A DNA stretch of 64,000 bases, taken from contig CBDETY010000003.1 of NCBI GenBank assembly GCA_965243025.1, forward strand, positions 6,208,001-6,272,000, read 5' to 3'. Shown piece after piece: positions 1 to 64,000 of the stretch. Source of the DNA: Candidatus Latescibacterota bacterium (lineage in GTDB: Bacteria > Latescibacterota > UBA2968 > UBA8231). Made by a program: the position numbers and the translations under genes. The first letter of the stretch is position 1, and each line of letters opens with the position of its first letter. The notes under the pieces are model-generated. The model saw nothing but the letters and a program-made list of their open reading frames with translations, ran no database searches and was not told the origin of the DNA.

Positions 1-834
1 GAAGAACCAGATGCTGAACGAGATGCCGGTATTGGCAAAGAACATGAACCCCAGGATGGGGGGGACGACGCGGAAGTTCAGGGTGGGGAAACCGTGACCG
101 AGGGGAAACGGATTGCTCTCCCAGACGGCGAGGTCCGCGAAGCCGGGCTGGAAAAACCGCACCATGCTGAAAAGCACCATCCCGAGGGAAATGGAGAACC
201 CCGTCCAGAAAACCGGAGATCGGAGAATGGTGCCCCGGCCGGCGCTTCCGTTCTCCAGCAACAGGCGCGGCAGCTCGGTAACCGGGTATACGAGCCGCTC
301 CTCGTCCTGCCACTGCCGCCTGAGAATCACGACGATGCAGAAACAGATGAAGTAGATGGCGAGCAGGAGGGTGAGCCACCAGAACAGGGGGCCAAGCCAG
401 AGATGGTAGGGCAGGTCCTGGCCCGAGGGCAGCCCCTCCCAGAACCAGCGAATCGCGTCCCCTTCGGGCTGAGGAACCGCGAAACGGGGAAGGTAGGGCT
501 GGATCAGCACCCGCCACTGGTTCTCCGGGGTGGCGGCGTAGAAAGGCGCGGAAATCAACGCCATCAGGGTTCCCAGCACGAAAATGGGGATGCCGGTAAC
601 CACCAGTCCCATCACCAGCATGGTGATCAGCTCCGGGGGGCGGAGCGCCCAGGAGATCCCCGCTCTGCGCAGCAGGGCATTCCCCAGAACGAGGACGACA
701 AACGGACAGCCGACGGAGGAGGGGAAATAGGACCATGTCGGCTCGGTCGAGCCGACCAGCCATAGGGAATACGGAGAGCCGACGCAGATGCCGATGACCC
801 ATAACAGGCCGAGGATGATCGCGCGCGTGCTCAC
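1..834 (-). CDS. Multi-pass membrane protein, DUF6785/OPT-like (runs off the window start)
   Basis: Not in the ORF track. Manual minus-strand translation from GTG 834 gives VSTRAIILGLLWVIGICVGSPYSLWLVGSTEPTWSYFP...GFPTLNFRVVPPILGFMFFANTGISFSIWFF, with many TM segments. The start could instead be a TTG near 897. Confidence 0.65.
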   Translation of the reverse strand, partial: MSTRAIILGLLWVIGICVGSPYSLWLVGSTEPTWSYFPSSVGCPFVVLVLGNALLRRAGISWALRPPELITMLVMGLVVTGIPIFVLGTLMALISAPFYAATPENQWRVLIQPYLPRFAVPQPEGDAIRWFWEGLPSGQDLPYHLWLGPLFWWLTLLLAIYFICFCIVVILRRQWQDEERLVYPVTELPRLLLENGSAGRGTILRSPVFWTGFSISLGMVLFSMVRFFQPGFADLAVWESNPFPLGHGFPTLNFRVVPPILGFMFFANTGISFSIWFF

Positions 835-933
835 GCCAGGCCCGCCGGGCTGCCGGCTGCGGGGGATCCGCCCTCGGGACGAGGACGGACCCGGCAAGCC
901 ATCTGAGCTTCCGGGGTGCTTCCTGGGAGCCGG

Positions 934-1755
934 CTACTCCTCTCTGCGCTCGACAGGTCCGGAGGGACCAACCAGGACCGCCTTGAACCAGGTGCTGTCA
1001 TCGTCGCCGGTTCCATAAAGGATGAAATGGCCTCCGTACGCCCCTCCGTCGGGGTCGCAGTGCACGATTTCGAGGCTGTAAACGTGGCCGACCTCGGGAG
1101 GCCTCCAATCGGGGTCGCTTGCTCCCAGGGTAGGGGCCGTGGCAACGCGGGCCTCCAGGGTGAAGTCACCGGCCGAGGTGTCGGACCGGGTCATGCTGAT
1201 GGCGTAGTCGACGGCGGCGGGCGGAATCGGCTCTTCTATGTAGTTTTTCCCCGGGGAGCCGTGTCGCCACCAGGCCCCGTGGCGGGGCCTGGCGGCATCG
1301 ATGACGAAACAGAAGGCGTTGTCTCCAGTCCCGAACCGCTCGGGTGCCTCGTCGCGCGGCGCCTCCATGAACCAGCAGACCGAGTCCCTGAAGTACCAGC
1401 GCTTATCTTCGGGTTCGGGATCGGTCACGTCGTTGACGTTGTCGACCGCCTCAACCCCGAAGTACAGGTACTCCCTGTCCCATCCCGTGTAGTAGCGGGC
1501 GCGCAGGTCGTCGGCCGGGCGGGGTTCGTTTCCGTGGTCGGTCAGGCGGTTGCGGCGCGGATCGAACCAGGAGGTACGTCGGAGCCGGTCGATATCCCAG
1601 ACCCCGTCGCTGAAAGCGTTGTCTTTCCAGTCGGAGAGGTCGCCGTCGATGACAGGCTTCGTTTCCAGCAGCGGAATGTGGAGGACAGGTTCCCCGCTGA
1701 GTCCGACGGAAGGCAGAAGCGATAGAAAGCAGGCGATGAAGAGCGGTGTGGGCAT
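934..1755 (-). CDS. Secreted CBM9-like/DOMON sugar-binding domain protein
   Basis: Signal peptide, then the PVIDGDLSDW and WDREYLYFGVEAVD motifs typical of CBM9-like domains. Confidence 0.7.
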   Translation of the reverse strand: MPTPLFIACFLSLLPSVGLSGEPVLHIPLLETKPVIDGDLSDWKDNAFSDGVWDIDRLRRTSWFDPRRNRLTDHGNEPRPADDLRARYYTGWDREYLYFGVEAVDNVNDVTDPEPEDKRWYFRDSVCWFMEAPRDEAPERFGTGDNAFCFVIDAARPRHGAWWRHGSPGKNYIEEPIPPAAVDYAISMTRSDTSAGDFTLEARVATAPTLGASDPDWRPPEVGHVYSLEIVHCDPDGGAYGGHFILYGTGDDDSTWFKAVLVGPSGPVERREE

Positions 1756-1989
1756 GAGCGGTTCGGGTTTTCAGAAGTCCGAGGGTGGCGGGTCGAGGGC
1801 AGGGACGATCGACGGCAGCCGACCTCCGGGCAATCGGATATCGGACCGGCTCGAGGATATTCGATGTCCGGGATACCGGGGTGAAAAACAAACCCCGGCT
1901 CATGGAGCTGGCAACCGGTCGCGTTCCGGGGAAACCGGGGGAGTGTCGACTGCCTTTCGGACACCAGGGCCGGGCGCAGGGTGGAAGCG

Positions 1990-3279
1990 ATGAAACGGAT
2001 TGCTGAAAGGGTCCTGTCAAGTGCGGCCGCCGCGGCGCTGGCCGCGACGGGATGGGCCTGCGCCGACCCGGGCAGGCCGGGGCCGGGAGAAGCGGTCGAG
2101 ATCCTGGTGTGGGACTTCGGCGGGGTACCGGGTCACCGCCAGTGGATCCGGCAGGCCGTAAGGGATTTCAACGCCGCTCGCGACGACATCCGCATAGAGA
2201 TCGAAACGCCGGACTGGAAGACACAACGCGAGAGTCTGATCAGTACCACGGTAATCGGAGAAGGGCCGGACGTCATCCGCGTGCACCACAAGTACTCGGT
2301 CGAATTCGGTGAGCTGGGGGGGCTGCTGCCCCTGGAGATGTTCTCCGACTGGCCCGAGGTTCGGCGACGGCTTTTCGAAAACGTGCTCGAGCACGTCCGC
2401 TACCAGGGCAGGCATTACGGTCTTCCGGTCACGATGCTGCCGTTCGTGCTCGCCGCCAACCGCTCGATCCTCGACCGCTACGGAGTGGCGGTTCCGCGCA
2501 CCTGGGGGGAAATGAAAGCGGCCGGGGCGGTGTTGAAGGAACACGGGATCCACGCCTTCACCATGCCGGCCGGCCTCAACCTCGATACGGCTTATCGTTT
2601 CCTGCCCCTGCTGTACGGCGCCGGAGGCCGCGTCTTCAACGAAGACTGGACGAAAGCCGCTTTCAACGGCCCCGCGGGGCGCGCGGCTCTGCAGTTCCTG
2701 GTGGATATGAAGGAAGCCGGGTACATGCCCGCCGCCAGTTCGGCCTACGCCTTCGACGAGAACGCCGCCCACTGGACGACGGGGAGGGCGGCGTTCTCCA
2801 TCGAGGGGCCCTGGTGGCAGGACATCGTGCGCGGGAACTTCGACTTCGACCTGTCGCAGCTGGTGCTCGCCCAGGTGCCGGTCCCGGAGGATCCGCCCGG
2901 GAAGCATCCGTCCCGCACCCTGCTCGACGTGATCATGGTGGCGATCACCGCGTACACTCCGCATCCGCAAGAGGCCTGGACGGTCCTGAAGGCGCTCAAT
3001 TTCGACGACCCGGTCTGGAAGGTGCCCGACCCGAAGATGGGAGGGCTGCCCACCTACCGGGACGCGTACGGCCCCGGGGTGGAGCCGCGTTACATCGGCC
3101 TCGATCAGCTGGAAGCGGCGGGAAGGAACGGCCTGGGGTGGCCGGGGCACCCGGCGATCACCGAGATTCAGCGCCATATTTCCGATGCCGTGAACCGGGC
3201 CATGACCGGCGTGATGACGCCCCGGGAAGCCCTCGACCACGCCGCCGCACAAGTCGACGAGCTGCTCGCCGACTATTGA
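1990..3279 (+). CDS. Carbohydrate ABC transporter substrate-binding lipoprotein
   Basis: Lipobox-like GWAC; GEGPDV, YGLPVT and PRTWGE motifs; followed by two permeases. Confidence 0.9.
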   Translation: MKRIAERVLSSAAAAALAATGWACADPGRPGPGEAVEILVWDFGGVPGHRQWIRQAVRDFNAARDDIRIEIETPDWKTQRESLISTTVIGEGPDVIRVHHKYSVEFGELGGLLPLEMFSDWPEVRRRLFENVLEHVRYQGRHYGLPVTMLPFVLAANRSILDRYGVAVPRTWGEMKAAGAVLKEHGIHAFTMPAGLNLDTAYRFLPLLYGAGGRVFNEDWTKAAFNGPAGRAALQFLVDMKEAGYMPAASSAYAFDENAAHWTTGRAAFSIEGPWWQDIVRGNFDFDLSQLVLAQVPVPEDPPGKHPSRTLLDVIMVAITAYTPHPQEAWTVLKALNFDDPVWKVPDPKMGGLPTYRDAYGPGVEPRYIGLDQLEAAGRNGLGWPGHPAITEIQRHISDAVNRAMTGVMTPREALDHAAAQVDELLADY

Positions 3280-3295
3280 GAAACCGGATACCCGC

Positions 3296-4213
3296 GTGCC
3301 CCTGGATACTGCAACCAGACGGAGACTCCACCGGACCCTGACTCCGTATTACTTCCTGGTGCCCGCACTCGCCGTGCTCGCCGTCATCATTCTCTTTCCG
3401 ATCCTGAGCAATGTCTCCATGAGCGTGCAGAAGGTGCGCCTGCTCAAGGGGGGCGGAGGCGAGTTCGTCGGACTGGCCAACTACGCCAAACTGCTGGGCA
3501 GCCCGACTTTTCAGGGCAGCGTGGGCAGCTCCCTTCGGTTCACCCTGCTTTCGCTGCCGCTGGCGTTTGCGCTCGGACTGGGAATGGCCCTGGTCTTCAA
3601 CGAGATCCGCAAGTACCGCCCGGTGTTCACCGGGTTTCTCCTGGTCCCGTGGGCCATCGCACCGGTCGTGACCGGGTTCATGTGGCGGTGGCTGTTTCAC
3701 GACTCCTTCGGACTCGTGAACCACTTCCTGAAGACACTCGGCCTGATCGACGCCAACATTCCCTGGCTGGCCCAGCCCGACACCGCGATGGCAGCGGTCG
3801 TCGTCGCCAACGTCTGGCGCTTCATGCCCTACATAACCATCATGCTGCTCGCCGGACTGCAGGGCATTTCGACCGAGCTCTACGAAGCTGCCCACGTCGA
3901 CGGGGCCGGGGTGACCGGGCGTTTCTGGTACGTGACCCTGCCGCAGCTGCGGCACGTCATCGCCGTGGTTTTCCTGTTCGCCACGATATGGATGGTCAAC
4001 GACTTCGCCTTGATCTACATCATGACCGAGGGCGGCCCGGCCCAGTCCACCCAGGTCGTTCCCATCACCGTGTACCGCTACGCCTTCGAACACCTTCGCC
4101 TCGGGCGCGGGGCCGCAGCGGCGATGATTTTGCTGCTGTTCCTCCTCGCCGTCAGCATGGTTTTCATCCGCGTGCTGTTCGCCGAGAAAAGGGCGGAGGC
4201 AAAACCGGCATGA
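3296..4213 (+). CDS. Carbohydrate ABC transporter permease (MalF/UgpA-like)
   Basis: FVGLANY motif, EAA loop LYEAAHVDGAG, six TM segments. Confidence 0.92.
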   Translation: MPLDTATRRRLHRTLTPYYFLVPALAVLAVIILFPILSNVSMSVQKVRLLKGGGGEFVGLANYAKLLGSPTFQGSVGSSLRFTLLSLPLAFALGLGMALVFNEIRKYRPVFTGFLLVPWAIAPVVTGFMWRWLFHDSFGLVNHFLKTLGLIDANIPWLAQPDTAMAAVVVANVWRFMPYITIMLLAGLQGISTELYEAAHVDGAGVTGRFWYVTLPQLRHVIAVVFLFATIWMVNDFALIYIMTEGGPAQSTQVVPITVYRYAFEHLRLGRGAAAAMILLLFLLAVSMVFIRVLFAEKRAEAKPA

Positions 4214-5049
4214 AACAGAGGACCCAGGAAAGGGTTCGGGCGGGCATCGGCTACGGCCTTGGAGGCATGTTCGTCTTCCTCCTGGTGCTGCCGCTGATCT
4301 GGGTGGTCAGCACGTCGGTCAGGCCGATCTCCGAAATGACGCAGACGCCGCCGCTGGTGTGGCCGCAGTCAATGACCTTCGACGCCTACTTCGACATCTG
4401 GGACGAAGCCCCCTTCGTCCGCTATTTCCTGAACAGCGCCGGGATTTCGCTGGCGACCGCCCTGGTTTCCCTGGCTTTCAGCGTCGGCGCCGCCTATGCC
4501 TTCGCCCGCTTCCGGTTCCGCGGCGCCACCCTGTTGCTGATGCTCGTGGTGATGTCGCAGATGCTGCCGGGAAGCTCCATCCTGATCCCGCTGTTCCAGG
4601 TTATCCGCAACCTCGGTCTCCTCGATACCCACCTCGGCATGGTGCTGATCTACACCGGGTTCGCGATTCCGTTCTGCACCTGGCTTCTCAACGGCTACTT
4701 CAAGGCGATACCCGAGGACCTGGAGCAGGCCGCCCTGATCGACGGCTGCTCGCGGCTCGAGCTGTTGTGGCGGATCGTGCTGCCCCTGGCCGCACCGGCC
4801 GTGGTCGCTGTCGGCACCTTTGCGTTCCTGCTGTCGTGGAACGAGTTCCTTTTCGCCTACGTCTTCACCAAATCGACCGCGCTGACCATTCCCGTCGGGA
4901 TCAGGACCGCCTTTCTCGGGCAGTACGTCAACAAGTACGACCAGCTCTTTGCCGCTTCCCTCATCTTCAGCCTCCCCCCCATTGCCATCTTCGTCTCGCT
5001 GCAACGCTACTTCGTCCAGGGATTGACCGCGGGGGCGGTAAAGGAATAG
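4210..5049 (+). CDS. Carbohydrate ABC transporter permease (MalG/UgpE-like)
   Basis: ATGA overlap with the previous gene; LEQAALIDGCS, SWNEFLFA, QRYFVQGLTAGAVK. Confidence 0.92.
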   Translation: MKQRTQERVRAGIGYGLGGMFVFLLVLPLIWVVSTSVRPISEMTQTPPLVWPQSMTFDAYFDIWDEAPFVRYFLNSAGISLATALVSLAFSVGAAYAFARFRFRGATLLLMLVVMSQMLPGSSILIPLFQVIRNLGLLDTHLGMVLIYTGFAIPFCTWLLNGYFKAIPEDLEQAALIDGCSRLELLWRIVLPLAAPAVVAVGTFAFLLSWNEFLFAYVFTKSTALTIPVGIRTAFLGQYVNKYDQLFAASLIFSLPPIAIFVSLQRYFVQGLTAGAVKE

Positions 5050-5230
5050 CGCGTATTTGCGAGGGGCTCCGGGCCCGGAGGCAAGGGTCCGGGACTTGAG
5101 GATTCAGGTCCCGGTGATTCTACCGCCCCGTTTTCCCGGGCCGCTCCTGTATGCGGCTCCGGGAAAGCGCCGGCCCTGATCGATCACGGGCACATTCCCC
5201 GGGCCTTGAGTCATGCACCGGGTTTTGCTC

Positions 5231-5270
5231 AAAAAGAAACGGGCAGCAGTGTGGAACTGCTGCCCGTCTC
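5231..5270 (-). terminator. Intrinsic terminator after tRNA-Val(CAC)
   Basis: Stem ACGGGCAGCAGT/ACTGCTGCCCGT followed by TTCTTTTT on the minus strand. Confidence 0.8.
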
Positions 5271-5277
5271 GTGCAGG

Positions 5278-5354
5278 TGGTGGGCGATACTAGATTCGAA
5301 CTAGTGACCTCTGGTATGTGAAACCAGCGCTCTAACCAGCTGAGCTAATCGCCC
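5278..5354 (-). tRNA. tRNA-Val(CAC)
   Basis: GGGCGATTAGCTCAGCTGGTTAGAGC...CTGGT-TT-CAC-AT-ACCAG...GTTCGAATC...TCGCCCACCA, 77 nt with encoded CCA. Confidence 0.95.
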
Positions 5355-5386
5355 GGAAACCGCCGGCCCTGAAGAGGAACGGGCCT

Positions 5387-6748
5387 TCAAGCTGTAACCG
5401 GGGCGGTCTTTTCCAACTGTTGCAGAGCCTGCCTGAAAGCGGCTGCGGTCTGCTCGAGGTCCTCATCTGTGTGGACCGCCGATACCAGTCCTCCCGGCCA
5501 GGGAACCAGATCGACTCCGGCGGCGAGCATCCCGGTGCGGAAGTCGCTGATCCAGGCACCGGACATGCCTTTAAACATCCCATAGGGAACCTCGCCCCTG
5601 TAGATCGCGTCGCAGGTGACACCCCGATTCTCGTCGTCGAAGAAGAAGTGGAAGCCGGAAAACGTCCCGTAGACGACGACATCGCTGTCCTCTTCGGCGC
5701 TGACTTCGGTCAGCAGCCGGCGGAGCCGTTCTCCGTTGGCGTTTGCGCGCTCGATCACATCCCCTTCGTCTACGATCCTCAACTGGGCGAGTCCGGCGGC
5801 TGCGGAGACCGGGTTGGCGTTGAAGGTTCCCTGGTGCGCGATGCGGCGCCTGGCGTTCCACTGCGCGTCTTTCATGGTCAGCATGTCCATTACATCCGTC
5901 CGTCCCACCACCGCTCCCCCGGGAAAACCGCCAGCCATCGACTTGGCCATCACGGCGAGATCGGGAGTGACGCCGAACACCTCCTGGGCACCTCCCCTGG
6001 CGACGCGGAACCCGGAAATGACTTCGTCGAAGATGAGCAGCGTCCCGGTGCGCGCCGTCAGTTGCCGCAGCTTTTCCGGAACGCCGTCAGCCGTCGGCAC
6101 CCGGCCGAACGTCGCCCCTGTCGGCTCGAAGATCACCGCGGCGATCTCGCCGCTGTCGAGCAGCTCCTCGGCCGCATCCATGTCGTTCGGCGGACAGAGG
6201 GCGATGTTCTCCGCCATGCCCCGGGTGATCCCGCTCGGCAGGTCGTCCGAAGGGGAGGTTGGGGAACCGAATGCAACCTGGTCGTGCCAGCCGTGAAAAT
6301 GGGTGTCGAAACGCAGGATCTTCCGCCGTTCCGTGTAGGCCCGGGCAATGCGCAGGGCAAGCATGGTGGCCTCGGTCCCCGAGCTCGTAAACCGCACCTT
6401 CTCGGCGCACGGGACCATCCGCACGATCAGCTCCGCCCACTCCAGCTCGAGTTCGTGCGAGGCGCCGTAATGGGTGCCGCGACCGAGTTGCTCGCGAACC
6501 GCTGCGGTGACGGCGGGGTGGTTGTGACCCAGCATCAAGGCGCCGTGGCCCCCGAAGTAATCGACGTATTCGTTGCCGTCGACATCCCACTTGCGCGATC
6601 CCTGTGCGCGGTCGACGTAGATCGGATGGGGCTCCAGATAGCGGGTGTCGTGGGTGACGCCGCTTGGAAGCACCCTCACGGACCGTTCGTAGAGAGCCCG
6701 CGAGGAAGGGGTTCTGATTTCGAAGGAATCGGAAGGCACAGGTTCCAT
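5387..6748 (-). CDS. Class III PLP aminotransferase (glutamate-1-semialdehyde aminomutase-like)
   Basis: DVDGNEYVD, FTSSGTEA, LIFDEVISGFR, AKSMAGG and GTFNANP motifs. Confidence 0.85.
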   Translation of the reverse strand: MEPVPSDSFEIRTPSSRALYERSVRVLPSGVTHDTRYLEPHPIYVDRAQGSRKWDVDGNEYVDYFGGHGALMLGHNHPAVTAAVREQLGRGTHYGASHELELEWAELIVRMVPCAEKVRFTSSGTEATMLALRIARAYTERRKILRFDTHFHGWHDQVAFGSPTSPSDDLPSGITRGMAENIALCPPNDMDAAEELLDSGEIAAVIFEPTGATFGRVPTADGVPEKLRQLTARTGTLLIFDEVISGFRVARGGAQEVFGVTPDLAVMAKSMAGGFPGGAVVGRTDVMDMLTMKDAQWNARRRIAHQGTFNANPVSAAAGLAQLRIVDEGDVIERANANGERLRRLLTEVSAEEDSDVVVYGTFSGFHFFFDDENRGVTCDAIYRGEVPYGMFKGMSGAWISDFRTGMLAAGVDLVPWPGGLVSAVHTDEDLEQTAAAFRQALQQLEKTAPVTA

Positions 6749-6875
6749 GGCAGTCGATTCTCTGATTTATCGCCCGGCTTCCCGGACCGCTGCAGCGGGC
6801 GAGAGTTCACCGAAGGGCGGAAGAGGCGGTTTGGGCGCCGGGCGGCAACCCGGCCATGACTGCGTCTCGAATTGC

Positions 6876-6952
6876 TGGTGGGCCCAGTAGGACTCGAACC
6901 TACGACCAACGGATTATGAGTCCGCCGCTCTAACCGACTGAGCTATGGGCCC
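6876..6952 (-). tRNA. tRNA-Ile2(CAT, lysidine type); Met less likely
   Basis: GGGCCCATAGCTCAGTCGGTTAGAGC-GGCGGA-CT-CAT-AA-TCCG...CCA. It lacks the initiator features, resembles ileX-type tRNAs and lies downstream of dnaG. Confidence 0.9.
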
Positions 6953-6964
6953 GGTGCGAGTCCG

Positions 6965-6992
6965 AAACTACCGGAAAATCCCCGCGGGTCAA
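6965..6992 (-). promoter_or_regulatory. Putative promoter of tRNA-Ile2
   Basis: TTGACC-N16-TAGTTT; the -35 overlaps the dnaG TGA stop. Confidence 0.55.
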
Positions 6993-8797
6993 GCATTCTC
7001 GTCCCCGAGCTTGACGGCGTCGAGCTCGTGCAGTTCGCGGATGAGATCCATGATGCCGGAGTTGAGGATATCGACGTCCCGGGCGCCCGAGGCGCGTTCG
7101 GCGGCCGCCAGTTCGCGTTTGGATTCCTCGATTCTGCGGGTCAGGAAGTTTCTGCGAAAAACTCTCACGTAATCGCGCCATTGCCGCTCCACCTGTTCCT
7201 CGTCGAACCCGATCAGGGCACAGGACGAAATCAGGTCGGCGAGGCCCGGGTTCTCGAGGCTCGACATCAAGGTGAGAAGGTCGGGCAAGTGGTCGGGCCC
7301 GTGGGAGAACAGCAGTTCCGCCAACTCGCGTACGCGCGCATCGGTGAGATGTTCCGCAGTCAACTCCGCCGCCGACCGCGGGATCAGTTGCGGGTGCTGC
7401 AGGAGAAGGCCCATGAAATCCCGCTCCGGACCTGGAGGCTCCGGGTAGGAGGGAGTTTCCGGCAGTTCTTCCGCCGGGGGTCGGGTACGGAGATTCCTCG
7501 CGACAAGGGTCTTGCCCATGTCGTCTCGAAGCGCCCGTTCGTCGACCCTGAGCCGTTGCGCCACCTGCCGCAGCATCAGGTCGCGGGAAACCGATTTGGT
7601 GCAGTTGGCGATCAGCGGCACCACGCGCTCGATGGCGCGCGTTTTGCCGGCCATGGTTGAAAGGTCGATTTCCCCGGCCAGCCGCGTGATGTAGAAAGCG
7701 ATGACGGATTCCGCTTCGTCGACAAGCTGCCCGAAGCGCTCGGCGCCTTCCCGGCGCACGAAACTGTCGGGGTCGTCGTCGCCGGGAAGGGGAACCACCT
7801 GCGCGTCGAGACCGGCACCGATAAGCACCTCGAGCCCGCGCATGGCCGCGGCCGAACCGGCGGCATCGCCGTCGAACACCAGAACGACACGGCGCGCGTA
7901 GCGGTCGAGGGTCCGGCACTGCTGTTCCGTCAGGGCGGTGCCGGACGAGGCCACCACGTGGGCGATTCCCGCCTGCGCCAGCGCCAGGAGATCCATGTAC
8001 CCTTCGACGACGATGGCGCAGTCGCGGCTGACGATCTCCTTGCGCGTCCAGTTCAACCCGTAGAGCACGGATCCCTTGCGGTAGACCGGGGTTTCGGGCG
8101 AGTTGAGGTACTTGGGTTCATCGCCCGGCTTCAAAGCCCTGGCGCCGAATCCGATCGAGCGGCGCGACAGGTTGGCGATCGGAAACATCACGCGGTCGCG
8201 AAAGCGGTCGTAGTGACCTCTCCCGGAGCGGCTCGGAAGCGCCAGTCCCGCCTTTTCCAGCAATTCGGGGGCATGCCCGCGGCGGCCTGCCCGTTCCAGC
8301 AGCGAGGTCCCGCCCCCCGGGGCGTACCCGAGGTAGAAGCGGTCGATCACCTCGTCGGAGAGCCCCCGGCCGTGAAGGTAGTCGAGGGCCCTGCGGCCTT
8401 CATCCTTCCGCAGGAGGTAGTGGTAGTACCTGGCGGCCCATTCGTTGGCCCGGTAAATCTTGTCGGTGACTTGCCCGTCCCGCCGCGCTCCCCCGCCCTC
8501 GGGGATCTCCACCCCGCAACGCCGGGCCAGGAAGGATACCGCCTCCGGGAAACTGACCCGGTCCATCTCCTGAACGAACTTGAAGATGTTGCCGCCTGCT
8601 CCGCAGCCGAAACAGCGATAGATCTGCAGCTCGGGGTTGACGTTGAAAGACGGGGTTTTCTCGGTGTGAAAGGGGCACAGTCCGAGGAAATTCCGGCCCT
8701 TCCGGGTCAGCTGGACATGGCCCGACACCAGATCGACGATGTCGATTGCCGCCCTGATGCGTTCCAGGGTTTCTTCCGGGATGAGATTCCGGGGCAT
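6989..8797 (-). CDS. dnaG: DNA primase
   Basis: CPFH...CFGC zinc finger, KYLNSPET, VEGYMD, and the TOPRIM motif FDGDAAG. Confidence 0.97.
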   Translation of the reverse strand: MPRNLIPEETLERIRAAIDIVDLVSGHVQLTRKGRNFLGLCPFHTEKTPSFNVNPELQIYRCFGCGAGGNIFKFVQEMDRVSFPEAVSFLARRCGVEIPEGGGARRDGQVTDKIYRANEWAARYYHYLLRKDEGRRALDYLHGRGLSDEVIDRFYLGYAPGGGTSLLERAGRRGHAPELLEKAGLALPSRSGRGHYDRFRDRVMFPIANLSRRSIGFGARALKPGDEPKYLNSPETPVYRKGSVLYGLNWTRKEIVSRDCAIVVEGYMDLLALAQAGIAHVVASSGTALTEQQCRTLDRYARRVVLVFDGDAAGSAAAMRGLEVLIGAGLDAQVVPLPGDDDPDSFVRREGAERFGQLVDEAESVIAFYITRLAGEIDLSTMAGKTRAIERVVPLIANCTKSVSRDLMLRQVAQRLRVDERALRDDMGKTLVARNLRTRPPAEELPETPSYPEPPGPERDFMGLLLQHPQLIPRSAAELTAEHLTDARVRELAELLFSHGPDHLPDLLTLMSSLENPGLADLISSCALIGFDEEQVERQWRDYVRVFRRNFLTRRIEESKRELAAAERASGARDVDILNSGIMDLIRELHELDAVKLGDENA

Positions 8798-9087
8798 TTT
8801 ACGCCCGACACTTTTGGTAAAGGAAGAATCTGCGATTGGCCGGACCGGCGGCCGGAAACCAGAAGCTACCCGGGTTGGATAACCGGGTCAAACCGCCATA
8901 TTTTGGGGTGTGCTGACTTCGCACACACAGTATGAAGAGCCGTTGGAAAGGCGCCATACCGGCGCCTCGCGAGGATCCTCGGGGGAGAAAGTTGCCCAGA
9001 TGTGCAGGACTTGAGGGATTTGCGCACCGGAACCGATTGACTACTTTTCAGGGCCGCAAAGCAGCCTGGAGCAGAGGAGGAATTTGC

Positions 9088-9117
9088 TTGACTTGCACCG
9101 ACAATACCCTAAATTTG
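9088..9117 (+). promoter_or_regulatory. Putative promoter of the secreted Ig-domain protein
   Basis: TTGACT-N16-TAAATTTG. Confidence 0.5.
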
Positions 9118-9273
9118 CGGTACTTGGGGCTTTTTCAGTAACTAGCGATCTCGTCTTGAGTTGCGGGATTTTCCGGACTGAGGGATCCAGGGACGCGAAA
9201 AAGTGCTCCTCAAGGCCCTTCACGATCGAACAATCCCCCGATTACAGAGATTCCCATGAGGAGGAAATCGAAT

Positions 9274-10701
9274 ATGTCGAGAGGTAGAAAGACGTTGTCG
9301 GCAGGCGTCGGCCTTTTCGGGCTGGCTGTCGTCCTTGTTTGGGCAAACTTCGCAACGGCTCAGACTGTGTCGGATCCGGTTGCCGGGGTCGACAACATCC
9401 CGCCGGATGCACCGGAAAACCTGATGGCGGAAGCCGACTTCGCCGGGCCAAGCGTGATTTTGACATGGGATTCGTCCCCTTCGGATGGGTATCGGTCAGT
9501 GCCGGCCGGCTCCGATTTTACTTCAGCCGGTGCGTCCATTCGTGTCAACGATGTCCTGAGCTACAATGTCAGACGCAGTGAACTCGGTGGTGAGCCCGAA
9601 TTGATCGCCGAAGTATCGGTGGCAGCCGGGTACGATTCCTACTCATACACCGATGAAACAGTGGAAAGCGGAATCACCTACGACTACTCCGTCACCGCTG
9701 TCGATGGCGGCGGCAACGAAAGCGAAGCAGCGGATTCAGGCCCGGTGGCAGTCGGGCCACCGCCTGTCGCCACCATATCTCCTGAAGGAGAGATCGACTT
9801 CGGGGAGGTTGGCCCGGACTCGGAAACCTCTGATTCAGTCACAATTACCAATGTGGCCACTGAGGAGGGTTCCCTGCTGGGTGTCAATGTTTCGGTCGAG
9901 GGTGACGGGTTCGCAACAGACCTGGCCGGCAATGAGCCGGTCATTCTCGCGAATGATGAATCGGTCACGTTCGCGGTAAGTTTTCTCGCTTCCGAGGTCG
10001 GCAACTACAATCTGGACTACAAGGGGACCCTGACCATCAGGACGAACGATCCAGACAAGCGCGAGACGGTCATTGCGTTGAGCGCGACTATCGTCGGAGG
10101 TATGGATCCGCCTAAAATGGTTTTGAGCCGTACGGGGATCAATTTCTGGAACGTTGTCGTCGACTCGAGCAAGAGAAAACTCCTGACGATCGCTAACGAC
10201 GGATCAGTGAAACTCGAAGCCAGCATTGCCTTGGAGGGAGACGGCCCTTTCTATATCAATCATGTCGCCGAAGAAGAAGCATCACCCCTTCGCCAGTTTG
10301 GAATAGATTTGGAGCCTGGGGATGACGAGACCTACTGGGTTGAGTTTACTCCCGCAGAAACGGGCGACTTCCGTGGTGCCATCGCGGTTACCAGCAACGA
10401 TCCCCTGAAGGCAGAGCTCGAGCTGGATCTCCTGGGAAGTGGAGTTACCGAGCTTGTATGTGGCCGTGTCGAGTCAGCGGTCGATCCGGAAACGGGAGAG
10501 GAAAGCAGCGTGGTGGGTTTCATGGACGACGACAATGACATCGACTACGACGATTTCTTCCTTTTCGCTGACGTTTACGGTTCCACCGATGATGATGATG
10601 ACTACAATCCCAGGGCTGACATGGTGGATTGCCACAATACGGTCAATCTCGATGATTTCATGAAGTTTGCCGACTCCTTTGGATATGGCGTCAGTAACTG
10701 A
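9274..10701 (+). CDS. Secreted acidic protein: Fn3-like domain, two choice-of-anchor-D/ASH Ig-like domains, C-terminal EF-hand/dockerin-like pair
   Basis: Signal peptide ending ATA-Q; YTDETVESGITYDYSVTAVDGGGNES (Fn3); IDFGEV...IRTNDPD and INFW...VTSNDP; tandem IDYDDFFLFADVYG / VNLDDFMKFADSFG. Confidence 0.75.
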   Translation: MSRGRKTLSAGVGLFGLAVVLVWANFATAQTVSDPVAGVDNIPPDAPENLMAEADFAGPSVILTWDSSPSDGYRSVPAGSDFTSAGASIRVNDVLSYNVRRSELGGEPELIAEVSVAAGYDSYSYTDETVESGITYDYSVTAVDGGGNESEAADSGPVAVGPPPVATISPEGEIDFGEVGPDSETSDSVTITNVATEEGSLLGVNVSVEGDGFATDLAGNEPVILANDESVTFAVSFLASEVGNYNLDYKGTLTIRTNDPDKRETVIALSATIVGGMDPPKMVLSRTGINFWNVVVDSSKRKLLTIANDGSVKLEASIALEGDGPFYINHVAEEEASPLRQFGIDLEPGDDETYWVEFTPAETGDFRGAIAVTSNDPLKAELELDLLGSGVTELVCGRVESAVDPETGEESSVVGFMDDDNDIDYDDFFLFADVYGSTDDDDDYNPRADMVDCHNTVNLDDFMKFADSFGYGVSN

Positions 10702-10726
10702 GTCCTGCTGAAATCGGTTCCAAACG

Positions 10727-10761
10727 GGCGCGCCACCGACTTGCGGTGGCGCGCCTTTTTT
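10727..10761 (+). terminator. Intrinsic terminator
   Basis: GGCGCGCCACCG-acttg-CGGTGGCGCGCC-TTTTTT. Confidence 0.85.
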
Positions 10762-10863
10762 CGGTGAGCTCTGGCGCCGCCAAGCCCTTCAACCTACCGG
10801 GCCCCCCGGAAGGATCGCGAAACCCCGCCGGCACCGGGCCGGTGGAGGGGGTTTCCAAAAGGC

Positions 10864-10892
10864 TTGACAACCGCCCCATTCTACTATAGCTT
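10864..10892 (+). promoter_or_regulatory. Putative rho promoter
   Basis: TTGACA-N17-TAGCTT. Confidence 0.65.
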
Positions 10893-11228
10893 TCCGTCTA
10901 CCCTTCGCAGCTATTCAAAACCTCTCCTTTAAATTCACTTCGTTTCTAGCGGTCGGCTGTTCGTTGTTTCCGGCAGTCGCCCCGGATACCAAGACCTTCA
11001 GCAGTAATCCGATCAGCAACAGGCTTTAATTTCAATCGCATCGTTCGCCAGCAGGATGCGCGCAAGTTCGCTTCCCCATCAGGGGCAGCAAATGCAAAAC
11101 TGACTGCTGAGATACCCGCAGCCCGGTTTTCGATCCGTCCTGTGGGTGTCCCGATCGAAAATTCGACAAGCCCTCGAATAAACCCCCACTGGACGCGCTC
11201 CCCGCGTTTCGGTCGGGTGTGACACCCA

Positions 11229-12608
11229 ATGGTAACTACCCACGAAAGGTCTCCGATGCCCGCCGAGCGCACCAAGGCAGCGCCGGAACGGAAGCGTTCG
11301 CCCTCCGAACGCAACCACAACCGTTCCAGATCCGAACGCGCCAACGAGCGCAGCATAAAGCTCAACATCATCGACTTGCAGAGGATGAACATCCTCGATC
11401 AGCAGGAGTTGGCTCGCGATCTCAACGTTCCCGACTACCATTCGCTGCGCAAACAGGAGCTGATCTTCGCCATCCTCAAGGCTCAGACCGAGCGCAGCGG
11501 GCTGCTGTTTGCCCAGGGGGTGCTCGAAGTCCTCGACGAGGGTTTCGGCTTCCTGCGCTCACCCAGCTACAACTACCTGCCCGGACCCGACGATATCTAC
11601 GTCTCGCATTCGCAGATAAAGCGATTCGGTCTGCGCACCGGGGACACCATATCCGGGCAGATCAGACCTCCGAAAAACGACGAGAAGTACTTTGCACTGT
11701 TGCGCGTCGAAGCGATCAACTTCGAGGATCCCGAGGTAACCAAGAGCAAGACGATTTTCGAGAACCTCACTGCCCTGCATCCGACTGAGCGCATGGTGCT
11801 CGAACACAATCCCAAAGATCTCACCACGCGGATCCTCGACCTGCTGTCACCGATCGGCAAGGGCCAACGGGGGCTGATCGTGGCGCCCCCGTTCACCGGG
11901 AAGACGGTACTGCTTCAGAAAATCGCCAATGCCATAACCCACAATCACCCCGAAGTGATTCTGATAGTGCTGCTGATCGACGAACGCCCGGAAGAGGTCA
12001 CCGACATGCAGCGTTCGGTGAAAGGTGAGGTGGTCAGCTCTACCTTCGACGAGCCCGCCACCCGGCACGTTCAGGTTGCGGAGATGGTCATCGAGAAAGC
12101 CCGCCGGCTGATCGAGCACAAACGGGACGTCGTCATTCTGCTCGACAGCATGACGCGCCTGGCGCGGGCTTACAACACGGTAACCCCGCACAGCGGACGT
12201 ATACTGACGGGCGGCGTCGACTCGACGGCTCTGCAATGGCCGCGCCGGTTCTTCGCAGCCGCGCGCAACGTCGAGGAAGGGGGCAGCCTGACCATCGTCT
12301 CGACAACCCTCGTCGATACCGGCAGCCGTATGGACGAGGTGATCTTCGAGGAGTTCAAGGGCACCGGAAACATGCAGGTAACCCTGGATCGCAAGCTGAG
12401 CAACCGGCGCACCTATCCGGCTATCGACGTGACCGCGACCAGCACACGCAAGGAGGAGCTTCTCCTCGGCGAGCTGGAACTGAGCCGGTCGTACATCCTG
12501 CGGCGTATCCTCAACCAGATGGGTGTCGTGGAGGGAATGGAATTCCTCACCGAGAAGATGCAGGGGACCGCGTCGAACGAAGAATTCCTGAAGGCCATGA
12601 ACGAGTAG
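11229..12608 (+). CDS. rho: Transcription termination factor Rho
   Basis: [52 protein letters not shown]; the start may be 11256. Confidence 0.98.
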
Positions 12609-12708
12609 CTCTGTCCCGGGGCGTCGAGCCGGTTTCGCCGTTTGCGCCACTGTGGCTGGGCCGTATCTTTTCGTCCAACCCGTTGCAACGACAGAACGCG
12701 AAAGAGCC

Positions 12709-12969
12709 ATGAAAAGCGACATTCACCCCGACTACCGGTCAGTTGTCATTCAGGACGTAAGCAGCGACTTCAAGGTGCTTACAAGGTCGACGGCGGCTAC
12801 CGACCAGACGATCGAGTGGGAAGACGGCAAAACCTATCCACTGATCCGTGTCGAGATCAGCTCCGCATCCCACCCGTTCTATACCGGCAAGCGCCAGCAG
12901 ATCGCGGAACGGGGTGGCCGCATCGAACAGTTCAGGCGCCGCTACGGCGACAAGGGCGCGGGGAACTGA
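12709..12969 (+). CDS. rpmE: 50S ribosomal protein L31, type B (no Cys)
   Basis: [10 protein letters not shown]...[13 protein letters not shown]. Confidence 0.95.
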
Positions 12970-12984
12970 TTTTCGTCCCATCTG

Positions 12985-13031
12985 AGGCGACAGGTTCGTC
13001 CCATGTAGAGGACGGCCCTGTCGCCTTTTTT
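12985..13031 (+). terminator. Intrinsic terminator after rpmE
   Basis: AGGCGACAGG...CCTGTCGCC-TTTTTT. Confidence 0.7.
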
Positions 13032-13060
13032 ATGTACTCCGGCGAACCTGGCCGAAACGA

Positions 13061-14125
13061 ATGAACAGGGATTTCTCAACCTCTCCAGGCCCCCGGGAAT
13101 CGGAAGACCTGCCGATAGGGGGGCAGGCCGTCATCGAAGGGGTGATGATCCGGGCGCAGGAGAGGATTGTCACCGCAGTGCGCACTCCAGACCGCGGGAT
13201 CCTGGTCCGGGAAGAGGAGCACATCCCCTGGTCCCGGCGTTTGCCGCTGTTTGGAGTACCGGTTGTTCGCGGCGCCGTGTCGTTTTTCGAGATGGCGATC
13301 ATCGGGGTGCGCACCCTCAATTTCTCTGCGGACATGGCCATGCAGGCCGAAGCGCGTCAGCAGGGCGAGCCGGAACAGGCAACCGGTTCGGGGCAAAACC
13401 GGCTGGCCCTTGCACTGACCGTAGCGATCAGCCTCGCGGCAGGGGTGGGGATCTTCTTTTTTCTGCCGCTGTTCGCAGCCGAGCTCAGCGGCGCGGCCCG
13501 GGATGCCTTTCGGTTCAACCTGCTGGCTGGTTCGGTGAGGCTGGCGCTTTTCATCCTTTACCTGTGGGGTTTGAGCCACTGGAGCGAGATACGCCGGGTT
13601 TTCGAGTATCACGGGGCCGAGCACAAGAGCATCTTCACGCAGGAGGCAGGCGACGATCTGACAGTCGCCCGTGCCCGGCAGTACGGGCGTCTGCACCCGA
13701 GGTGCGGTACCAGTTTCCTGCTGATCGTCGTCCTTGTATCGATACTTGCTTTCGCACTGGTCGATTCGGCCGTCGCCGAGGCCATCGGGCGCCGGCAATC
13801 CCTTATCGAGCGTTTCGCCACGCATCTTTGCGTGCTGCCGCTGATTTCCGGGGTGAGCTTCGAGCTGCTGAAACTGTCCGGCAGAAAACGCAATCATCCC
13901 CTGACCCGGCTGCTGATCGCCCCCGGCCTCTGGCTGCAGCGGATAACGACCCGGGAGCCGGACGACGCCCAGCTCGAGGTTGCCCTGGTAGCCCTGAGCC
14001 GCGCCCTCGGATTGCCTGCGGCCGCCGCGTACGGAATCTGTCCCCAGGACGGACCGACCCCTCCTGAAGAAGGCCGGGTGGAGGCGGCAGAACCTCCGCA
14101 ACTTTCCGACAGGGTCGGCGAATGA
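13061..14125 (+). CDS. DUF1385 family membrane protein
   Basis: IGGQAVIEGVM, FEYHGAEHK, HPRCGTSF, GLWLQRITTREP; usual position between rpmE and prfA. Confidence 0.9.
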   Translation: MNRDFSTSPGPRESEDLPIGGQAVIEGVMIRAQERIVTAVRTPDRGILVREEEHIPWSRRLPLFGVPVVRGAVSFFEMAIIGVRTLNFSADMAMQAEARQQGEPEQATGSGQNRLALALTVAISLAAGVGIFFFLPLFAAELSGAARDAFRFNLLAGSVRLALFILYLWGLSHWSEIRRVFEYHGAEHKSIFTQEAGDDLTVARARQYGRLHPRCGTSFLLIVVLVSILAFALVDSAVAEAIGRRQSLIERFATHLCVLPLISGVSFELLKLSGRKRNHPLTRLLIAPGLWLQRITTREPDDAQLEVALVALSRALGLPAAAAYGICPQDGPTPPEEGRVEAAEPPQLSDRVGE

Positions 14126-15204
14126 GCGAAACCCCCTCTCCCCTGCTCGACAAGCTCGGCGAGAAAGAGCGGCGTTTCGACGAGATCAGCGAAGAGCTCG
14201 CCGATCCCGAGGCCGCACGGAATCCCTCGAGGTACCAGCGGCTGGCGCGTGAGCTGGGTGAGCTTCGCGAGACGGTCGACTCCGCCAGAAGGTATCGCCA
14301 GTGCCTGGGGCGCCGCGCAGATGCCGTGCAGATTATCGCAGAGGGGGGCGATGACGAGCTCGTGGAGCTGGCAAATGAAGACCTGCGGGAGCTCGAGGGA
14401 GAGATAGGCCGCCTGGAAGCGGCGATTCAGCTGCTGCTGGTTCCCAGGGATCCGAATGCCGGCCGCAACGCCATCGTCGAGATCCGGGCGGGTACCGGAG
14501 GTGACGAAGCCGGCCTGTTCGCCAGCGACCTGTTCCGGATGTACCACCGTTTCGCCGAACGGAATTCCTGGAAAACCGAGCCGCTTTCCTCGAGCACCAA
14601 TCCCTCGGGGGGATTCAAGGAAATCGTCTTCATGGTCTCGGGTGCTTCCGCGTACGGAAAGCTGAAATTCGAAAGCGGAGTTCACCGGGTTCAGCGCGTT
14701 CCCAAGACCGAAGCCAGCGGCCGTATTCACACCTCGGCAGCATCGGTGGCGGTGCTTCCCGAGGCCGACGACATCGACGTCGAGATCTCCCCCGAAGAGA
14801 TCGAGGTCGACGTGTTCCGCTCCAGCGGTCCGGGCGGACAGAGTGTGAACACGACCGACTCGGCAGTGCGGATCACGCACAAACCGACCGGAATGGTGGT
14901 CAGCTGCCAGGACGAAAAGTCGCAGCTGAAGAACAAGAACAAGGCGATGAAGGTCCTGCGCGCCCGTCTCCTGGATCAACGCCGGGAGGAACAGGAGGCC
15001 GAGCTTTCGCGGGAGCGGCGGCAGCAGATCGGGTCGGGCGACCGCAGCGCCAAGATCCGTACCTACAACTTTCCCCAGGGACGCGTTACCGACCACCGCA
15101 TCGGCCTGTCGGTTTACCGGCTGGATGGCGTTCTCGACGGCGAGCTCGACGAGTTCGTCGACAAGCTCGCCGAAGCGGAACAAGGGGAGGCGCTGGCCTC
15201 ATGA
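14122..15204 (+). CDS. prfA: Peptide chain release factor 1
   Basis: GTGGDEA, PKT anticodon motif, GGQ, RTYNFPQGRVTDHR. Confidence 0.97.
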   Translation: MSETPSPLLDKLGEKERRFDEISEELADPEAARNPSRYQRLARELGELRETVDSARRYRQCLGRRADAVQIIAEGGDDELVELANEDLRELEGEIGRLEAAIQLLLVPRDPNAGRNAIVEIRAGTGGDEAGLFASDLFRMYHRFAERNSWKTEPLSSSTNPSGGFKEIVFMVSGASAYGKLKFESGVHRVQRVPKTEASGRIHTSAASVAVLPEADDIDVEISPEEIEVDVFRSSGPGGQSVNTTDSAVRITHKPTGMVVSCQDEKSQLKNKNKAMKVLRARLLDQRREEQEAELSRERRQQIGSGDRSAKIRTYNFPQGRVTDHRIGLSVYRLDGVLDGELDEFVDKLAEAEQGEALAS

Positions 15205-15320
15205 GCCCGGCGCCTTCAGGTGTCGTGTTTTCAGAAACGGACTGACGAAATCCGGCCAGCGAAGACAGGACGGACCTGTCGAAGAACGGCGAGGAAGTTG
15301 TGAGACGGGACGCCCATTAA

Positions 15321-16205
15321 ATGAACACCCCCTGGAAGCTGCTCGACCTTCTGAACGAAGCGAGCGGCTTTTTTGCGTCACGGGGGATCGAAAATCCCAG
15401 GCTGCAGGCCGAGCTGCTGCTCGCGGCGGCCGTGGGTATGAAGCGGCTCGACCTCTATCTCCAGTTCGAAAGGACCGTCGTCGAAGATGAGGTCGCCCGT
15501 TTCCGTGGCTACGTGCGCGAACGCCTGGCCGGGGTTCCCGTGCAGTACATCACCGGTACGGCGAGCTTTCGATTGCTCGAGCTGGAGGTGTCGGAGTCGG
15601 TCCTGATTCCCCGTCCGGAAACCGAAGTCCTGGTCGACTGCGCCCTGGAGTTCCTGGCAGCGAGGGAAAACCCGACTGTCCTTGATCTCGGGTGCGGCAG
15701 CGGCGCCATAGCGGTTTCCATCGCCCACGAGGAGCCTTCGGCGCGCGTGACCGCAATCGATATCGAACTCGATTCCCTGACGACGACGCGGCGCAACGCC
15801 ACGGCCTGCGGTGTCGGCGGGCGCCTCCGTATCGCCCGCAGCGACCTCCTGTCCGCATTCGCCCCCGGCGGCCACTTCCAGGCGGTCGTGTGCAACCCCC
15901 CTTACATACCCAGCGCCGAGATCGAGCAACTCGATGAGGAAGTGCGCGATTTCGAGCCGCGCCGGGCCTTGGACGGCGGCCCCGACGGGCTCGACTTCTA
16001 CCGGCGGCTCGCGGTTTCTGCAGGGTCGGTTCTGGCTCCGGACGGGGCGCTCCTGCTCGAGGTCGGGGACGGCCAGGCATCCGAGGTGTCGGGGATCCTG
16101 GAGGAGAGCGGAGATTTCACCACTGTCGGTATTCGTCCCGACCTCGCCGGCACCCCGCGCGTCGTGCTCGCCCGCCACAGCGCCGCTGTCGCCCGCTCGG
16201 CCTGA
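15321..16205 (+). CDS. prmC: Release factor glutamine methyltransferase
   Basis: LIPRPETE, DLGCGSG, NPPY, ALDGGPDGL. Confidence 0.95.
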   Translation: MNTPWKLLDLLNEASGFFASRGIENPRLQAELLLAAAVGMKRLDLYLQFERTVVEDEVARFRGYVRERLAGVPVQYITGTASFRLLELEVSESVLIPRPETEVLVDCALEFLAARENPTVLDLGCGSGAIAVSIAHEEPSARVTAIDIELDSLTTTRRNATACGVGGRLRIARSDLLSAFAPGGHFQAVVCNPPYIPSAEIEQLDEEVRDFEPRRALDGGPDGLDFYRRLAVSAGSVLAPDGALLLEVGDGQASEVSGILEESGDFTTVGIRPDLAGTPRVVLARHSAAVARSA

Positions 16206-16438
16206 CACCTTTCGGAAACACCTCCGTATCCGACGATACCCGGCGTCCGGGCCGCCCACCCTGTCCCGGAATCACCTGATCTATTCTGCAAGTTCCGTTG
16301 AAACAAGTGGTTATGGCCTGATTGACCAGCGGCGTGCCGTCCGGGCACGGCAGTTGAAGGACATCGACCGTCACGGACACCAGGAGGCGAGCGGGGGGCT
16401 CGTCAAACTCCCTTTCGGGGGGAAGTGAATGTCCCGGC

Positions 16439-16467
16439 TTGACAACTGAACAAATATTCAGTATTCT
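16439..16467 (+). promoter_or_regulatory. recA promoter with an overlapping palindromic operator (candidate LexA box)
   Basis: TTGACA-N17-TATTCT; the spacer carries ACTGAA-caaata-TTCAGT (16445-16462). Confidence 0.75.
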
Positions 16468-16564
16468 TATGTTCAGTCAGAGACAAGGGCACGTCGAGAG
16501 GCAGCCCCCATCGTCGCCGCTGGATTTCCCTTCAGCGAGACAGCCGAGAGGCGGGAGGACGGAG

Positions 16565-17809
16565 ATGGTATCGGCCAAGTTCAGCACGCAGAGAGTTTTG
16601 GACGCCAGGAAGGACGGCAAGGGACAGGACCGGCAAAAAGCGATGCAGCAGGCCCTGACCCAGGTGCAAAAGCAATTCGGGAAGGGGGCCATCATGCGCC
16701 TGGGTGAATCCCAGGTCGTCGACATCGACATCGTCCCGACGGGCTGCCTCTCGCTCGACGCCGCTCTCGGGATCGGGGGCGTCCCCCGGGGGCGCGTTAT
16801 CGAGATGTACGGTCCCGAGTCGGCCGGCAAGACGATGTGCGCTCTCAACATGATAGCCCAGGCTCAGAAGCAGGGTGGCATCGCCGCATTCATCGACGCC
16901 GAGCACGCCCTCGACGTCACCTTTGCGCGCAAGCTGGGGGTCGACGTGGAGAACCTGCTGGTCGCGCAGCCGGACTGCGGCGAAGAAGCCCTCGAGATCA
17001 CCGACACACTGGTCCGCAGCGGCGCCCTCGACGTCATCGTCGTCGATTCCGTGGCGGCGCTGGTTCCGCGGGCCGAGCTCGAAGGGGAGATGGGGGACGC
17101 CCAGATGGGGCTGCAGGCGCGGCTGATGTCGCAGGCGTTGAGAAAGCTGACCGGATCGATCCAGAAGTCGCGAACGACGGTGATCTTCATCAACCAGCTG
17201 CGCATGAAGATCGGCGTGATGTTCGGCAATCCGGAAACCACGACCGGGGGCCGCGCCCTCTGCTTCTACGCCTCGGTGCGCATGGATATCCGCAGCATCG
17301 GCAACATAAAGGACGGCGACGAGGTAATCGGGCGGCGAACCCGGGTGAAAGTGGTCAAGAACAAGGTCGCTCCTCCTTTCAGAGAGGCCGAGTTCGACAT
17401 CCTCTTCCGTGGGGATGACGTCGGTATCTCCAAAGAGGGGGACCTGCTCGATCTGGGAGTTCAGCACCGGGTCGTCGAGAAGAGCGGAACCTGGTTTTCG
17501 TACGGTGGACTGCGCCTGGGGCAGGGCAGGGAGAATGCGCGCATTTACCTGAAAGAGAACGAGCAGGTCTCCGGCCGCATCGAAGAAGAGATCCGCGCGG
17601 CGATGAATATTCCCCTGTCGCGAGCAGCCGCCGGCGAGGATGCCGATGCCGCTGCCGGCAAGACTTCCGCCTCCACGGACGGAACCGGCAGCGGCCCGGA
17701 TCCGGCGGGCCGTACTCCGGCGGTCAACGCCGGAAACGGCAAGGCGGCAGTCCAGAAGGCCGCACCGGCCAGTCAGTCAGGGGCGAAACAGAAACCGATG
17801 GCGGCGTAA
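16565..17809 (+). CDS. recA: Recombinase A
   Basis: [44 protein letters not shown]; GGAG RBS before ATG 16565. Confidence 0.97.
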
Positions 17810-17947
17810 CAGGAAACCGGCCGCTCAGGCGGCCGGCTACTCAGGCGATACCGCGGCAGCAAACCAGGGCCGCCAGCCCTGCCGCGGTTTTCGCCTCCCC
17901 GTTCCCCGAGTCGAAGGGCTGCTTGCAAGGAGAGCAGCCCTTCGCTT

Positions 17948-18346
17948 TTGTACGGCCAGATCCCGCTCCACCCGTACGCAGCGCCTTACCTGGAGTTGGG
18001 CATGGACCCGCGCTGGCTTGTAAAGAAAGACGAGTGGTCAGAGGAGGCCGCGAACGCTCTCCATTTCTTCGAGGAACTTCGCGTTCTTTTCGCGTCGGAA
18101 GAACTGATTCAACATTTCCCGGTCGTCCTGGAGTATTACCAGCGCAGCGATATCCGCCGGCGGACCGGCGAGTCCGGGCTGAGAACGACGCGCGCCGACT
18201 TCCACATTCGTACCATCATCTCCTATCTCGAGGAATCCGTGGAGGGAATCTTCGTCATCGAACGCCACCTGCCGCCGGACATGGTCGAGGATCGCGCCAT
18301 TCTTCTCAAGGCCCTGGAAAACGCGGCCCGCGGCCCTGGACGGTGA
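17948..18346 (+). CDS. Hypothetical protein, 132 aa
   Basis: Protein-like composition; the stop overlaps the hpt start (GTGA). Confidence 0.55.
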   Translation: MYGQIPLHPYAAPYLELGMDPRWLVKKDEWSEEAANALHFFEELRVLFASEELIQHFPVVLEYYQRSDIRRRTGESGLRTTRADFHIRTIISYLEESVEGIFVIERHLPPDMVEDRAILLKALENAARGPGR

Positions 18347-18906
18347 GTATTTCAGGCAGGCGGGAGACAGCCATCGGCGCGGACGGCATCCGCATCCTGT
18401 TCGACGCCGGCGAGGTTGAGGGTCGCGTCGGAGAGCTGGCGCGCCGGATCAGCGGCGATTTCGGGGGGGGACCGACGGTCCTGATCGGCATCCTGACCGG
18501 GGCGGCACAGTTTGTCATCGACCTGCTGAGGGCAATGCCGGCGGAGTTCGCCAGGGAGGTCGAGTACGACTTCATCAAGATCAGCAGCTACCATGGCAGG
18601 GAGTCGACGGGGTCGCCGCGGGTGGCCGCGTCGACAGCAGTGGAGTTGGAAGGAAGGCAGGTGCTGTTGGTCGACGGCATCGTCGACACCGGGGGCACCA
18701 TGCAGGCGGCAATCGCCGCGGTTCAGGCGCATTCGCCCTCCTCGATCCACACCTGCGCCCTGATCGACAAACCGGAGAGACGCCGGGTGCCGGTACGTCT
18801 CGACTACGTCGGGTACACGATCGGCGACCTGTTCGTCGTCGGCTACGGCATGGATTACTGCCAGCGCTACCGGGCTCTTCCATGCATCGGCGTGCTCGAC
18901 CCCTAG
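18343..18906 (+). CDS. hpt: Hypoxanthine phosphoribosyltransferase-like protein
   Basis: ISSYHG, LLVDGIVDTGGT, LIDKPERR, FVVGYGMDY...YRALP. Confidence 0.85.
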   Translation: MSISGRRETAIGADGIRILFDAGEVEGRVGELARRISGDFGGGPTVLIGILTGAAQFVIDLLRAMPAEFAREVEYDFIKISSYHGRESTGSPRVAASTAVELEGRQVLLVDGIVDTGGTMQAAIAAVQAHSPSSIHTCALIDKPERRRVPVRLDYVGYTIGDLFVVGYGMDYCQRYRALPCIGVLDP

Positions 18907-18955
18907 AACCCACCTCCCGCGTATATTCAAAGCAGAAAGAGAAAGGGGGCCCCAG

Positions 18956-19768
18956 GTGGCGAAAAAAGTTCTCATCACCGGAGTCTACGGCCTGATACCG
19001 GGGGTGGTCTACCGCCACCTGGAGCAGGTGGGCGGCTACGACCTGTATGCACTGGCGCGACGCAGGCAGCCATCGGAACGGGCGCCGAAAGAAACCGCCC
19101 CGTCGATTCCGGATGACCGTTTCTTCCTGGCCGATCTCGCAAATCTGGAAGCGGTCGAGCGGGCGGTTCAGGGAATGGACGTCGTCGTCCAGATGGCCGC
19201 GGACCCGCGGCCGGACGCCAACTGGGACAGCCTCCTGGCCAGCAACATCATCGGTGTGCGCAACGTGTTCGAGGCCGCGGTGCGGGGGGGCGTGAAAAGG
19301 GTGGTTTACGCCTCGTCGATCATGGTATCCTGGGGATACCACCTCGACCATCCCTACAAGGCCCTGTCCGAGGGGCGGTTCGACGACTTCGCCGGGACTC
19401 AGATCCATCCCGTGACCCACGAATGGCCGCACCGTCCCACGGGATTGTATCCGGCCACCAAGATCTGGGGAGAAGCACTGGCTCGATATACGGCCGACGT
19501 CCACGGCATCTCCTCCCTTTGTCTCCGCATCGGCTGGGTCAACGCCGAGGACCACCCCCAGAAGCCGGAATCGGGTGCCGTCTGGTGCAGCCAGCGGGAC
19601 GTCGCCCGGCTTACGCAGCGGGCGGTCGACGCGCCGGACGATCTCAAGTTCGACATCTTCTACGGGGTCTCCAACAACCGTTACCGCTGGGTCGACTTGG
19701 ATCACGCCAGGCAGGTCCTGGGATTCATACCCGAGGACAGCGCCGAAGAAGTGCTGACCGGCTCCTGA
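18956..19768 (+). CDS. NAD-dependent epimerase/dehydrogenase (uronate dehydrogenase-like)
   Basis: VLITGVYGLI, VVYASS, YPATK, CLRIG, FYGVSNN. Confidence 0.8.
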   Translation: MAKKVLITGVYGLIPGVVYRHLEQVGGYDLYALARRRQPSERAPKETAPSIPDDRFFLADLANLEAVERAVQGMDVVVQMAADPRPDANWDSLLASNIIGVRNVFEAAVRGGVKRVVYASSIMVSWGYHLDHPYKALSEGRFDDFAGTQIHPVTHEWPHRPTGLYPATKIWGEALARYTADVHGISSLCLRIGWVNAEDHPQKPESGAVWCSQRDVARLTQRAVDAPDDLKFDIFYGVSNNRYRWVDLDHARQVLGFIPEDSAEEVLTGS

Positions 19769-19947
19769 ACCGATTGGGTCCGCGCAAGGGGAGCTGGGAT
19801 GCGGTCGCTGAAATCCTCGCTTGCATGGGAAACCCTGCTCCGTGAGGGGAATTTGCGGTCGAACGATTCCCACCGGGTCAACACTGACGGAATGGTTCAC
19901 AGCGACCGCTTCCACGGCACTCTTCCCGCGCTGATCCTGCAGCCCTG

Positions 19948-21861
19948 ATGTTCAGCTCCAGCAGGTGGCCTGCGGCGGTGCTCGCCTTCGCGGGCTCCTT
20001 TGGCGTCTACCTCGCGACCCTGTGCCCGACCGTCTACGTCGAGGGCTCGGGAGAGCTGATCGGCGCCGTGCACGCCCTGGGCACACCTCACCCGACTGGA
20101 TATCCCCTGTTCGTCCTCGCGGGGCGCCTGTTTTCGGCGCTGCTGCCGTTCTTCGACAGCGTCGCCTACCGGATCAACGTCGCCACCGCGTTCACTGCCG
20201 CCCTGGCGGTCGCGGCGCTGTCCGCTTTCCTGAGAGACCGTGGCTGTCGTCCCTGGATCAGCCTGGCAGGGGGGCTCCTTTTCGCCTTCTCCGGGACCTT
20301 CTGGAGCAACGCCGTCGTCGCCGAGGTGTACGGCGCGAGCTTGCTCGGGGCAGTGGCGATGATCTGGCTCGGGTTGCGGGCTGCCGAGGTACCGGACCCG
20401 CGAAACCTCATGCTGGCGGGCTACGCTGCCGGAATGGCACTGACGACCCATCTCAGCCAGTCCCTGATTCTGCCCGGCCTGCTGTCGGCGTGGGCGTGGC
20501 ACTGGTACCGAGGACGGCCGAACCGGCCTCCTGCGGCGAAAGCCGCAGAGCTGACGGGGAGGGCCGCAAAGGTTGCCGCAGCTGCCATCCTCGGATACAG
20601 CCTGGTTCTGTACCTGCCGCTCCGCTCCTCACTGGGCCCGGGATTTCACTGGGGCCCCCTGGATACCCCCACCCTGTTCTGGGACCACATCACCGGCGCG
20701 GAGTACCGCTTCGCCTTCTTCTCCATGCCGGCAACCGGAATCCTGCTGAACGCGGGCCGCTGGCTGGAGCATCTGTTTTCCGCCTACACCCCGGCCCTCT
20801 GCCTCGTCGCGGTCTGGGGCCTGTGGGTGAGCGCCCGCCGCGACGGAACGACCGCATGGGTTGTCGGCACCACGGTCCTGATCAACCTCGCAGTGGCTCT
20901 GAACTACCACCGCGACCCGAACGGAATCGGTGTCTTCTTCCTGCTCAGCTTTCTCGGCGCCGCGGTTTTCATCGCATATGGGCTGGAAGACCTCTGCCTT
21001 CGCCTCGGACGTGTCTTCGGCCGCGGTGGAATTCCCGCGGCCGCGGCGGTTGCGGCTGTGGCGGTCGTTATGGCGATGAATTATCGCGAGGCGGACCGAA
21101 AGGGAATTGACATCGCCCACAGGTACGGCATGGACATCCTCGCCGGGCTGCCGCAGAACGCCATCCTCATAACCGAGGGTGACGATGCAAGCTTCATCGT
21201 CGACTACCTGAGCAGGGTCGAAGGAGCCAGGCCGGACGTGACCCTGTACATGCGGGCGGGAAGGGGAACCGACATCCTTCCCGCAAGTGCGCGCAACTTG
21301 AAACCGCGTGAGAAAGCGCGGGTGCGGCGAAGGATGATCAAACGCCTGGTGGAGGAGTCTGTCGCCGGCAGACCGGTGCATTTCCTCGCGCCTCGCGATC
21401 TTCCCGCCAAAGGGTTCGATTTCGTACCGGCGGGATTGTCGTACCGGGTTCTGAAGACGGGAACGAAGCTCGCTGCGGAAATGGCATCCCCGGATACCGC
21501 TGGCGCCGCCGCGGCGGGGGACCTGGCCGATCCCTGGGCGCGTATCATTCAGGCGAACTACTGGTTCAAGAGAGGGGAAAACCTGCTGTTCCGGGAGGAA
21601 AGGGAAGAGGCGCTGGTCGCTTTCGAGCGCGCCGCCGAGATTGCCCACGACTCGCGCACGATTCGCTACAACGTCGCCCTCAGGCTGGACGACCTCGGAA
21701 AGCACGACCGCGCCTGGGTGCACATCAAGGCGGCGATTGCCATCGATCCGATGATGCCGCAGGTGTACAAGCTCGCCGACCGGATCCTGCGCCGTGCGGG
21801 GAGGCGGCAGGAGCTGCCGGCGTTGCGCCGCGAGGCGGCGCGCTGGGGCCAGCCCACATGA
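19948..21861 (+). CDS. DUF2723/TMEM260-like GT-C membrane protein with C-terminal TPR
   Basis: YLATLCPTV..SGEL..LGTPHPTGYPLF, FWSNAVVAEVY, EGDDASF, helical TPR-like tail. Confidence 0.85.
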   Translation: MFSSSRWPAAVLAFAGSFGVYLATLCPTVYVEGSGELIGAVHALGTPHPTGYPLFVLAGRLFSALLPFFDSVAYRINVATAFTAALAVAALSAFLRDRGCRPWISLAGGLLFAFSGTFWSNAVVAEVYGASLLGAVAMIWLGLRAAEVPDPRNLMLAGYAAGMALTTHLSQSLILPGLLSAWAWHWYRGRPNRPPAAKAAELTGRAAKVAAAAILGYSLVLYLPLRSSLGPGFHWGPLDTPTLFWDHITGAEYRFAFFSMPATGILLNAGRWLEHLFSAYTPALCLVAVWGLWVSARRDGTTAWVVGTTVLINLAVALNYHRDPNGIGVFFLLSFLGAAVFIAYGLEDLCLRLGRVFGRGGIPAAAAVAAVAVVMAMNYREADRKGIDIAHRYGMDILAGLPQNAILITEGDDASFIVDYLSRVEGARPDVTLYMRAGRGTDILPASARNLKPREKARVRRRMIKRLVEESVAGRPVHFLAPRDLPAKGFDFVPAGLSYRVLKTGTKLAAEMASPDTAGAAAAGDLADPWARIIQANYWFKRGENLLFREEREEALVAFERAAEIAHDSRTIRYNVALRLDDLGKHDRAWVHIKAAIAIDPMMPQVYKLADRILRRAGRRQELPALRREAARWGQPT

Positions 21862-21950
21862 CTTTTCTCCCTCCGAGAACCCCACCTCCCTTGGATCTAC
21901 ATCGTTGAGGAGTTCGATAACCTTCCCGAAGCGAAGTCAGGTGTACGGCG

Positions 21951-23150
21951 ATGGTAATTTCAGGTTTCCTTTGCTGTACATTGGCTTTCCTTTTTTCGCA
22001 AATTGCCCTCGTCGGAACGGGCAATGCAGTAGACGACGATGACCTCGGCGGCCCGGGAATTTCAGGTCGAGGATGCAGTCCGCTACTGTCAATGGTCGGG
22101 ATTGCGCTTGCCCACCAGCCGAATGGGAGAAAGCCGCCCGCGGCGTGGCCGGTCACCGATACCCTTGGGGAGATCGGCCGCCGGGTGCGGCGGGTGACTG
22201 CGACCGCGCCATAATGATGCGGATCGGCCTGGGTCTGGGTTGCGAATACGACTGCACCGGGCCGGTGGGCACGCGCCGAAACGGGGCGAGTGTCCACGGG
22301 GGCGACGACATGGCGGGCAACGTCTGGGAATGGGTTGCCGATTCGTACGACCGCGACTACTATGAACGCAGCCCCGAAGCCAACCCCGTCAACCTTTCGG
22401 AAACCGGCTTCAAAGTGGTGCGCGGGAATTCCTGGTATTACGTGGAAGCCGACCCCGATATGCGTTCGGCCAATCCCTACCGGTTCAGACCCCACCGCTG
22501 GCACCCGCTGGTTGGCGTGCGCTGCGCACGCTCGACTCAGGGGAGCCCGTTCGATCTCGCCTTCGAACTCGAGGCTGTGTCGCCGGCCGAGTACTCCCAC
22601 TGGATGCGGCGCAACCGGGCGGCCATGGCTGCCGAGGGGGACACCATCCCCGGCGCAGGAGATATGGAGCATCCCGTCGGAGAGATGGTATTCATCGCAG
22701 CCGGGGAGTTCATCCGGGGCAGGGAAAACGGCGAAAGCGACGAGAGGCCGCAACGCACGGTCTGGGTCGATGCCTGTTTCATCGACCGTTTCGAGGTGAC
22801 CGCCGGCGAGTACCGGAAATGCGTGGAGGAGGATCGGTGCACCCCCGCACATAGCGGTCCCCGTCTGTACCGGCTCGCTTTTGAAGACCACTACACGAAC
22901 TGGAACAGGGGCCAGCCCGTACGGCGTTATGGATATGTCGGGAAACGTCTGGGAATGGGTTCAGGACTGGTGGGACGGCGGTTACTATGGTAGGGGTCCA
23001 GCGGAAAACCCCCAACACCGAAGAGGGGGATGGCTGCAAGATCCTGCGCGGCGGTTCGTTCGCCGGTCAGTACGGCCGAATTCACTCGGCGACCAACCGC
23101 CCGGGATGCGATCCGAACCAAGCACTATGACTGCACCATTGGATTAACTG
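21951..23150 (+). pseudogene. Degraded tandem FGE-sulfatase (SUMF1-like) domain gene
   Basis: Conserved motifs are split across frames: signal peptide; EDAVRYCQWSGLRLPT then a shift to AEWEKAARG; DMAGNVWEW; a second domain with a deletion before ASPYGVMDMSGNVWEW; a shift to KILRGGSF. Confidence 0.75.
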
Positions 23151-23158
23151 TGCCCGGG

Positions 23159-24346
23159 ATGGAGACTCCTGATAAACAGGGGCCGCCTTTGCGGGTCCTC
23201 CACGTCATCACCAACCTGCACCTGGGCGGTGCCCAGATATCCGTAGTGGGCATATGCGAGGGCCTGCGAAAGTGTGGAATCGACGTGCAGGTTGCCTGCT
23301 CCCCGGTGGGCGCAGGCGGCAACCTCCTGCGTCGTCTCGGTGAAAGCCGAATCGCCATCCACGAGGTCCCGCAGATGACTCGGGAACCGGCGCCCTGGAA
23401 GGACCTTCGGGCTTTGCTCCGGCTGTGCCAGGTCATCCGCGACGTCCGCCCCGACGTGGTTCACACCCACCTGTCCAAGGCCGGTGTTCTGGGCCGACTG
23501 GCCGCCCGTATCGCTGGCGTGCCCCACGTCGTGCACAGCATCCGGACCTGGTCGTTCTACGCGCCCACCTCACGGCTGAAGAAGAGCATGTACGTGGCCG
23601 TGGAGTCACTGGCGAGCCGCCTCACCGACCGCTTCGTGGCGGTATCCCGGCAGCTGATCCGCGACGGCCTGGATTCCGGCCTGGGCCTGCGCGAGCGAAG
23701 TACCGTCATCCGGTCCGGGATCTGTCCGGGCCGCTTCCGGGGTGCTCTCGACGAAAGGGACCGGCGGCGGGGGGAGCTGGGCCTGGATGCCGATGCCGCC
23801 CTCGTCGGTACGGTCATGAGGCTGGAGCCGGCCAAAGCGCCCGGGGACTTCGTGCTCGCCTGTGCCCGCATCGCCGCCCAGGCACCGGCGACCCGATTCC
23901 TCCTGGTGGGAGACGGTTGCCTCCATGACGAGGTTTCGGCGGAACTGCGCAGCTGCGGGCTTGCGGACCGTGTCCAACGTCTGGGCGCCCGCGGAGACGT
24001 CGACCGCCTCCTGCCCCTGATGGACGTCTTTCTGCTGACCTCGCGGTGGGAAGGGATGCCCCGAGTGGTGATGGAGGCCGTGGCCGCCGGCGTGCCGGTC
24101 GTCTCGACCCGGGTCGGGGGGGTGCCCGAGCTCATCCAGCATGGCGTGTCCGGCCTGCTGGCACCCATTGGAGACGTCCAGTGCCTGGCCGCACACGTTT
24201 TGCGCCTGTTGGCGGATCCCGCCCTGGGACGCGATCTGGCCCGAGCTGCAAGCCAGCGGCTCGGCGAGGAGTACGACCTCGACCGGGTGGTCTTGGACCA
24301 CGTCCGGCTCTACGAACGGCTCGCCGCCCCCGGTGCGTCCCGATGA
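23159..24346 (+). CDS. GT4 family glycosyltransferase
   Basis: HVITNLHLGGAQ, HTHLSKAG, SRWEGMPRVVMEA. Confidence 0.9.
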   Translation: METPDKQGPPLRVLHVITNLHLGGAQISVVGICEGLRKCGIDVQVACSPVGAGGNLLRRLGESRIAIHEVPQMTREPAPWKDLRALLRLCQVIRDVRPDVVHTHLSKAGVLGRLAARIAGVPHVVHSIRTWSFYAPTSRLKKSMYVAVESLASRLTDRFVAVSRQLIRDGLDSGLGLRERSTVIRSGICPGRFRGALDERDRRRGELGLDADAALVGTVMRLEPAKAPGDFVLACARIAAQAPATRFLLVGDGCLHDEVSAELRSCGLADRVQRLGARGDVDRLLPLMDVFLLTSRWEGMPRVVMEAVAAGVPVVSTRVGGVPELIQHGVSGLLAPIGDVQCLAAHVLRLLADPALGRDLARAASQRLGEEYDLDRVVLDHVRLYERLAAPGASR

Positions 24347-25176
24347 CGGCACAGCGTCTTGTAGCCGTTACCGGCGGCCTGGGTTTCATCGGCTCGGCGG
24401 TGATGCGTGAGCTCGAGGCGCGCGGGTACCGCGCCTTCCCCATCGACCGGGCAGCGGGAGGAGACCTGCTGCGGGATGATCTGCCGGCGCTTCTGGGGGA
24501 TTGCTGCGCGGTGATTCACCTGGCGGGGATTCTGGGCACGGCGGAGCTTTTCCAGTCCGTCGACGAGGCGATCGATACCAACATCAAGGGAACGGTCCGC
24601 GTCCTCGAAGCTTGCCAGGCCAAGGGCTTTGCCTACGTCGGGATCACCCTGCCCGAGCATTGGGACAACGTCTATTCGGCGACGAAAAAGTGCGCCAGAC
24701 AACTCGCCTCTGCCTGGCACCGTCACTGCGGCGTGCGCGTGAGCCACGTGCGCGCTTTCAATGTCTTCGGACCGGGTCAGAAGACCACGGGGGTCCAGAA
24801 GATCATACCGACCTTTGCCGAATGCGCCTGGCGCGGCCAGCCTTTGCCCATCTGGGGGGACGGCACGCAACGGGTGGATCTAGTCCACGTCGAAGACGTA
24901 GCCCGCATGATGGCCGACGCCCTCCGCTTCGGCGACAACGAGCTCTTCGACGCGGCTACCGGCCAGCTGTTCACCGTCAACGAGGTGGCGCGGATGGTGC
25001 TGGAAATCACCGGCTCCCGTTCTCCTCTCGAGTACTTGCCGATGCGAAAAGGGGAGCACGCCGTCCGGGAGGTGGAAAACACCGGCGCCGGATGGGACCT
25101 GCTGCCGTGGCGGCCCCGCTTCGATTTCGAGCGCCTGCGCGGCACGGTGGAGTCCTACCGACCCACCGGCCGATAG
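24343..25176 (+). CDS. NAD-dependent nucleotide-sugar epimerase/dehydratase
   Basis: VTGGLGFIG, HLAG, YSATK, RAFNVFGPGQ, WGDGTQRVDLVHVED. Confidence 0.85.
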   Translation: MTAQRLVAVTGGLGFIGSAVMRELEARGYRAFPIDRAAGGDLLRDDLPALLGDCCAVIHLAGILGTAELFQSVDEAIDTNIKGTVRVLEACQAKGFAYVGITLPEHWDNVYSATKKCARQLASAWHRHCGVRVSHVRAFNVFGPGQKTTGVQKIIPTFAECAWRGQPLPIWGDGTQRVDLVHVEDVARMMADALRFGDNELFDAATGQLFTVNEVARMVLEITGSRSPLEYLPMRKGEHAVREVENTGAGWDLLPWRPRFDFERLRGTVESYRPTGR

Positions 25177-25185
25177 GAACCGTTC

Positions 25186-25860
25186 GTGGCCGCAGCGAGT
25201 TCGGATGGCCTTGGAGCCTGGGCGGGTCAGAAGATCCTGGTCGCCGTCGCCCATCCCGACGATGAGGCGATCGCGTGCGGGGGTACAATCGCCAGGGCGG
25301 CGGCCCTCGGGTGCCAGTGCCGGGTCCTGTTGCCGTTTCGCCGTTGCGATCCCCGCGGCCGGAGAAACTGGCAGGCCCTGATCGGCGCTTTCGAGCGCTC
25401 CTGCGATACCCTGGGCGCGGTGCCCGTCCTCCCCGCGCACCTGATTGACGAGCGCCGGGCCGAGACCGACCTCGCCGAAGTGCACGACCTGATTGTCCCC
25501 GAGGTCGAGTGGGCCGACCGGGTCCTCACTCACTGGTGGGGAGACGCCAACCAGGTCCATCGCGGGCTCTCCCGCGCCGTGGAAGTGGCCACCCGGCCCT
25601 TCCGGAGGCGCCGGGACGTCCTGCTTTTCGAAGTGGCCACCTCGACAGACCAGGTGTTCTCGAATGCTTTCACGCCGAATGCGTTCGTTCTGCTGAAGGC
25701 CGCCCATGTCGAGGCCAAGTGCGCGGCCATGGAACAGTACAGCACCGAGTTCGAGCCGGGGCGCCTGCCCGACGACCTGCGCCTCAAGGCCCGGGTCCGG
25801 GGAGCCGAGGCCGGGACCGAGTATGCCGAAGCGTTCGCTATGGCCCGGACGTTCCTGTGA
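25186..25860 (+). CDS. PIG-L/LmbE family N-deacetylase
   Basis: AHPDDEAIACGG, RGAEAGTEYAEAF. Confidence 0.85.
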   Translation: MAAASSDGLGAWAGQKILVAVAHPDDEAIACGGTIARAAALGCQCRVLLPFRRCDPRGRRNWQALIGAFERSCDTLGAVPVLPAHLIDERRAETDLAEVHDLIVPEVEWADRVLTHWWGDANQVHRGLSRAVEVATRPFRRRRDVLLFEVATSTDQVFSNAFTPNAFVLLKAAHVEAKCAAMEQYSTEFEPGRLPDDLRLKARVRGAEAGTEYAEAFAMARTFL

Positions 25861-26498
25861 CGGTTCCCGGGCCGGGACGATGGGCCCTGTTCTGGAAGCG
25901 CGCCCTCGATCTCCTCATCGCCGTTCCCCTGCTGCTGCTGGCCGCGCCTCTCCTGCTCCTGGTGTCGGTACCCGTGTGGTTGCTCGACCGCGGCCCCGTC
26001 CTGTTCCGCCAGCAGCGGGAGGGCCTTCAAGGCCGTCGCTTCACCCTGTGGAAGCTGCGCACCATGTACCGGCGAGCCGACGATATCCTCGAATCCTGCC
26101 TTGGACGTCACCCGGAGGCGCAAGCCGAGTGGCAGGCTTACTGCCGACTGCGCGATGACCCTCGAGTTTTGCCGCTCGTCGGCCGCCTCGCCCGCCGCTT
26201 CAGCATCGACGAGCTGCCGCAGCTCTGGAATGTCATCGAGGGCAGCATGAGCCTGGTCGGTCCGCGGCCGGTCGCCGTGGACCACCTCCCCTACCTGCGG
26301 CCCCGGTATCGCCGCCTCCGCGCTCGCGTGAAGCCGGGCCTTACCGGCCTGTGGCAGGTCTCGGGCCGAAGCGACCTGGAGCTGGCGAGAATGGAAGGGA
26401 TGGACGCTTTGTACGTGCGGCGCTTCTCCTTCCGGCTCGACCTGTGGATCCTGTGGCGGACGGTTCCGGCGGTTCTGTCAGGCCGCGGCGCCTATTGA
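25857..26498 (+). CDS. Priming polyprenol-phosphate phosphoglycosyltransferase (Bac_transf, WbaP/PglC-like)
   Basis: [43 protein letters not shown]. Confidence 0.9.
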
Positions 26499-26811
26499 AT
26501 CCGGGTCTTCGCAAGGCCGGTGCGGCCGGACGGTGGGAGCTGGCGCGCCGTCAGCGGAACGAGGAGACGTAACCGAACCCGGGCGGACGATGGAGGAGCG
26601 TCCGCAGGATGCTGCGGGAACAGAAGTACGGTGATTCATCTCGAGAATCCATACCGGGTCTACCACCCTTTGTCTGTGACCGTCCAAATGGACCACGCAT
26701 GATCGCCCTGCCATTCCGCGATTCCACCCGCCGCCATTCCGGCGTTCAACACGGTTCTCATCCTCTTGCAAGGAATCGGGTAGCCGTCCAGACAGGACGC
26801 GGGGAAACGGG

Positions 26812-28287
26812 ATGACCCCGGCCCGGGCGCAGCATTGGTTCGAACCCGGCGACAGCCGGTTGATCGGGGCGGCCTGCGCGCTCATCTGCGCCGTCGTTGT
26901 GGGGCCGGTATTCTGGTTTGCCCATTTAGCCCCGCTGTTCGCCACGGCCCTGCTGACGGCGGGTGTCATGCTGTTCTCGGTCAGGCGCGCGCTGGTCGTC
27001 CTTCTCGTGGCGACCGCGGTGACCCCGGGGCCGGTGCTGGAGTTTCTGCGCATTCCCCTCGGGTTCAAGCCGACCGAGGTGCTGTTGATGGCCACCCTGC
27101 TGTTTCTGGCGATCGACGTCGTATGGGCGCGCCGCCTGCGGGTGGCGACCACCGGCGTCGACGGTCTCGTCGCCGCCTTCCTTGCCGTCGCCCTGTTTTC
27201 CGGCCTGCTCGGGGCGTACTACGGCAACGAGAACGGGACCATCCTCCGCAATCTCCGCTACCCGCTCTACTACGTCGCCTTCTTCGCCGCCACCCAGGCG
27301 TTCTCCCCCCGGGACGGGGCGCGCCTGATCGCACCGATCCTCATGCTCGTCGGTCCGGTGGTGGGAATGACCTACATCTTCGAGTTCCTCGGCGCCATCG
27401 ACCTGTCGACCGGGAAACGCTTCTTCCGCGTCATGGGGCCGCAGGGAGTGGTATTGCCGGTGGCCATGCTGGTAATCGCAAACCTCCTGATTCACGACCC
27501 GCGGCGTTTCGGGCGCCTGCTGCCGGCCCTGGCGTTTTTGCCCACCGGGCTGGCGTTCGTTCTGACCGTGGGCCGGGGAATGTGGGTCGCCTTCGCGGTC
27601 GGCTTGGCAGCGACTTTGTGGATCAGTCACCGCAGCCGGCCCCGCGGGGCCCGCCAGGCCTGGGGGGCCGCAGTTCCCGCCGCGGCGGTGGTGGCCGTTC
27701 TCCTGGCATCGGTGCTGGTTTTCCAGCGCTTCACCGGGGCCGCGGTCAGCGCCCACGCCCTCGAACGCTCGCGCACCTTCGTCGACGTCAGCCGCGACGT
27801 GCAGGTGTTGGGGCGCCTCATGGGCTATTCCGAGGTGCTGCAAGCGATTGCCGAGCGCCCGGTTTTCGGAAGCGGCCAGGGCAGGATTCTCAAGCTTTTC
27901 GCCTTCGATCCGGAAGAGGGCCGCTTCGAGACCTGGGAGGCCTGGACCGTGGACAGCCTGTATTTGACCCTTTGGCTGAAGATGGGTCTGCCCGGACTGA
28001 TCCTCTTTGCGCTGTTGTATCTGAAGCTGTTGCGCATTTCATGGGGGCAGAGTCACGCTGCGAGCCCTCCGGACCGGCGCGCCTTCGCGGCAGGGGCCTT
28101 CAGCGTTATGGTGGCGATGGGGGTTCTGGGCATCTCCGACGGCTCGATGATCAACGGCCGCTTCGCGGTCCTGTTCGCGATTCTGTTCGCCGCGGTGGCG
28201 CGCGGCGCAACGGACCCTTCCCCCGCAACCGATCAGCGCATTGCATCTTCTCGAGGGGTGGTCCCGGCGAAGCGGAGAGTTCCTTGA
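26812..28287 (+). CDS. O-antigen ligase/Wzy-like membrane protein
   Basis: About 12 TM segments; LTVGRGMWVAF, RPVFGSGQG, DSLYLTLWLKMGLPG. Confidence 0.75.
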   Translation: MTPARAQHWFEPGDSRLIGAACALICAVVVGPVFWFAHLAPLFATALLTAGVMLFSVRRALVVLLVATAVTPGPVLEFLRIPLGFKPTEVLLMATLLFLAIDVVWARRLRVATTGVDGLVAAFLAVALFSGLLGAYYGNENGTILRNLRYPLYYVAFFAATQAFSPRDGARLIAPILMLVGPVVGMTYIFEFLGAIDLSTGKRFFRVMGPQGVVLPVAMLVIANLLIHDPRRFGRLLPALAFLPTGLAFVLTVGRGMWVAFAVGLAATLWISHRSRPRGARQAWGAAVPAAAVVAVLLASVLVFQRFTGAAVSAHALERSRTFVDVSRDVQVLGRLMGYSEVLQAIAERPVFGSGQGRILKLFAFDPEEGRFETWEAWTVDSLYLTLWLKMGLPGLILFALLYLKLLRISWGQSHAASPPDRRAFAAGAFSVMVAMGVLGISDGSMINGRFAVLFAILFAAVARGATDPSPATDQRIASSRGVVPAKRRVP

Positions 28288-28342
28288 ATCGCCGGGGTGA
28301 TGGAGACTACCGGGGGTTCCCCGGCCCGCACCGCTCAACACA

Positions 28343-29893
28343 GTGAACGAGATCCGGGAAAAAGCCCTCTCCCTGGCCACCGCCATCGTGCTTGGCCTGC
28401 TGTTATTGTATCAGCACCGGAACTTTTTTCACGACGACGCCTACATCACCCTGCGCTACGTCCAGCAGTTTCTCGGGGGAAACGGAATTGTCTGGAATAC
28501 CGGGGAACGGGTCGAAGGCTATACGAATTTCCTCTTCCTCCTGCTGGTCAGCCTCACCGGGAGCACAGGGTGGGATCTGGTTCTGGCCACGAGGTTGGTC
28601 AACGTCACTGCGCTGGTTCTCACCGCCCTCGCAGTGGCGTGTATCGCTGGACACCGCGGCTGGCTCTTTGGACTGCCAGCTGCCTTCGTCCTGGGCTCGG
28701 CCCCCCTCGTCATCTGGTCCATGGGAGGCATGGAAGCCCCCTTCTTCGGGCTGCTGGGCACAGCCGGCGCAGGCATGTTTCTGCGGGCGCGGGAATCAGG
28801 ATTTGACCTGCGGCCCCTTGGCTTGAGCGCACTCATCCTGGCGCTTGCGGTTCTGGCCCGGCCGGACGGTCTCATCTTCGTGGTGGTGAGCGTGGCCTTT
28901 CTGCTCCATTGCCGGCGGACATGGAAGCAGGTGCTGCTTTTCCTGGGGGTTATCACCCTGGTTCTGGTCCCTTACCTCGTGTGGAAATGGGGATACTACG
29001 GGAGCCTGCTCCCCAACACGTTTTATGCCAAGAGCGCCGGGACCCTGGAAATCGAGCGGATGTGGTACGCCTCCAAGTATCTGGCTAATCATGCGAAAAA
29101 GCCTCCGTTTCTCTTTCTGTGGGTCCTGGTGGCCCTGGGGCATCTGTGGCGCAGGAAGGCATTGAACAGTGGCCATGCATACTTGCTATCCATGGCCGGG
29201 GCGTATATCGCTTACGTGATCTGGGTCGGGGCCGATCACATGCCCGGACACCGGTTTATTGCGCCTGTAATTCCCCTTCTGGCGGCCTTTGTTTTTCGCG
29301 CCATACCCCCGGCCCCGGGTCTTCTGGAGGCATGGAAGCTCTTGGCCCTTCACAGTTTGAGCGCCGTTCTCCTTGCGTTTCAGATCCCTGCGTTGGAGGA
29401 GCGCACGAAAAAGCCCGATCCAGCAGCCTTTGTCGGCCGGATCATAGGCGGTTACATCGCAGAGAACTGGCCTCCCGGCTCCAGCGTGGCACTCAACACC
29501 GCGGGTTCGATCCCGTATTACAGTTCGGGGAACACCTACATTGACATGCTGGGGCTCAACGACCGGCAGATCGCTCGGAGACCTGTCGAGGACCGGGGAC
29601 TGCCCTGGCAGAAAATCCAGGGGCATCGCAAGGGGGATGGAGCCTACGTCCTTTCACGCGAGCCGGACTACATCATTGCAGGTCCTGCCCAGGGCACATC
29701 GATAGATCAGCCCTACTTCCTCTCCGACCTGGAAATGGCTGAAGACCCTCGCTTCGAGAGGATGTACGCCAGGGAGCAGATCCAGATCGATGTCCGCCGG
29801 TTCGCAGGATACCGACACTATCTGGCAACCCGGACCGGGGGTCTGGAATTCACCTACTACAGGCGGCGGGTGAAGGACGCTCCGACGGAATGA
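28343..29893 (+). CDS. GT-C membrane glycosyltransferase (AftB-like)
   Basis: DDAYITLRY..GNGIVWNTGERVEGYTN, GGME, RPDG, LPNTFYAK, AGSIPYY, IDMLGLND. Confidence 0.8.
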   Translation: MNEIREKALSLATAIVLGLLLLYQHRNFFHDDAYITLRYVQQFLGGNGIVWNTGERVEGYTNFLFLLLVSLTGSTGWDLVLATRLVNVTALVLTALAVACIAGHRGWLFGLPAAFVLGSAPLVIWSMGGMEAPFFGLLGTAGAGMFLRARESGFDLRPLGLSALILALAVLARPDGLIFVVVSVAFLLHCRRTWKQVLLFLGVITLVLVPYLVWKWGYYGSLLPNTFYAKSAGTLEIERMWYASKYLANHAKKPPFLFLWVLVALGHLWRRKALNSGHAYLLSMAGAYIAYVIWVGADHMPGHRFIAPVIPLLAAFVFRAIPPAPGLLEAWKLLALHSLSAVLLAFQIPALEERTKKPDPAAFVGRIIGGYIAENWPPGSSVALNTAGSIPYYSSGNTYIDMLGLNDRQIARRPVEDRGLPWQKIQGHRKGDGAYVLSREPDYIIAGPAQGTSIDQPYFLSDLEMAEDPRFERMYAREQIQIDVRRFAGYRHYLATRTGGLEFTYYRRRVKDAPTE

Positions 29894-30140
29894 GGGTGGA
29901 GGCAAATCGCCGGGAAACGCCGGGAACGTGCCAAGGGGGAGGAGGGGAACCCCGGTTTATTTCGGAGTCCACGTATGGCGCCAGGGCCAGCGGCTGCCAT
30001 GGGGTCGCGGACCGCGCCGCTGGTTCCGGGGGGCGGCGGGGTACACACCAGACAACGGTACTGGTGCGACAACAGTAGGGAAAACCGCAATTGAGCAACC
30101 TGTATCAATCGATAAAAAACAACAGGTTGCGTTAGTTTCA

Positions 30141-30217
30141 TGGTGGGCGATACCGGAATCGAACCAGTGACCTCCTGCATGTCAAGCAGGCACTCTAACC
30201 AGCTGAGCTAATCGCCC
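30141..30217 (-). tRNA. tRNA-Val(GAC)
   Basis: GGGCGATTAGCTCAGCTGGTTAGAG..CCTGC-TT-GAC-AT-GCAGG..GTTCGATTCC..TCGCCCACCA. Confidence 0.95.
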
Positions 30218-30225
30218 CTGGTTTC

Positions 30226-30254
30226 AAGCTAGAGCTGCCCGCAGGCATGGTCAA
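30226..30254 (-). promoter_or_regulatory. Putative promoter of tRNA-Val(GAC)
   Basis: TTGACC-N17-TAGCTT ending 8 nt upstream of the tRNA. Confidence 0.65.
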
Positions 30255-30463
30255 GAGCGGGCGGCCCGGATGCATGGAAGCTCCAGGAGGCCGGGACGTC
30301 TCCGTGGCGTTCCTCCTCAATCCCAAAGAGCGCGATAAGACGGCTCATCAGATCCTCCGCGCGCAGGTCATACAGAAGAAGAACGGGTCGGTCCGGAAGG
30401 ATCCGGGAATCCCGTGATCAGATGGCCGCGTATGTGGTGCGCTTCCCTGCACTCCGGGGGGAT

Positions 30464-31612
30464 TCAGAAGTAGCTCATCAGGATTTCCCACAGCGACATG
30501 CGCTGCACCGTCTTTTGCGCTACCAGGTCGACGGCGGCCAGCAGGGTCTCGCCGGTCGTCACCCTGAGAGTGCCGAGGGAGTCCCCCGCCGCGACCGGGG
30601 CGGTTCGCTCGGAGTCGATCTCGACCTCCCTGCGAATGCCTCGGACCTCCTCGTTGCCGAGAACCGCCACAACCGAGTCGGTGGCCACCGCGGCGACTTC
30701 CGGTTCGACGCCCCAATCGAGGGTGACCGCGGCAACGGGGTCTCCGGAACTGACGATCGCCACCCTGGAATAGTGGTTGAACCCCCAGTCGAGGATGCGC
30801 CGGGTCTCGCGGTAGCGGGCTCTCTCGCTCCGGGAACCAAGAACCACCGAGATGAGACGCATTTTGCGGCGCTCCGCCGTGGCCACGAGACAGTAACCGG
30901 CACGCTTGGTGTACCCGGTCTTGAGTCCGTCGAGGCCGCGGAATTTCCCCAGCAGCCTGTTGGTCGCCCGGAGGATGAAGGTCCCGTTGCGGAACGGCTT
31001 CTGGCGGATCGTGGACCACTCCATGATGTCGTCGTAGGCGACAATCTCCCTGCTGACCTTTGCGAGGTCCGCCGCAGTGGTGGTGTTGCCCTTCGTGGGC
31101 GGAGTATTGTCGAGTCCGTGCACATTGACGCAACGCGTCCCCTCCAACCCCAGAACGGCGGCCTTGCTGTTCATCAGGTCGACGAAGCCCTGCTCGGTGC
31201 CGCCGATGTGCTCGGCGACCGCCACGCAGGCGTCGTTGGCGGAGGCGATGACGATCGTCTCCATCAGCTCTCCAAGGGTGAACACCTCCCCTTCCTTGAG
31301 GTACACCTGCGAACCCCCGGTGCGGCTCGCCTCGGCGGAGATGTGGACCGAGTCCGAGAGGGCGACGCGGCCGTCGGCGACAGCCTCCATGACCAGGAGC
31401 TGCAGCAGCAGCTTGAGAGTGCTGGCAGGTGAGCGCGGAGCGCTGCCGTGGTGCTCGAACAGGACCTTGCCGGTTTCGGCCTCGACGAGAATGGCCGAGG
31501 CGAAAGGAGGCCCCCCTTCCCAGCTGGGGGGAACGAGGCCCGGCGCCGGTTGCGGCAGCACAGAGCCGCCCAGGGCGCCGAGCAGACATACTGCAACCAG
31601 GCGTACGGACAT
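30464..31612 (-). CDS. dacA: D-alanyl-D-alanine carboxypeptidase (peptidase S11, PBP5/6)
   Basis: SxxK (PASTLK), SAN and KTG (GLKTGYT) motifs, PBP5_C tail. Confidence 0.9.
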   Translation of the reverse strand: MSVRLVAVCLLGALGGSVLPQPAPGLVPPSWEGGPPFASAILVEAETGKVLFEHHGSAPRSPASTLKLLLQLLVMEAVADGRVALSDSVHISAEASRTGGSQVYLKEGEVFTLGELMETIVIASANDACVAVAEHIGGTEQGFVDLMNSKAAVLGLEGTRCVNVHGLDNTPPTKGNTTTAADLAKVSREIVAYDDIMEWSTIRQKPFRNGTFILRATNRLLGKFRGLDGLKTGYTKRAGYCLVATAERRKMRLISVVLGSRSERARYRETRRILDWGFNHYSRVAIVSSGDPVAAVTLDWGVEPEVAAVATDSVVAVLGNEEVRGIRREVEIDSERTAPVAAGDSLGTLRVTTGETLLAAVDLVAQKTVQRMSLWEILMSYF

Positions 31613-31786
31613 GAATCCTCGAACAGTTGTCGGGGTGAAGCCGGGGGGAGAACCGCTGGGGGAATGAGCCAAAGATAAAAGCGTGGTCCCGGTGAGAAAA
31701 GGCACCGGCGCGGAACCGGTTTCTTGACCGCCGTCAGGCTGGGGTTAGTTTGAGAAAAAATCCCTCGAAAGTAGAAGGTGATTCCG

Positions 31787-32743
31787 ATGCCGGAAGGCTC
31801 CGCACAGCTGCTGACCTACCGGGGTGAGGCCATCGATTCCGCCCTCCTCGGCGAGCTGCATGACGCCTCGAGCGCCCTCGGCGACAGGGAGGCCCTGCGC
31901 AGGGGCATGGCGCGGGACGGCTACCTCTACCTTCCGGGGTTCCTCGACCGGGAGGAGGTCATGGCGGCGAGGATGTCGGTGCTGTCCAGGCTCTCCGCCA
32001 AGGGCCTGATCGACCACTCCCATCCGCTGGAGGAAGGAGTGCTGAAGCCGGGTATCGAGACGAGCTTCTCCCCGGATCTCGCCAGGGACAATCCCGAGCT
32101 GGACGCCGTCGTGTACAGCGGGCGGATGATCGAGTTCTACGAACTCTTTCTCGGCGGCCCGGTGCGTCATTTCGACTATACCTGGTTCCGCGCCAAGAGT
32201 CCGAACGGCGCCAACGCCACCCAGCCACACTGCGACATCGTGTTCATGGGGCGCGGCACCCGGAACCTCTACACCTCCTGGACTCCGCTGCAGGACATCC
32301 CGCACGGCATGGGGGGCCTGATGATTCTCGAGGGCTCGCACCTGCAGAAGGAGATCCTCGACGACTACGCCCGCACGGACGTCGATGCCTACTGCGATGA
32401 AGGGGAGGCGGCCGCCATCGTCGCCCGGGCGCGCGCCGAGAACCGCCAGCTTACCGCCGAGGAGCGGGGGGGAATCCGCTGGGATTCCCGGGGCCATTTC
32501 GCCGACGCCCTGGGGCTGCGGCAACAGCTTGGCGGCCGCTGGCTGACCGCGGAATTCGGCATGGGGGACCTTCTCGTCTTCAGCATGTTCACGATGCACG
32601 CCAGCACCGACAACCACACCCGCCGCATCCGCCTTTCCTCCGACACCCGCTACCAGCTCGCCAGCGAGCCGGTGGACGAGCGCTGGATCGGCGACGATCC
32701 GCCTGCCCACGGGATCCATTCCAAGCGCGGCCTGATCTGCTGA
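31787..32743 (+). CDS. Phytanoyl-CoA dioxygenase (PhyH) family Fe/2OG dioxygenase
   Basis: RDGYLYL, HxD (PHCD), EGSH, GDLLVF..MHAS, RLSSDTRYQ. Confidence 0.85.
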   Translation: MPEGSAQLLTYRGEAIDSALLGELHDASSALGDREALRRGMARDGYLYLPGFLDREEVMAARMSVLSRLSAKGLIDHSHPLEEGVLKPGIETSFSPDLARDNPELDAVVYSGRMIEFYELFLGGPVRHFDYTWFRAKSPNGANATQPHCDIVFMGRGTRNLYTSWTPLQDIPHGMGGLMILEGSHLQKEILDDYARTDVDAYCDEGEAAAIVARARAENRQLTAEERGGIRWDSRGHFADALGLRQQLGGRWLTAEFGMGDLLVFSMFTMHASTDNHTRRIRLSSDTRYQLASEPVDERWIGDDPPAHGIHSKRGLIC

Positions 32744-32914
32744 GGAGCGGTTTCGCGGGGCTGCCGGCGGCGACCACCGCCGACCACCGCCGACCCTGGC
32801 GGGCTCAGCAATCGCCGGCGAGAGGGGCGCGGCACCTGCCCGGGACCACCATCCTTCCCGGGTCGGGAGGGGATGCCCCCGGTTTCAAACTCCACCCGGA
32901 GTCGGGTGGCTGGT

Positions 32915-33502
32915 TCAGTTGAGGGAAGGGTCTTCGGGGATGAACGACATCGGCGCGTACTTGCCGCCCAGGGCGTGCAGGGCCTGTTGCCAGACGCTCT
33001 CCGGCTCTTCGGAAAAGACCAGGTCGATGTTCGCGTCGCTGAGAATCCAGGCGCCCATGGCGATCTCGTTCTCGAGCTGGCCCGGCGCCCAGTCGGCGTA
33101 CCCGAGGTAGAACCGCAGCAGGGGGCTGTCGCTGTCGAGCTCCGGCATGCAGCCGCGCAGGATATCGAGATCCCCCCCTGCGTAGAGGCCGTCGCAGATG
33201 TGGGTTGCGCCGTCTCCGGCCCTGCGCAGGCGGTGCAGGAAGATGAGGGAGTGCGGCTCCTCAGGCCCCCCCTGGTAGAACATCCCGTCCGGTTTGCCGC
33301 CCGATTCGAGTCCGTTGGCGAGGGTTCGCAGCTCCTCTGCGGGGTACATCCGGACCCGCTCTCCGAGCGGACGGTTGACGATGACGCCGAGGGTCTGGTC
33401 GGGCCGGTGCTGGAGGATCAGCACTACCGCGCGGCTGAACCTCGGGTCCTCCAGTCCGAGTGAAGCGATGAGAAAGGTTCCTGCTTTCAGGGGTGCGGGC
33501 AT
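32915..33502 (-). CDS. YqgE/AlgH (DUF179) family protein
   Basis: DPRFSRAVVL, GVIVNRP, YQGGP, GYADWAPGQLENEI, DPSLN. Confidence 0.9.
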   Translation of the reverse strand: MPAPLKAGTFLIASLGLEDPRFSRAVVLILQHRPDQTLGVIVNRPLGERVRMYPAEELRTLANGLESGGKPDGMFYQGGPEEPHSLIFLHRLRRAGDGATHICDGLYAGGDLDILRGCMPELDSDSPLLRFYLGYADWAPGQLENEIAMGAWILSDANIDLVFSEEPESVWQQALHALGGKYAPMSFIPEDPSLN

Positions 33503-33640
33503 GGGGATCAGCGTCGGTGAGGAGTGCCCAAATGATAGGGAGCCGAGGCGGCGGTGCAAACGGCCCGGCCGGTTATCCCGCGCGCCGAAACTCCGGTTGC
33601 GAAACGGGGGCGGCGGGTTCACGCGGAGCCTGGGAAGGAC

Positions 33641-34792
33641 TCAGTAGCGCAGGAACTCCTCTCTCACCTGCGCGAAGGGCCGCCGCTCCCGCTCCCAGGC
33701 TGCGAGCAGATCGGCGACAGGGGTTCCGGCGTCGAGCTCGAGGCGCACCCTGTCGCTGCCTGCGAGCTTGTCGAAGTTGTGGATGCCCCGGGCGGGGAGG
33801 TGCCAGTCGAAGCGGTCGCGGAACATTCTTTTCGCCGTGGCCAGCAGGTGGAAGGCGGCCGTCACCGGGCGCAGGCAGGGGGAGAGGGCGTGCAGCTGCA
33901 CGCCCCCGCAACGCTCTCCGGCGTGCTTGCCGAACGACGGCGTGAAGAACACCGGCCGCCATCGCGCCCCCGGAATCGCCAGCTCGTTCATCGCATCCGC
34001 CAGGGAGAAGCCGTCGACGAACGGCGCCCCGATGAGCTCGAACGGCCGCGTGGTTCCCCGTCCTTCCGAGAGGTTGGTCCCCTCGAAAAAGCAGGTGCCC
34101 GGGTACAGGGACGCGGTCTGCGGAGTCGGCATGTTCGGGGAGGGGGCAACCCACGGCAGCCCGGTATCCTCCCAGGACATCGACCGCTTCCATCCGCTCA
34201 GCTCCACGACCTGCAGCTCGGCGCCGATGCCGTGGACCTCGTTGAAGAGGGTGGCGATCTCCCCGATCGTCAGCCCGTAGCGGACCGGGACGGGGTAGCG
34301 GCCGACGAAGGAGGAGAACGCGGGATCGAGCAGGTTCCCCTCGAGCACCTCGCCGCCGACCGGATTGGGGCGGTCGAGGAGGAGGAACGGCACCCCTCGC
34401 CCGGCGCAGGCTTTCATGGCCGCGCTCATGGTGTACAGGTAGGTGTAGAAGCGCGCACCGACGTCCTGCATGTCGAACAGCAGCACATCGATGCCGTCGA
34501 GCATGGAGTCCCGCAAGGCGCGGGTGGGGCCGTAGAGGCTGATGGCAGGCACACCGGTGCGGCGGTCGACGTCGTCCGCAACGGCGACCCCGTCCTCGGC
34601 GTCGCCGCGGATCCCGTGCTCGGGACCGAACAGGGCCGCCAGCTCTGCGGCCGGCTCGGCGTGCAGGCGGTCCGCGGTCGAGCGCAGCAGGGAGTCGACC
34701 CCGGTGGGGTTGGTGATCAGGCCGACTCGCCGCCCGGCGATCAGCCCGAGGGAGTCGTCGAAAAGACGCTCGTTTCCGAGCCTCACCGCCAT
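33641..34792 (-). CDS. Exo-beta-N-acetylmuramidase NamZ (DUF1343) family
   Basis: VGLITNPTG, FGPEHG, DMQDVGARFYTY, LDRPNP, PSPNMP, SEGRGT. Confidence 0.9.
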   Translation of the reverse strand: MAVRLGNERLFDDSLGLIAGRRVGLITNPTGVDSLLRSTADRLHAEPAAELAALFGPEHGIRGDAEDGVAVADDVDRRTGVPAISLYGPTRALRDSMLDGIDVLLFDMQDVGARFYTYLYTMSAAMKACAGRGVPFLLLDRPNPVGGEVLEGNLLDPAFSSFVGRYPVPVRYGLTIGEIATLFNEVHGIGAELQVVELSGWKRSMSWEDTGLPWVAPSPNMPTPQTASLYPGTCFFEGTNLSEGRGTTRPFELIGAPFVDGFSLADAMNELAIPGARWRPVFFTPSFGKHAGERCGGVQLHALSPCLRPVTAAFHLLATAKRMFRDRFDWHLPARGIHNFDKLAGSDRVRLELDAGTPVADLLAAWERERRPFAQVREEFLRY

Positions 34793-34796
34793 CGCT

Positions 34797-35753
34797 TCAA
34801 CTGTCCCGGGCGTCGGCCCGCTGCACCCGGCGGACGACAAAGGCGATCCCCCCCAGAAGGCTGGCGACGACACCGGCCGCGTACCCGAGAAGGGACATCG
34901 CGAACGCCCGGCTTTCCGGAGCGCCGACGGAGCCGAACAGCTCGACGAAGATGTTCTCCCGCACCCCCAGGCCCCCGATGGAGATGGGCAGGGCTGCGAT
35001 GACCGCGGCGACAGGCTGGAAGGCGACGAAGTAGATCAACCCGGCGTGCAGCCCGGCCGCCAGCCCAGCCGACCAGTACACGAGAACGCGCGCGAACTGG
35101 ACGCCGAGGGAAACGGCCCAGACTCCGAGAAGAAGCCGGCCCTTGTTGCGGTAAACCGCCATGCTCCGCCGCAGGCTGGCCGCCTTGCGGCCGGCGCGTT
35201 CGGGAAGGATGCGGGTTGCCAGGCCCTCGAGCAGACGCCCGGCGCGCCCGCTCAGTCCCATCGCCATCAGCAGGAGAAGGACGGCCCAGACCGGCACGAG
35301 AACCGAAATCACGCCGGGGACCCGGACCTCGGCGACGGCGAAACAGGCGATCAACGCCAGCGTGCAGGTGGAGAGCAGGCCGACGAAGCGGTCCATGAAG
35401 GTCGCCGCCGCGGCGCCGCTGGTGCGCCCGGTGAGCCGGCGTACGTCGTAGATGCGCAGCGCGTCTCCGCCGATGTTGCCGAGCAGGACGTTGTTGAAGA
35501 ACACCCCGGTCAGGTAGAAGACCGTCGCCTGGCGGAAACCTATGGGCAGCCGGTGGGCGCGCAGCAGCAGGTACCACTGGCAGGCTCCCAGCCCGTTGCT
35601 GACCACGAAGAAGGCGACGGCAAGCAGGAACAGCGACGGCACCGTCGCGGCGAAGGCGGCCCCCAGCCCCTCGAGATCGGTCTGGAGGGCGAGGTAGTAG
35701 AGCAGGCCGGCGCTGACCGCCAGCTTGAGAAGGGTGTTGAGCGCCGTCTTCAA
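34797..35753 (-). CDS. Lysylphosphatidylglycerol-synthase TM / flippase-like protein (UPF0104)
   Basis: TTG start overlapping the GT2 stop; FFNNVLLGNIGGD, MDRFVG, LPISIGGLGVRE. Confidence 0.8.
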   Translation of the reverse strand: MKTALNTLLKLAVSAGLLYYLALQTDLEGLGAAFAATVPSLFLLAVAFFVVSNGLGACQWYLLLRAHRLPIGFRQATVFYLTGVFFNNVLLGNIGGDALRIYDVRRLTGRTSGAAAATFMDRFVGLLSTCTLALIACFAVAEVRVPGVISVLVPVWAVLLLLMAMGLSGRAGRLLEGLATRILPERAGRKAASLRRSMAVYRNKGRLLLGVWAVSLGVQFARVLVYWSAGLAAGLHAGLIYFVAFQPVAAVIAALPISIGGLGVRENIFVELFGSVGAPESRAFAMSLLGYAAGVVASLLGGIAFVVRRVQRADARDS

Positions 35754-36790
35754 GAGCCGGGTTCCGCCATGAAGTCGCGGCTCCGGCGCCGGCCGCGCAG
35801 GAAGTACTGCACGAGAATGCTGCCGCCGTACACCCCCCTGCGGTCGGCGTCGGTCCCGGCGGTCGCCAGCCCGCGGCTGCGGCGGCGGCGCTCGAGCAGG
35901 TTGAGGGGATGGGTGAAGCACCAGAGCAGCGCCGCCAGCGGGGCCGCGGCGGCGCGCAGGCGGCCGCGCAGGAGGTAGTTGAGGGCCGCCGCCAGCTCGA
36001 GCAGTACGCGCGCCGGCAGCAGCCAGGTCAGGGAGCGGCAGGGGAGGTTCTTGAACAGCATGACGAGGTTGTTGCGGTGGTTGAGGTAGCTCTTTCGGAA
36101 GCTCGCCGGCGGCAGCGACCACCCGGCGTGGTGGTGGATCACCGAGGAGGGCACGGCGACGAGCCGGTAACCGGCGAGCCGCAGCCGCCAGCACAGGTCG
36201 ATCTCCTCGAAGTGCATGAAGAAATCGAGGTCGAGCAGCCCGACCCGGCGCACCGCTTCGGTGCGCACCAGCATCGCCGACCCGCAGGTCCAGAAAAGGT
36301 TCGCGGGCAGATCGTACTGCCCGTCGTCGGTTTCGACTTCGTCGAGCAGCCGTCCCCGGCAGAAGGTGTACCCCAGGCGGTCGATGTAGCCGCCGGCGCC
36401 GCCGCTGTAATCGAACGAGCCCGCATCCGCGGCGGACAGCAGCTTGGGCTGGCATGCGGCGATCGCTTCGTCGGCCTCCGCGGCCGCGATCAGCGGCTCG
36501 AGCCAGTTGGCCGTCACCTTCGTGTCGTCGTTGAGCAGCACCGAGTACTCGGTCCCGGCCGCTTCGAGGCCGCGGTTGCAGGAGTAGCTGAAACCGCGGT
36601 TGCCCTCGTTGCTGATCACCTCGATACCCGGAAAGCGAGCCCGCGCCTCCTGCAGACTTGGAGCGCCGCCCCCGTCGTCGACAACGATCACCCTGAGGGG
36701 CCGGGCGCTGTGGGCGAACAGGGACTGCAGGCAGTCGGCGAGCACCTCGGCCCGGTAGTGGGGGATTACGATGGTGACCGGTTCGCGCAC
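35750..36790 (-). CDS. GT2 family glycosyltransferase
   Basis: TIVIPHY, VVDDG, GFSYSCNRG, LLNDD, FFMHFEEIDLCWR. Confidence 0.9.
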   Translation of the reverse strand: MREPVTIVIPHYRAEVLADCLQSLFAHSARPLRVIVVDDGGGAPSLQEARARFPGIEVISNEGNRGFSYSCNRGLEAAGTEYSVLLNDDTKVTANWLEPLIAAAEADEAIAACQPKLLSAADAGSFDYSGGAGGYIDRLGYTFCRGRLLDEVETDDGQYDLPANLFWTCGSAMLVRTEAVRRVGLLDLDFFMHFEEIDLCWRLRLAGYRLVAVPSSVIHHHAGWSLPPASFRKSYLNHRNNLVMLFKNLPCRSLTWLLPARVLLELAAALNYLLRGRLRAAAAPLAALLWCFTHPLNLLERRRRSRGLATAGTDADRRGVYGGSILVQYFLRGRRRSRDFMAEPGS

Positions 36791-36810
36791 ACCCGGGCCT
36801 GCCGCGCCGG

Positions 36811-39558
36811 TTAGTCGTCGCCGGCGTCGCCGGAGGAGATCTTCAGGGCGTTGTGCAGGGTTTCGAGATCCCGGTCCGAGGCGTCGGTGGCGCCGTATTC
36901 ATCCCGGTACTCGCCGATCAGCCGGATCGCGTCCTCGACGCGGCCCCCGGCCTGCATCGTCGCCGCCAGCTCGCGCCAAGCCTCGTAGCGCTCCGGTTCC
37001 AGGGAGATGGCGACCCGGTAGGCGCGCTCGGCCCGCTCGAGGTCCCGGTAGGTATCCAGCAGGATGCCGGCCAGCGCCAGGGCGTTCTCGTAGGTCGCCG
37101 TCGGATGCTCCCCCACGCTTTCGGAGAGGTGATCCACCGCTTCTTCCAGGTACCTGGCCGCGATAGCCATGCCGCCGATCTCGCGCTGGAGCTCGCTGGC
37201 GGTGTAGTAGGACTCCCAGTTGAGCGGGATGTTCTCGAGAGCCCATTCGGTCAGCTCGGTCAGCTCGTCGTACCGCTGCTGTTCCTGGTACAGGGAAGCC
37301 AGGGTTATGTAGCAGGCGCGGTAGTTCCCCAGCAGCCTGGTGGTGTTGAGGTCCTTGTAGATGCTGCGGTCGCCGACCCCGCGGAAGCGGTAGACCTGCT
37401 TCAGGTTGCGGGCTAGGGCGTCGAGGTCGGTGTCGCGCCCTTTTTCGGGAACGAGCTTGAGGGTCATCCCCACCATGCTCAGGTACGGGTCCAGTCCCAA
37501 CCGGTTGCTCTGGGCGACGGTGATGGCGAAGTAGATGGGCCGCTTCCACTCGTTCCACCTGATGATCCCGATCGTCATGATGTCCTGAACCCGCAGAACG
37601 TCGTTCTGGGGCAGGGTGGATACCTTGGCGTCGAGGCCGAGGTCGGAGAATTCGCGCGGGGTCTTCGGTTCGGGCCACACCCGCTTGTACATGTCGACCA
37701 GCTGGGTGTCGGTGAGAACCGAGTCGATGTAGGTGTCGTCGATGCGGATGTCGACCCTGGGCTCGCGGTCGCGCAGCTGCTTGATGTACCACCCGGTGTT
37801 GAGGAGGCTCAGGTTGACGACGCGGATGTCCCGGCGGATCCCCTCGACCTCCTGGAGGAACCACAGCGGGAAGGTGTCGTTGTCGCCGTTGGTGAACAGG
37901 AGCGCGTCCTCCTCGCAGCTGTTGAGCAGGTTGTAGGCGTAGTCGTAGGCGATGTAGTCGCCGGTGCGGTCCTGGACGTGGTAGCTGCTGGCGCCGGTGC
38001 CGAGCGGAAGCAGCAGGCCGCAGCAGGCGAAACCGGCAAGAACCGGCCTGGCCACACGCCAGCGCTGCCGCGCGAGCTCGACGATGCCGGTCCAGCCGAG
38101 CCCCATCCAGATAGCGAACGCGAAGAACATGCCGCCGAAGACGTAGTGGCGTTCGCGCGGCTGCGGGTCCTGCATGTTGAGGTAGAAGGAGAGCCCGAAC
38201 CCCATGATCAGGAATATCGCCAGCAGCGCCGCGAAGCGGCGCCAGTCGCGCAGCCCGTGCCATACCAGCCCCCAGGCCCCGAGGGCGTACGGGATGAGCG
38301 ACACCGAGATGGTGTGGGCGGCGTTCTCGGTGGCCAGGCGGAAAACGAGGTCGCGGTTGAGCAGGGGAAGCGGGAACTGCTGGAAGAAGTACTTGAACTG
38401 CTGATGCCACAACTGGTAAGCGCGCGAAGCCCGCGGCTCGAGCATCATCAGGAGCATGCTGTCGGTCCCGTACTGCTCGCGGTTGAGGAATTTCTTGAAG
38501 GCGACCCAGGTCTCGGGGTCGTTCTCGTCGATCACCGGGTTGAGCCCGGAACGGATGTACAGGGTCGCGTAGGTCGAGTAGCCGATCGCGAACAGCACCG
38601 CGCTGCCGACGAGAAGCCCCAGGGCGCGGCGGTCGTGCTGATAGAGATGGCGGAGCAGGCCGATGGCGACGACGGCGAGGACGGCGTTGAAGAGCATCCC
38701 CTCGGAAATCAGGGCGCGCCCGGCGAAGGCCGCGGCGCCGGCCCCGAGGAGCCACAGCACCGTCGGGCGCAGCTCATCTTCGGTGATCCAGACGTACGAC
38801 AGGAAGGCGATCAGGCCGGCGGCGGCCAGCAATCCGAGCAAAGCCGCCGAACCCGGCCCGTCGGCGAGCACGGCGAGGATGAAGAACCCCTCCAGCCCGG
38901 CGCCCACCATGACCGCAATCAGGCGGCGCAGGCCGCGGTCGGCGAACCAGGCGAGGATCAGCAGGCCGGGAATGATCAGCAGGCAGAGCAGGTGCAGCCC
39001 GCCGCCGAGTCCGAACAGGTAGGCGACGAGAAACAGCCAGCGGTCGTTCATGGATCCGTGCCCGGTCCCTTCCCAGTACAGGACCAGCCAGAACCCCAGG
39101 GCGACGAACAGTATCGAGTAGCCGTAGACCTCGGCCTCGGTGGCGTTGAACCAGAAGGTGTAGGAGACCGCCAGGGTCAGCGAGGCCAGGGCGGACCCGA
39201 GGGTCACCGAGAGGTCGCGGTCGTCGCCGAATACCCGCAGCGGTTCCCCGCCCATGGCGCGGCGCGCTATCGCCGCGGTGCCGAGGTAGGTGCACCATAC
39301 GGCCAGGGCGGAGGAGAGGGCCGACATAAGCACCACGCGCCAGGCGACCTCCATGACCGGGATCATGGAGAACAGCCGTCCGAGCAGCACGTACAGCGGC
39401 GAGCCCGGCGGATGCGGAACGCTGAGGGTGTATGAGGTGGCGATGAACTCGCCGGTGTCCCAGAAGGAGACCGACGGCGCCATGGTCAGCAGGTACAGAC
39501 CGAAGGAAATCAGGAAAACAGCCACACCGGCACAGCGGTGCATCACTGCTGGATTCAT
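36811..39558 (-). CDS. DUF2723/TMEM260-like GT-C membrane protein with C-terminal TPR
   Basis: MAPSVSFWDTGEFI..VPHPPGSPLY, FWFNATEAEVY, LNREQYG, PRERHY, FTNGDNDTFPLW..RVVNLSLLNT. Confidence 0.9.
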   Translation of the reverse strand: MNPAVMHRCAGVAVFLISFGLYLLTMAPSVSFWDTGEFIATSYTLSVPHPPGSPLYVLLGRLFSMIPVMEVAWRVVLMSALSSALAVWCTYLGTAAIARRAMGGEPLRVFGDDRDLSVTLGSALASLTLAVSYTFWFNATEAEVYGYSILFVALGFWLVLYWEGTGHGSMNDRWLFLVAYLFGLGGGLHLLCLLIIPGLLILAWFADRGLRRLIAVMVGAGLEGFFILAVLADGPGSAALLGLLAAAGLIAFLSYVWITEDELRPTVLWLLGAGAAAFAGRALISEGMLFNAVLAVVAIGLLRHLYQHDRRALGLLVGSAVLFAIGYSTYATLYIRSGLNPVIDENDPETWVAFKKFLNREQYGTDSMLLMMLEPRASRAYQLWHQQFKYFFQQFPLPLLNRDLVFRLATENAAHTISVSLIPYALGAWGLVWHGLRDWRRFAALLAIFLIMGFGLSFYLNMQDPQPRERHYVFGGMFFAFAIWMGLGWTGIVELARQRWRVARPVLAGFACCGLLLPLGTGASSYHVQDRTGDYIAYDYAYNLLNSCEEDALLFTNGDNDTFPLWFLQEVEGIRRDIRVVNLSLLNTGWYIKQLRDREPRVDIRIDDTYIDSVLTDTQLVDMYKRVWPEPKTPREFSDLGLDAKVSTLPQNDVLRVQDIMTIGIIRWNEWKRPIYFAITVAQSNRLGLDPYLSMVGMTLKLVPEKGRDTDLDALARNLKQVYRFRGVGDRSIYKDLNTTRLLGNYRACYITLASLYQEQQRYDELTELTEWALENIPLNWESYYTASELQREIGGMAIAARYLEEAVDHLSESVGEHPTATYENALALAGILLDTYRDLERAERAYRVAISLEPERYEAWRELAATMQAGGRVEDAIRLIGEYRDEYGATDASDRDLETLHNALKISSGDAGDD

Positions 39559-39659
39559 GTGATCAGCTCGAAATAACCGGCAATGCCGAGAGGACGCGGG
39601 GGGATCGAACAGAACCTGAAGAAGAGACAGTAGAAGCTAACCACAGGCGGGGCGGGTCG

Positions 39660-40313
39660 CTATTCCGCCAGCAGCACCGTTCCCCAGGTGCCCGGGTCGT
39701 GGATGAGGGGAGGGTTGCGGCCGGCGGTCCAGGACTGGCCTCCGAGATCGCAGTCGTGCAGCACGTAGTTGAAACCGAGGCGGTCGAACTCGCGCGGTTC
39801 GAACCCGTTGAGCCCGGACGCAGGGAGGGCGATCTCCATGCGGTAGCTCCGCTTGAGCCGCTTCAGCCCCACCGCGATTTCCTCCTCCGGGCAGGGGGGG
39901 GCCTGCTCGCGCGCCCTGTCGATGGCGGTCTGGCGGCCGATCGGCTTGCGCCCGTCCGTGCCGCTGCCCCCGGGAAGGAAAAAGAAATGGTGGCAGAAGC
40001 GGTTGGCCGTGTGGGCGTCCTTGACGTCCCGGGTGTCGATCCAGAGCTCGAGGCAGTCCCCCTGCCAGTAGTTTTTGGGATCGATGGCAAACCCCTTCTT
40101 GCCTTCGACCCGGACCGCGAAGTAGAGGCCGTCGTCGTTCCAGGCCATCAGGAGATCGGCGAACGGCTTCTCCCCCTCGAGGCCGAGCAGGTCCGGAAGT
40201 CGGAAGCTGCTGTCCCAGTCCCCGAGGTCGCCGTCGACGCGCGGCGCTTCCCCGCGGTAACGGCAGGGGGCGGCGAAGCTGAAGAACGCCCGCTTCGGCA
40301 CGGCGAAATTCAA
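39660..40313 (-). CDS. CBM9-like/DOMON domain protein without a signal peptide
   Basis: PRVDGDLGDW, AWNDDGLYFAV, GDCLELWIDT, YRMEIALP, PGTWG. Confidence 0.65.
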   Translation of the reverse strand: MNFAVPKRAFFSFAAPCRYRGEAPRVDGDLGDWDSSFRLPDLLGLEGEKPFADLLMAWNDDGLYFAVRVEGKKGFAIDPKNYWQGDCLELWIDTRDVKDAHTANRFCHHFFFLPGGSGTDGRKPIGRQTAIDRAREQAPPCPEEEIAVGLKRLKRSYRMEIALPASGLNGFEPREFDRLGFNYVLHDCDLGGQSWTAGRNPPLIHDPGTWGTVLLAE

Positions 40314-40350
40314 GGAGCGGCACCTCCCCGGCGGAAGCCCTGGATTCCCT

Positions 40351-46032
<5,682 letters not shown>

Positions 46033-46106
46033 TGGCCGAGGGTCGCGGCCGGAGGGGGGAGCAGCGCGGTGCGCAGGGGCCGGCCTCGAAAAAAGGTGAA
46101 CCGCTG

Positions 46107-46134
46107 AAACTACGACACCAATGTGAGCGGGCAA
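46107..46134 (-). promoter_or_regulatory. Putative uvrA promoter
   Basis: TTGCCC-N16-TAGTTT. Confidence 0.45.
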
Positions 46135-46345
46135 GAAGGGAGGGCGGCCCCGATTCCCGGGGCGGACCGGGAGGGGAATCGGGACAGGACACCAGCCTCT
46201 TATACTGGCGCCCCGGGGCCGGAATTGCCCAACTTTCCCCGCCGGGAAGGCAGCTTCAGGATCGCAGTCGCGGTTGGACTGCCAACCGGGGAGGAGAAGG
46301 TTTCCGCCCACGTATAAAACCCGAAAACGGACAGGGAACCGAAAG

Positions 46346-47164
46346 ATGATCAAACTCGGAGCGAATACCGTCCTCTTCGCAGGCTTCGACCTGGCGACCG
46401 CCATGGAGCAGATCTCGCGGGCCGGGTACGACGGCGTAGAGCTGGCGGCCATCAGGGGGATGTGCGAGCACCTCGACCTCGACGACTACAAGGCGCAAGC
46501 CCCCGCGATACGGGAGCTGGCGCAGAGATACGGGCTCGAGCTGCTGGCGATGGAGGTCGCGTCACTGGAAGAGGAAAGGCTGACAAAGGCGTACGAGGCG
46601 GGACGCGAGCTCGGCATACCGGTGGTCAACGTAGGCCCGGGGGGCAGGAGCGGCGTCGAGGAGGATTTCGAGCGCCAGGTCGGACAGTTGCGGAAGATGG
46701 CGGACAAGGCCGCCGGGTACGGGGTCGTCCTCTGCGCCAAGGCGCACGTCGGCCAGTGCATTCACGACACCCCGACGACGCTGCGGGCGATGGAGCGGAT
46801 ATCGTCCCCCTCGTTCGGCGTCGACATGGACCCGAGCCACATTTTCCGGGCCGCTCCCGGGGAGAACCCGGTGGAAGCCCTGGAGGCGGTGATATCGAGG
46901 GTTGCCCACGTCCATATCCGCGACTGCGGCGAGGATCTCAAGGGGACGGGGGGCCCGCCGGGCCCTCCGGAGGAGCAGGCATGCGGCCGCGGCGGGATCG
47001 ACCTGTTCGGGTACGTCCGCGTCCTGCACGAGTCGGCGATCGACGTCGCCGTCAACCTCGAGGTGATCGGCGCCGGCGAGTACGACCTGGCGCACGCGTC
47101 GGCGATCGCCGCGGAGAGCCGCGGCTACCTGAACGCCTGTCTGAAAGCGTGCGGGGCGCGCTGA
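46346..47164 (+). CDS. Sugar phosphate isomerase/epimerase (xylose isomerase-like TIM barrel)
   Basis: AGYDGVEL, DMDPSH, HVHIRD, GRGGID. Confidence 0.8.
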   Translation: MIKLGANTVLFAGFDLATAMEQISRAGYDGVELAAIRGMCEHLDLDDYKAQAPAIRELAQRYGLELLAMEVASLEEERLTKAYEAGRELGIPVVNVGPGGRSGVEEDFERQVGQLRKMADKAAGYGVVLCAKAHVGQCIHDTPTTLRAMERISSPSFGVDMDPSHIFRAAPGENPVEALEAVISRVAHVHIRDCGEDLKGTGGPPGPPEEQACGRGGIDLFGYVRVLHESAIDVAVNLEVIGAGEYDLAHASAIAAESRGYLNACLKACGAR

Positions 47165-47513
47165 GCCGGGGGCTGGAAGCGATCGGGACCTCCGCCGCGC
47201 ATGGCAGGTTTGCCTGCGGTTCCTTCCCGGCCGTTCTCAATCCCGCCGATGCGGCGACCCCATGTGTTCCGATCGAAGCTCCTTGCCGCCGGCTTCTCCT
47301 GTTTCCGGCATGCCCCACTGCAGGGCAAGAGTCGAATTCGGGTTTGGGGCTGCAGCACCGGGTGTGCCGGATCAACCGGTCCCTGACCGCCGGTTCCACC
47401 GTGTCGGGGGGCAATCAGCGGCTGTTTTCGCCCCGGAGCCGAATCCCCCCGGGTTGGGCACCCGGCGCCCCATGAACGTCGATCAAACGGTTTCTGACCC
47501 CTGGACCCCAACC

Positions 47514-48077
47514 ATGTCGGGCAGCATCCGCACCTTCGTCGCCATAGAGCTTCCTGCAGGTCTGCGCTCCGCCCTCGCCGGGGTTCCCGCAGCGGCGTCC
47601 CTCCCGGCAGCAGCCTCAGTCCGGTGGACGCCGCCGGAGAACCTGCACCTCACCCTGCGCTTTCTCGGCGATACCCCGGAAGAGCAGCTCCCCCCTCTCG
47701 CGGACGCCCTCGACGGGATCGCGGCCGGCGCCGCTTCCTTCGAGCTCGAGCTGGGAGCGGCCGGGGCCTTCCCCGAGGCACGAAACGCCCGTGTCCTCTG
47801 GGTCGGTCTCGTCGACGCGGACCGCAAGCTGCGAAGGCTGCGCAACCAGGTCGAAGCCGCGGTTCGCGCTCTCGGCTGGAAACGGGAAGGCAGGCGGTTC
47901 CAGCCGCACCTGACGCTGGCCCGCATGCGCCGGCCCACCCGCCTGCCCGCGGGCGGCTGGATCGAAGCGGTTCCCCGCTGCGGATTTGCGGTGAAGGAGG
48001 TCGTCCTGATTCGCAGCACCCTCAAACCGGCCGGGGCCGAGTACGACGTTCTGCACCGCGCCCCGCTGGCCGGATGA
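47514..48077 (+). CDS. thpR: RNA 2',3'-cyclic phosphodiesterase (2H family)
   Basis: RTFVAI, HLTLRFLG, PHLTLAR. Confidence 0.9.
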   Translation: MSGSIRTFVAIELPAGLRSALAGVPAAASLPAAASVRWTPPENLHLTLRFLGDTPEEQLPPLADALDGIAAGAASFELELGAAGAFPEARNARVLWVGLVDADRKLRRLRNQVEAAVRALGWKREGRRFQPHLTLARMRRPTRLPAGGWIEAVPRCGFAVKEVVLIRSTLKPAGAEYDVLHRAPLAG

Positions 48078-48092
48078 GCCGCCAACCTCGCG

Positions 48093-48422
48093 GAGAAGGT
48101 TGCTCAACAGGGAAGCGGGGTCATGGGGCCGATTACAAGGGCGGACCCCCGGGGGGGGATCCCGCGATTCAAAGGTGATGGGCGCAAACACCCGATCCAG
48201 GGGCGCAGGGGCGGCCGCAGCCCGGATGGACTGTTGCAACGGTCTGCCTGTGTCCCGTCTGCAGAGATAGATAGACACAATCGGGATGCCGAGGCGCCCG
48301 GCTCACAAGGCGCCTGAGCGAGTCGTACCGAGGTACCGAGGGCATACGGCGAGTGAAGGCAACGCCGTAATCGGCCTCCAGGGCCGGCCGCAGCCCGGGT
48401 TGACCAACCCAAAGGTCTGCTA
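48093..48422. repeat. Two degenerate tandem MITE/REP-like units
   Basis: 35-nt direct repeat at 48213-48247 and 48386-48420 (GGCCGCAGCCCGG...GAC.....CAA.GGTCTGC); internal CAAGGCGC...GCGAGTCGTA...TACGGCGAG...GCAACGCCG core. Confidence 0.5.
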
Positions 48423-49601
48423 AGGGCTGCGGAAGATCGCGAAGGCGCTGGTGTACCCGTGCAGGTAGGTCGAGCCGCCGACCTGTCCGATCTCGCCGCC
48501 GCAGAAGAATCCCCCCAGGGGCACCTCCCCGACCGCGTCGGAGAACAGCCGCGAGTCGTGGCCGGGCTCGCCGAAGAAGGCCTGGCCGCGGCCGTTGCAG
48601 GAAAACAGCAGGACTCCGTCCGGGGCGGCGTCCCGTTTCTCGCGCCGGTAGCGCTCGAGCATCAGGGTGAGGTCCTCGGAGGCCGTGTCGCTGTCGCGCA
48701 GGTGGAAGCGGACCGTCTGCCCGGTGCGCAGCTTGTCGCCGACGGCGATGGTCCCCTTCTCGTGGTCGAGCTGCAGGACGTTGCGGATGAGGTAGTCCCC
48801 CTGGCCGAGATCTTCCTTCAGCTCGGTGGAGGCGATGCCGACGTGCAGGGCCCGCCTCAGCAGCTCTTGGTCCTGCTCCCCGAGGCTGTGGTAGAGATCG
48901 ATGAGGGACTCGACCGCGGAGCGCCCGTCCAGCTCCGAGAGGAAGTAGCCGCTGCATCCGGTCACCGTCATCGGCTCGCCGATGGCGCGGCAGCCCTGGG
49001 CGACCACCGTGTCGACGGCGACCGCCCCCTGGAGGGCGGCGCCGACGCAGCCGCCTGCCTGCACCTCGCCGTCGAGAAAGAGGCGGTTCCCCTGCAGGCC
49101 CGAGGCGAGGCCCCCGACCTTGGTGGCGTCCGCGTAGGCGTAGTCGAGCCCCATGAGCAGCGGCCGCGGATCGAACCCCTCGGCCCCGGCGGGGTCGACG
49201 AGCATCAGGAAGTGGGGGGTGGGCTCCCTGTCGACGCCGAGGGCCTCGACCCACCGGTCCGGTCCGCTGTCGAGGTCGGGCAGATCCCCCGGGCCCAGGT
49301 GGAAGGGGGTGATCTCCACCCCGGGCAGCACCGCCGCGGTGAGCGCCAGCCCGGGCACATCCTCGAGCTCGCGGCCGCCGCCGATCACGCCGATGGCGGT
49401 GCAGCCGATGAAGGTCTTCGGCGCGAAGCTGTTGGCGATCAGGCGCGGCAGCCTGTCGAGGTCATCCTCGTAGTGGGGGGTGACGAAGGCGGTGACGAGG
49501 TCGGCGGTCGCGTTTCCGGTCTGCCGGGCAAGCTCGCGCTTGAGCTCGGCCACGGCGGCGGTGATTTCTCTCTCGGTGGAAACGGCTGATGCCCACTGCA
49601 T
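48420..49601 (-). CDS. FIST N/C domain protein
   Basis: IGCTAIGVIG, VAQGCRAIG, YLIRNV, LFSCNGRG, GFFCGGEIG. Confidence 0.9.
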   Translation of the reverse strand: MQWASAVSTEREITAAVAELKRELARQTGNATADLVTAFVTPHYEDDLDRLPRLIANSFAPKTFIGCTAIGVIGGGRELEDVPGLALTAAVLPGVEITPFHLGPGDLPDLDSGPDRWVEALGVDREPTPHFLMLVDPAGAEGFDPRPLLMGLDYAYADATKVGGLASGLQGNRLFLDGEVQAGGCVGAALQGAVAVDTVVAQGCRAIGEPMTVTGCSGYFLSELDGRSAVESLIDLYHSLGEQDQELLRRALHVGIASTELKEDLGQGDYLIRNVLQLDHEKGTIAVGDKLRTGQTVRFHLRDSDTASEDLTLMLERYRREKRDAAPDGVLLFSCNGRGQAFFGEPGHDSRLFSDAVGEVPLGGFFCGGEIGQVGGSTYLHGYTSAFAIFRSP

Positions 49602-49704
49602 GGGTCGATCCTCCGTGGCGAAGGCGGGACGAGGCCGGCGGGGGGAGGTGCGCGAACCCTGGCGGCTGCTTGATGAATATGGATTAAATCCGCTTGTTCA
49701 CAAC

Positions 49705-50529
49705 ATGATCGTCGAGTGGAACACCCACATGTTCAGCGCCGACCAGGAGCGCTTCCCCCTCCACCGCGACGCCCCCTACCAGCCGGAGCTGGAGGCCGAT
49801 CCGCTGGCGCGGTACCTCGGCCACATGGAGGAGGAGGGCATCGACCGCGCCGTCCTCGTGCAGGCGTCGACGTACTGGGACGACCACCGCCTGATCCTCG
49901 ACTGCCTGCGCCGCGAGCCGGACAGGCTGCGCGGCACCTGCCTGTTCCGCAGCGGCGACGACGGCGCCCCGCGGGCGATGCGGGAGCTGGTGGCCGCCGA
50001 GCCGCGCATCGTCGCCTGGCGCCACTACGGGGTCGGAGGCCGGGACGGGCCCCTGGTGGAGCGCTTCGACGACTGGGTGCTGCGCCAGTGGCGGGAAGCC
50101 GCCGGGCTCGGGCTCGTCGTCGAGCTGCTGATAAACGGCATCTACGCCAGGGCCGCTGCCGACGCCATCCGCCGCGTCCCCGACTGCACCGTGCTCCTCG
50201 ACCACCTGTGCGAACCCCACACCACCAGCGCCGTCGAGTACGCCCACGTCCTCGACCTCGCCGGCTTCGACCAGGTGTACATGAAGCTCTCCGGGCTCAA
50301 CCACTTCGCCCCGGATCCTCCCCTGTTCGAGAGCGCCAGGCCGCTCACGGCCAGGGTGGCCGAGGCGTTCGGCCCGCGGCGCATGGTCTGGGGCAGCGGC
50401 ACCCCGCGCATCGTCGACGCCCATCTGGAGTCGTACAGCGAGGAGGAGCGGGCCCTGGTCAAGGGGGAGAACCTCGCGGCTCTCCTCGGTCTTTCGCGAA
50501 CGGCGGCAGGTGGACCCGGGCCGCGCTGA
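49705..50529 (+). CDS. Amidohydrolase family 2 protein (lactonase-like)
   Basis: GIDRAVLVQ, LLDHL, YMKLSG, AFGPRRMVWGS. Confidence 0.8.
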   Translation: MIVEWNTHMFSADQERFPLHRDAPYQPELEADPLARYLGHMEEEGIDRAVLVQASTYWDDHRLILDCLRREPDRLRGTCLFRSGDDGAPRAMRELVAAEPRIVAWRHYGVGGRDGPLVERFDDWVLRQWREAAGLGLVVELLINGIYARAAADAIRRVPDCTVLLDHLCEPHTTSAVEYAHVLDLAGFDQVYMKLSGLNHFAPDPPLFESARPLTARVAEAFGPRRMVWGSGTPRIVDAHLESYSEEERALVKGENLAALLGLSRTAAGGPGPR

Positions 50530-50595
50530 TCCAGGGGCGGACCGCGGACCGCGGAGCGTGAGTCCCGGAGAGGGAGCCCGGAAAGTCAGACCGGA

Positions 50596-51474
50596 ATGAA
50601 ATACAGGACGCTGGGCAGAACGGGACTGAAGGTGAGCGAGGTCAGCCTCGGGGGAGCCTACATCGGCGGCACCGACCCCGAGAACCGCCGGCAGAACGCC
50701 GTCGAGCTGGTGTCGCGGGCCCTGGAGCTGGGGGTCAACTACATCGACACCGCCCCCCTGTACGGCGACAGCGAGGAGCTCCTCGGAGAGGCGCTGGCCG
50801 CCGCGGGCGAACCGGTGCAGGTGGCGACCAAGTTCGGTTTCGACCCCGAGGACTTCGACTACAGCGCCGGTGCGGTCCTGCGCAGCCTGGAGCGCAGCCT
50901 CCGGCGGCTCGGCGTCGAGCGCCTGACCACGGCGCAGATCCACGAGGTCAACCTCCCCGGATGGGAGCGCATAACCGGACCGGGGGGCGCCCTCGAGGGA
51001 CTGCGGGCGGCGCAGAAGCAGGGGATGTGCGATTACATCGGCATCACCGGCCGGGCCATTCCGCTGCTGGGGCGGCTGGCGGCGACCGGGGAGTTCGACA
51101 CCCTGCTCGTGTACCACGACTACCATCCGGTCTCGCGGCTCGCGGCCGAAGCGGTGATCCCGGCGGCGGCAGCGGCCGGCATGGGGATCGTCGTCGCCAC
51201 CATCCTCGCCGGCGGCCTCTTCGGGTACAGCGAGAGAAGGGATGCGGTGCTCGCCGGCCTCGAGCCGGCGGAGCGCAGCCGCGCCGCGAAGGTGCTGGAA
51301 CAGCTGCGCCGGCAACCTGGAACCCTGCCGCAGAACGCCTTCCGCTGGGTCCTGGCGGACGAGCGCGTCAGCACCGCCTGCAGCGGCGCCGGAAAGGTCG
51401 CCGAGCTCGAGGAGGTGGCGGCCGCCTCGGAGATGCCCCCCCTCGACCGGGGCGCGGCGACGGGAGCGGCGTGA
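50596..51474 (+). CDS. Aldo/keto reductase
   Basis: MKYRTLGRTGLKVS, YIDTAPLYGDSE, VATK, SLERSLRRL. Confidence 0.9.
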   Translation: MKYRTLGRTGLKVSEVSLGGAYIGGTDPENRRQNAVELVSRALELGVNYIDTAPLYGDSEELLGEALAAAGEPVQVATKFGFDPEDFDYSAGAVLRSLERSLRRLGVERLTTAQIHEVNLPGWERITGPGGALEGLRAAQKQGMCDYIGITGRAIPLLGRLAATGEFDTLLVYHDYHPVSRLAAEAVIPAAAAAGMGIVVATILAGGLFGYSERRDAVLAGLEPAERSRAAKVLEQLRRQPGTLPQNAFRWVLADERVSTACSGAGKVAELEEVAAASEMPPLDRGAATGAA

Positions 51475-52235
51475 TGCCCGGGCGTCCGTACATCCTCGCC
51501 GAAACCACCTGGAAGACGGTCCGGGACACCGGGTACGAGGTCGCGGTGCTGCCCTGGGGAGCGACCGAGGCCCACAACTACCACCTTCCCTACGCGACCG
51601 ACGTCATCGAATCGGACAGGATCGCCGCGGAAGCGGCGCGGCTGGCCTGGGAGCGGGGGGCCAGGAACGTCGTGCTGCCGGCGATTCCGTACGGGGTCAA
51701 CACCGGCCAGCTCGACATCAGGCTCGACATCAATCTCAATCCGTCGACGCAGCTGGCGGTGCTGCAGGACATCGTCGAGGTCCTCGACCACCAGGGGATC
51801 CCCAAGCTCGTCATACTCAACGGCCACGGCGGCAACGATTTCCGCCAGATGGTGCGGGAGCTGACGCGGCGCTGCCAGACCTTCCTCTGCATCGTCGACT
51901 GGTTCCGGCTCGTCGACGCCGGGATCTTCGACGAGGTCGGGGACCACGCCGGAGAGATGGAGACCAGCCTGATGCAGTTCCTCGCCCCGGAGCTGGTCCT
52001 GCCCCTGTCGCAGGCGGGGCCCGGCAGGGAGAGGAAGTTCAGGATCCGGGCGCTGCGCGAGGGCCGGGCCTGGTCGCAGCGCGACTGGACAAGGGCCGCC
52101 CCCGACACCGGCGTCGGCGACCCGGGGCCCGCGACTCCTGAGAAGGGGGAGCGCTGCTTCTCCCTGCTCACCGCGGAGATCGCCGATTTCCTCGTCGACC
52201 TGGCGGCGGCGGATACGGGCGACCTTTACGAGTAA
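51474..52235 (+). CDS. Creatininase family amidohydrolase
   Basis: PWGATEAHNYHLPYATD, NGHGGN, HAGEMETS. Confidence 0.9.
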   Translation: MPGRPYILAETTWKTVRDTGYEVAVLPWGATEAHNYHLPYATDVIESDRIAAEAARLAWERGARNVVLPAIPYGVNTGQLDIRLDINLNPSTQLAVLQDIVEVLDHQGIPKLVILNGHGGNDFRQMVRELTRRCQTFLCIVDWFRLVDAGIFDEVGDHAGEMETSLMQFLAPELVLPLSQAGPGRERKFRIRALREGRAWSQRDWTRAAPDTGVGDPGPATPEKGERCFSLLTAEIADFLVDLAAADTGDLYE

Positions 52236-52245
52236 GGCCTTCGCG

Positions 52246-54171
52246 ATGGCTGCCGCGCTGCTGGCGCTCTGCATCGGCGCCCTGACCCCCGGGGCGGGCG
52301 AGGGGTTGACCCTGTTCCGCATCGGCGGCCCGCCTCCCGAGGAACAGGGGATCGACGTCGTCCACCTCTCATGGGAAGAGGCCGCCGCCGGCTACGGCGG
52401 CTCGGTCCGGTCCCTCGACTTCGAGGAAGGGAGGATTGCCCCGGTCCTGCTCGATCCGGACCGCAACATCTCCCTCGACGTCCTGGCCCTGGGGGGCGCC
52501 CCCTTCGGCGCCAAGCACGTGAGGACGGAAAACGAGTTCCACCTGAGAGTAGTGGACGGAGATCCGACCACGGCGTTCGAGGAAGCCGATGTCAGGGAAC
52601 TGATCGAACACCCGTTCATCGGGATCGACCTGGGGGGCCTCCTGCCGGTCAAGCGGGTGGTGTTCTATCCCACCCCCGACGGCCAGGACCGGTTCGTGGA
52701 AGACTTCAAGATCTACCTCTTCGGCGGCGACCCCTCCCTTCTTTTCAGTCCGCTGGGCAACGTGCGGAACTACGACCTGGTGGCGAGTGTCGAGGACAAC
52801 CGAAGCCCCCGGGTGGAGGTCGCGATTCCGACCCGGCTGGCGCACACGGTAATGGTCGTCATCGGAAACCCCCACAGCCGGGAAAGAACCATCAGGCCCT
52901 GGGAGGTCGCCGAGCTCGAGATCTACGGAGAGGGGTACGCCCCGGCCGCCACGTACACCTCCCGCATCCTCGATCTGGGGGGTGTGTCGATCCTCGGCGA
53001 GGTCCGCTGGCGGGAGAGGAAGGACCCCGGCGCCAGTGTGGAGATCAGGAGCCGCAGCGGCGCCGACGAGGACCCGGTCCGCTACTGGCGCCTTACCGGC
53101 CGCGGGGAGGAGCGCAGCTACCGCGACGGAAGGGGGCGGCCCCTGACCCGGGAGGAGTACGAGGGGATAGTGTTGACCGAGCAGGCGGGCACGAGCCACG
53201 ACGCCGACAACTGGAGCTTCTGGTCGGCTCCGTACGCCGGGGAAGAGACCGCGGATTTCGCTTCTCCGGGGCCGAATCGATACCTGCAGTTCCAGGTCGG
53301 GTTCGAGAACTCCGGTTTTTCCGGAGGGGAGATGGCGCACCTGGAGTTCGAGATGACCTCGCCGCCGGTGGCGCGGCAGGTCGTCGGCGAGGTGTCGCCG
53401 CCGCTGGCGACCGCGGGAAGGGAGACCGCCTTCGTGTATGCCTTCAGGCCGGCCTTCACCGCGGACCCGGAGGGGGCCGAGTCCGGTTTCGACCGCTTCG
53501 GTCTCAGAACCCCCGGTGAGCTGACCGGGGTGGACTCGGTCCGCGTGAACGGCGACCTCGTTCCCTGCGAAGCCTGGATCGACGGGAGCTCCGATCCCGT
53601 GGCGTGCGCGGACGCTGCGGTCCCCATCCCCGGGGCCCGGGTGGCGCTGCGGCTGCCCCGCATGGAGACCGTCGACAGCGGCAAGGTGGTCGAGGTCTTC
53701 TTCCGGGCGCGGGTGTTCCGCTTCGGGACGGTGTTCGACGGGGTGGTGTCGGACAGCGGACGCCCGGGAGAGGTGGGGCAGGCGGTGACCGCAGGGGACG
53801 CGACCTTCGCCCTCGACAGCAACCGCCTGTCGGTGGGCATGGAGCTGTCCGGCTCGCTGCTGCAGCAGGTCGGCGCGAGCAGTCCGGTGGTGACGCCGAA
53901 CGGAGACGGGGTCAACGACGAGGTCTCCTTTCAGTACACGCTGCTGCAGCTGGCCGGCGCCCAGGTGGTGACCGTGGACCTGTACGATCTCGGCGGCCGT
54001 CTGGTGCGGCGGGTGTACGAGGGGTTGGAGGCGAGCGGCCGCCGGGAACGGCCCTGGGACGGCCGCGGGGACCGCGGACTGCTGCCGCCCGGGGTCTACC
54101 TGTACCGGGTGCAGGTAGACGCGGACTCGCGCCGGGCCGAGGCCGGCGGCGTGATCAACGTCGCCTATTGA
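52246..54171 (+). CDS. Secreted protein with discoidin-like region and C-terminal FlgD-Ig/T9SS-CTD-like domain
   Basis: Signal peptide; VDGDPTT..IDLG; VTPNGDGVND; YDLGGRLVR..WDGRGDRG..PPGVYLYRV. Confidence 0.75.
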   Translation: MAAALLALCIGALTPGAGEGLTLFRIGGPPPEEQGIDVVHLSWEEAAAGYGGSVRSLDFEEGRIAPVLLDPDRNISLDVLALGGAPFGAKHVRTENEFHLRVVDGDPTTAFEEADVRELIEHPFIGIDLGGLLPVKRVVFYPTPDGQDRFVEDFKIYLFGGDPSLLFSPLGNVRNYDLVASVEDNRSPRVEVAIPTRLAHTVMVVIGNPHSRERTIRPWEVAELEIYGEGYAPAATYTSRILDLGGVSILGEVRWRERKDPGASVEIRSRSGADEDPVRYWRLTGRGEERSYRDGRGRPLTREEYEGIVLTEQAGTSHDADNWSFWSAPYAGEETADFASPGPNRYLQFQVGFENSGFSGGEMAHLEFEMTSPPVARQVVGEVSPPLATAGRETAFVYAFRPAFTADPEGAESGFDRFGLRTPGELTGVDSVRVNGDLVPCEAWIDGSSDPVACADAAVPIPGARVALRLPRMETVDSGKVVEVFFRARVFRFGTVFDGVVSDSGRPGEVGQAVTAGDATFALDSNRLSVGMELSGSLLQQVGASSPVVTPNGDGVNDEVSFQYTLLQLAGAQVVTVDLYDLGGRLVRRVYEGLEASGRRERPWDGRGDRGLLPPGVYLYRVQVDADSRRAEAGGVINVAY

Positions 54172-54195
54172 GGAGGCTCCCGAACCGGATATATT
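54168..54195 (+). promoter_or_regulatory. Putative promoter of the SDR gene
   Basis: TTGAGG-N16-TATATT. Confidence 0.5.
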
Positions 54196-54294
54196 GGGCG
54201 GCCCGAAGTAACGGCATCTACCACCGACGGGAGGGCGGGCCTTGCGAGACGCCGCCTGAAGCACCCGGCGTACCGAAACGGACAGGAGATACAG

Positions 54295-55083
54295 ATGGAA
54301 TTCGATGGCAAAGTCGTAATCGTGACCGGCGGCGCCCAGGGGATCGGGCGCGGCATCTGCGAGGCCTTCGCCCGGGCCGGGGCCAACGTGCTGTGCGGCG
54401 ACCTCAACGAGCGGACGGGAGAGGCCCTGGCCGGCGACGGGGAGAGCGCCGGCCGCGGCGAGATCCGCTTTCACAAGGCCGACGTGTCGCGGAACTCCGG
54501 CTGCGAGGCCCTCGTGGGCCGCGCCCTGGCGGACTGGGGCGGGGTCGACGTGCTCTGCAACAACGTCGGCATCCAGCCGCCGGACAGCTACGTCCCCGCC
54601 CACGAGTTGAGCGAGGATCAGTGGGACCGCATCATCGACATCAACCTCAAGAGCTTCTTCCTGATGACGCGGCTCTGCGTTCCCGAGATGAAGAAGCGCG
54701 GCGGCGGCGCCATCATTAACACCGCCAGCGTCCAGGGGCTGCAGTCGATGAAGGGGGTGGCGCCCTACGCCGCCAGCAAGGGGGGGATCCTGTCGCTGAC
54801 GCGGCAGCTCGCCCTCGAGTACGCCGAGGACAACATCCGCGTGCTGGCGATAAATCCCGGTACCATCGAGACGCCGCTGGTAACCGACGCCGCCGACGGC
54901 ATGGGCAAGCCGCTGGAGGAGATGAAGGCGATCTGGGGCGCCGTCCACCCGATGAACCGCATCGGTCAGCCGGGCGAGATCGGCAGCGTCGCGGTGTTTC
55001 TCGCCAGCGACGGGGCCTCCTTCATGACCGGCGAGTACGTCTGCGTCGACGGCGGCATGATGGCCAAGGGGGCCTGGGCCTGA
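54295..55083 (+). CDS. Short-chain dehydrogenase/reductase
   Basis: TGGAQGIG, NNVG, YAASK, VDGG. Confidence 0.92.
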   Translation: MEFDGKVVIVTGGAQGIGRGICEAFARAGANVLCGDLNERTGEALAGDGESAGRGEIRFHKADVSRNSGCEALVGRALADWGGVDVLCNNVGIQPPDSYVPAHELSEDQWDRIIDINLKSFFLMTRLCVPEMKKRGGGAIINTASVQGLQSMKGVAPYAASKGGILSLTRQLALEYAEDNIRVLAINPGTIETPLVTDAADGMGKPLEEMKAIWGAVHPMNRIGQPGEIGSVAVFLASDGASFMTGEYVCVDGGMMAKGAWA

Positions 55084-55092
55084 GCGCCGCCC

Positions 55093-57576
55093 TCATTCCG
55101 CGAGCAGTCCCTCCCGCAGGTACCACGAGGTAGTGCGCTCGGCTCCGAGCAGCAGGGGCTGTCCGCTGCGCTGGAGGCGGAACAGCAGCTGCTTCCCGAA
55201 ACCCCGGTAGGCGCTGACCGGCAGCTCCTGGCCGATCAGCCTCGGGGCGAGCCGGTCCCAGTCGATCAGCCCGAGCCGGGGGAGCTCTTCGATGACCACG
55301 GGCCGGTCCGGCCTCAGCCCCGCGCGTTCCCTGGCGAGCCGCAGGGCGGTCATGAGTCCCCCGAGTTCGTCCACGAGCCCCGCCTCCACAGCCTGCGATC
55401 CGGACCAGATGCGCCCCCCGGCGACCGCCTCGATCGCTGCGGCCGGCTGCCCGCGGGCGGCGGCCACCTCCCCGACGAAGCGGTCGTAGGTGGAGCCGAT
55501 CGCCGCGGAGACGATGGCGCGCTCCTCCTCCCGGAGATTGCGGTCCGGCAGCGTTCCGAGGAGAGGAAGCTCCATGCCGAACGGCAGGTCGGCGCGCGCC
55601 CCCGCCTGCACGCGATCGGTCGACAGGCCGAGCTTTTCCTTGAGTCCGCGGTTGTAGAACCAGCCGAAAATCACGCCGATCGATCCGGTCAGGGTCACCG
55701 GTGCGGCGACGATGCTGTCGGCGTACATCGAGATCCAGTATCCCCCCGAGGCGGCGACCGCCCCCTGCGAGACGATCACCGGTTTCTCCTCCTTCAGGCG
55801 GCGTACCGCGTCGCCGACAAGGTCGGAGGCCAGCACCTCCCCTCCGGGCGAGTCGACGCGCAGGACCACCGCCTTGACGCGGCCGTCCTCGCGCACGCGC
55901 TCGATATCGGCGACCAGCCGGCGGGCGCCGATGCCGGAATCCATGGCGCAGACACCGAGTGCGTAAAGCACCGCCAGGCGCGGGGGCTCTCCCCAGGTGC
56001 GGTCAGGCTCCGGCGCCAGCGAGCCCGGCCCGGCCTCGGCGACGGTCCGGCCCTCGAGGGACTCGATGGCGGCATCGACGGCATCCCAGCGCGCCAGGGT
56101 GTCGACGAGTCCGTGGGCCCGGGCGTCCTCGGGCAGGAACAGGGTGACCTCGTCGACGAGACGGTCGACCTCCCCCTCCTCGAGGCCGCGAGCCGCGGCG
56201 ATGTCGGCGCGCGCCCGCGAGTACACGTCGTCGAGAAAGGCCTGCCACTGCTCCCTGTCGGCCTCCGACATCGAGTCGCGGACCAGCGGCTCCATGGCGG
56301 ACTTGTACTCCCGGTAGCGCAGCTCCTCGACGCCGACGCCGATGCGGTCGAGGGCGCCCTTGAGGTAAGTGCCGCCGGCGACGAAACCCTCGAGCATGAG
56401 CAGGCCCGAGGGGTCGAGGAGTATGCGGTCGGCGACCGAGGCGAGGTGATAGAGCCGCAGGCCGGCGTTGTCGATGTAGATCACCACCCGTTTGCCGTCG
56501 TCGCGCAGGGCCTGAAGCTGCTGCCGCAGCTCCCAGCTGTTCTCGTAGCCGATGCGAATCCCCGAGAGGTTGAGGGCGACGCCCCCGATCCCGGGATCGG
56601 TGCGGGCGCGCTCGATCAGGGAAAGCAGGGAGATCAGGGTGCGCGAGCCGTCGAACAGGGCGTGGCGGCGGTACCTCACCGGACCGTTGAGCTTCATGTG
56701 CAGGTAGCGCGGGCGCCCCCGTTTCAACGGGGACAAGCCGTCGCCCTGGAAACCGGCGAGGCTGACCGAGTACAGGCCGCGCGGGCTCTCGCCGCCGTCG
56801 CCGTCCAGATCGACCAGGCTTCCGGTCTGCACGGCGCTGTCCCCTAGCCCGAACCGCAGACCGACGGCCGCGAAGCGGTCGTTGCGGTAGCGGGCGCTGA
56901 GCGCGAGGCCGTGCCACAGCTCGAAGGCGGCGCCGGCGCTCCAGAAGCGGTCGCCCCCGGCCCTGTCGTTGGCTGCCGCCGCGTCGGCGAAAAGGGTGAG
57001 GCGTGGCGACCCCAGGGGCCGTACCCCGACGTCCACCGCAGCTTCCCGGGCCCGGGCCCGCAGGTCGGAGGTCCAGGTGAGGCCGAGAGAAAGGCGGGGG
57101 GAAGGCCGCAGCAGCGAGCCGAGGGAGAACAGGCTCTCAGGCCGCAGGGTGCGCGGGCCTCTTCCCCAGCCGAAACCGGCGCCGAAGCTGGCGGCGCGAT
57201 CACCTCCGGAGATGGCGAGCCGGTACTCGTCCACCTCCCACTTGCCGCGGTCGTTCAGCGACTGCCGCAGGAGGCCGAAACCGATCCGCGGGAGGGCGGT
57301 GAACGTCCCCCATTCATTGCCGCCCCCGGGGCCGCGGTCCGACCAGGCGAAGGTCGACTCCAGGCCGCGGACGTGGGTGAGAACCGCGGGGTTTACGAAG
57401 CCGTAGAGACCGCCGTTCGCCCCGGGGACCGCGGGCATGAACTCGCTGCGCCCGGCGTAGGGCGCGAAGGGTTGGACAGGGTCGGAACTGCCGGCCCCCC
57501 CGGACGAAGCCGCGGCCAGCAGGACCGCGATCACGGCTTTCGAAAGGCGGCCGGGACTGCGGCCGGGCGGAATCAT
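55093..57576 (-). CDS. sppA: Signal peptide peptidase SppA (two S49 domains) with an N-terminal beta-barrel-like region
   Basis: LRVDSPGG, AASGGYWIS, TGSIGV, GGRIWSG..GLVD; first domain YKSA..GLVD; N-terminal FVNPAVL and amphipathic strands; start uncertain. Confidence 0.8.
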   Translation of the reverse strand: MIPPGRSPGRLSKAVIAVLLAAASSGGAGSSDPVQPFAPYAGRSEFMPAVPGANGGLYGFVNPAVLTHVRGLESTFAWSDRGPGGGNEWGTFTALPRIGFGLLRQSLNDRGKWEVDEYRLAISGGDRAASFGAGFGWGRGPRTLRPESLFSLGSLLRPSPRLSLGLTWTSDLRARAREAAVDVGVRPLGSPRLTLFADAAAANDRAGGDRFWSAGAAFELWHGLALSARYRNDRFAAVGLRFGLGDSAVQTGSLVDLDGDGGESPRGLYSVSLAGFQGDGLSPLKRGRPRYLHMKLNGPVRYRRHALFDGSRTLISLLSLIERARTDPGIGGVALNLSGIRIGYENSWELRQQLQALRDDGKRVVIYIDNAGLRLYHLASVADRILLDPSGLLMLEGFVAGGTYLKGALDRIGVGVEELRYREYKSAMEPLVRDSMSEADREQWQAFLDDVYSRARADIAAARGLEEGEVDRLVDEVTLFLPEDARAHGLVDTLARWDAVDAAIESLEGRTVAEAGPGSLAPEPDRTWGEPPRLAVLYALGVCAMDSGIGARRLVADIERVREDGRVKAVVLRVDSPGGEVLASDLVGDAVRRLKEEKPVIVSQGAVAASGGYWISMYADSIVAAPVTLTGSIGVIFGWFYNRGLKEKLGLSTDRVQAGARADLPFGMELPLLGTLPDRNLREEERAIVSAAIGSTYDRFVGEVAAARGQPAAAIEAVAGGRIWSGSQAVEAGLVDELGGLMTALRLARERAGLRPDRPVVIEELPRLGLIDWDRLAPRLIGQELPVSAYRGFGKQLLFRLQRSGQPLLLGAERTTSWYLREGLLAE

Positions 57577-57692
57577 CGCGCCGGCAATGACTGACGGGAG
57601 CGCGGCAAGGAGCGCACGAACAGCATGCGTTCGCCAAAGCCCCGGGCTGGCGGGGACCTGGGGTGGCTGCCTCGGGGCAGGAAGGCAGGGGA

Positions 57693-58322
57693 TTACGAAC
57701 TCTCCTGTTCCCTGAAGAACTCGACGTCCCCCCGGCCTTCCCGCAGCACCTCGATCCGGTCTCCCAGGAGGGAGACGACGGTGCTCGGCTGCACCGGCAG
57801 CACCCCGCACTCGAGGATCAGGTCGACCCGGGAACCGAACTCCCTTTCGAGCTCCAGCGGATCGGTGAGCACCTCCTGCTCGCTGCGGTTGGCGCTGGTG
57901 CTGAGAATCGGGCTGCCGAGCTCTCCGACCAGGCCCCGGGTCAGCGGGTGATCGGGGATGCGGATGCCGACCGTCTTCTGCCTGCTGCGCAGCAGCCGCG
58001 GCGTCTCCCGGGTCGCCGGCAGCACGAAGGTGTAAGGTCCCGGCAGGAAGCGCTTGAGGATGCGGTGCGAGAAGTTGGTGACGCGGGCGTAGCGGCTGAT
58101 CGCGGTCAGGTCGGGGCAGATGAAGGACATCGGTTTCTTCGCGTCCCGTCCCTTGAGCTGGCGGATGCGCTCGATGGCCCCCTTTACCTCGATGTCGCAC
58201 CCGAACCCGTAGATCGTGTCGGTCGGGTAGATGACGACGCCTCCCCCGCGCAGCACTTCCGCGGCGCGGCGCAGCCAGCGCCCTTTCAGGTGATCGGGGT
58301 CTATGTGCAGGACATCCGCCAT
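57693..58322 (-). CDS. tsaC: L-threonylcarbamoyladenylate synthase (Sua5/YrdC/YciO family)
   Basis: YPTDTIYG, KGR, PGPYT, GIRIP, STSAN, PSTVV. Confidence 0.85.
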   Translation of the reverse strand: MADVLHIDPDHLKGRWLRRAAEVLRGGGVVIYPTDTIYGFGCDIEVKGAIERIRQLKGRDAKKPMSFICPDLTAISRYARVTNFSHRILKRFLPGPYTFVLPATRETPRLLRSRQKTVGIRIPDHPLTRGLVGELGSPILSTSANRSEQEVLTDPLELEREFGSRVDLILECGVLPVQPSTVVSLLGDRIEVLREGRGDVEFFREQESS

Positions 58323-58421
58323 GGCCGGAAATAAAGCCCCGGCCGGCGCCCCTCATCAAGAATGGAGGCCGCGGTTCCGGTTGAGGGCGGCGAGCCCGGC
58401 CGGTTATCTTTCCCCGTTCCC

Positions 58422-60320
58422 ATGGCACACACGGTAATTGGAACCGCCGGTCACATCGACCACGGCAAGACCCTGCTGGTCAAGGCCCTCACCGGCACCG
58501 ACACCGACCGCGCTCCCGAGGAGAAGGCGCGCGGCATCACCATCGAGCTCGGTTTCGCCTTCCTCGGCGAGGAGGCGACGATCGTCGACGTCCCGGGGCA
58601 CGAGCGCTTCGTCAAGACGATGGTCGCCGGGGTCAGCGCCATCGACGTCGCCCTGATGGTGATCGCCGCCGACGACGGCGTCATGCCGCAGTCGCGGGAG
58701 CACCTCGACGTGCTCGAGCTGCTCGGCGTGGAGCGGGGGATCGTCGTCGTCAACAAGGTCGACCTCGTCGACGAGGACTGGCTGCAGCTGGTGGAAGAGG
58801 AGATCGCCGAGCTGGTCGCCGGAACCTTCCTCGAAGGGGCCGAGGTCGTCAGGGTCTCCGCCCTTACCGGCGCCGGAGTCGGGGAGCTGCGGCAGTCCCT
58901 CGAGAAGCTGACCGCCGCCACCGGGGAGAGGCGGGCGGAGGGACCGTTCCGGCTGCCGGTCGACCGCGCCTTCGTCGTCAAGGGGTTCGGCATGGTCTGC
59001 ACCGGCACCGTGCTCTCGGGCGACCTGCAAGGGAGCGGATCTGTCGAAGCCCAGCCCGAAGGCAGGCGGCTGCGCGTCCGCGGACTGCAGAAGCACGGCC
59101 GCTCGGTCCCCTCGGTCGCCGCCGGGGACCGGGCCGCGGTAAATCTGCCGGGGATCGAGCAGGATGAGATCCGCCGCGGCGACGTGCTGTGCGAGGAGGG
59201 GGTGTTCGCGCCGACCTTCATGGTCGACGCGCGCCTGCGCCTGCTCGCCTCCTGCCCGAAGGAGCTGGTCCAGCGCGCCCGCGTGCGCCTGCACCTCGGC
59301 ACCGCGGAGGTGCTGGGCCGCGTCGTCCTCCTCGACCGGGAGATCCTGCTGCCGGGGGAACAGGCGCCGGTGCAGCTGCGCCTGGAGTCCCCGGTCCTCG
59401 CCGCCTGGGGAGACCGCTTCGTGATCCGGCGCTACTCCCCGGCGCTGACCATCGGCGGGGGCCGCGTCCTCAACCCGCACCCGGAGAAGCACAGCGGCTC
59501 CGGAGACGGCGTCGCCGCCGCGCTCGAGGGGCTCGACGTCGACGAGCCGGCCGCCGCGGTCGCCCCCCTCGTCCGGCTCAGCCGCGACGCCCTGGCGCGC
59601 GAAGGCAGACTCGCCGGGGATCTCGGCATCGCCGGCGACCGCCTCTCGGCCCGGCTGGCGGCGATGGAAGAGGCCGGAGACCTCGTGCGCACCGCGGTCG
59701 ACAACGAACCCTGCGTCGTCCCGGGGGAGGTCTGGAGGGGGACCGCCGAAGAGATGCGGGCCCGGCTCGCCGCCTTCCACGAGGCCGACCCGCTGCGCCC
59801 CGGGATGAACCGCGAGGAGCTGCGCAAGGCCTGCGCCGGCGGGCTGGCGGCGGAGCTGTTCGAGCGCATCCTCGAGCGCGAGGAGCGGGAGGGCCGCGTC
59901 GCCGTCTCCGGAATCACCGTGCGTCTCGCCGGCCACCAGATCTCCTTTACCGGGGAGGAGACCAGGCTGCGCGGCCGCATCGAGGCGGAGCTGAGCAAGG
60001 CAAAGCTGGAAGAGATACCCGACGCCGGGGGGCTGGCGCCGCGGCTGGGGGCCGACCCGGGGCAGGTGGAGAGTATTCTGCGCGCCATGCAGAGCCTCGG
60101 GGTCGCCGTCCATCTCGAGGGCTCCCTTGTGCTGCACGAAGACCGCCTGCGGGACGTCAGGGAGGAGCTGCGCGCATATCTCGAGAGCCGCGAAGAGATC
60201 ACCGTCTCGCAGTTCCGCGAGCTGATCGGCAGCAACCGCCGCTGGGCCCTGGCGCTCCTCAACCACTTCGACGGCGAGGGCTTCACCATCCGCCGCGGGG
60301 ACGTGAGGGCGCTGCGGTGA
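58422..60320 (+). CDS. selB: Selenocysteine-specific elongation factor
   Basis: [33 protein letters not shown]-terminal winged helices ending RRGDVR. Confidence 0.95.
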
Positions 60321-61294
60321 AGCCGCCCCTGCGCCTCGGCGTCGTCGGCTCCGGGGGGATGGCCGCCCGCCGCCTGCGCGCCTTCGCCGGGCTCGAGGGG
60401 TGCCGCGTCACCGCCCTGGCGGCGCGGAATGCCGCGACGGGGGAACCGCTGGCGCGGCAGTACGGCGTCTCCCTGTCGGGGGACTGGCGGGAGCTGGTGG
60501 CCGGCGGCGAGGTCGACGCCGTCGTCGTCTGCACCAGCAACGACAGCCACGGCACCATCGCCCTGGCAGCGCTCGAGGCGGACAAGCCGGTCTTCACCGA
60601 GTACCCGCTGGCGCGCAGCCTCGAGGAGGCGGAGAGCGTGGTCCGCGCGGCGCGGGAGAAGGACCTCGTCGTCCGCGTCGCCCACGACGAGGCGGCATGC
60701 GGCGAGCAGGAGTGGCTGCGCCGGCAGGTGGCCGCCCTCGGTCCGCTGCAGCTCGCCGAGTTCGCGCGCGCGACCCCGGGCCGCGGGGCGCGCCCGGAAG
60801 TGCTGTTCAACCTGAAGGTATCCGGGCCTCCGATGCTCTTCTTCATCTACCACGTGTACCCGCTCGTCGACCTCTTCGGCCCCGCTGCCTGGGTCCAGGC
60901 GCACGCGGAGTACGCCGGCCTCGACCGGGACTCGGGCCGCTACCGGTCCTTCGTCAACACCCTGACGGCGGGGTTCGAGTCCGGAGGGGCCGCGGTCTGG
61001 ACCTGGGCGGGAGGGGTCGAGGCGGCGCAGGCGGAGCAGAGGCGGCGGCTCATTCTCGCCGCCGGCAGCCTCGCCGCGGCGGATGAAGGGTGGACACTGT
61101 CGTCCCGGGCCGGGTCGAGGACGGTGCAACCGCCGGAGGTCGAGAAACCCTCTCTCGAAAGCCGGTTCGCCGCCGAGGCCGCAGGCGAGCCGTCGGTCTG
61201 GAAGGCCGACCTCCAACTGGCCCTGGAGGCGGTGCGGATCAGCCTGCAGGGAGAGGTATCGGCGAGGGAAGGCCGCCGGGTGGTCCTTTCCTGA
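60317..61294 (+). CDS. Gfo/Idh/MocA family oxidoreductase
   Basis: GVVGSGGMA, VDAVVVCTSNDSH, VFTEYPLA; GTGA overlap with selB. Confidence 0.8.
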   Translation: MKPPLRLGVVGSGGMAARRLRAFAGLEGCRVTALAARNAATGEPLARQYGVSLSGDWRELVAGGEVDAVVVCTSNDSHGTIALAALEADKPVFTEYPLARSLEEAESVVRAAREKDLVVRVAHDEAACGEQEWLRRQVAALGPLQLAEFARATPGRGARPEVLFNLKVSGPPMLFFIYHVYPLVDLFGPAAWVQAHAEYAGLDRDSGRYRSFVNTLTAGFESGGAAVWTWAGGVEAAQAEQRRRLILAAGSLAAADEGWTLSSRAGSRTVQPPEVEKPSLESRFAAEAAGEPSVWKADLQLALEAVRISLQGEVSAREGRRVVLS

Positions 61295-61480
61295 CCCGGG
61301 CGGCCCCGCGCTGTTTTTCCCGAAGGGGGCGAATCAGCCCCGATTCCGCGCCGAAACAGCAGTCCGCGGCGGAAAAAGTGCAAATGTTGCATTGATTTCC
61401 CCACCCTCGACTGACTCCGCTGTCGCTGCGGTCAGTACAATTCCTTCGTTTTCAACAGGTTACATCCTGGATCGAAATTC

Positions 61481-61496
61481 TGGCACCGCATTTGCA
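61481..61496 (+). promoter_or_regulatory. sigma54 (-24/-12) promoter
   Basis: TGGCAC-cgcat-TTGCA; IHF-like TTTCAACAGGTTA at 61450-61462; palindrome TGCAA-atg-TTGCA at 61379-61391. Confidence 0.7.
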
Positions 61497-61726
61497 TGGC
61501 TGTATGGCGTCGGTGCAGAACGATCGCTGTTCCTCCCCGTTTCCCGGGCCGGCTGGTCCGGTCCTGCGGAGCGCCGGGAAGGACGATCCGCCCAAAAGCG
61601 CAAATTCTGCATTCCCGGCCATTGAAAAACCGGCTGTAAGATTTTTAAAAACAGGTTGTTAGGGAAACCTGGAAGCGAACGGCCAGGAGTTCCCTGCAAG
61701 AATTGCGCAGCAATTGAGAGGATGCC

Positions 61727-62584
61727 ATGCGACTCCTGACCAAAGACGACGAATCCGCCCTGCGGCAGTACTTCGACGATATCGCCGATTCGCGGCCTCT
61801 TGCCCGAGAGCAGGAGGTCGCTCTCGCCGCCCGCATCAAGCTGGGCGACATGGAGGCGCGCGAGGAGCTGGTGCAGGCCAACCTGCGCTTCGTCGTCGAC
61901 GTCGCCAAGAACTACCAGAACCGCGGCCTGTCGCTTCCCGAGCTGATCAGCGCCGGCAACGTCGGCCTGATGACGGCCGCCGACCGCTTCGACGGCACCA
62001 AGGGCTTCAAGTTCATCTCCTACGCGGTCTGGTGGATTCGCCAGTCGATCCTGCAGACCATCGCCGACGAGGCGCGCACCGTGCGTCTGCCCCTGAACAA
62101 GCTGAGCCTGCTCAAGGACATCTCCAAGGTCTCCCGCAAGCTCGGCCTCGAAGGGGAAGGGGAGCAGAAGTTCGAGCAGATCGCCGAGGAGCTCGAGGTC
62201 GCCCCCGAGGAGGTGCTCGACGCCATTCTCAGCGCCAGGCAGCCCCGCTCTCTCGACGAGACCTTCGACGACGACGAGCGCACCCTGATGAACGTCCTGC
62301 CCGACGAGGGCCAGCAGGCCCCGGACGAGGGATTGCTCGACGAGTCGGCCAAGTCCCAGGTCGACAGGGCGCTGATGCACCTCGACGACCGCGAGCAGTA
62401 CATCATCACCAACTACTTCGGTCTCAACGGCGAAGATCCGCTGACCCTCGAGCAGATCGGCCGCCTCATGGGGCTGACCCGGGAGCGCGTCCGCCAGCTC
62501 AAGGAGCGCGCCCTCGGCAAGCTGCGCAGCCCGGAGCTGTACGAGCCCCTTCTCAGCCTGAGCGAGGAGAGCGAAGTCTTCTGA
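61727..62584 (+). CDS. RpoD/SigA-family sigma-70 factor, short form lacking region 1.1
   Basis: ANLRFVV, GNVGLM, GFKFISYAVWWIRQSI, VRLPLN, TLEQIG..LTRERVRQ. Confidence 0.92.
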   Translation: MRLLTKDDESALRQYFDDIADSRPLAREQEVALAARIKLGDMEAREELVQANLRFVVDVAKNYQNRGLSLPELISAGNVGLMTAADRFDGTKGFKFISYAVWWIRQSILQTIADEARTVRLPLNKLSLLKDISKVSRKLGLEGEGEQKFEQIAEELEVAPEEVLDAILSARQPRSLDETFDDDERTLMNVLPDEGQQAPDEGLLDESAKSQVDRALMHLDDREQYIITNYFGLNGEDPLTLEQIGRLMGLTRERVRQLKERALGKLRSPELYEPLLSLSEESEVF

Positions 62585-62588
62585 CGGA

Positions 62589-62616
62589 TCGGCCGCCCTC
62601 GATGGAGGGCGGCCGA
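62589..62616 (+). terminator. GC hairpin after the sigma gene (no U-tract)
   Basis: TCGGCCGCCCTC-gatg-GAGGGCGGCCGA. Confidence 0.45.
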
Positions 62617-62627
62617 CCCCCGGCGCC

Positions 62628-64000
62628 ATGAAGGAAAACGCAGCATCCGCGGAGGCAGAGGCCGGCGGTGCTGCCGACAGAACCGCCGCCTCGCCCGCCG
62701 CACCTTCCCGAGGCGAGGTGGTGCGCAGCATGCGCGCCTTCACCACCCACCAGGGTCTGTGGGGCGCCTGGAGCCAGTTCGCCGGCCTGAGCACCGCGGT
62801 CATGACCGGCTACGCCCTGTGGCTCGGGGCCGATGCCGCGGCGGTCGCCCTGCTGTCGTCGATCATCTCGGTGATGGCGCTGGCGCAGCTCGCCGCCCCT
62901 CTCATCGGGGCCCGCTTCGGGGACGAGAAGCGCTTCATCCTCAACAGCCGCATGGGTGCGATGCTGCTTCGCGGCAGCATCCTCGCCATCCCGTTCGCCG
63001 TCCCCGGGGAATACCGCTTTCCCCTCCTGGTCGTCCTGCTGAGCGCCAGCCTTCTGCTCGTCCAGCTCAGCTCCCCCTACATCGGCAGCTGGCAGTCGAA
63101 CATCATTCCGCGCGCCATCCGCGCCCGCTTCACCAGCCGCGCGACCATCGTCGCCACGGTCGCGGCCATGGTTTCCGGAATCGCCGTCGGGGCCTTCCTC
63201 GACGCCTTCGACGAAGAGGGCAAGCAGATCGGGTTCGCCTCGGTGTTCGCCGCCAGCGTCCTGCTCGGATGGGTGAGCAACCGGGCCCTGAAAGCAGCGT
63301 CGTACCCGCGCCACGGGGGGGAGTCCTCGCAGCGGATGCAGCCGCGGCTGATCGCCGAGCCCCTGAGGGACGGCAACTTCAGGCGGGCGATCCTGTTTTT
63401 CGGGTCCTCGCAGTTCGCCCTCGGCCTGGCGGCGCCGTTCTACACCGTCTACATGCTCCAGCACCTCGGGCTGTCCTACACGACGATCTCCATCTTCTCG
63501 GCGGTCAACATGGTCGCTTCGATCTCCGGCTACCGCATCTGGGCGGGGCTGATCGACCGCTTCGGCGGCAAGCCGGTCCTGCAGCTGCTTCTCGGTCCGT
63601 TCGCGGCGGTGCCGCTGCTGTGGGTCTTCGCCGACGCCGACCGCTACTGGCTGATCCCGGTGGCCCTTACCATCGGCGGGTTCCTCGGCGCCGGGGTCAG
63701 CACCGGGATAACGCCGCTGATGTTCGACCTGCTTCCCCAGGGTCCGAAGAAGCCGGTGTACCTCGCGGTCTGGTCCGCATCTGTCAGCCTCATCTACGGA
63801 CTCGGACCGCTCCTCGGCAGCTTCATGAGCCGCACTCTCGCCGGCGTGGAACTGCAGCTGCCCGGGGCGACCGTGGGACCCCTGCACGTAATCTTCGCGG
63901 CCAGCGCCGCCGCCGGCATCGCGCCGCTCCTGCTCCTGTCACGGGTGCGGGACCGCTCCGTCATCAGCTCCCGCTCGCTGCTGCGCCAGATGTCGACGGG
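62628..64000 (+). CDS. MFS transporter (runs off the window end)
   Basis: Manual translation MKENAASAE...TGYALWLGA...WQSNIIPRAIRARF...PFYTVYML...IDRFGGKPVL, with many TM segments. Confidence 0.8.
   Translation, partial: MKENAASAEAEAGGAADRTAASPAAPSRGEVVRSMRAFTTHQGLWGAWSQFAGLSTAVMTGYALWLGADAAAVALLSSIISVMALAQLAAPLIGARFGDEKRFILNSRMGAMLLRGSILAIPFAVPGEYRFPLLVVLLSASLLLVQLSSPYIGSWQSNIIPRAIRARFTSRATIVATVAAMVSGIAVGAFLDAFDEEGKQIGFASVFAASVLLGWVSNRALKAASYPRHGGESSQRMQPRLIAEPLRDGNFRRAILFFGSSQFALGLAAPFYTVYMLQHLGLSYTTISIFSAVNMVASISGYRIWAGLIDRFGGKPVLQLLLGPFAAVPLLWVFADADRYWLIPVALTIGGFLGAGVSTGITPLMFDLLPQGPKKPVYLAVWSASVSLIYGLGPLLGSFMSRTLAGVELQLPGATVGPLHVIFAASAAAGIAPLLLLSRVRDRSVISSRSLLRQMST

Follow-up and report, generated by a model that had tools for sequence, protein, structure and literature searches.

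A conserved TMEM260-like glycosyltransferase and its GT2 neighbor in a Latescibacterota genome, with a divergent paralog and an inserted glycan island nearby

In three-component periplasmic systems, such as GtrA/GtrB/Gtr-GT-C and CsbB/GtcA/YfhO, a GT2 in the cytoplasm is combined with a flippase, which is small or polytopic, and with a GT-C enzyme that acts outside the membrane. To our knowledge, the targets of these systems are O-antigen or teichoic acids rather than proteins. Actinobacteria do O-mannosylate proteins: their GT-C enzyme Pmt (GT39) uses lipid-linked mannose made by a GT2, the polyprenol-phosphate-mannose synthase Ppm1; Pmt belongs to a different GT-C family from TMEM260 and is devoid of a TPR tail. 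Human TMEM260 (CAZy GT117), the ER protein O-mannosyltransferase for IPT domains, has had its essential residues mapped in a structure-based preprint (PDB 9RQL, 9RQM and 9RQN; 10.64898/2026.03.17.711096). The enzyme has a GT-C fold with 11 TM helices; D52 and H67 belong to its sugar-recognition motif, and R264 and Y267 to its donor-loading loop. In this preprint, the mutations D52A, H67A, R264A, Y267A and D441A each abolish activity, D441 is the catalytic base in a luminal Rossmann-like domain, and the TPR domain binds extended peptide. In the general protein O-glycosylation system of Bacteroidota, a glycan beginning with a reducing-end hexose (mannose) is attached to Ser/Thr of exported proteins at D-(S/T)-(A/I/L/V/M/T) sites (PMC12871550). 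This review describes a core of hexose and deoxyhexose, made elsewhere in the genome, and a two-step scheme with one enzyme for the core and a ligase that adds the outer glycan; there the O-glycan transferase, core flippase and ligase 'remain undiscovered'. The literature that we searched contains neither a characterization nor a test of any bacterial TMEM260-like member, in agreement with an earlier reading of the locus made from its DNA alone (hereafter, the sequence-only reading).

We analyzed a window of 64,000 nucleotides from a Candidatus Latescibacterota bacterium, whose stretch from 19948 to 39558 had been proposed to encode one protein O-glycosylation system. Two DUF2723/TMEM260-like paralogs indeed lie exactly where the sequence-only reading had placed them. 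Copy A (19948-21861, forward strand, 637 aa) matches PF11028 with E 5e-28 (98.5 bits) and copy B (36811-39558, reverse strand, 915 aa) with E 2.7e-49 (167.8 bits), against a curated cut-off of 24.2; PF11028 has no further match in the 6.8-Mb genome. Both belong to the same Pfam family as human TMEM260 and appear to share its order of parts, with a GT-C core followed by a luminal region bearing a G-D catalytic base and by a helical-repeat tail. When we searched the PDB with A and B, TMEM260 was the sole membrane glycosyltransferase match and PMT-family chains were not retrieved.

Copy B is a predicted GT-C membrane glycosyltransferase with about 11-13 hydrophobic segments (hydropathy). On the periplasmic side it has a Rossmann-like region, followed by a TPR-like tail, in which residues 758-900 give weak TPR-type or helical-repeat matches only. 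Its family profile (alignment A2) matches human TMEM260 (9RQL) in two stretches (E 4.2e-31) and pairs D34, H49 and G558-D559 of B with human D52, H67 and G440-D441. R360 and Y363 correspond to R264 and Y267 through the aligned columns of A (MAFFT) and by eye, and R470 is tentatively the equivalent of R355 (by eye and hhalign). Judged from these alignments, B is a true TMEM260 homolog that retains the equivalents of D52, H67, R264, Y267 and D441, the residues essential in the human enzyme. B exceeds TMEM260 in length by about 200 residues, with insertions, and is a bacterial inner-membrane protein; the carrier of its donor would therefore be of the undecaprenyl rather than the dolichyl type.

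W33, D34, H49, R360, Y363 and D559 are invariant in the 50 sequences of alignment A2. As the sequence-only reading had noticed, B carries FWDTGE and A carries VEGSGE at the same place. We discounted the conservation of FWDTGE in the loci found by pattern, because the motif had itself been a search pattern, and relied instead on 18 loci sampled through PF11028 without any motif (the unbiased sample), where W-D is retained in 18/18 genes. Across 138 related cluster representatives (anchored count and MAFFT alignment), D occupies the position equivalent to D52 in 122 and G in the other 16, the H67 position is always His (138/138), and the D441 position is Asp in 119.

The two genes that follow B on the reverse strand are contiguous with it and partly overlapping, a layout resembling the logic of the three-component systems. 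The stop of B is separated by 20 nt from the start of a GT2 of 346 aa (35750-36790; PF00535, E 2.6e-20), and the stop of the GT2 overlaps the start codon of a PF03706/TIGR00374 'flippase-like' polytopic membrane protein (34797-35753, 318 aa from a TTG at 35753; LPG_synthase_TM, E 3e-33; TIGR00374, E 8.7e-17, exceeding its cut-off). NamZ begins 4 nt past the latter gene. In 39 of 80 loci with B relatives, the next gene downstream, on the same strand, is a GT2 ortholog; the same holds for 5 of the 18 loci of the unbiased sample. The pair occurs in three phyla, including Marinimicrobia relatives at about 30% identity. The PF03706 gene follows the GT2 in 12/80 loci, namely in close relatives and in one further locus (L027).

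The partner GT2 belongs to a distinct, conserved GT2 subfamily, whose alignment across three phyla (A1) has a mean column identity of 51%. It is devoid of strong TM helices and has only amphipathic segments at the C terminus. With phmmer, it gave no GtrB or DPMS match at E<=1e-3, and in profile comparisons DPMS (E 3.6e-12), GtrB (7.6e-8) and ArnC (1e-6) aligned with its N-terminal half only and scored less well than other GT2 enzymes, whereas polypeptide GalNAc-transferases aligned over the full length (E 9e-14). The NCBIfam matches (MftF, EpsD and rhamnosyltransferase) are all far under their cut-offs, including TIGR01556 (rhamnosyltransferase; residues 30-223, E 7.8e-11). By these comparisons, the GT2 is not recognizable as a polyprenol-phosphate-sugar synthase of the GtrB/Dpm1 type, and the candidate flippase is PF03706/TIGR00374 rather than GtrA; the locus differs from the known three-component systems in its candidate flippase and apparently also in its GT2. 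HpnI and HpnL are another pairing of a GT2 with a PF03706 protein. We dropped this analogy, which lends no support since the function of HpnL is described as unclear in a 2026 preprint.

TMEM260-like genes are nearly universal in two phyla. PF11028 was found in 125/125 genomes of the source phylum (Latescibacterota) and in 300/301 Bacteroidota genomes, compared to 1/14 control genomes. Of 61 Bacteroidota-phylum genomes, 47 have a full-length ortholog of the partner GT2; the remaining 14 encode DUF2723 without it, and the pair is therefore not obligatory. The remaining neighborhood of B relatives is variable, with frequent enzymes of glycan or lipid metabolism (CE4 deacetylase, LpxA-like or GT9; here NamZ and the carboxypeptidase Dac).

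The homology of B to TMEM260, its key residues and its GT2 and flippase-like neighbors make a lipid-linked-sugar-dependent glycosylation facing the periplasm, as the sequence-only reading had suggested, a sound reading of the sequence. From these features we infer a donor sugar, a role for the GT2, a role for the flippase-like protein and, most conjecturally of all, a protein acceptor. On the cytoplasmic side, the GT2 would load a polyprenol-phosphate carrier with a sugar, or complete the sugar there, and the PF03706 protein, or another flippase, would carry the lipid-linked sugar over the membrane. In the last step, B would take a hexose from the monophosphate-linked carrier and attach it to a hydroxyl of an acceptor, which its periplasmic domains would hold. 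By analogy with human TMEM260, a protein is a plausible acceptor, most likely through Ser/Thr of extended, newly exported polypeptides. We consider this three-step mechanism, within a reading of the stretch as four units, to have about an even chance of being correct.

Copy A represents a different case. Pattern search for its relatives returned one locus only, and we used a search across genomes in its place. A is homologous to B over the full length (hhalign Prob 100, E 1.7e-55, 613 columns), with 39% identity over the N-terminal 153 residues, and its residues 10-435 match 9RQL (phmmer, E 1.2e-23), a match that strengthens with the family profile A3 (E 1.1e-44). Residues 524-621 match consensus TPRs and the TPRs of OGT (E 9e-15). 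In the alignment with 9RQL, H48, Y253 and G411-D412 correspond to H67, Y267 and G440-D441, but the position of D52 is occupied by G33, with E32 one position before. Similarly, G250 corresponds to R264 and an Arg (R254) comes after Y253; this variant, with G or A followed by a later Arg, is frequent in the representative alignment of the family. VEG[STA]GE is retained in 24 of the 25 loci with A orthologs. A belongs to a separate, small and conserved subclade, with Gly at the D52 position and a presumably remodeled donor pocket. In other genera, A follows a YfhO-like GT-C in 8/8 loci and an SGNH/AlgX-like gene in 6/8, and its neighbors there are not glycan genes.

Here, in turn, A is followed by an island of about 8.2 kb (about 21900-30125) that is specific to this genome. 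The island comprises a rearranged FGE-sulfatase ORF (22073-22993), a GT4 (23030-24346), an epimerase (24343-25176), a PIG-L gene (25186-25860), a small PGT (Bac_transf; 25857-26498, with the start refined to 25857), a Wzy_C gene (26812-28287; E 3.8e-17) and a putative third GT-C enzyme on the forward strand (28343-29893, 516 aa, about 10 hydrophobic segments). The GT4, PGT, Wzy_C, GT2, LPG_synthase_TM/flippase-like, PIG-L and two epimerase genes are all present according to Pfam. The observation that each DUF2723 copy lies beside glycan genes is physically correct as well, but the neighbors of A belong to an insertion that is missing from both same-genus genomes (L083 and L175). Homology with these genomes ends at window position 21859 and restarts at about 30125, and none of the island genes was found in either of them (blastn and tblastn). 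Homologs of these genes are also absent around A in 16 other-genus loci. We read the island as a surface-polysaccharide locus that was inserted recently, is unrelated to the TMEM260-like module and lies outside it. Its Wzy_C domain also occurs in O-oligosaccharyltransferases of the PglL/PilO type and in WaaL ligases, and the inserted gene may encode a polymerase, a ligase or an O-oligosaccharyltransferase.

The proposal of a third GT-C is confirmed weakly. In NCBIfam, the protein falls far short of the thresholds, with AftB matched at 2.3e-13 (49 bits, where the cut-off is 1050) and the LA_3751/2 family matched as well, and no Pfam family matches it even at E<=1. In the Atlas, two of its 30 neighbor clusters carry PMT_2 (in 13% of members) and the other 28 are unnamed. 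None of the eight loci with relatives of this protein has island-like neighbors.

Proximity between A and B is itself restricted to one genus (genomes G000, G077 and G078), and in eight other genomes they lie on separate contigs or are separated by 1.2-2.9 Mb. Chance would seldom bring two copies to within about 18 kb of each other, but this closeness is genus-specific. Because the PGT, GT4, Wzy_C and third GT-C genes are a genome-specific insertion and the closeness of A and B is specific to the genus, no single system spans 19948-39558. Comparative genomics therefore largely refutes the idea that A, these genes and B act together, and the 20-kb stretch is composed of four independent units. 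The apparent system is mostly adjacency through insertion and rearrangement. Only B, the GT2 and the PF03706 gene form a conserved module within it.

Two Ig-like proteins encoded at 9274 and 52246 had been proposed as substrates. This assignment found no support, as being exported is the only link of these proteins to the module and housekeeping genes lie between. Neither protein contains an IPT-type sequon. The Bacteroidota-like D-(S/T)-hydrophobic motif occurs once in each of them, as D-S-V, which equals the chance expectation. Moreover, the IPT/TIG domain (PF01833) has no match in this 96%-complete genome, and any sequon must therefore differ from that of human TMEM260.

ArnT and YfhO-type GT-C enzymes modify non-protein envelope molecules, and B might likewise transfer its lipid-linked sugar to the LPS core or lipid A, to peptidoglycan or to another glycopolymer. 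Several neighbors fit such a role: in 5/9 Bacteroidota-labeled loci, the next gene downstream encodes a CE4 polysaccharide deacetylase; the unbiased sample includes a CE4 deacetylase in 2/18 loci, an LpxA-like gene in 3/18 and GT9 in 1/18; NamZ and the D-Ala-D-Ala carboxypeptidase lie downstream of B here; and A-type genes elsewhere sit behind YfhO-like GT-C and AlgX-like SGNH genes. However, the GT2 alone, and none of those neighbors, is conserved across phyla. B also keeps the luminal catalytic Asp and a putative helical-repeat tail, through whose counterparts TMEM260 holds its peptide, and its near-universality in Bacteroidota fits a phylum-wide process that has no assigned enzyme in PMC12871550. 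We regard a non-protein acceptor as unlikely, although it deserves serious weight.

A protein acceptor could also be modified differently, if B were an O-oligosaccharyltransferase working en bloc and the GT2 extended a lipid-linked hexose in the cytoplasm by a second sugar, for example a deoxyhexose. En-bloc transfer of a short core glycan to protein is the model for the Bacteroidota core in PMC12871550, where the hexose-deoxyhexose core and the undiscovered transferase are both described. The GT2 is indeed closer to transferases with sugar or peptide acceptors than to polyprenol-phosphate synthases, and its match to the rhamnosyltransferase family TIGR01556 points in the same direction, but it is far under the cut-off. 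Furthermore, B retains the residues with which TMEM260 grips one phosphate and a single mannose, and the locus bears no sign of a diphosphate-linked donor, which leaves en-bloc transfer improbable. Far less credible still is the original idea that A, B, the island and the third GT-C make up one O-glycosylation system for the Ig-like proteins at 9274 and 52246. All its parts do lie within 20 kb, and a Wzy_C ligase-like gene would suit the two-step scheme of core and outer glycan outlined in PMC12871550. Yet the island is missing at this site in both same-genus genomes and around A in the 16 other loci, A and B are far apart outside the genus, and A is without the Asp equivalent to D52. In addition, housekeeping genes separate the proposed substrates from the stretch, and neither substrate has an IPT sequon, in a genome where no IPT domain was found.

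Single-hexose transfer by B to exported proteins, which we prefer, may have a broader significance. The presence of PF11028 in 300/301 and of the partner GT2 in 47/61 Bacteroidota genomes parallels the general O-glycosylation of this phylum, although our window derives from Latescibacterota and distribution is the sole link drawn to the Bacteroidota pathway. As a tentative and rather doubtful extension, B-type enzymes and the conserved GT2 may be the missing core machinery of general protein O-glycosylation throughout the FCB group, including Latescibacterota and Marinimicrobia. In that case, Ser/Thr would receive the first hexose from B, whose lipid-linked donor would be made or extended by the GT2. 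A-type proteins, which lack the D52 Asp and travel with YfhO-like GT-C genes, would be a second, mechanistically altered branch. Should exported proteins prove to be O-glycosylated by B-type enzymes, these would be the initiating enzymes given as undiscovered in PMC12871550, and several uncultured phyla would join the Bacteroidota in having the pathway. Structure and mutagenesis of the human enzyme point to the exact bacterial residues of interest, namely the Asp of FWDxGE and that of GDNDT.

The region between the units (30464-34792) consists of housekeeping and cell-wall genes, with a D-Ala-D-Ala carboxypeptidase (30464-31705, reverse strand), PhyH (31778-32743, forward), an AlgH-like gene (32915-33622, reverse) and NamZ (33641-34792, reverse), all assigned through Pfam. 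Their synteny with B is limited to close relatives (7-10/80 loci). A scan for terminators and promoters returned 10 terminator-like sites, versus 7.5 +/- 3.1 expected, and 1 promoter-like site, versus 1.0 expected; with counts so near expectation, the scan is uninformative on operon ends. Directly upstream of B lies a gene for a CBM9-like protein (39660-40313, reverse strand; PF06452, E 3.5e-7), which is found at this position in 13/80 loci, every one a close relative.

The window is a high-GC chromosomal segment rich in housekeeping genes (dnaG, rho, prfA, prmC, recA, uvrA, selB and a sigma factor), and its closest public records are MAGs labelled Latescibacterota (best 90% protein identity), together with some labelled Gemmatimonadota. 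Pfam confirmed PF11028 (DUF2723/TMEM260-like) in both paralogues that had been claimed, namely copy A (19948-21861, + strand, 637 aa) and copy B (36811-39558, - strand, 915 aa). The genome (6.8 Mb, 96% complete) holds no other PF11028 match. BLASTP detects 39% identity between A and B across the first 153 residues, and profile-profile alignment shows that they are homologous end to end, with insertions in B (Prob 100, E 1.7e-55, 613 columns). The sequence-only reading had placed both copies in a single candidate TMEM260-type protein O-glycosylation system over 19948-39558. Our analysis partly confirmed the observation and partly supported its interpretation: judged from sequence, the conserved object of the span is a module of B, a GT2 and, in some loci, a PF03706 protein, apparently the bacterial version of an enzyme family already known, with known logic, and the other genes of the span are present by juxtaposition.

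In the window, a CBM9-like gene and then uvrA lie upstream of B. The GT2 gene (35750-36790, -) starts 20 nt after the B stop, the PF03706 gene (34797-35753, -) begins at a TTG overlapping the GT2 stop, and the NamZ ATG follows 4 nt further. Terminator-like sites were about as frequent as expected by chance (10 against 7.5 ± 3.1) and give no information on operon ends. Of 205 pattern matches to B-relative loci, 182 were confirmed and the best 80 of these were surveyed. A GT2 orthologue lies directly downstream of the B relative, on the same strand, in 39 of the 80 (tblastn). These take in every close relative for which enough DNA was available, as well as most of the Marinimicrobia (approximately 30% B identity). 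In the latter, nothing but the B-GT2 pair separates recG/DUF1844 from a poly(A) polymerase gene, and the stop and start of the pair overlap. PF03706 follows GT2 in only 12 of the 80 loci. The scan of neighbour families covered 102 of 138 ORFs in 18 of 24 loci, leaving out the near-duplicates L020, L026, L033, L037, L046 and L082. Since the motif FWDTGEFI was among the search patterns of this survey, PF11028 was used to draw a separate sample from the Nibribacter-containing phylum (Bacteroidota), which comprised 25 genomes, with regions for 20 and the centre gene in 18. The next gene downstream in these 18 loci was GT2 (5), LpxA-like (3), CE4 deacetylase (2), GT9 (1) or other (7). In an alignment of fifteen GT2 sequences from three phyla, mean column identity is 51% and numerous motifs are invariant. 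Searching with their profile returned a full-length GT2 orthologue, with a score of at least 314 bits against at most 191 bits for the second-best hit, in 47 of 61 sampled genomes of the Bacteroidota phylum, mostly not adjacent to DUF2723, and none in the other 14.

Other arrangements were also seen. A CE4 polysaccharide deacetylase (approximately 203-223 aa) directly follows the DUF2723 gene in loci L042, L052, L055, L072, L079, L140 and L141, from records labelled Bacteroidales, Cryomorphaceae and Paludibacteraceae and from two further genomes. Signal peptidase I (S26), a radical-SAM HemN-like gene, DUF2723 and GT2 occur in this order in five genomes of the Bacteroidota-phylum sample (L147, L148, L149, L151 and L153); the position of a signal peptidase next to a candidate protein glycosyltransferase could be meaningful or fortuitous. 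All listed B relatives (P0004-P0123) carry the precomputed Pfam family PF28495.

Searched against the PDB, a 50-sequence profile of the B family retrieved the human TMEM260 chains 9RQL, 9RQM and 9RQN (E 4.2e-31), the remaining matches being weak helical-repeat proteins. A 2026 preprint on the structure of human TMEM260 (10.64898/2026.03.17.711096) describes a GT-C core, a variable TM module, a luminal Rossmann-like domain and a TPR domain that binds an extended peptide. There, D52, H67, Y267 and R355 contact the mannose, R264 contacts the phosphate, D441 is the catalytic base, and the mutants D52A, H67A, R264A, Y267A and D441A are inactive. In the profile alignment, D34 of B (FWDTGE) corresponds to human D52, H49 to H67, and G558-D559 (GDNDT) to G440-D441. 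Through the A-human alignment and a 140-row MAFFT alignment, R360 and Y363 of B (REQYG) share columns with human R264 and Y267. B is a TMEM260 homologue that retains residues tested in the human enzyme; it is accordingly predicted to keep the acceptor-activating base as well as a donor pocket suited to a monophosphate-linked hexose.

A strong TM helix is missing from the GT2, and a search with this single sequence returned neither GtrB nor DPMS chains at E ≤ 1e-3. Its profile matched DPMS (3.6e-12), GtrB (7.6e-8) and ArnC (1e-6) over the nucleotide-binding half only, and aligned with polypeptide GalNAc-transferases over positions 6-222 (9e-14). The NCBIfam matches (MftF, EpsD and a rhamnosyltransferase family) were all far below cut-offs, and in the Atlas it sits among generic GT2 clusters, most of them of Bacteroidota origin. 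The GT2 may make polyprenol-P-hexose, a role that is slightly favoured because the pocket of B resembles one for a monophosphate donor and this is the sole linked GT2. Another possible role is the addition of a second sugar to a glycan already attached to its lipid carrier. NCBIfam labels the PF03706 protein flippase-like, but the function of its relative HpnL is still described as unclear. The GT2 and 'flippase' assignments are the weak links in our reading of the module.

As for the acceptor, PF11028 occurs in all 125 genomes of the phylum of the window (52/52 high-quality; 38/38 genera), in 300 of 301 sampled Bacteroidota and, among 14 control genomes, in Bacteroides thetaiotaomicron only. 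According to the review PMC12871550, Bacteroidota O-glycans start with a hexose (mannose) and a deoxyhexose, and the transferase, core flippase and ligase of this pathway are listed as undiscovered. The distribution of PF11028 matches Bacteroidota O-glycosylation, which is suggestive and no proof of a protein acceptor; the variable glycan and lipid genes beside B relatives speak against such an acceptor. The searched literature returned nothing on bacterial TMEM260/GT117 members; within it, DUF2723 is named by the 2023 TMEM260 paper alone, which speaks only of 'distant homologs in bacteria'. No PF01833 was found in the 96%-complete genome. The proteins at 9274 and 52246, which had been proposed as substrates, lie beyond rho/prfA/recA or beyond uvrA and hold one D-S-V each and no IPT-type sequon; the proposal thus finds no support. 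Proteins at 52246-54171 (+) and G000:C3:4597190-4604062 (1190-8062 of locus L188) carry FlgD-Ig and CHU_C/Por_Secre_tail ends, one such pair adjoining the second YfhO-like gene. Ends of this kind mark cargo for type IX secretion, and a T9SS is therefore probably present in the organism.

To the right of A lies a glycan island with genes for a GT4 (23030-24346), an epimerase/dehydratase (24343-25176), a PIG-L protein (25186-25860), a small phosphoglycosyl transferase (25857-26498), a Wzy_C protein (26812-28287) and a 516-aa polytopic protein without a Pfam family (28343-29893). Genes for D-Ala-D-Ala carboxypeptidase (Dac), PhyH, AlgH-like and NamZ follow in that order up to the PF03706 gene. 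The two other same-genus genomes keep uvrA-CBM9-B-GT2-PF03706-NamZ-AlgH-PhyH-Dac and, past a gap, A-epimerase-PRT-recA, at 78-95% protein identity. By tblastn, neither has the FGE, GT4, epimerase, PIG-L, PGT, Wzy_C or 516-aa genes of the island at this locus. DNA homology to both ends at 21859, the end of A, and returns at approximately 30125-30304 as a 141-175-bp piece that directly follows A in both relatives, which identifies approximately 8.2 kb of the window as an insertion. The gap between A and Dac (21862-30464 in the window, 11905-17595 in L083, 12502-15474 in L175) has different cargo in each genome, with a DDE transposase plus part of a Na/H exchanger in one sister and approximately 3 kb of other DNA in the other, a pattern that suggests a hotspot for insertions. 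The island begins on its left with ORF 22073-22993 (+), which opens with the C-terminal half of an FGE-sulfatase domain and closes with the N-terminal part of another. Its GC3 is below that of the adjacent genes, and it has probably been rearranged or has decayed.

Outside the genus, 16 loci showed no homologues of island genes within approximately 9 kb of A at E ≤ 1e-6, except three weak epimerase hits. A and B are 11-20 kb apart in this genus only (G000, G077, G078); they lie 1.2-2.9 Mb or more apart in G096, G100, G102, G103, G107 and G124, and on separate contigs in G076 and G079. Since the island is missing in the sister genomes, its homologues are missing near A elsewhere and the proximity of A and B is limited to the genus, the span is not one system. 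The 'third GT-C' of the sequence-only reading is polytopic, with about ten hydrophobic segments, and only its similarity to AftB and to an uncharacterised glycosyltransferase family, below threshold in both cases, hints at a possible GT-C-like fold. Its Atlas neighbours are mostly without names, and eight relatives from other phyla share no neighbourhood.

Copy A has full-length orthologues (E 2.6e-64 or better) in 49 of 55 family genomes, and VEG[STA]GE is kept in 24 of 25 A-type loci, the exception (L105) being cut at the N-terminus. A aligns to the human TMEM260 chain over residues 10-435 (E 1.2e-23), with H48, Y253 and D412 at human H67, Y267 and D441. G33 aligns to human D52, with E32 one residue before; G250 aligns to R264, with R254 following the Tyr; and R355 falls in a three-residue stretch absent from A. 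Among 1.84 billion cluster representatives, relatives numbered 12,612 with an E-value cut-off of 1e-3, of which 6,047 also passed 1e-10 and 477 passed 1e-30. Of the best 150, 138 were aligned (12 with <550 or >1000 residues were left out): 122 of these have Asp in the D52 column, and the other 16, the closest kin of A, have Gly there. Four of the 16 also lack the preceding Glu; the loop variant with G/A then Arg is common among Asp-bearing members too. Gene calling recovered A whole in eight other-genus loci, of whose 68 ORFs 30 were scanned. All eight have a YfhO-like GT-C (787-872 aa) directly upstream of A, preceded by an SGNH/AlgX-like gene in six, and PTS EIIA-2 follows A in five. Judging from its orthologues in the family, the altered D52 column and the YfhO-like neighbour, A forms a branch apart from B; it is conserved and probably functional, with an altered predicted donor site and a different partner than B.

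The order SGNH/AlgX-like, YfhO-like GT-C, A-type DUF2723, PTS EIIA-2 is kept in other genera of the family (L159-L174). In the genome of the window, A has moved away from the SGNH-YfhO pair, which lies without A 4.7 Mb off (G000:C3:1537785-1541468; 6785-10468 of L187).

Three further genes of the window deserve mention. The 2033-aa uvrA-like ORF 40351-46452 (-) contains the UvrA interaction, DNA-binding and ABC domains in duplicate and is by appearance a tandem UvrA-UvrA fusion, with 67-92% identity across 12 related loci. In the RecA ORF 16439-17809 (+), listed from a TTG, the RecA domain begins at residue 67, and the true start is therefore probably further downstream. Finally, a SelB-type elongation factor is encoded at 58362-60320 (+), and selenoproteins are therefore probably encoded in the genome.
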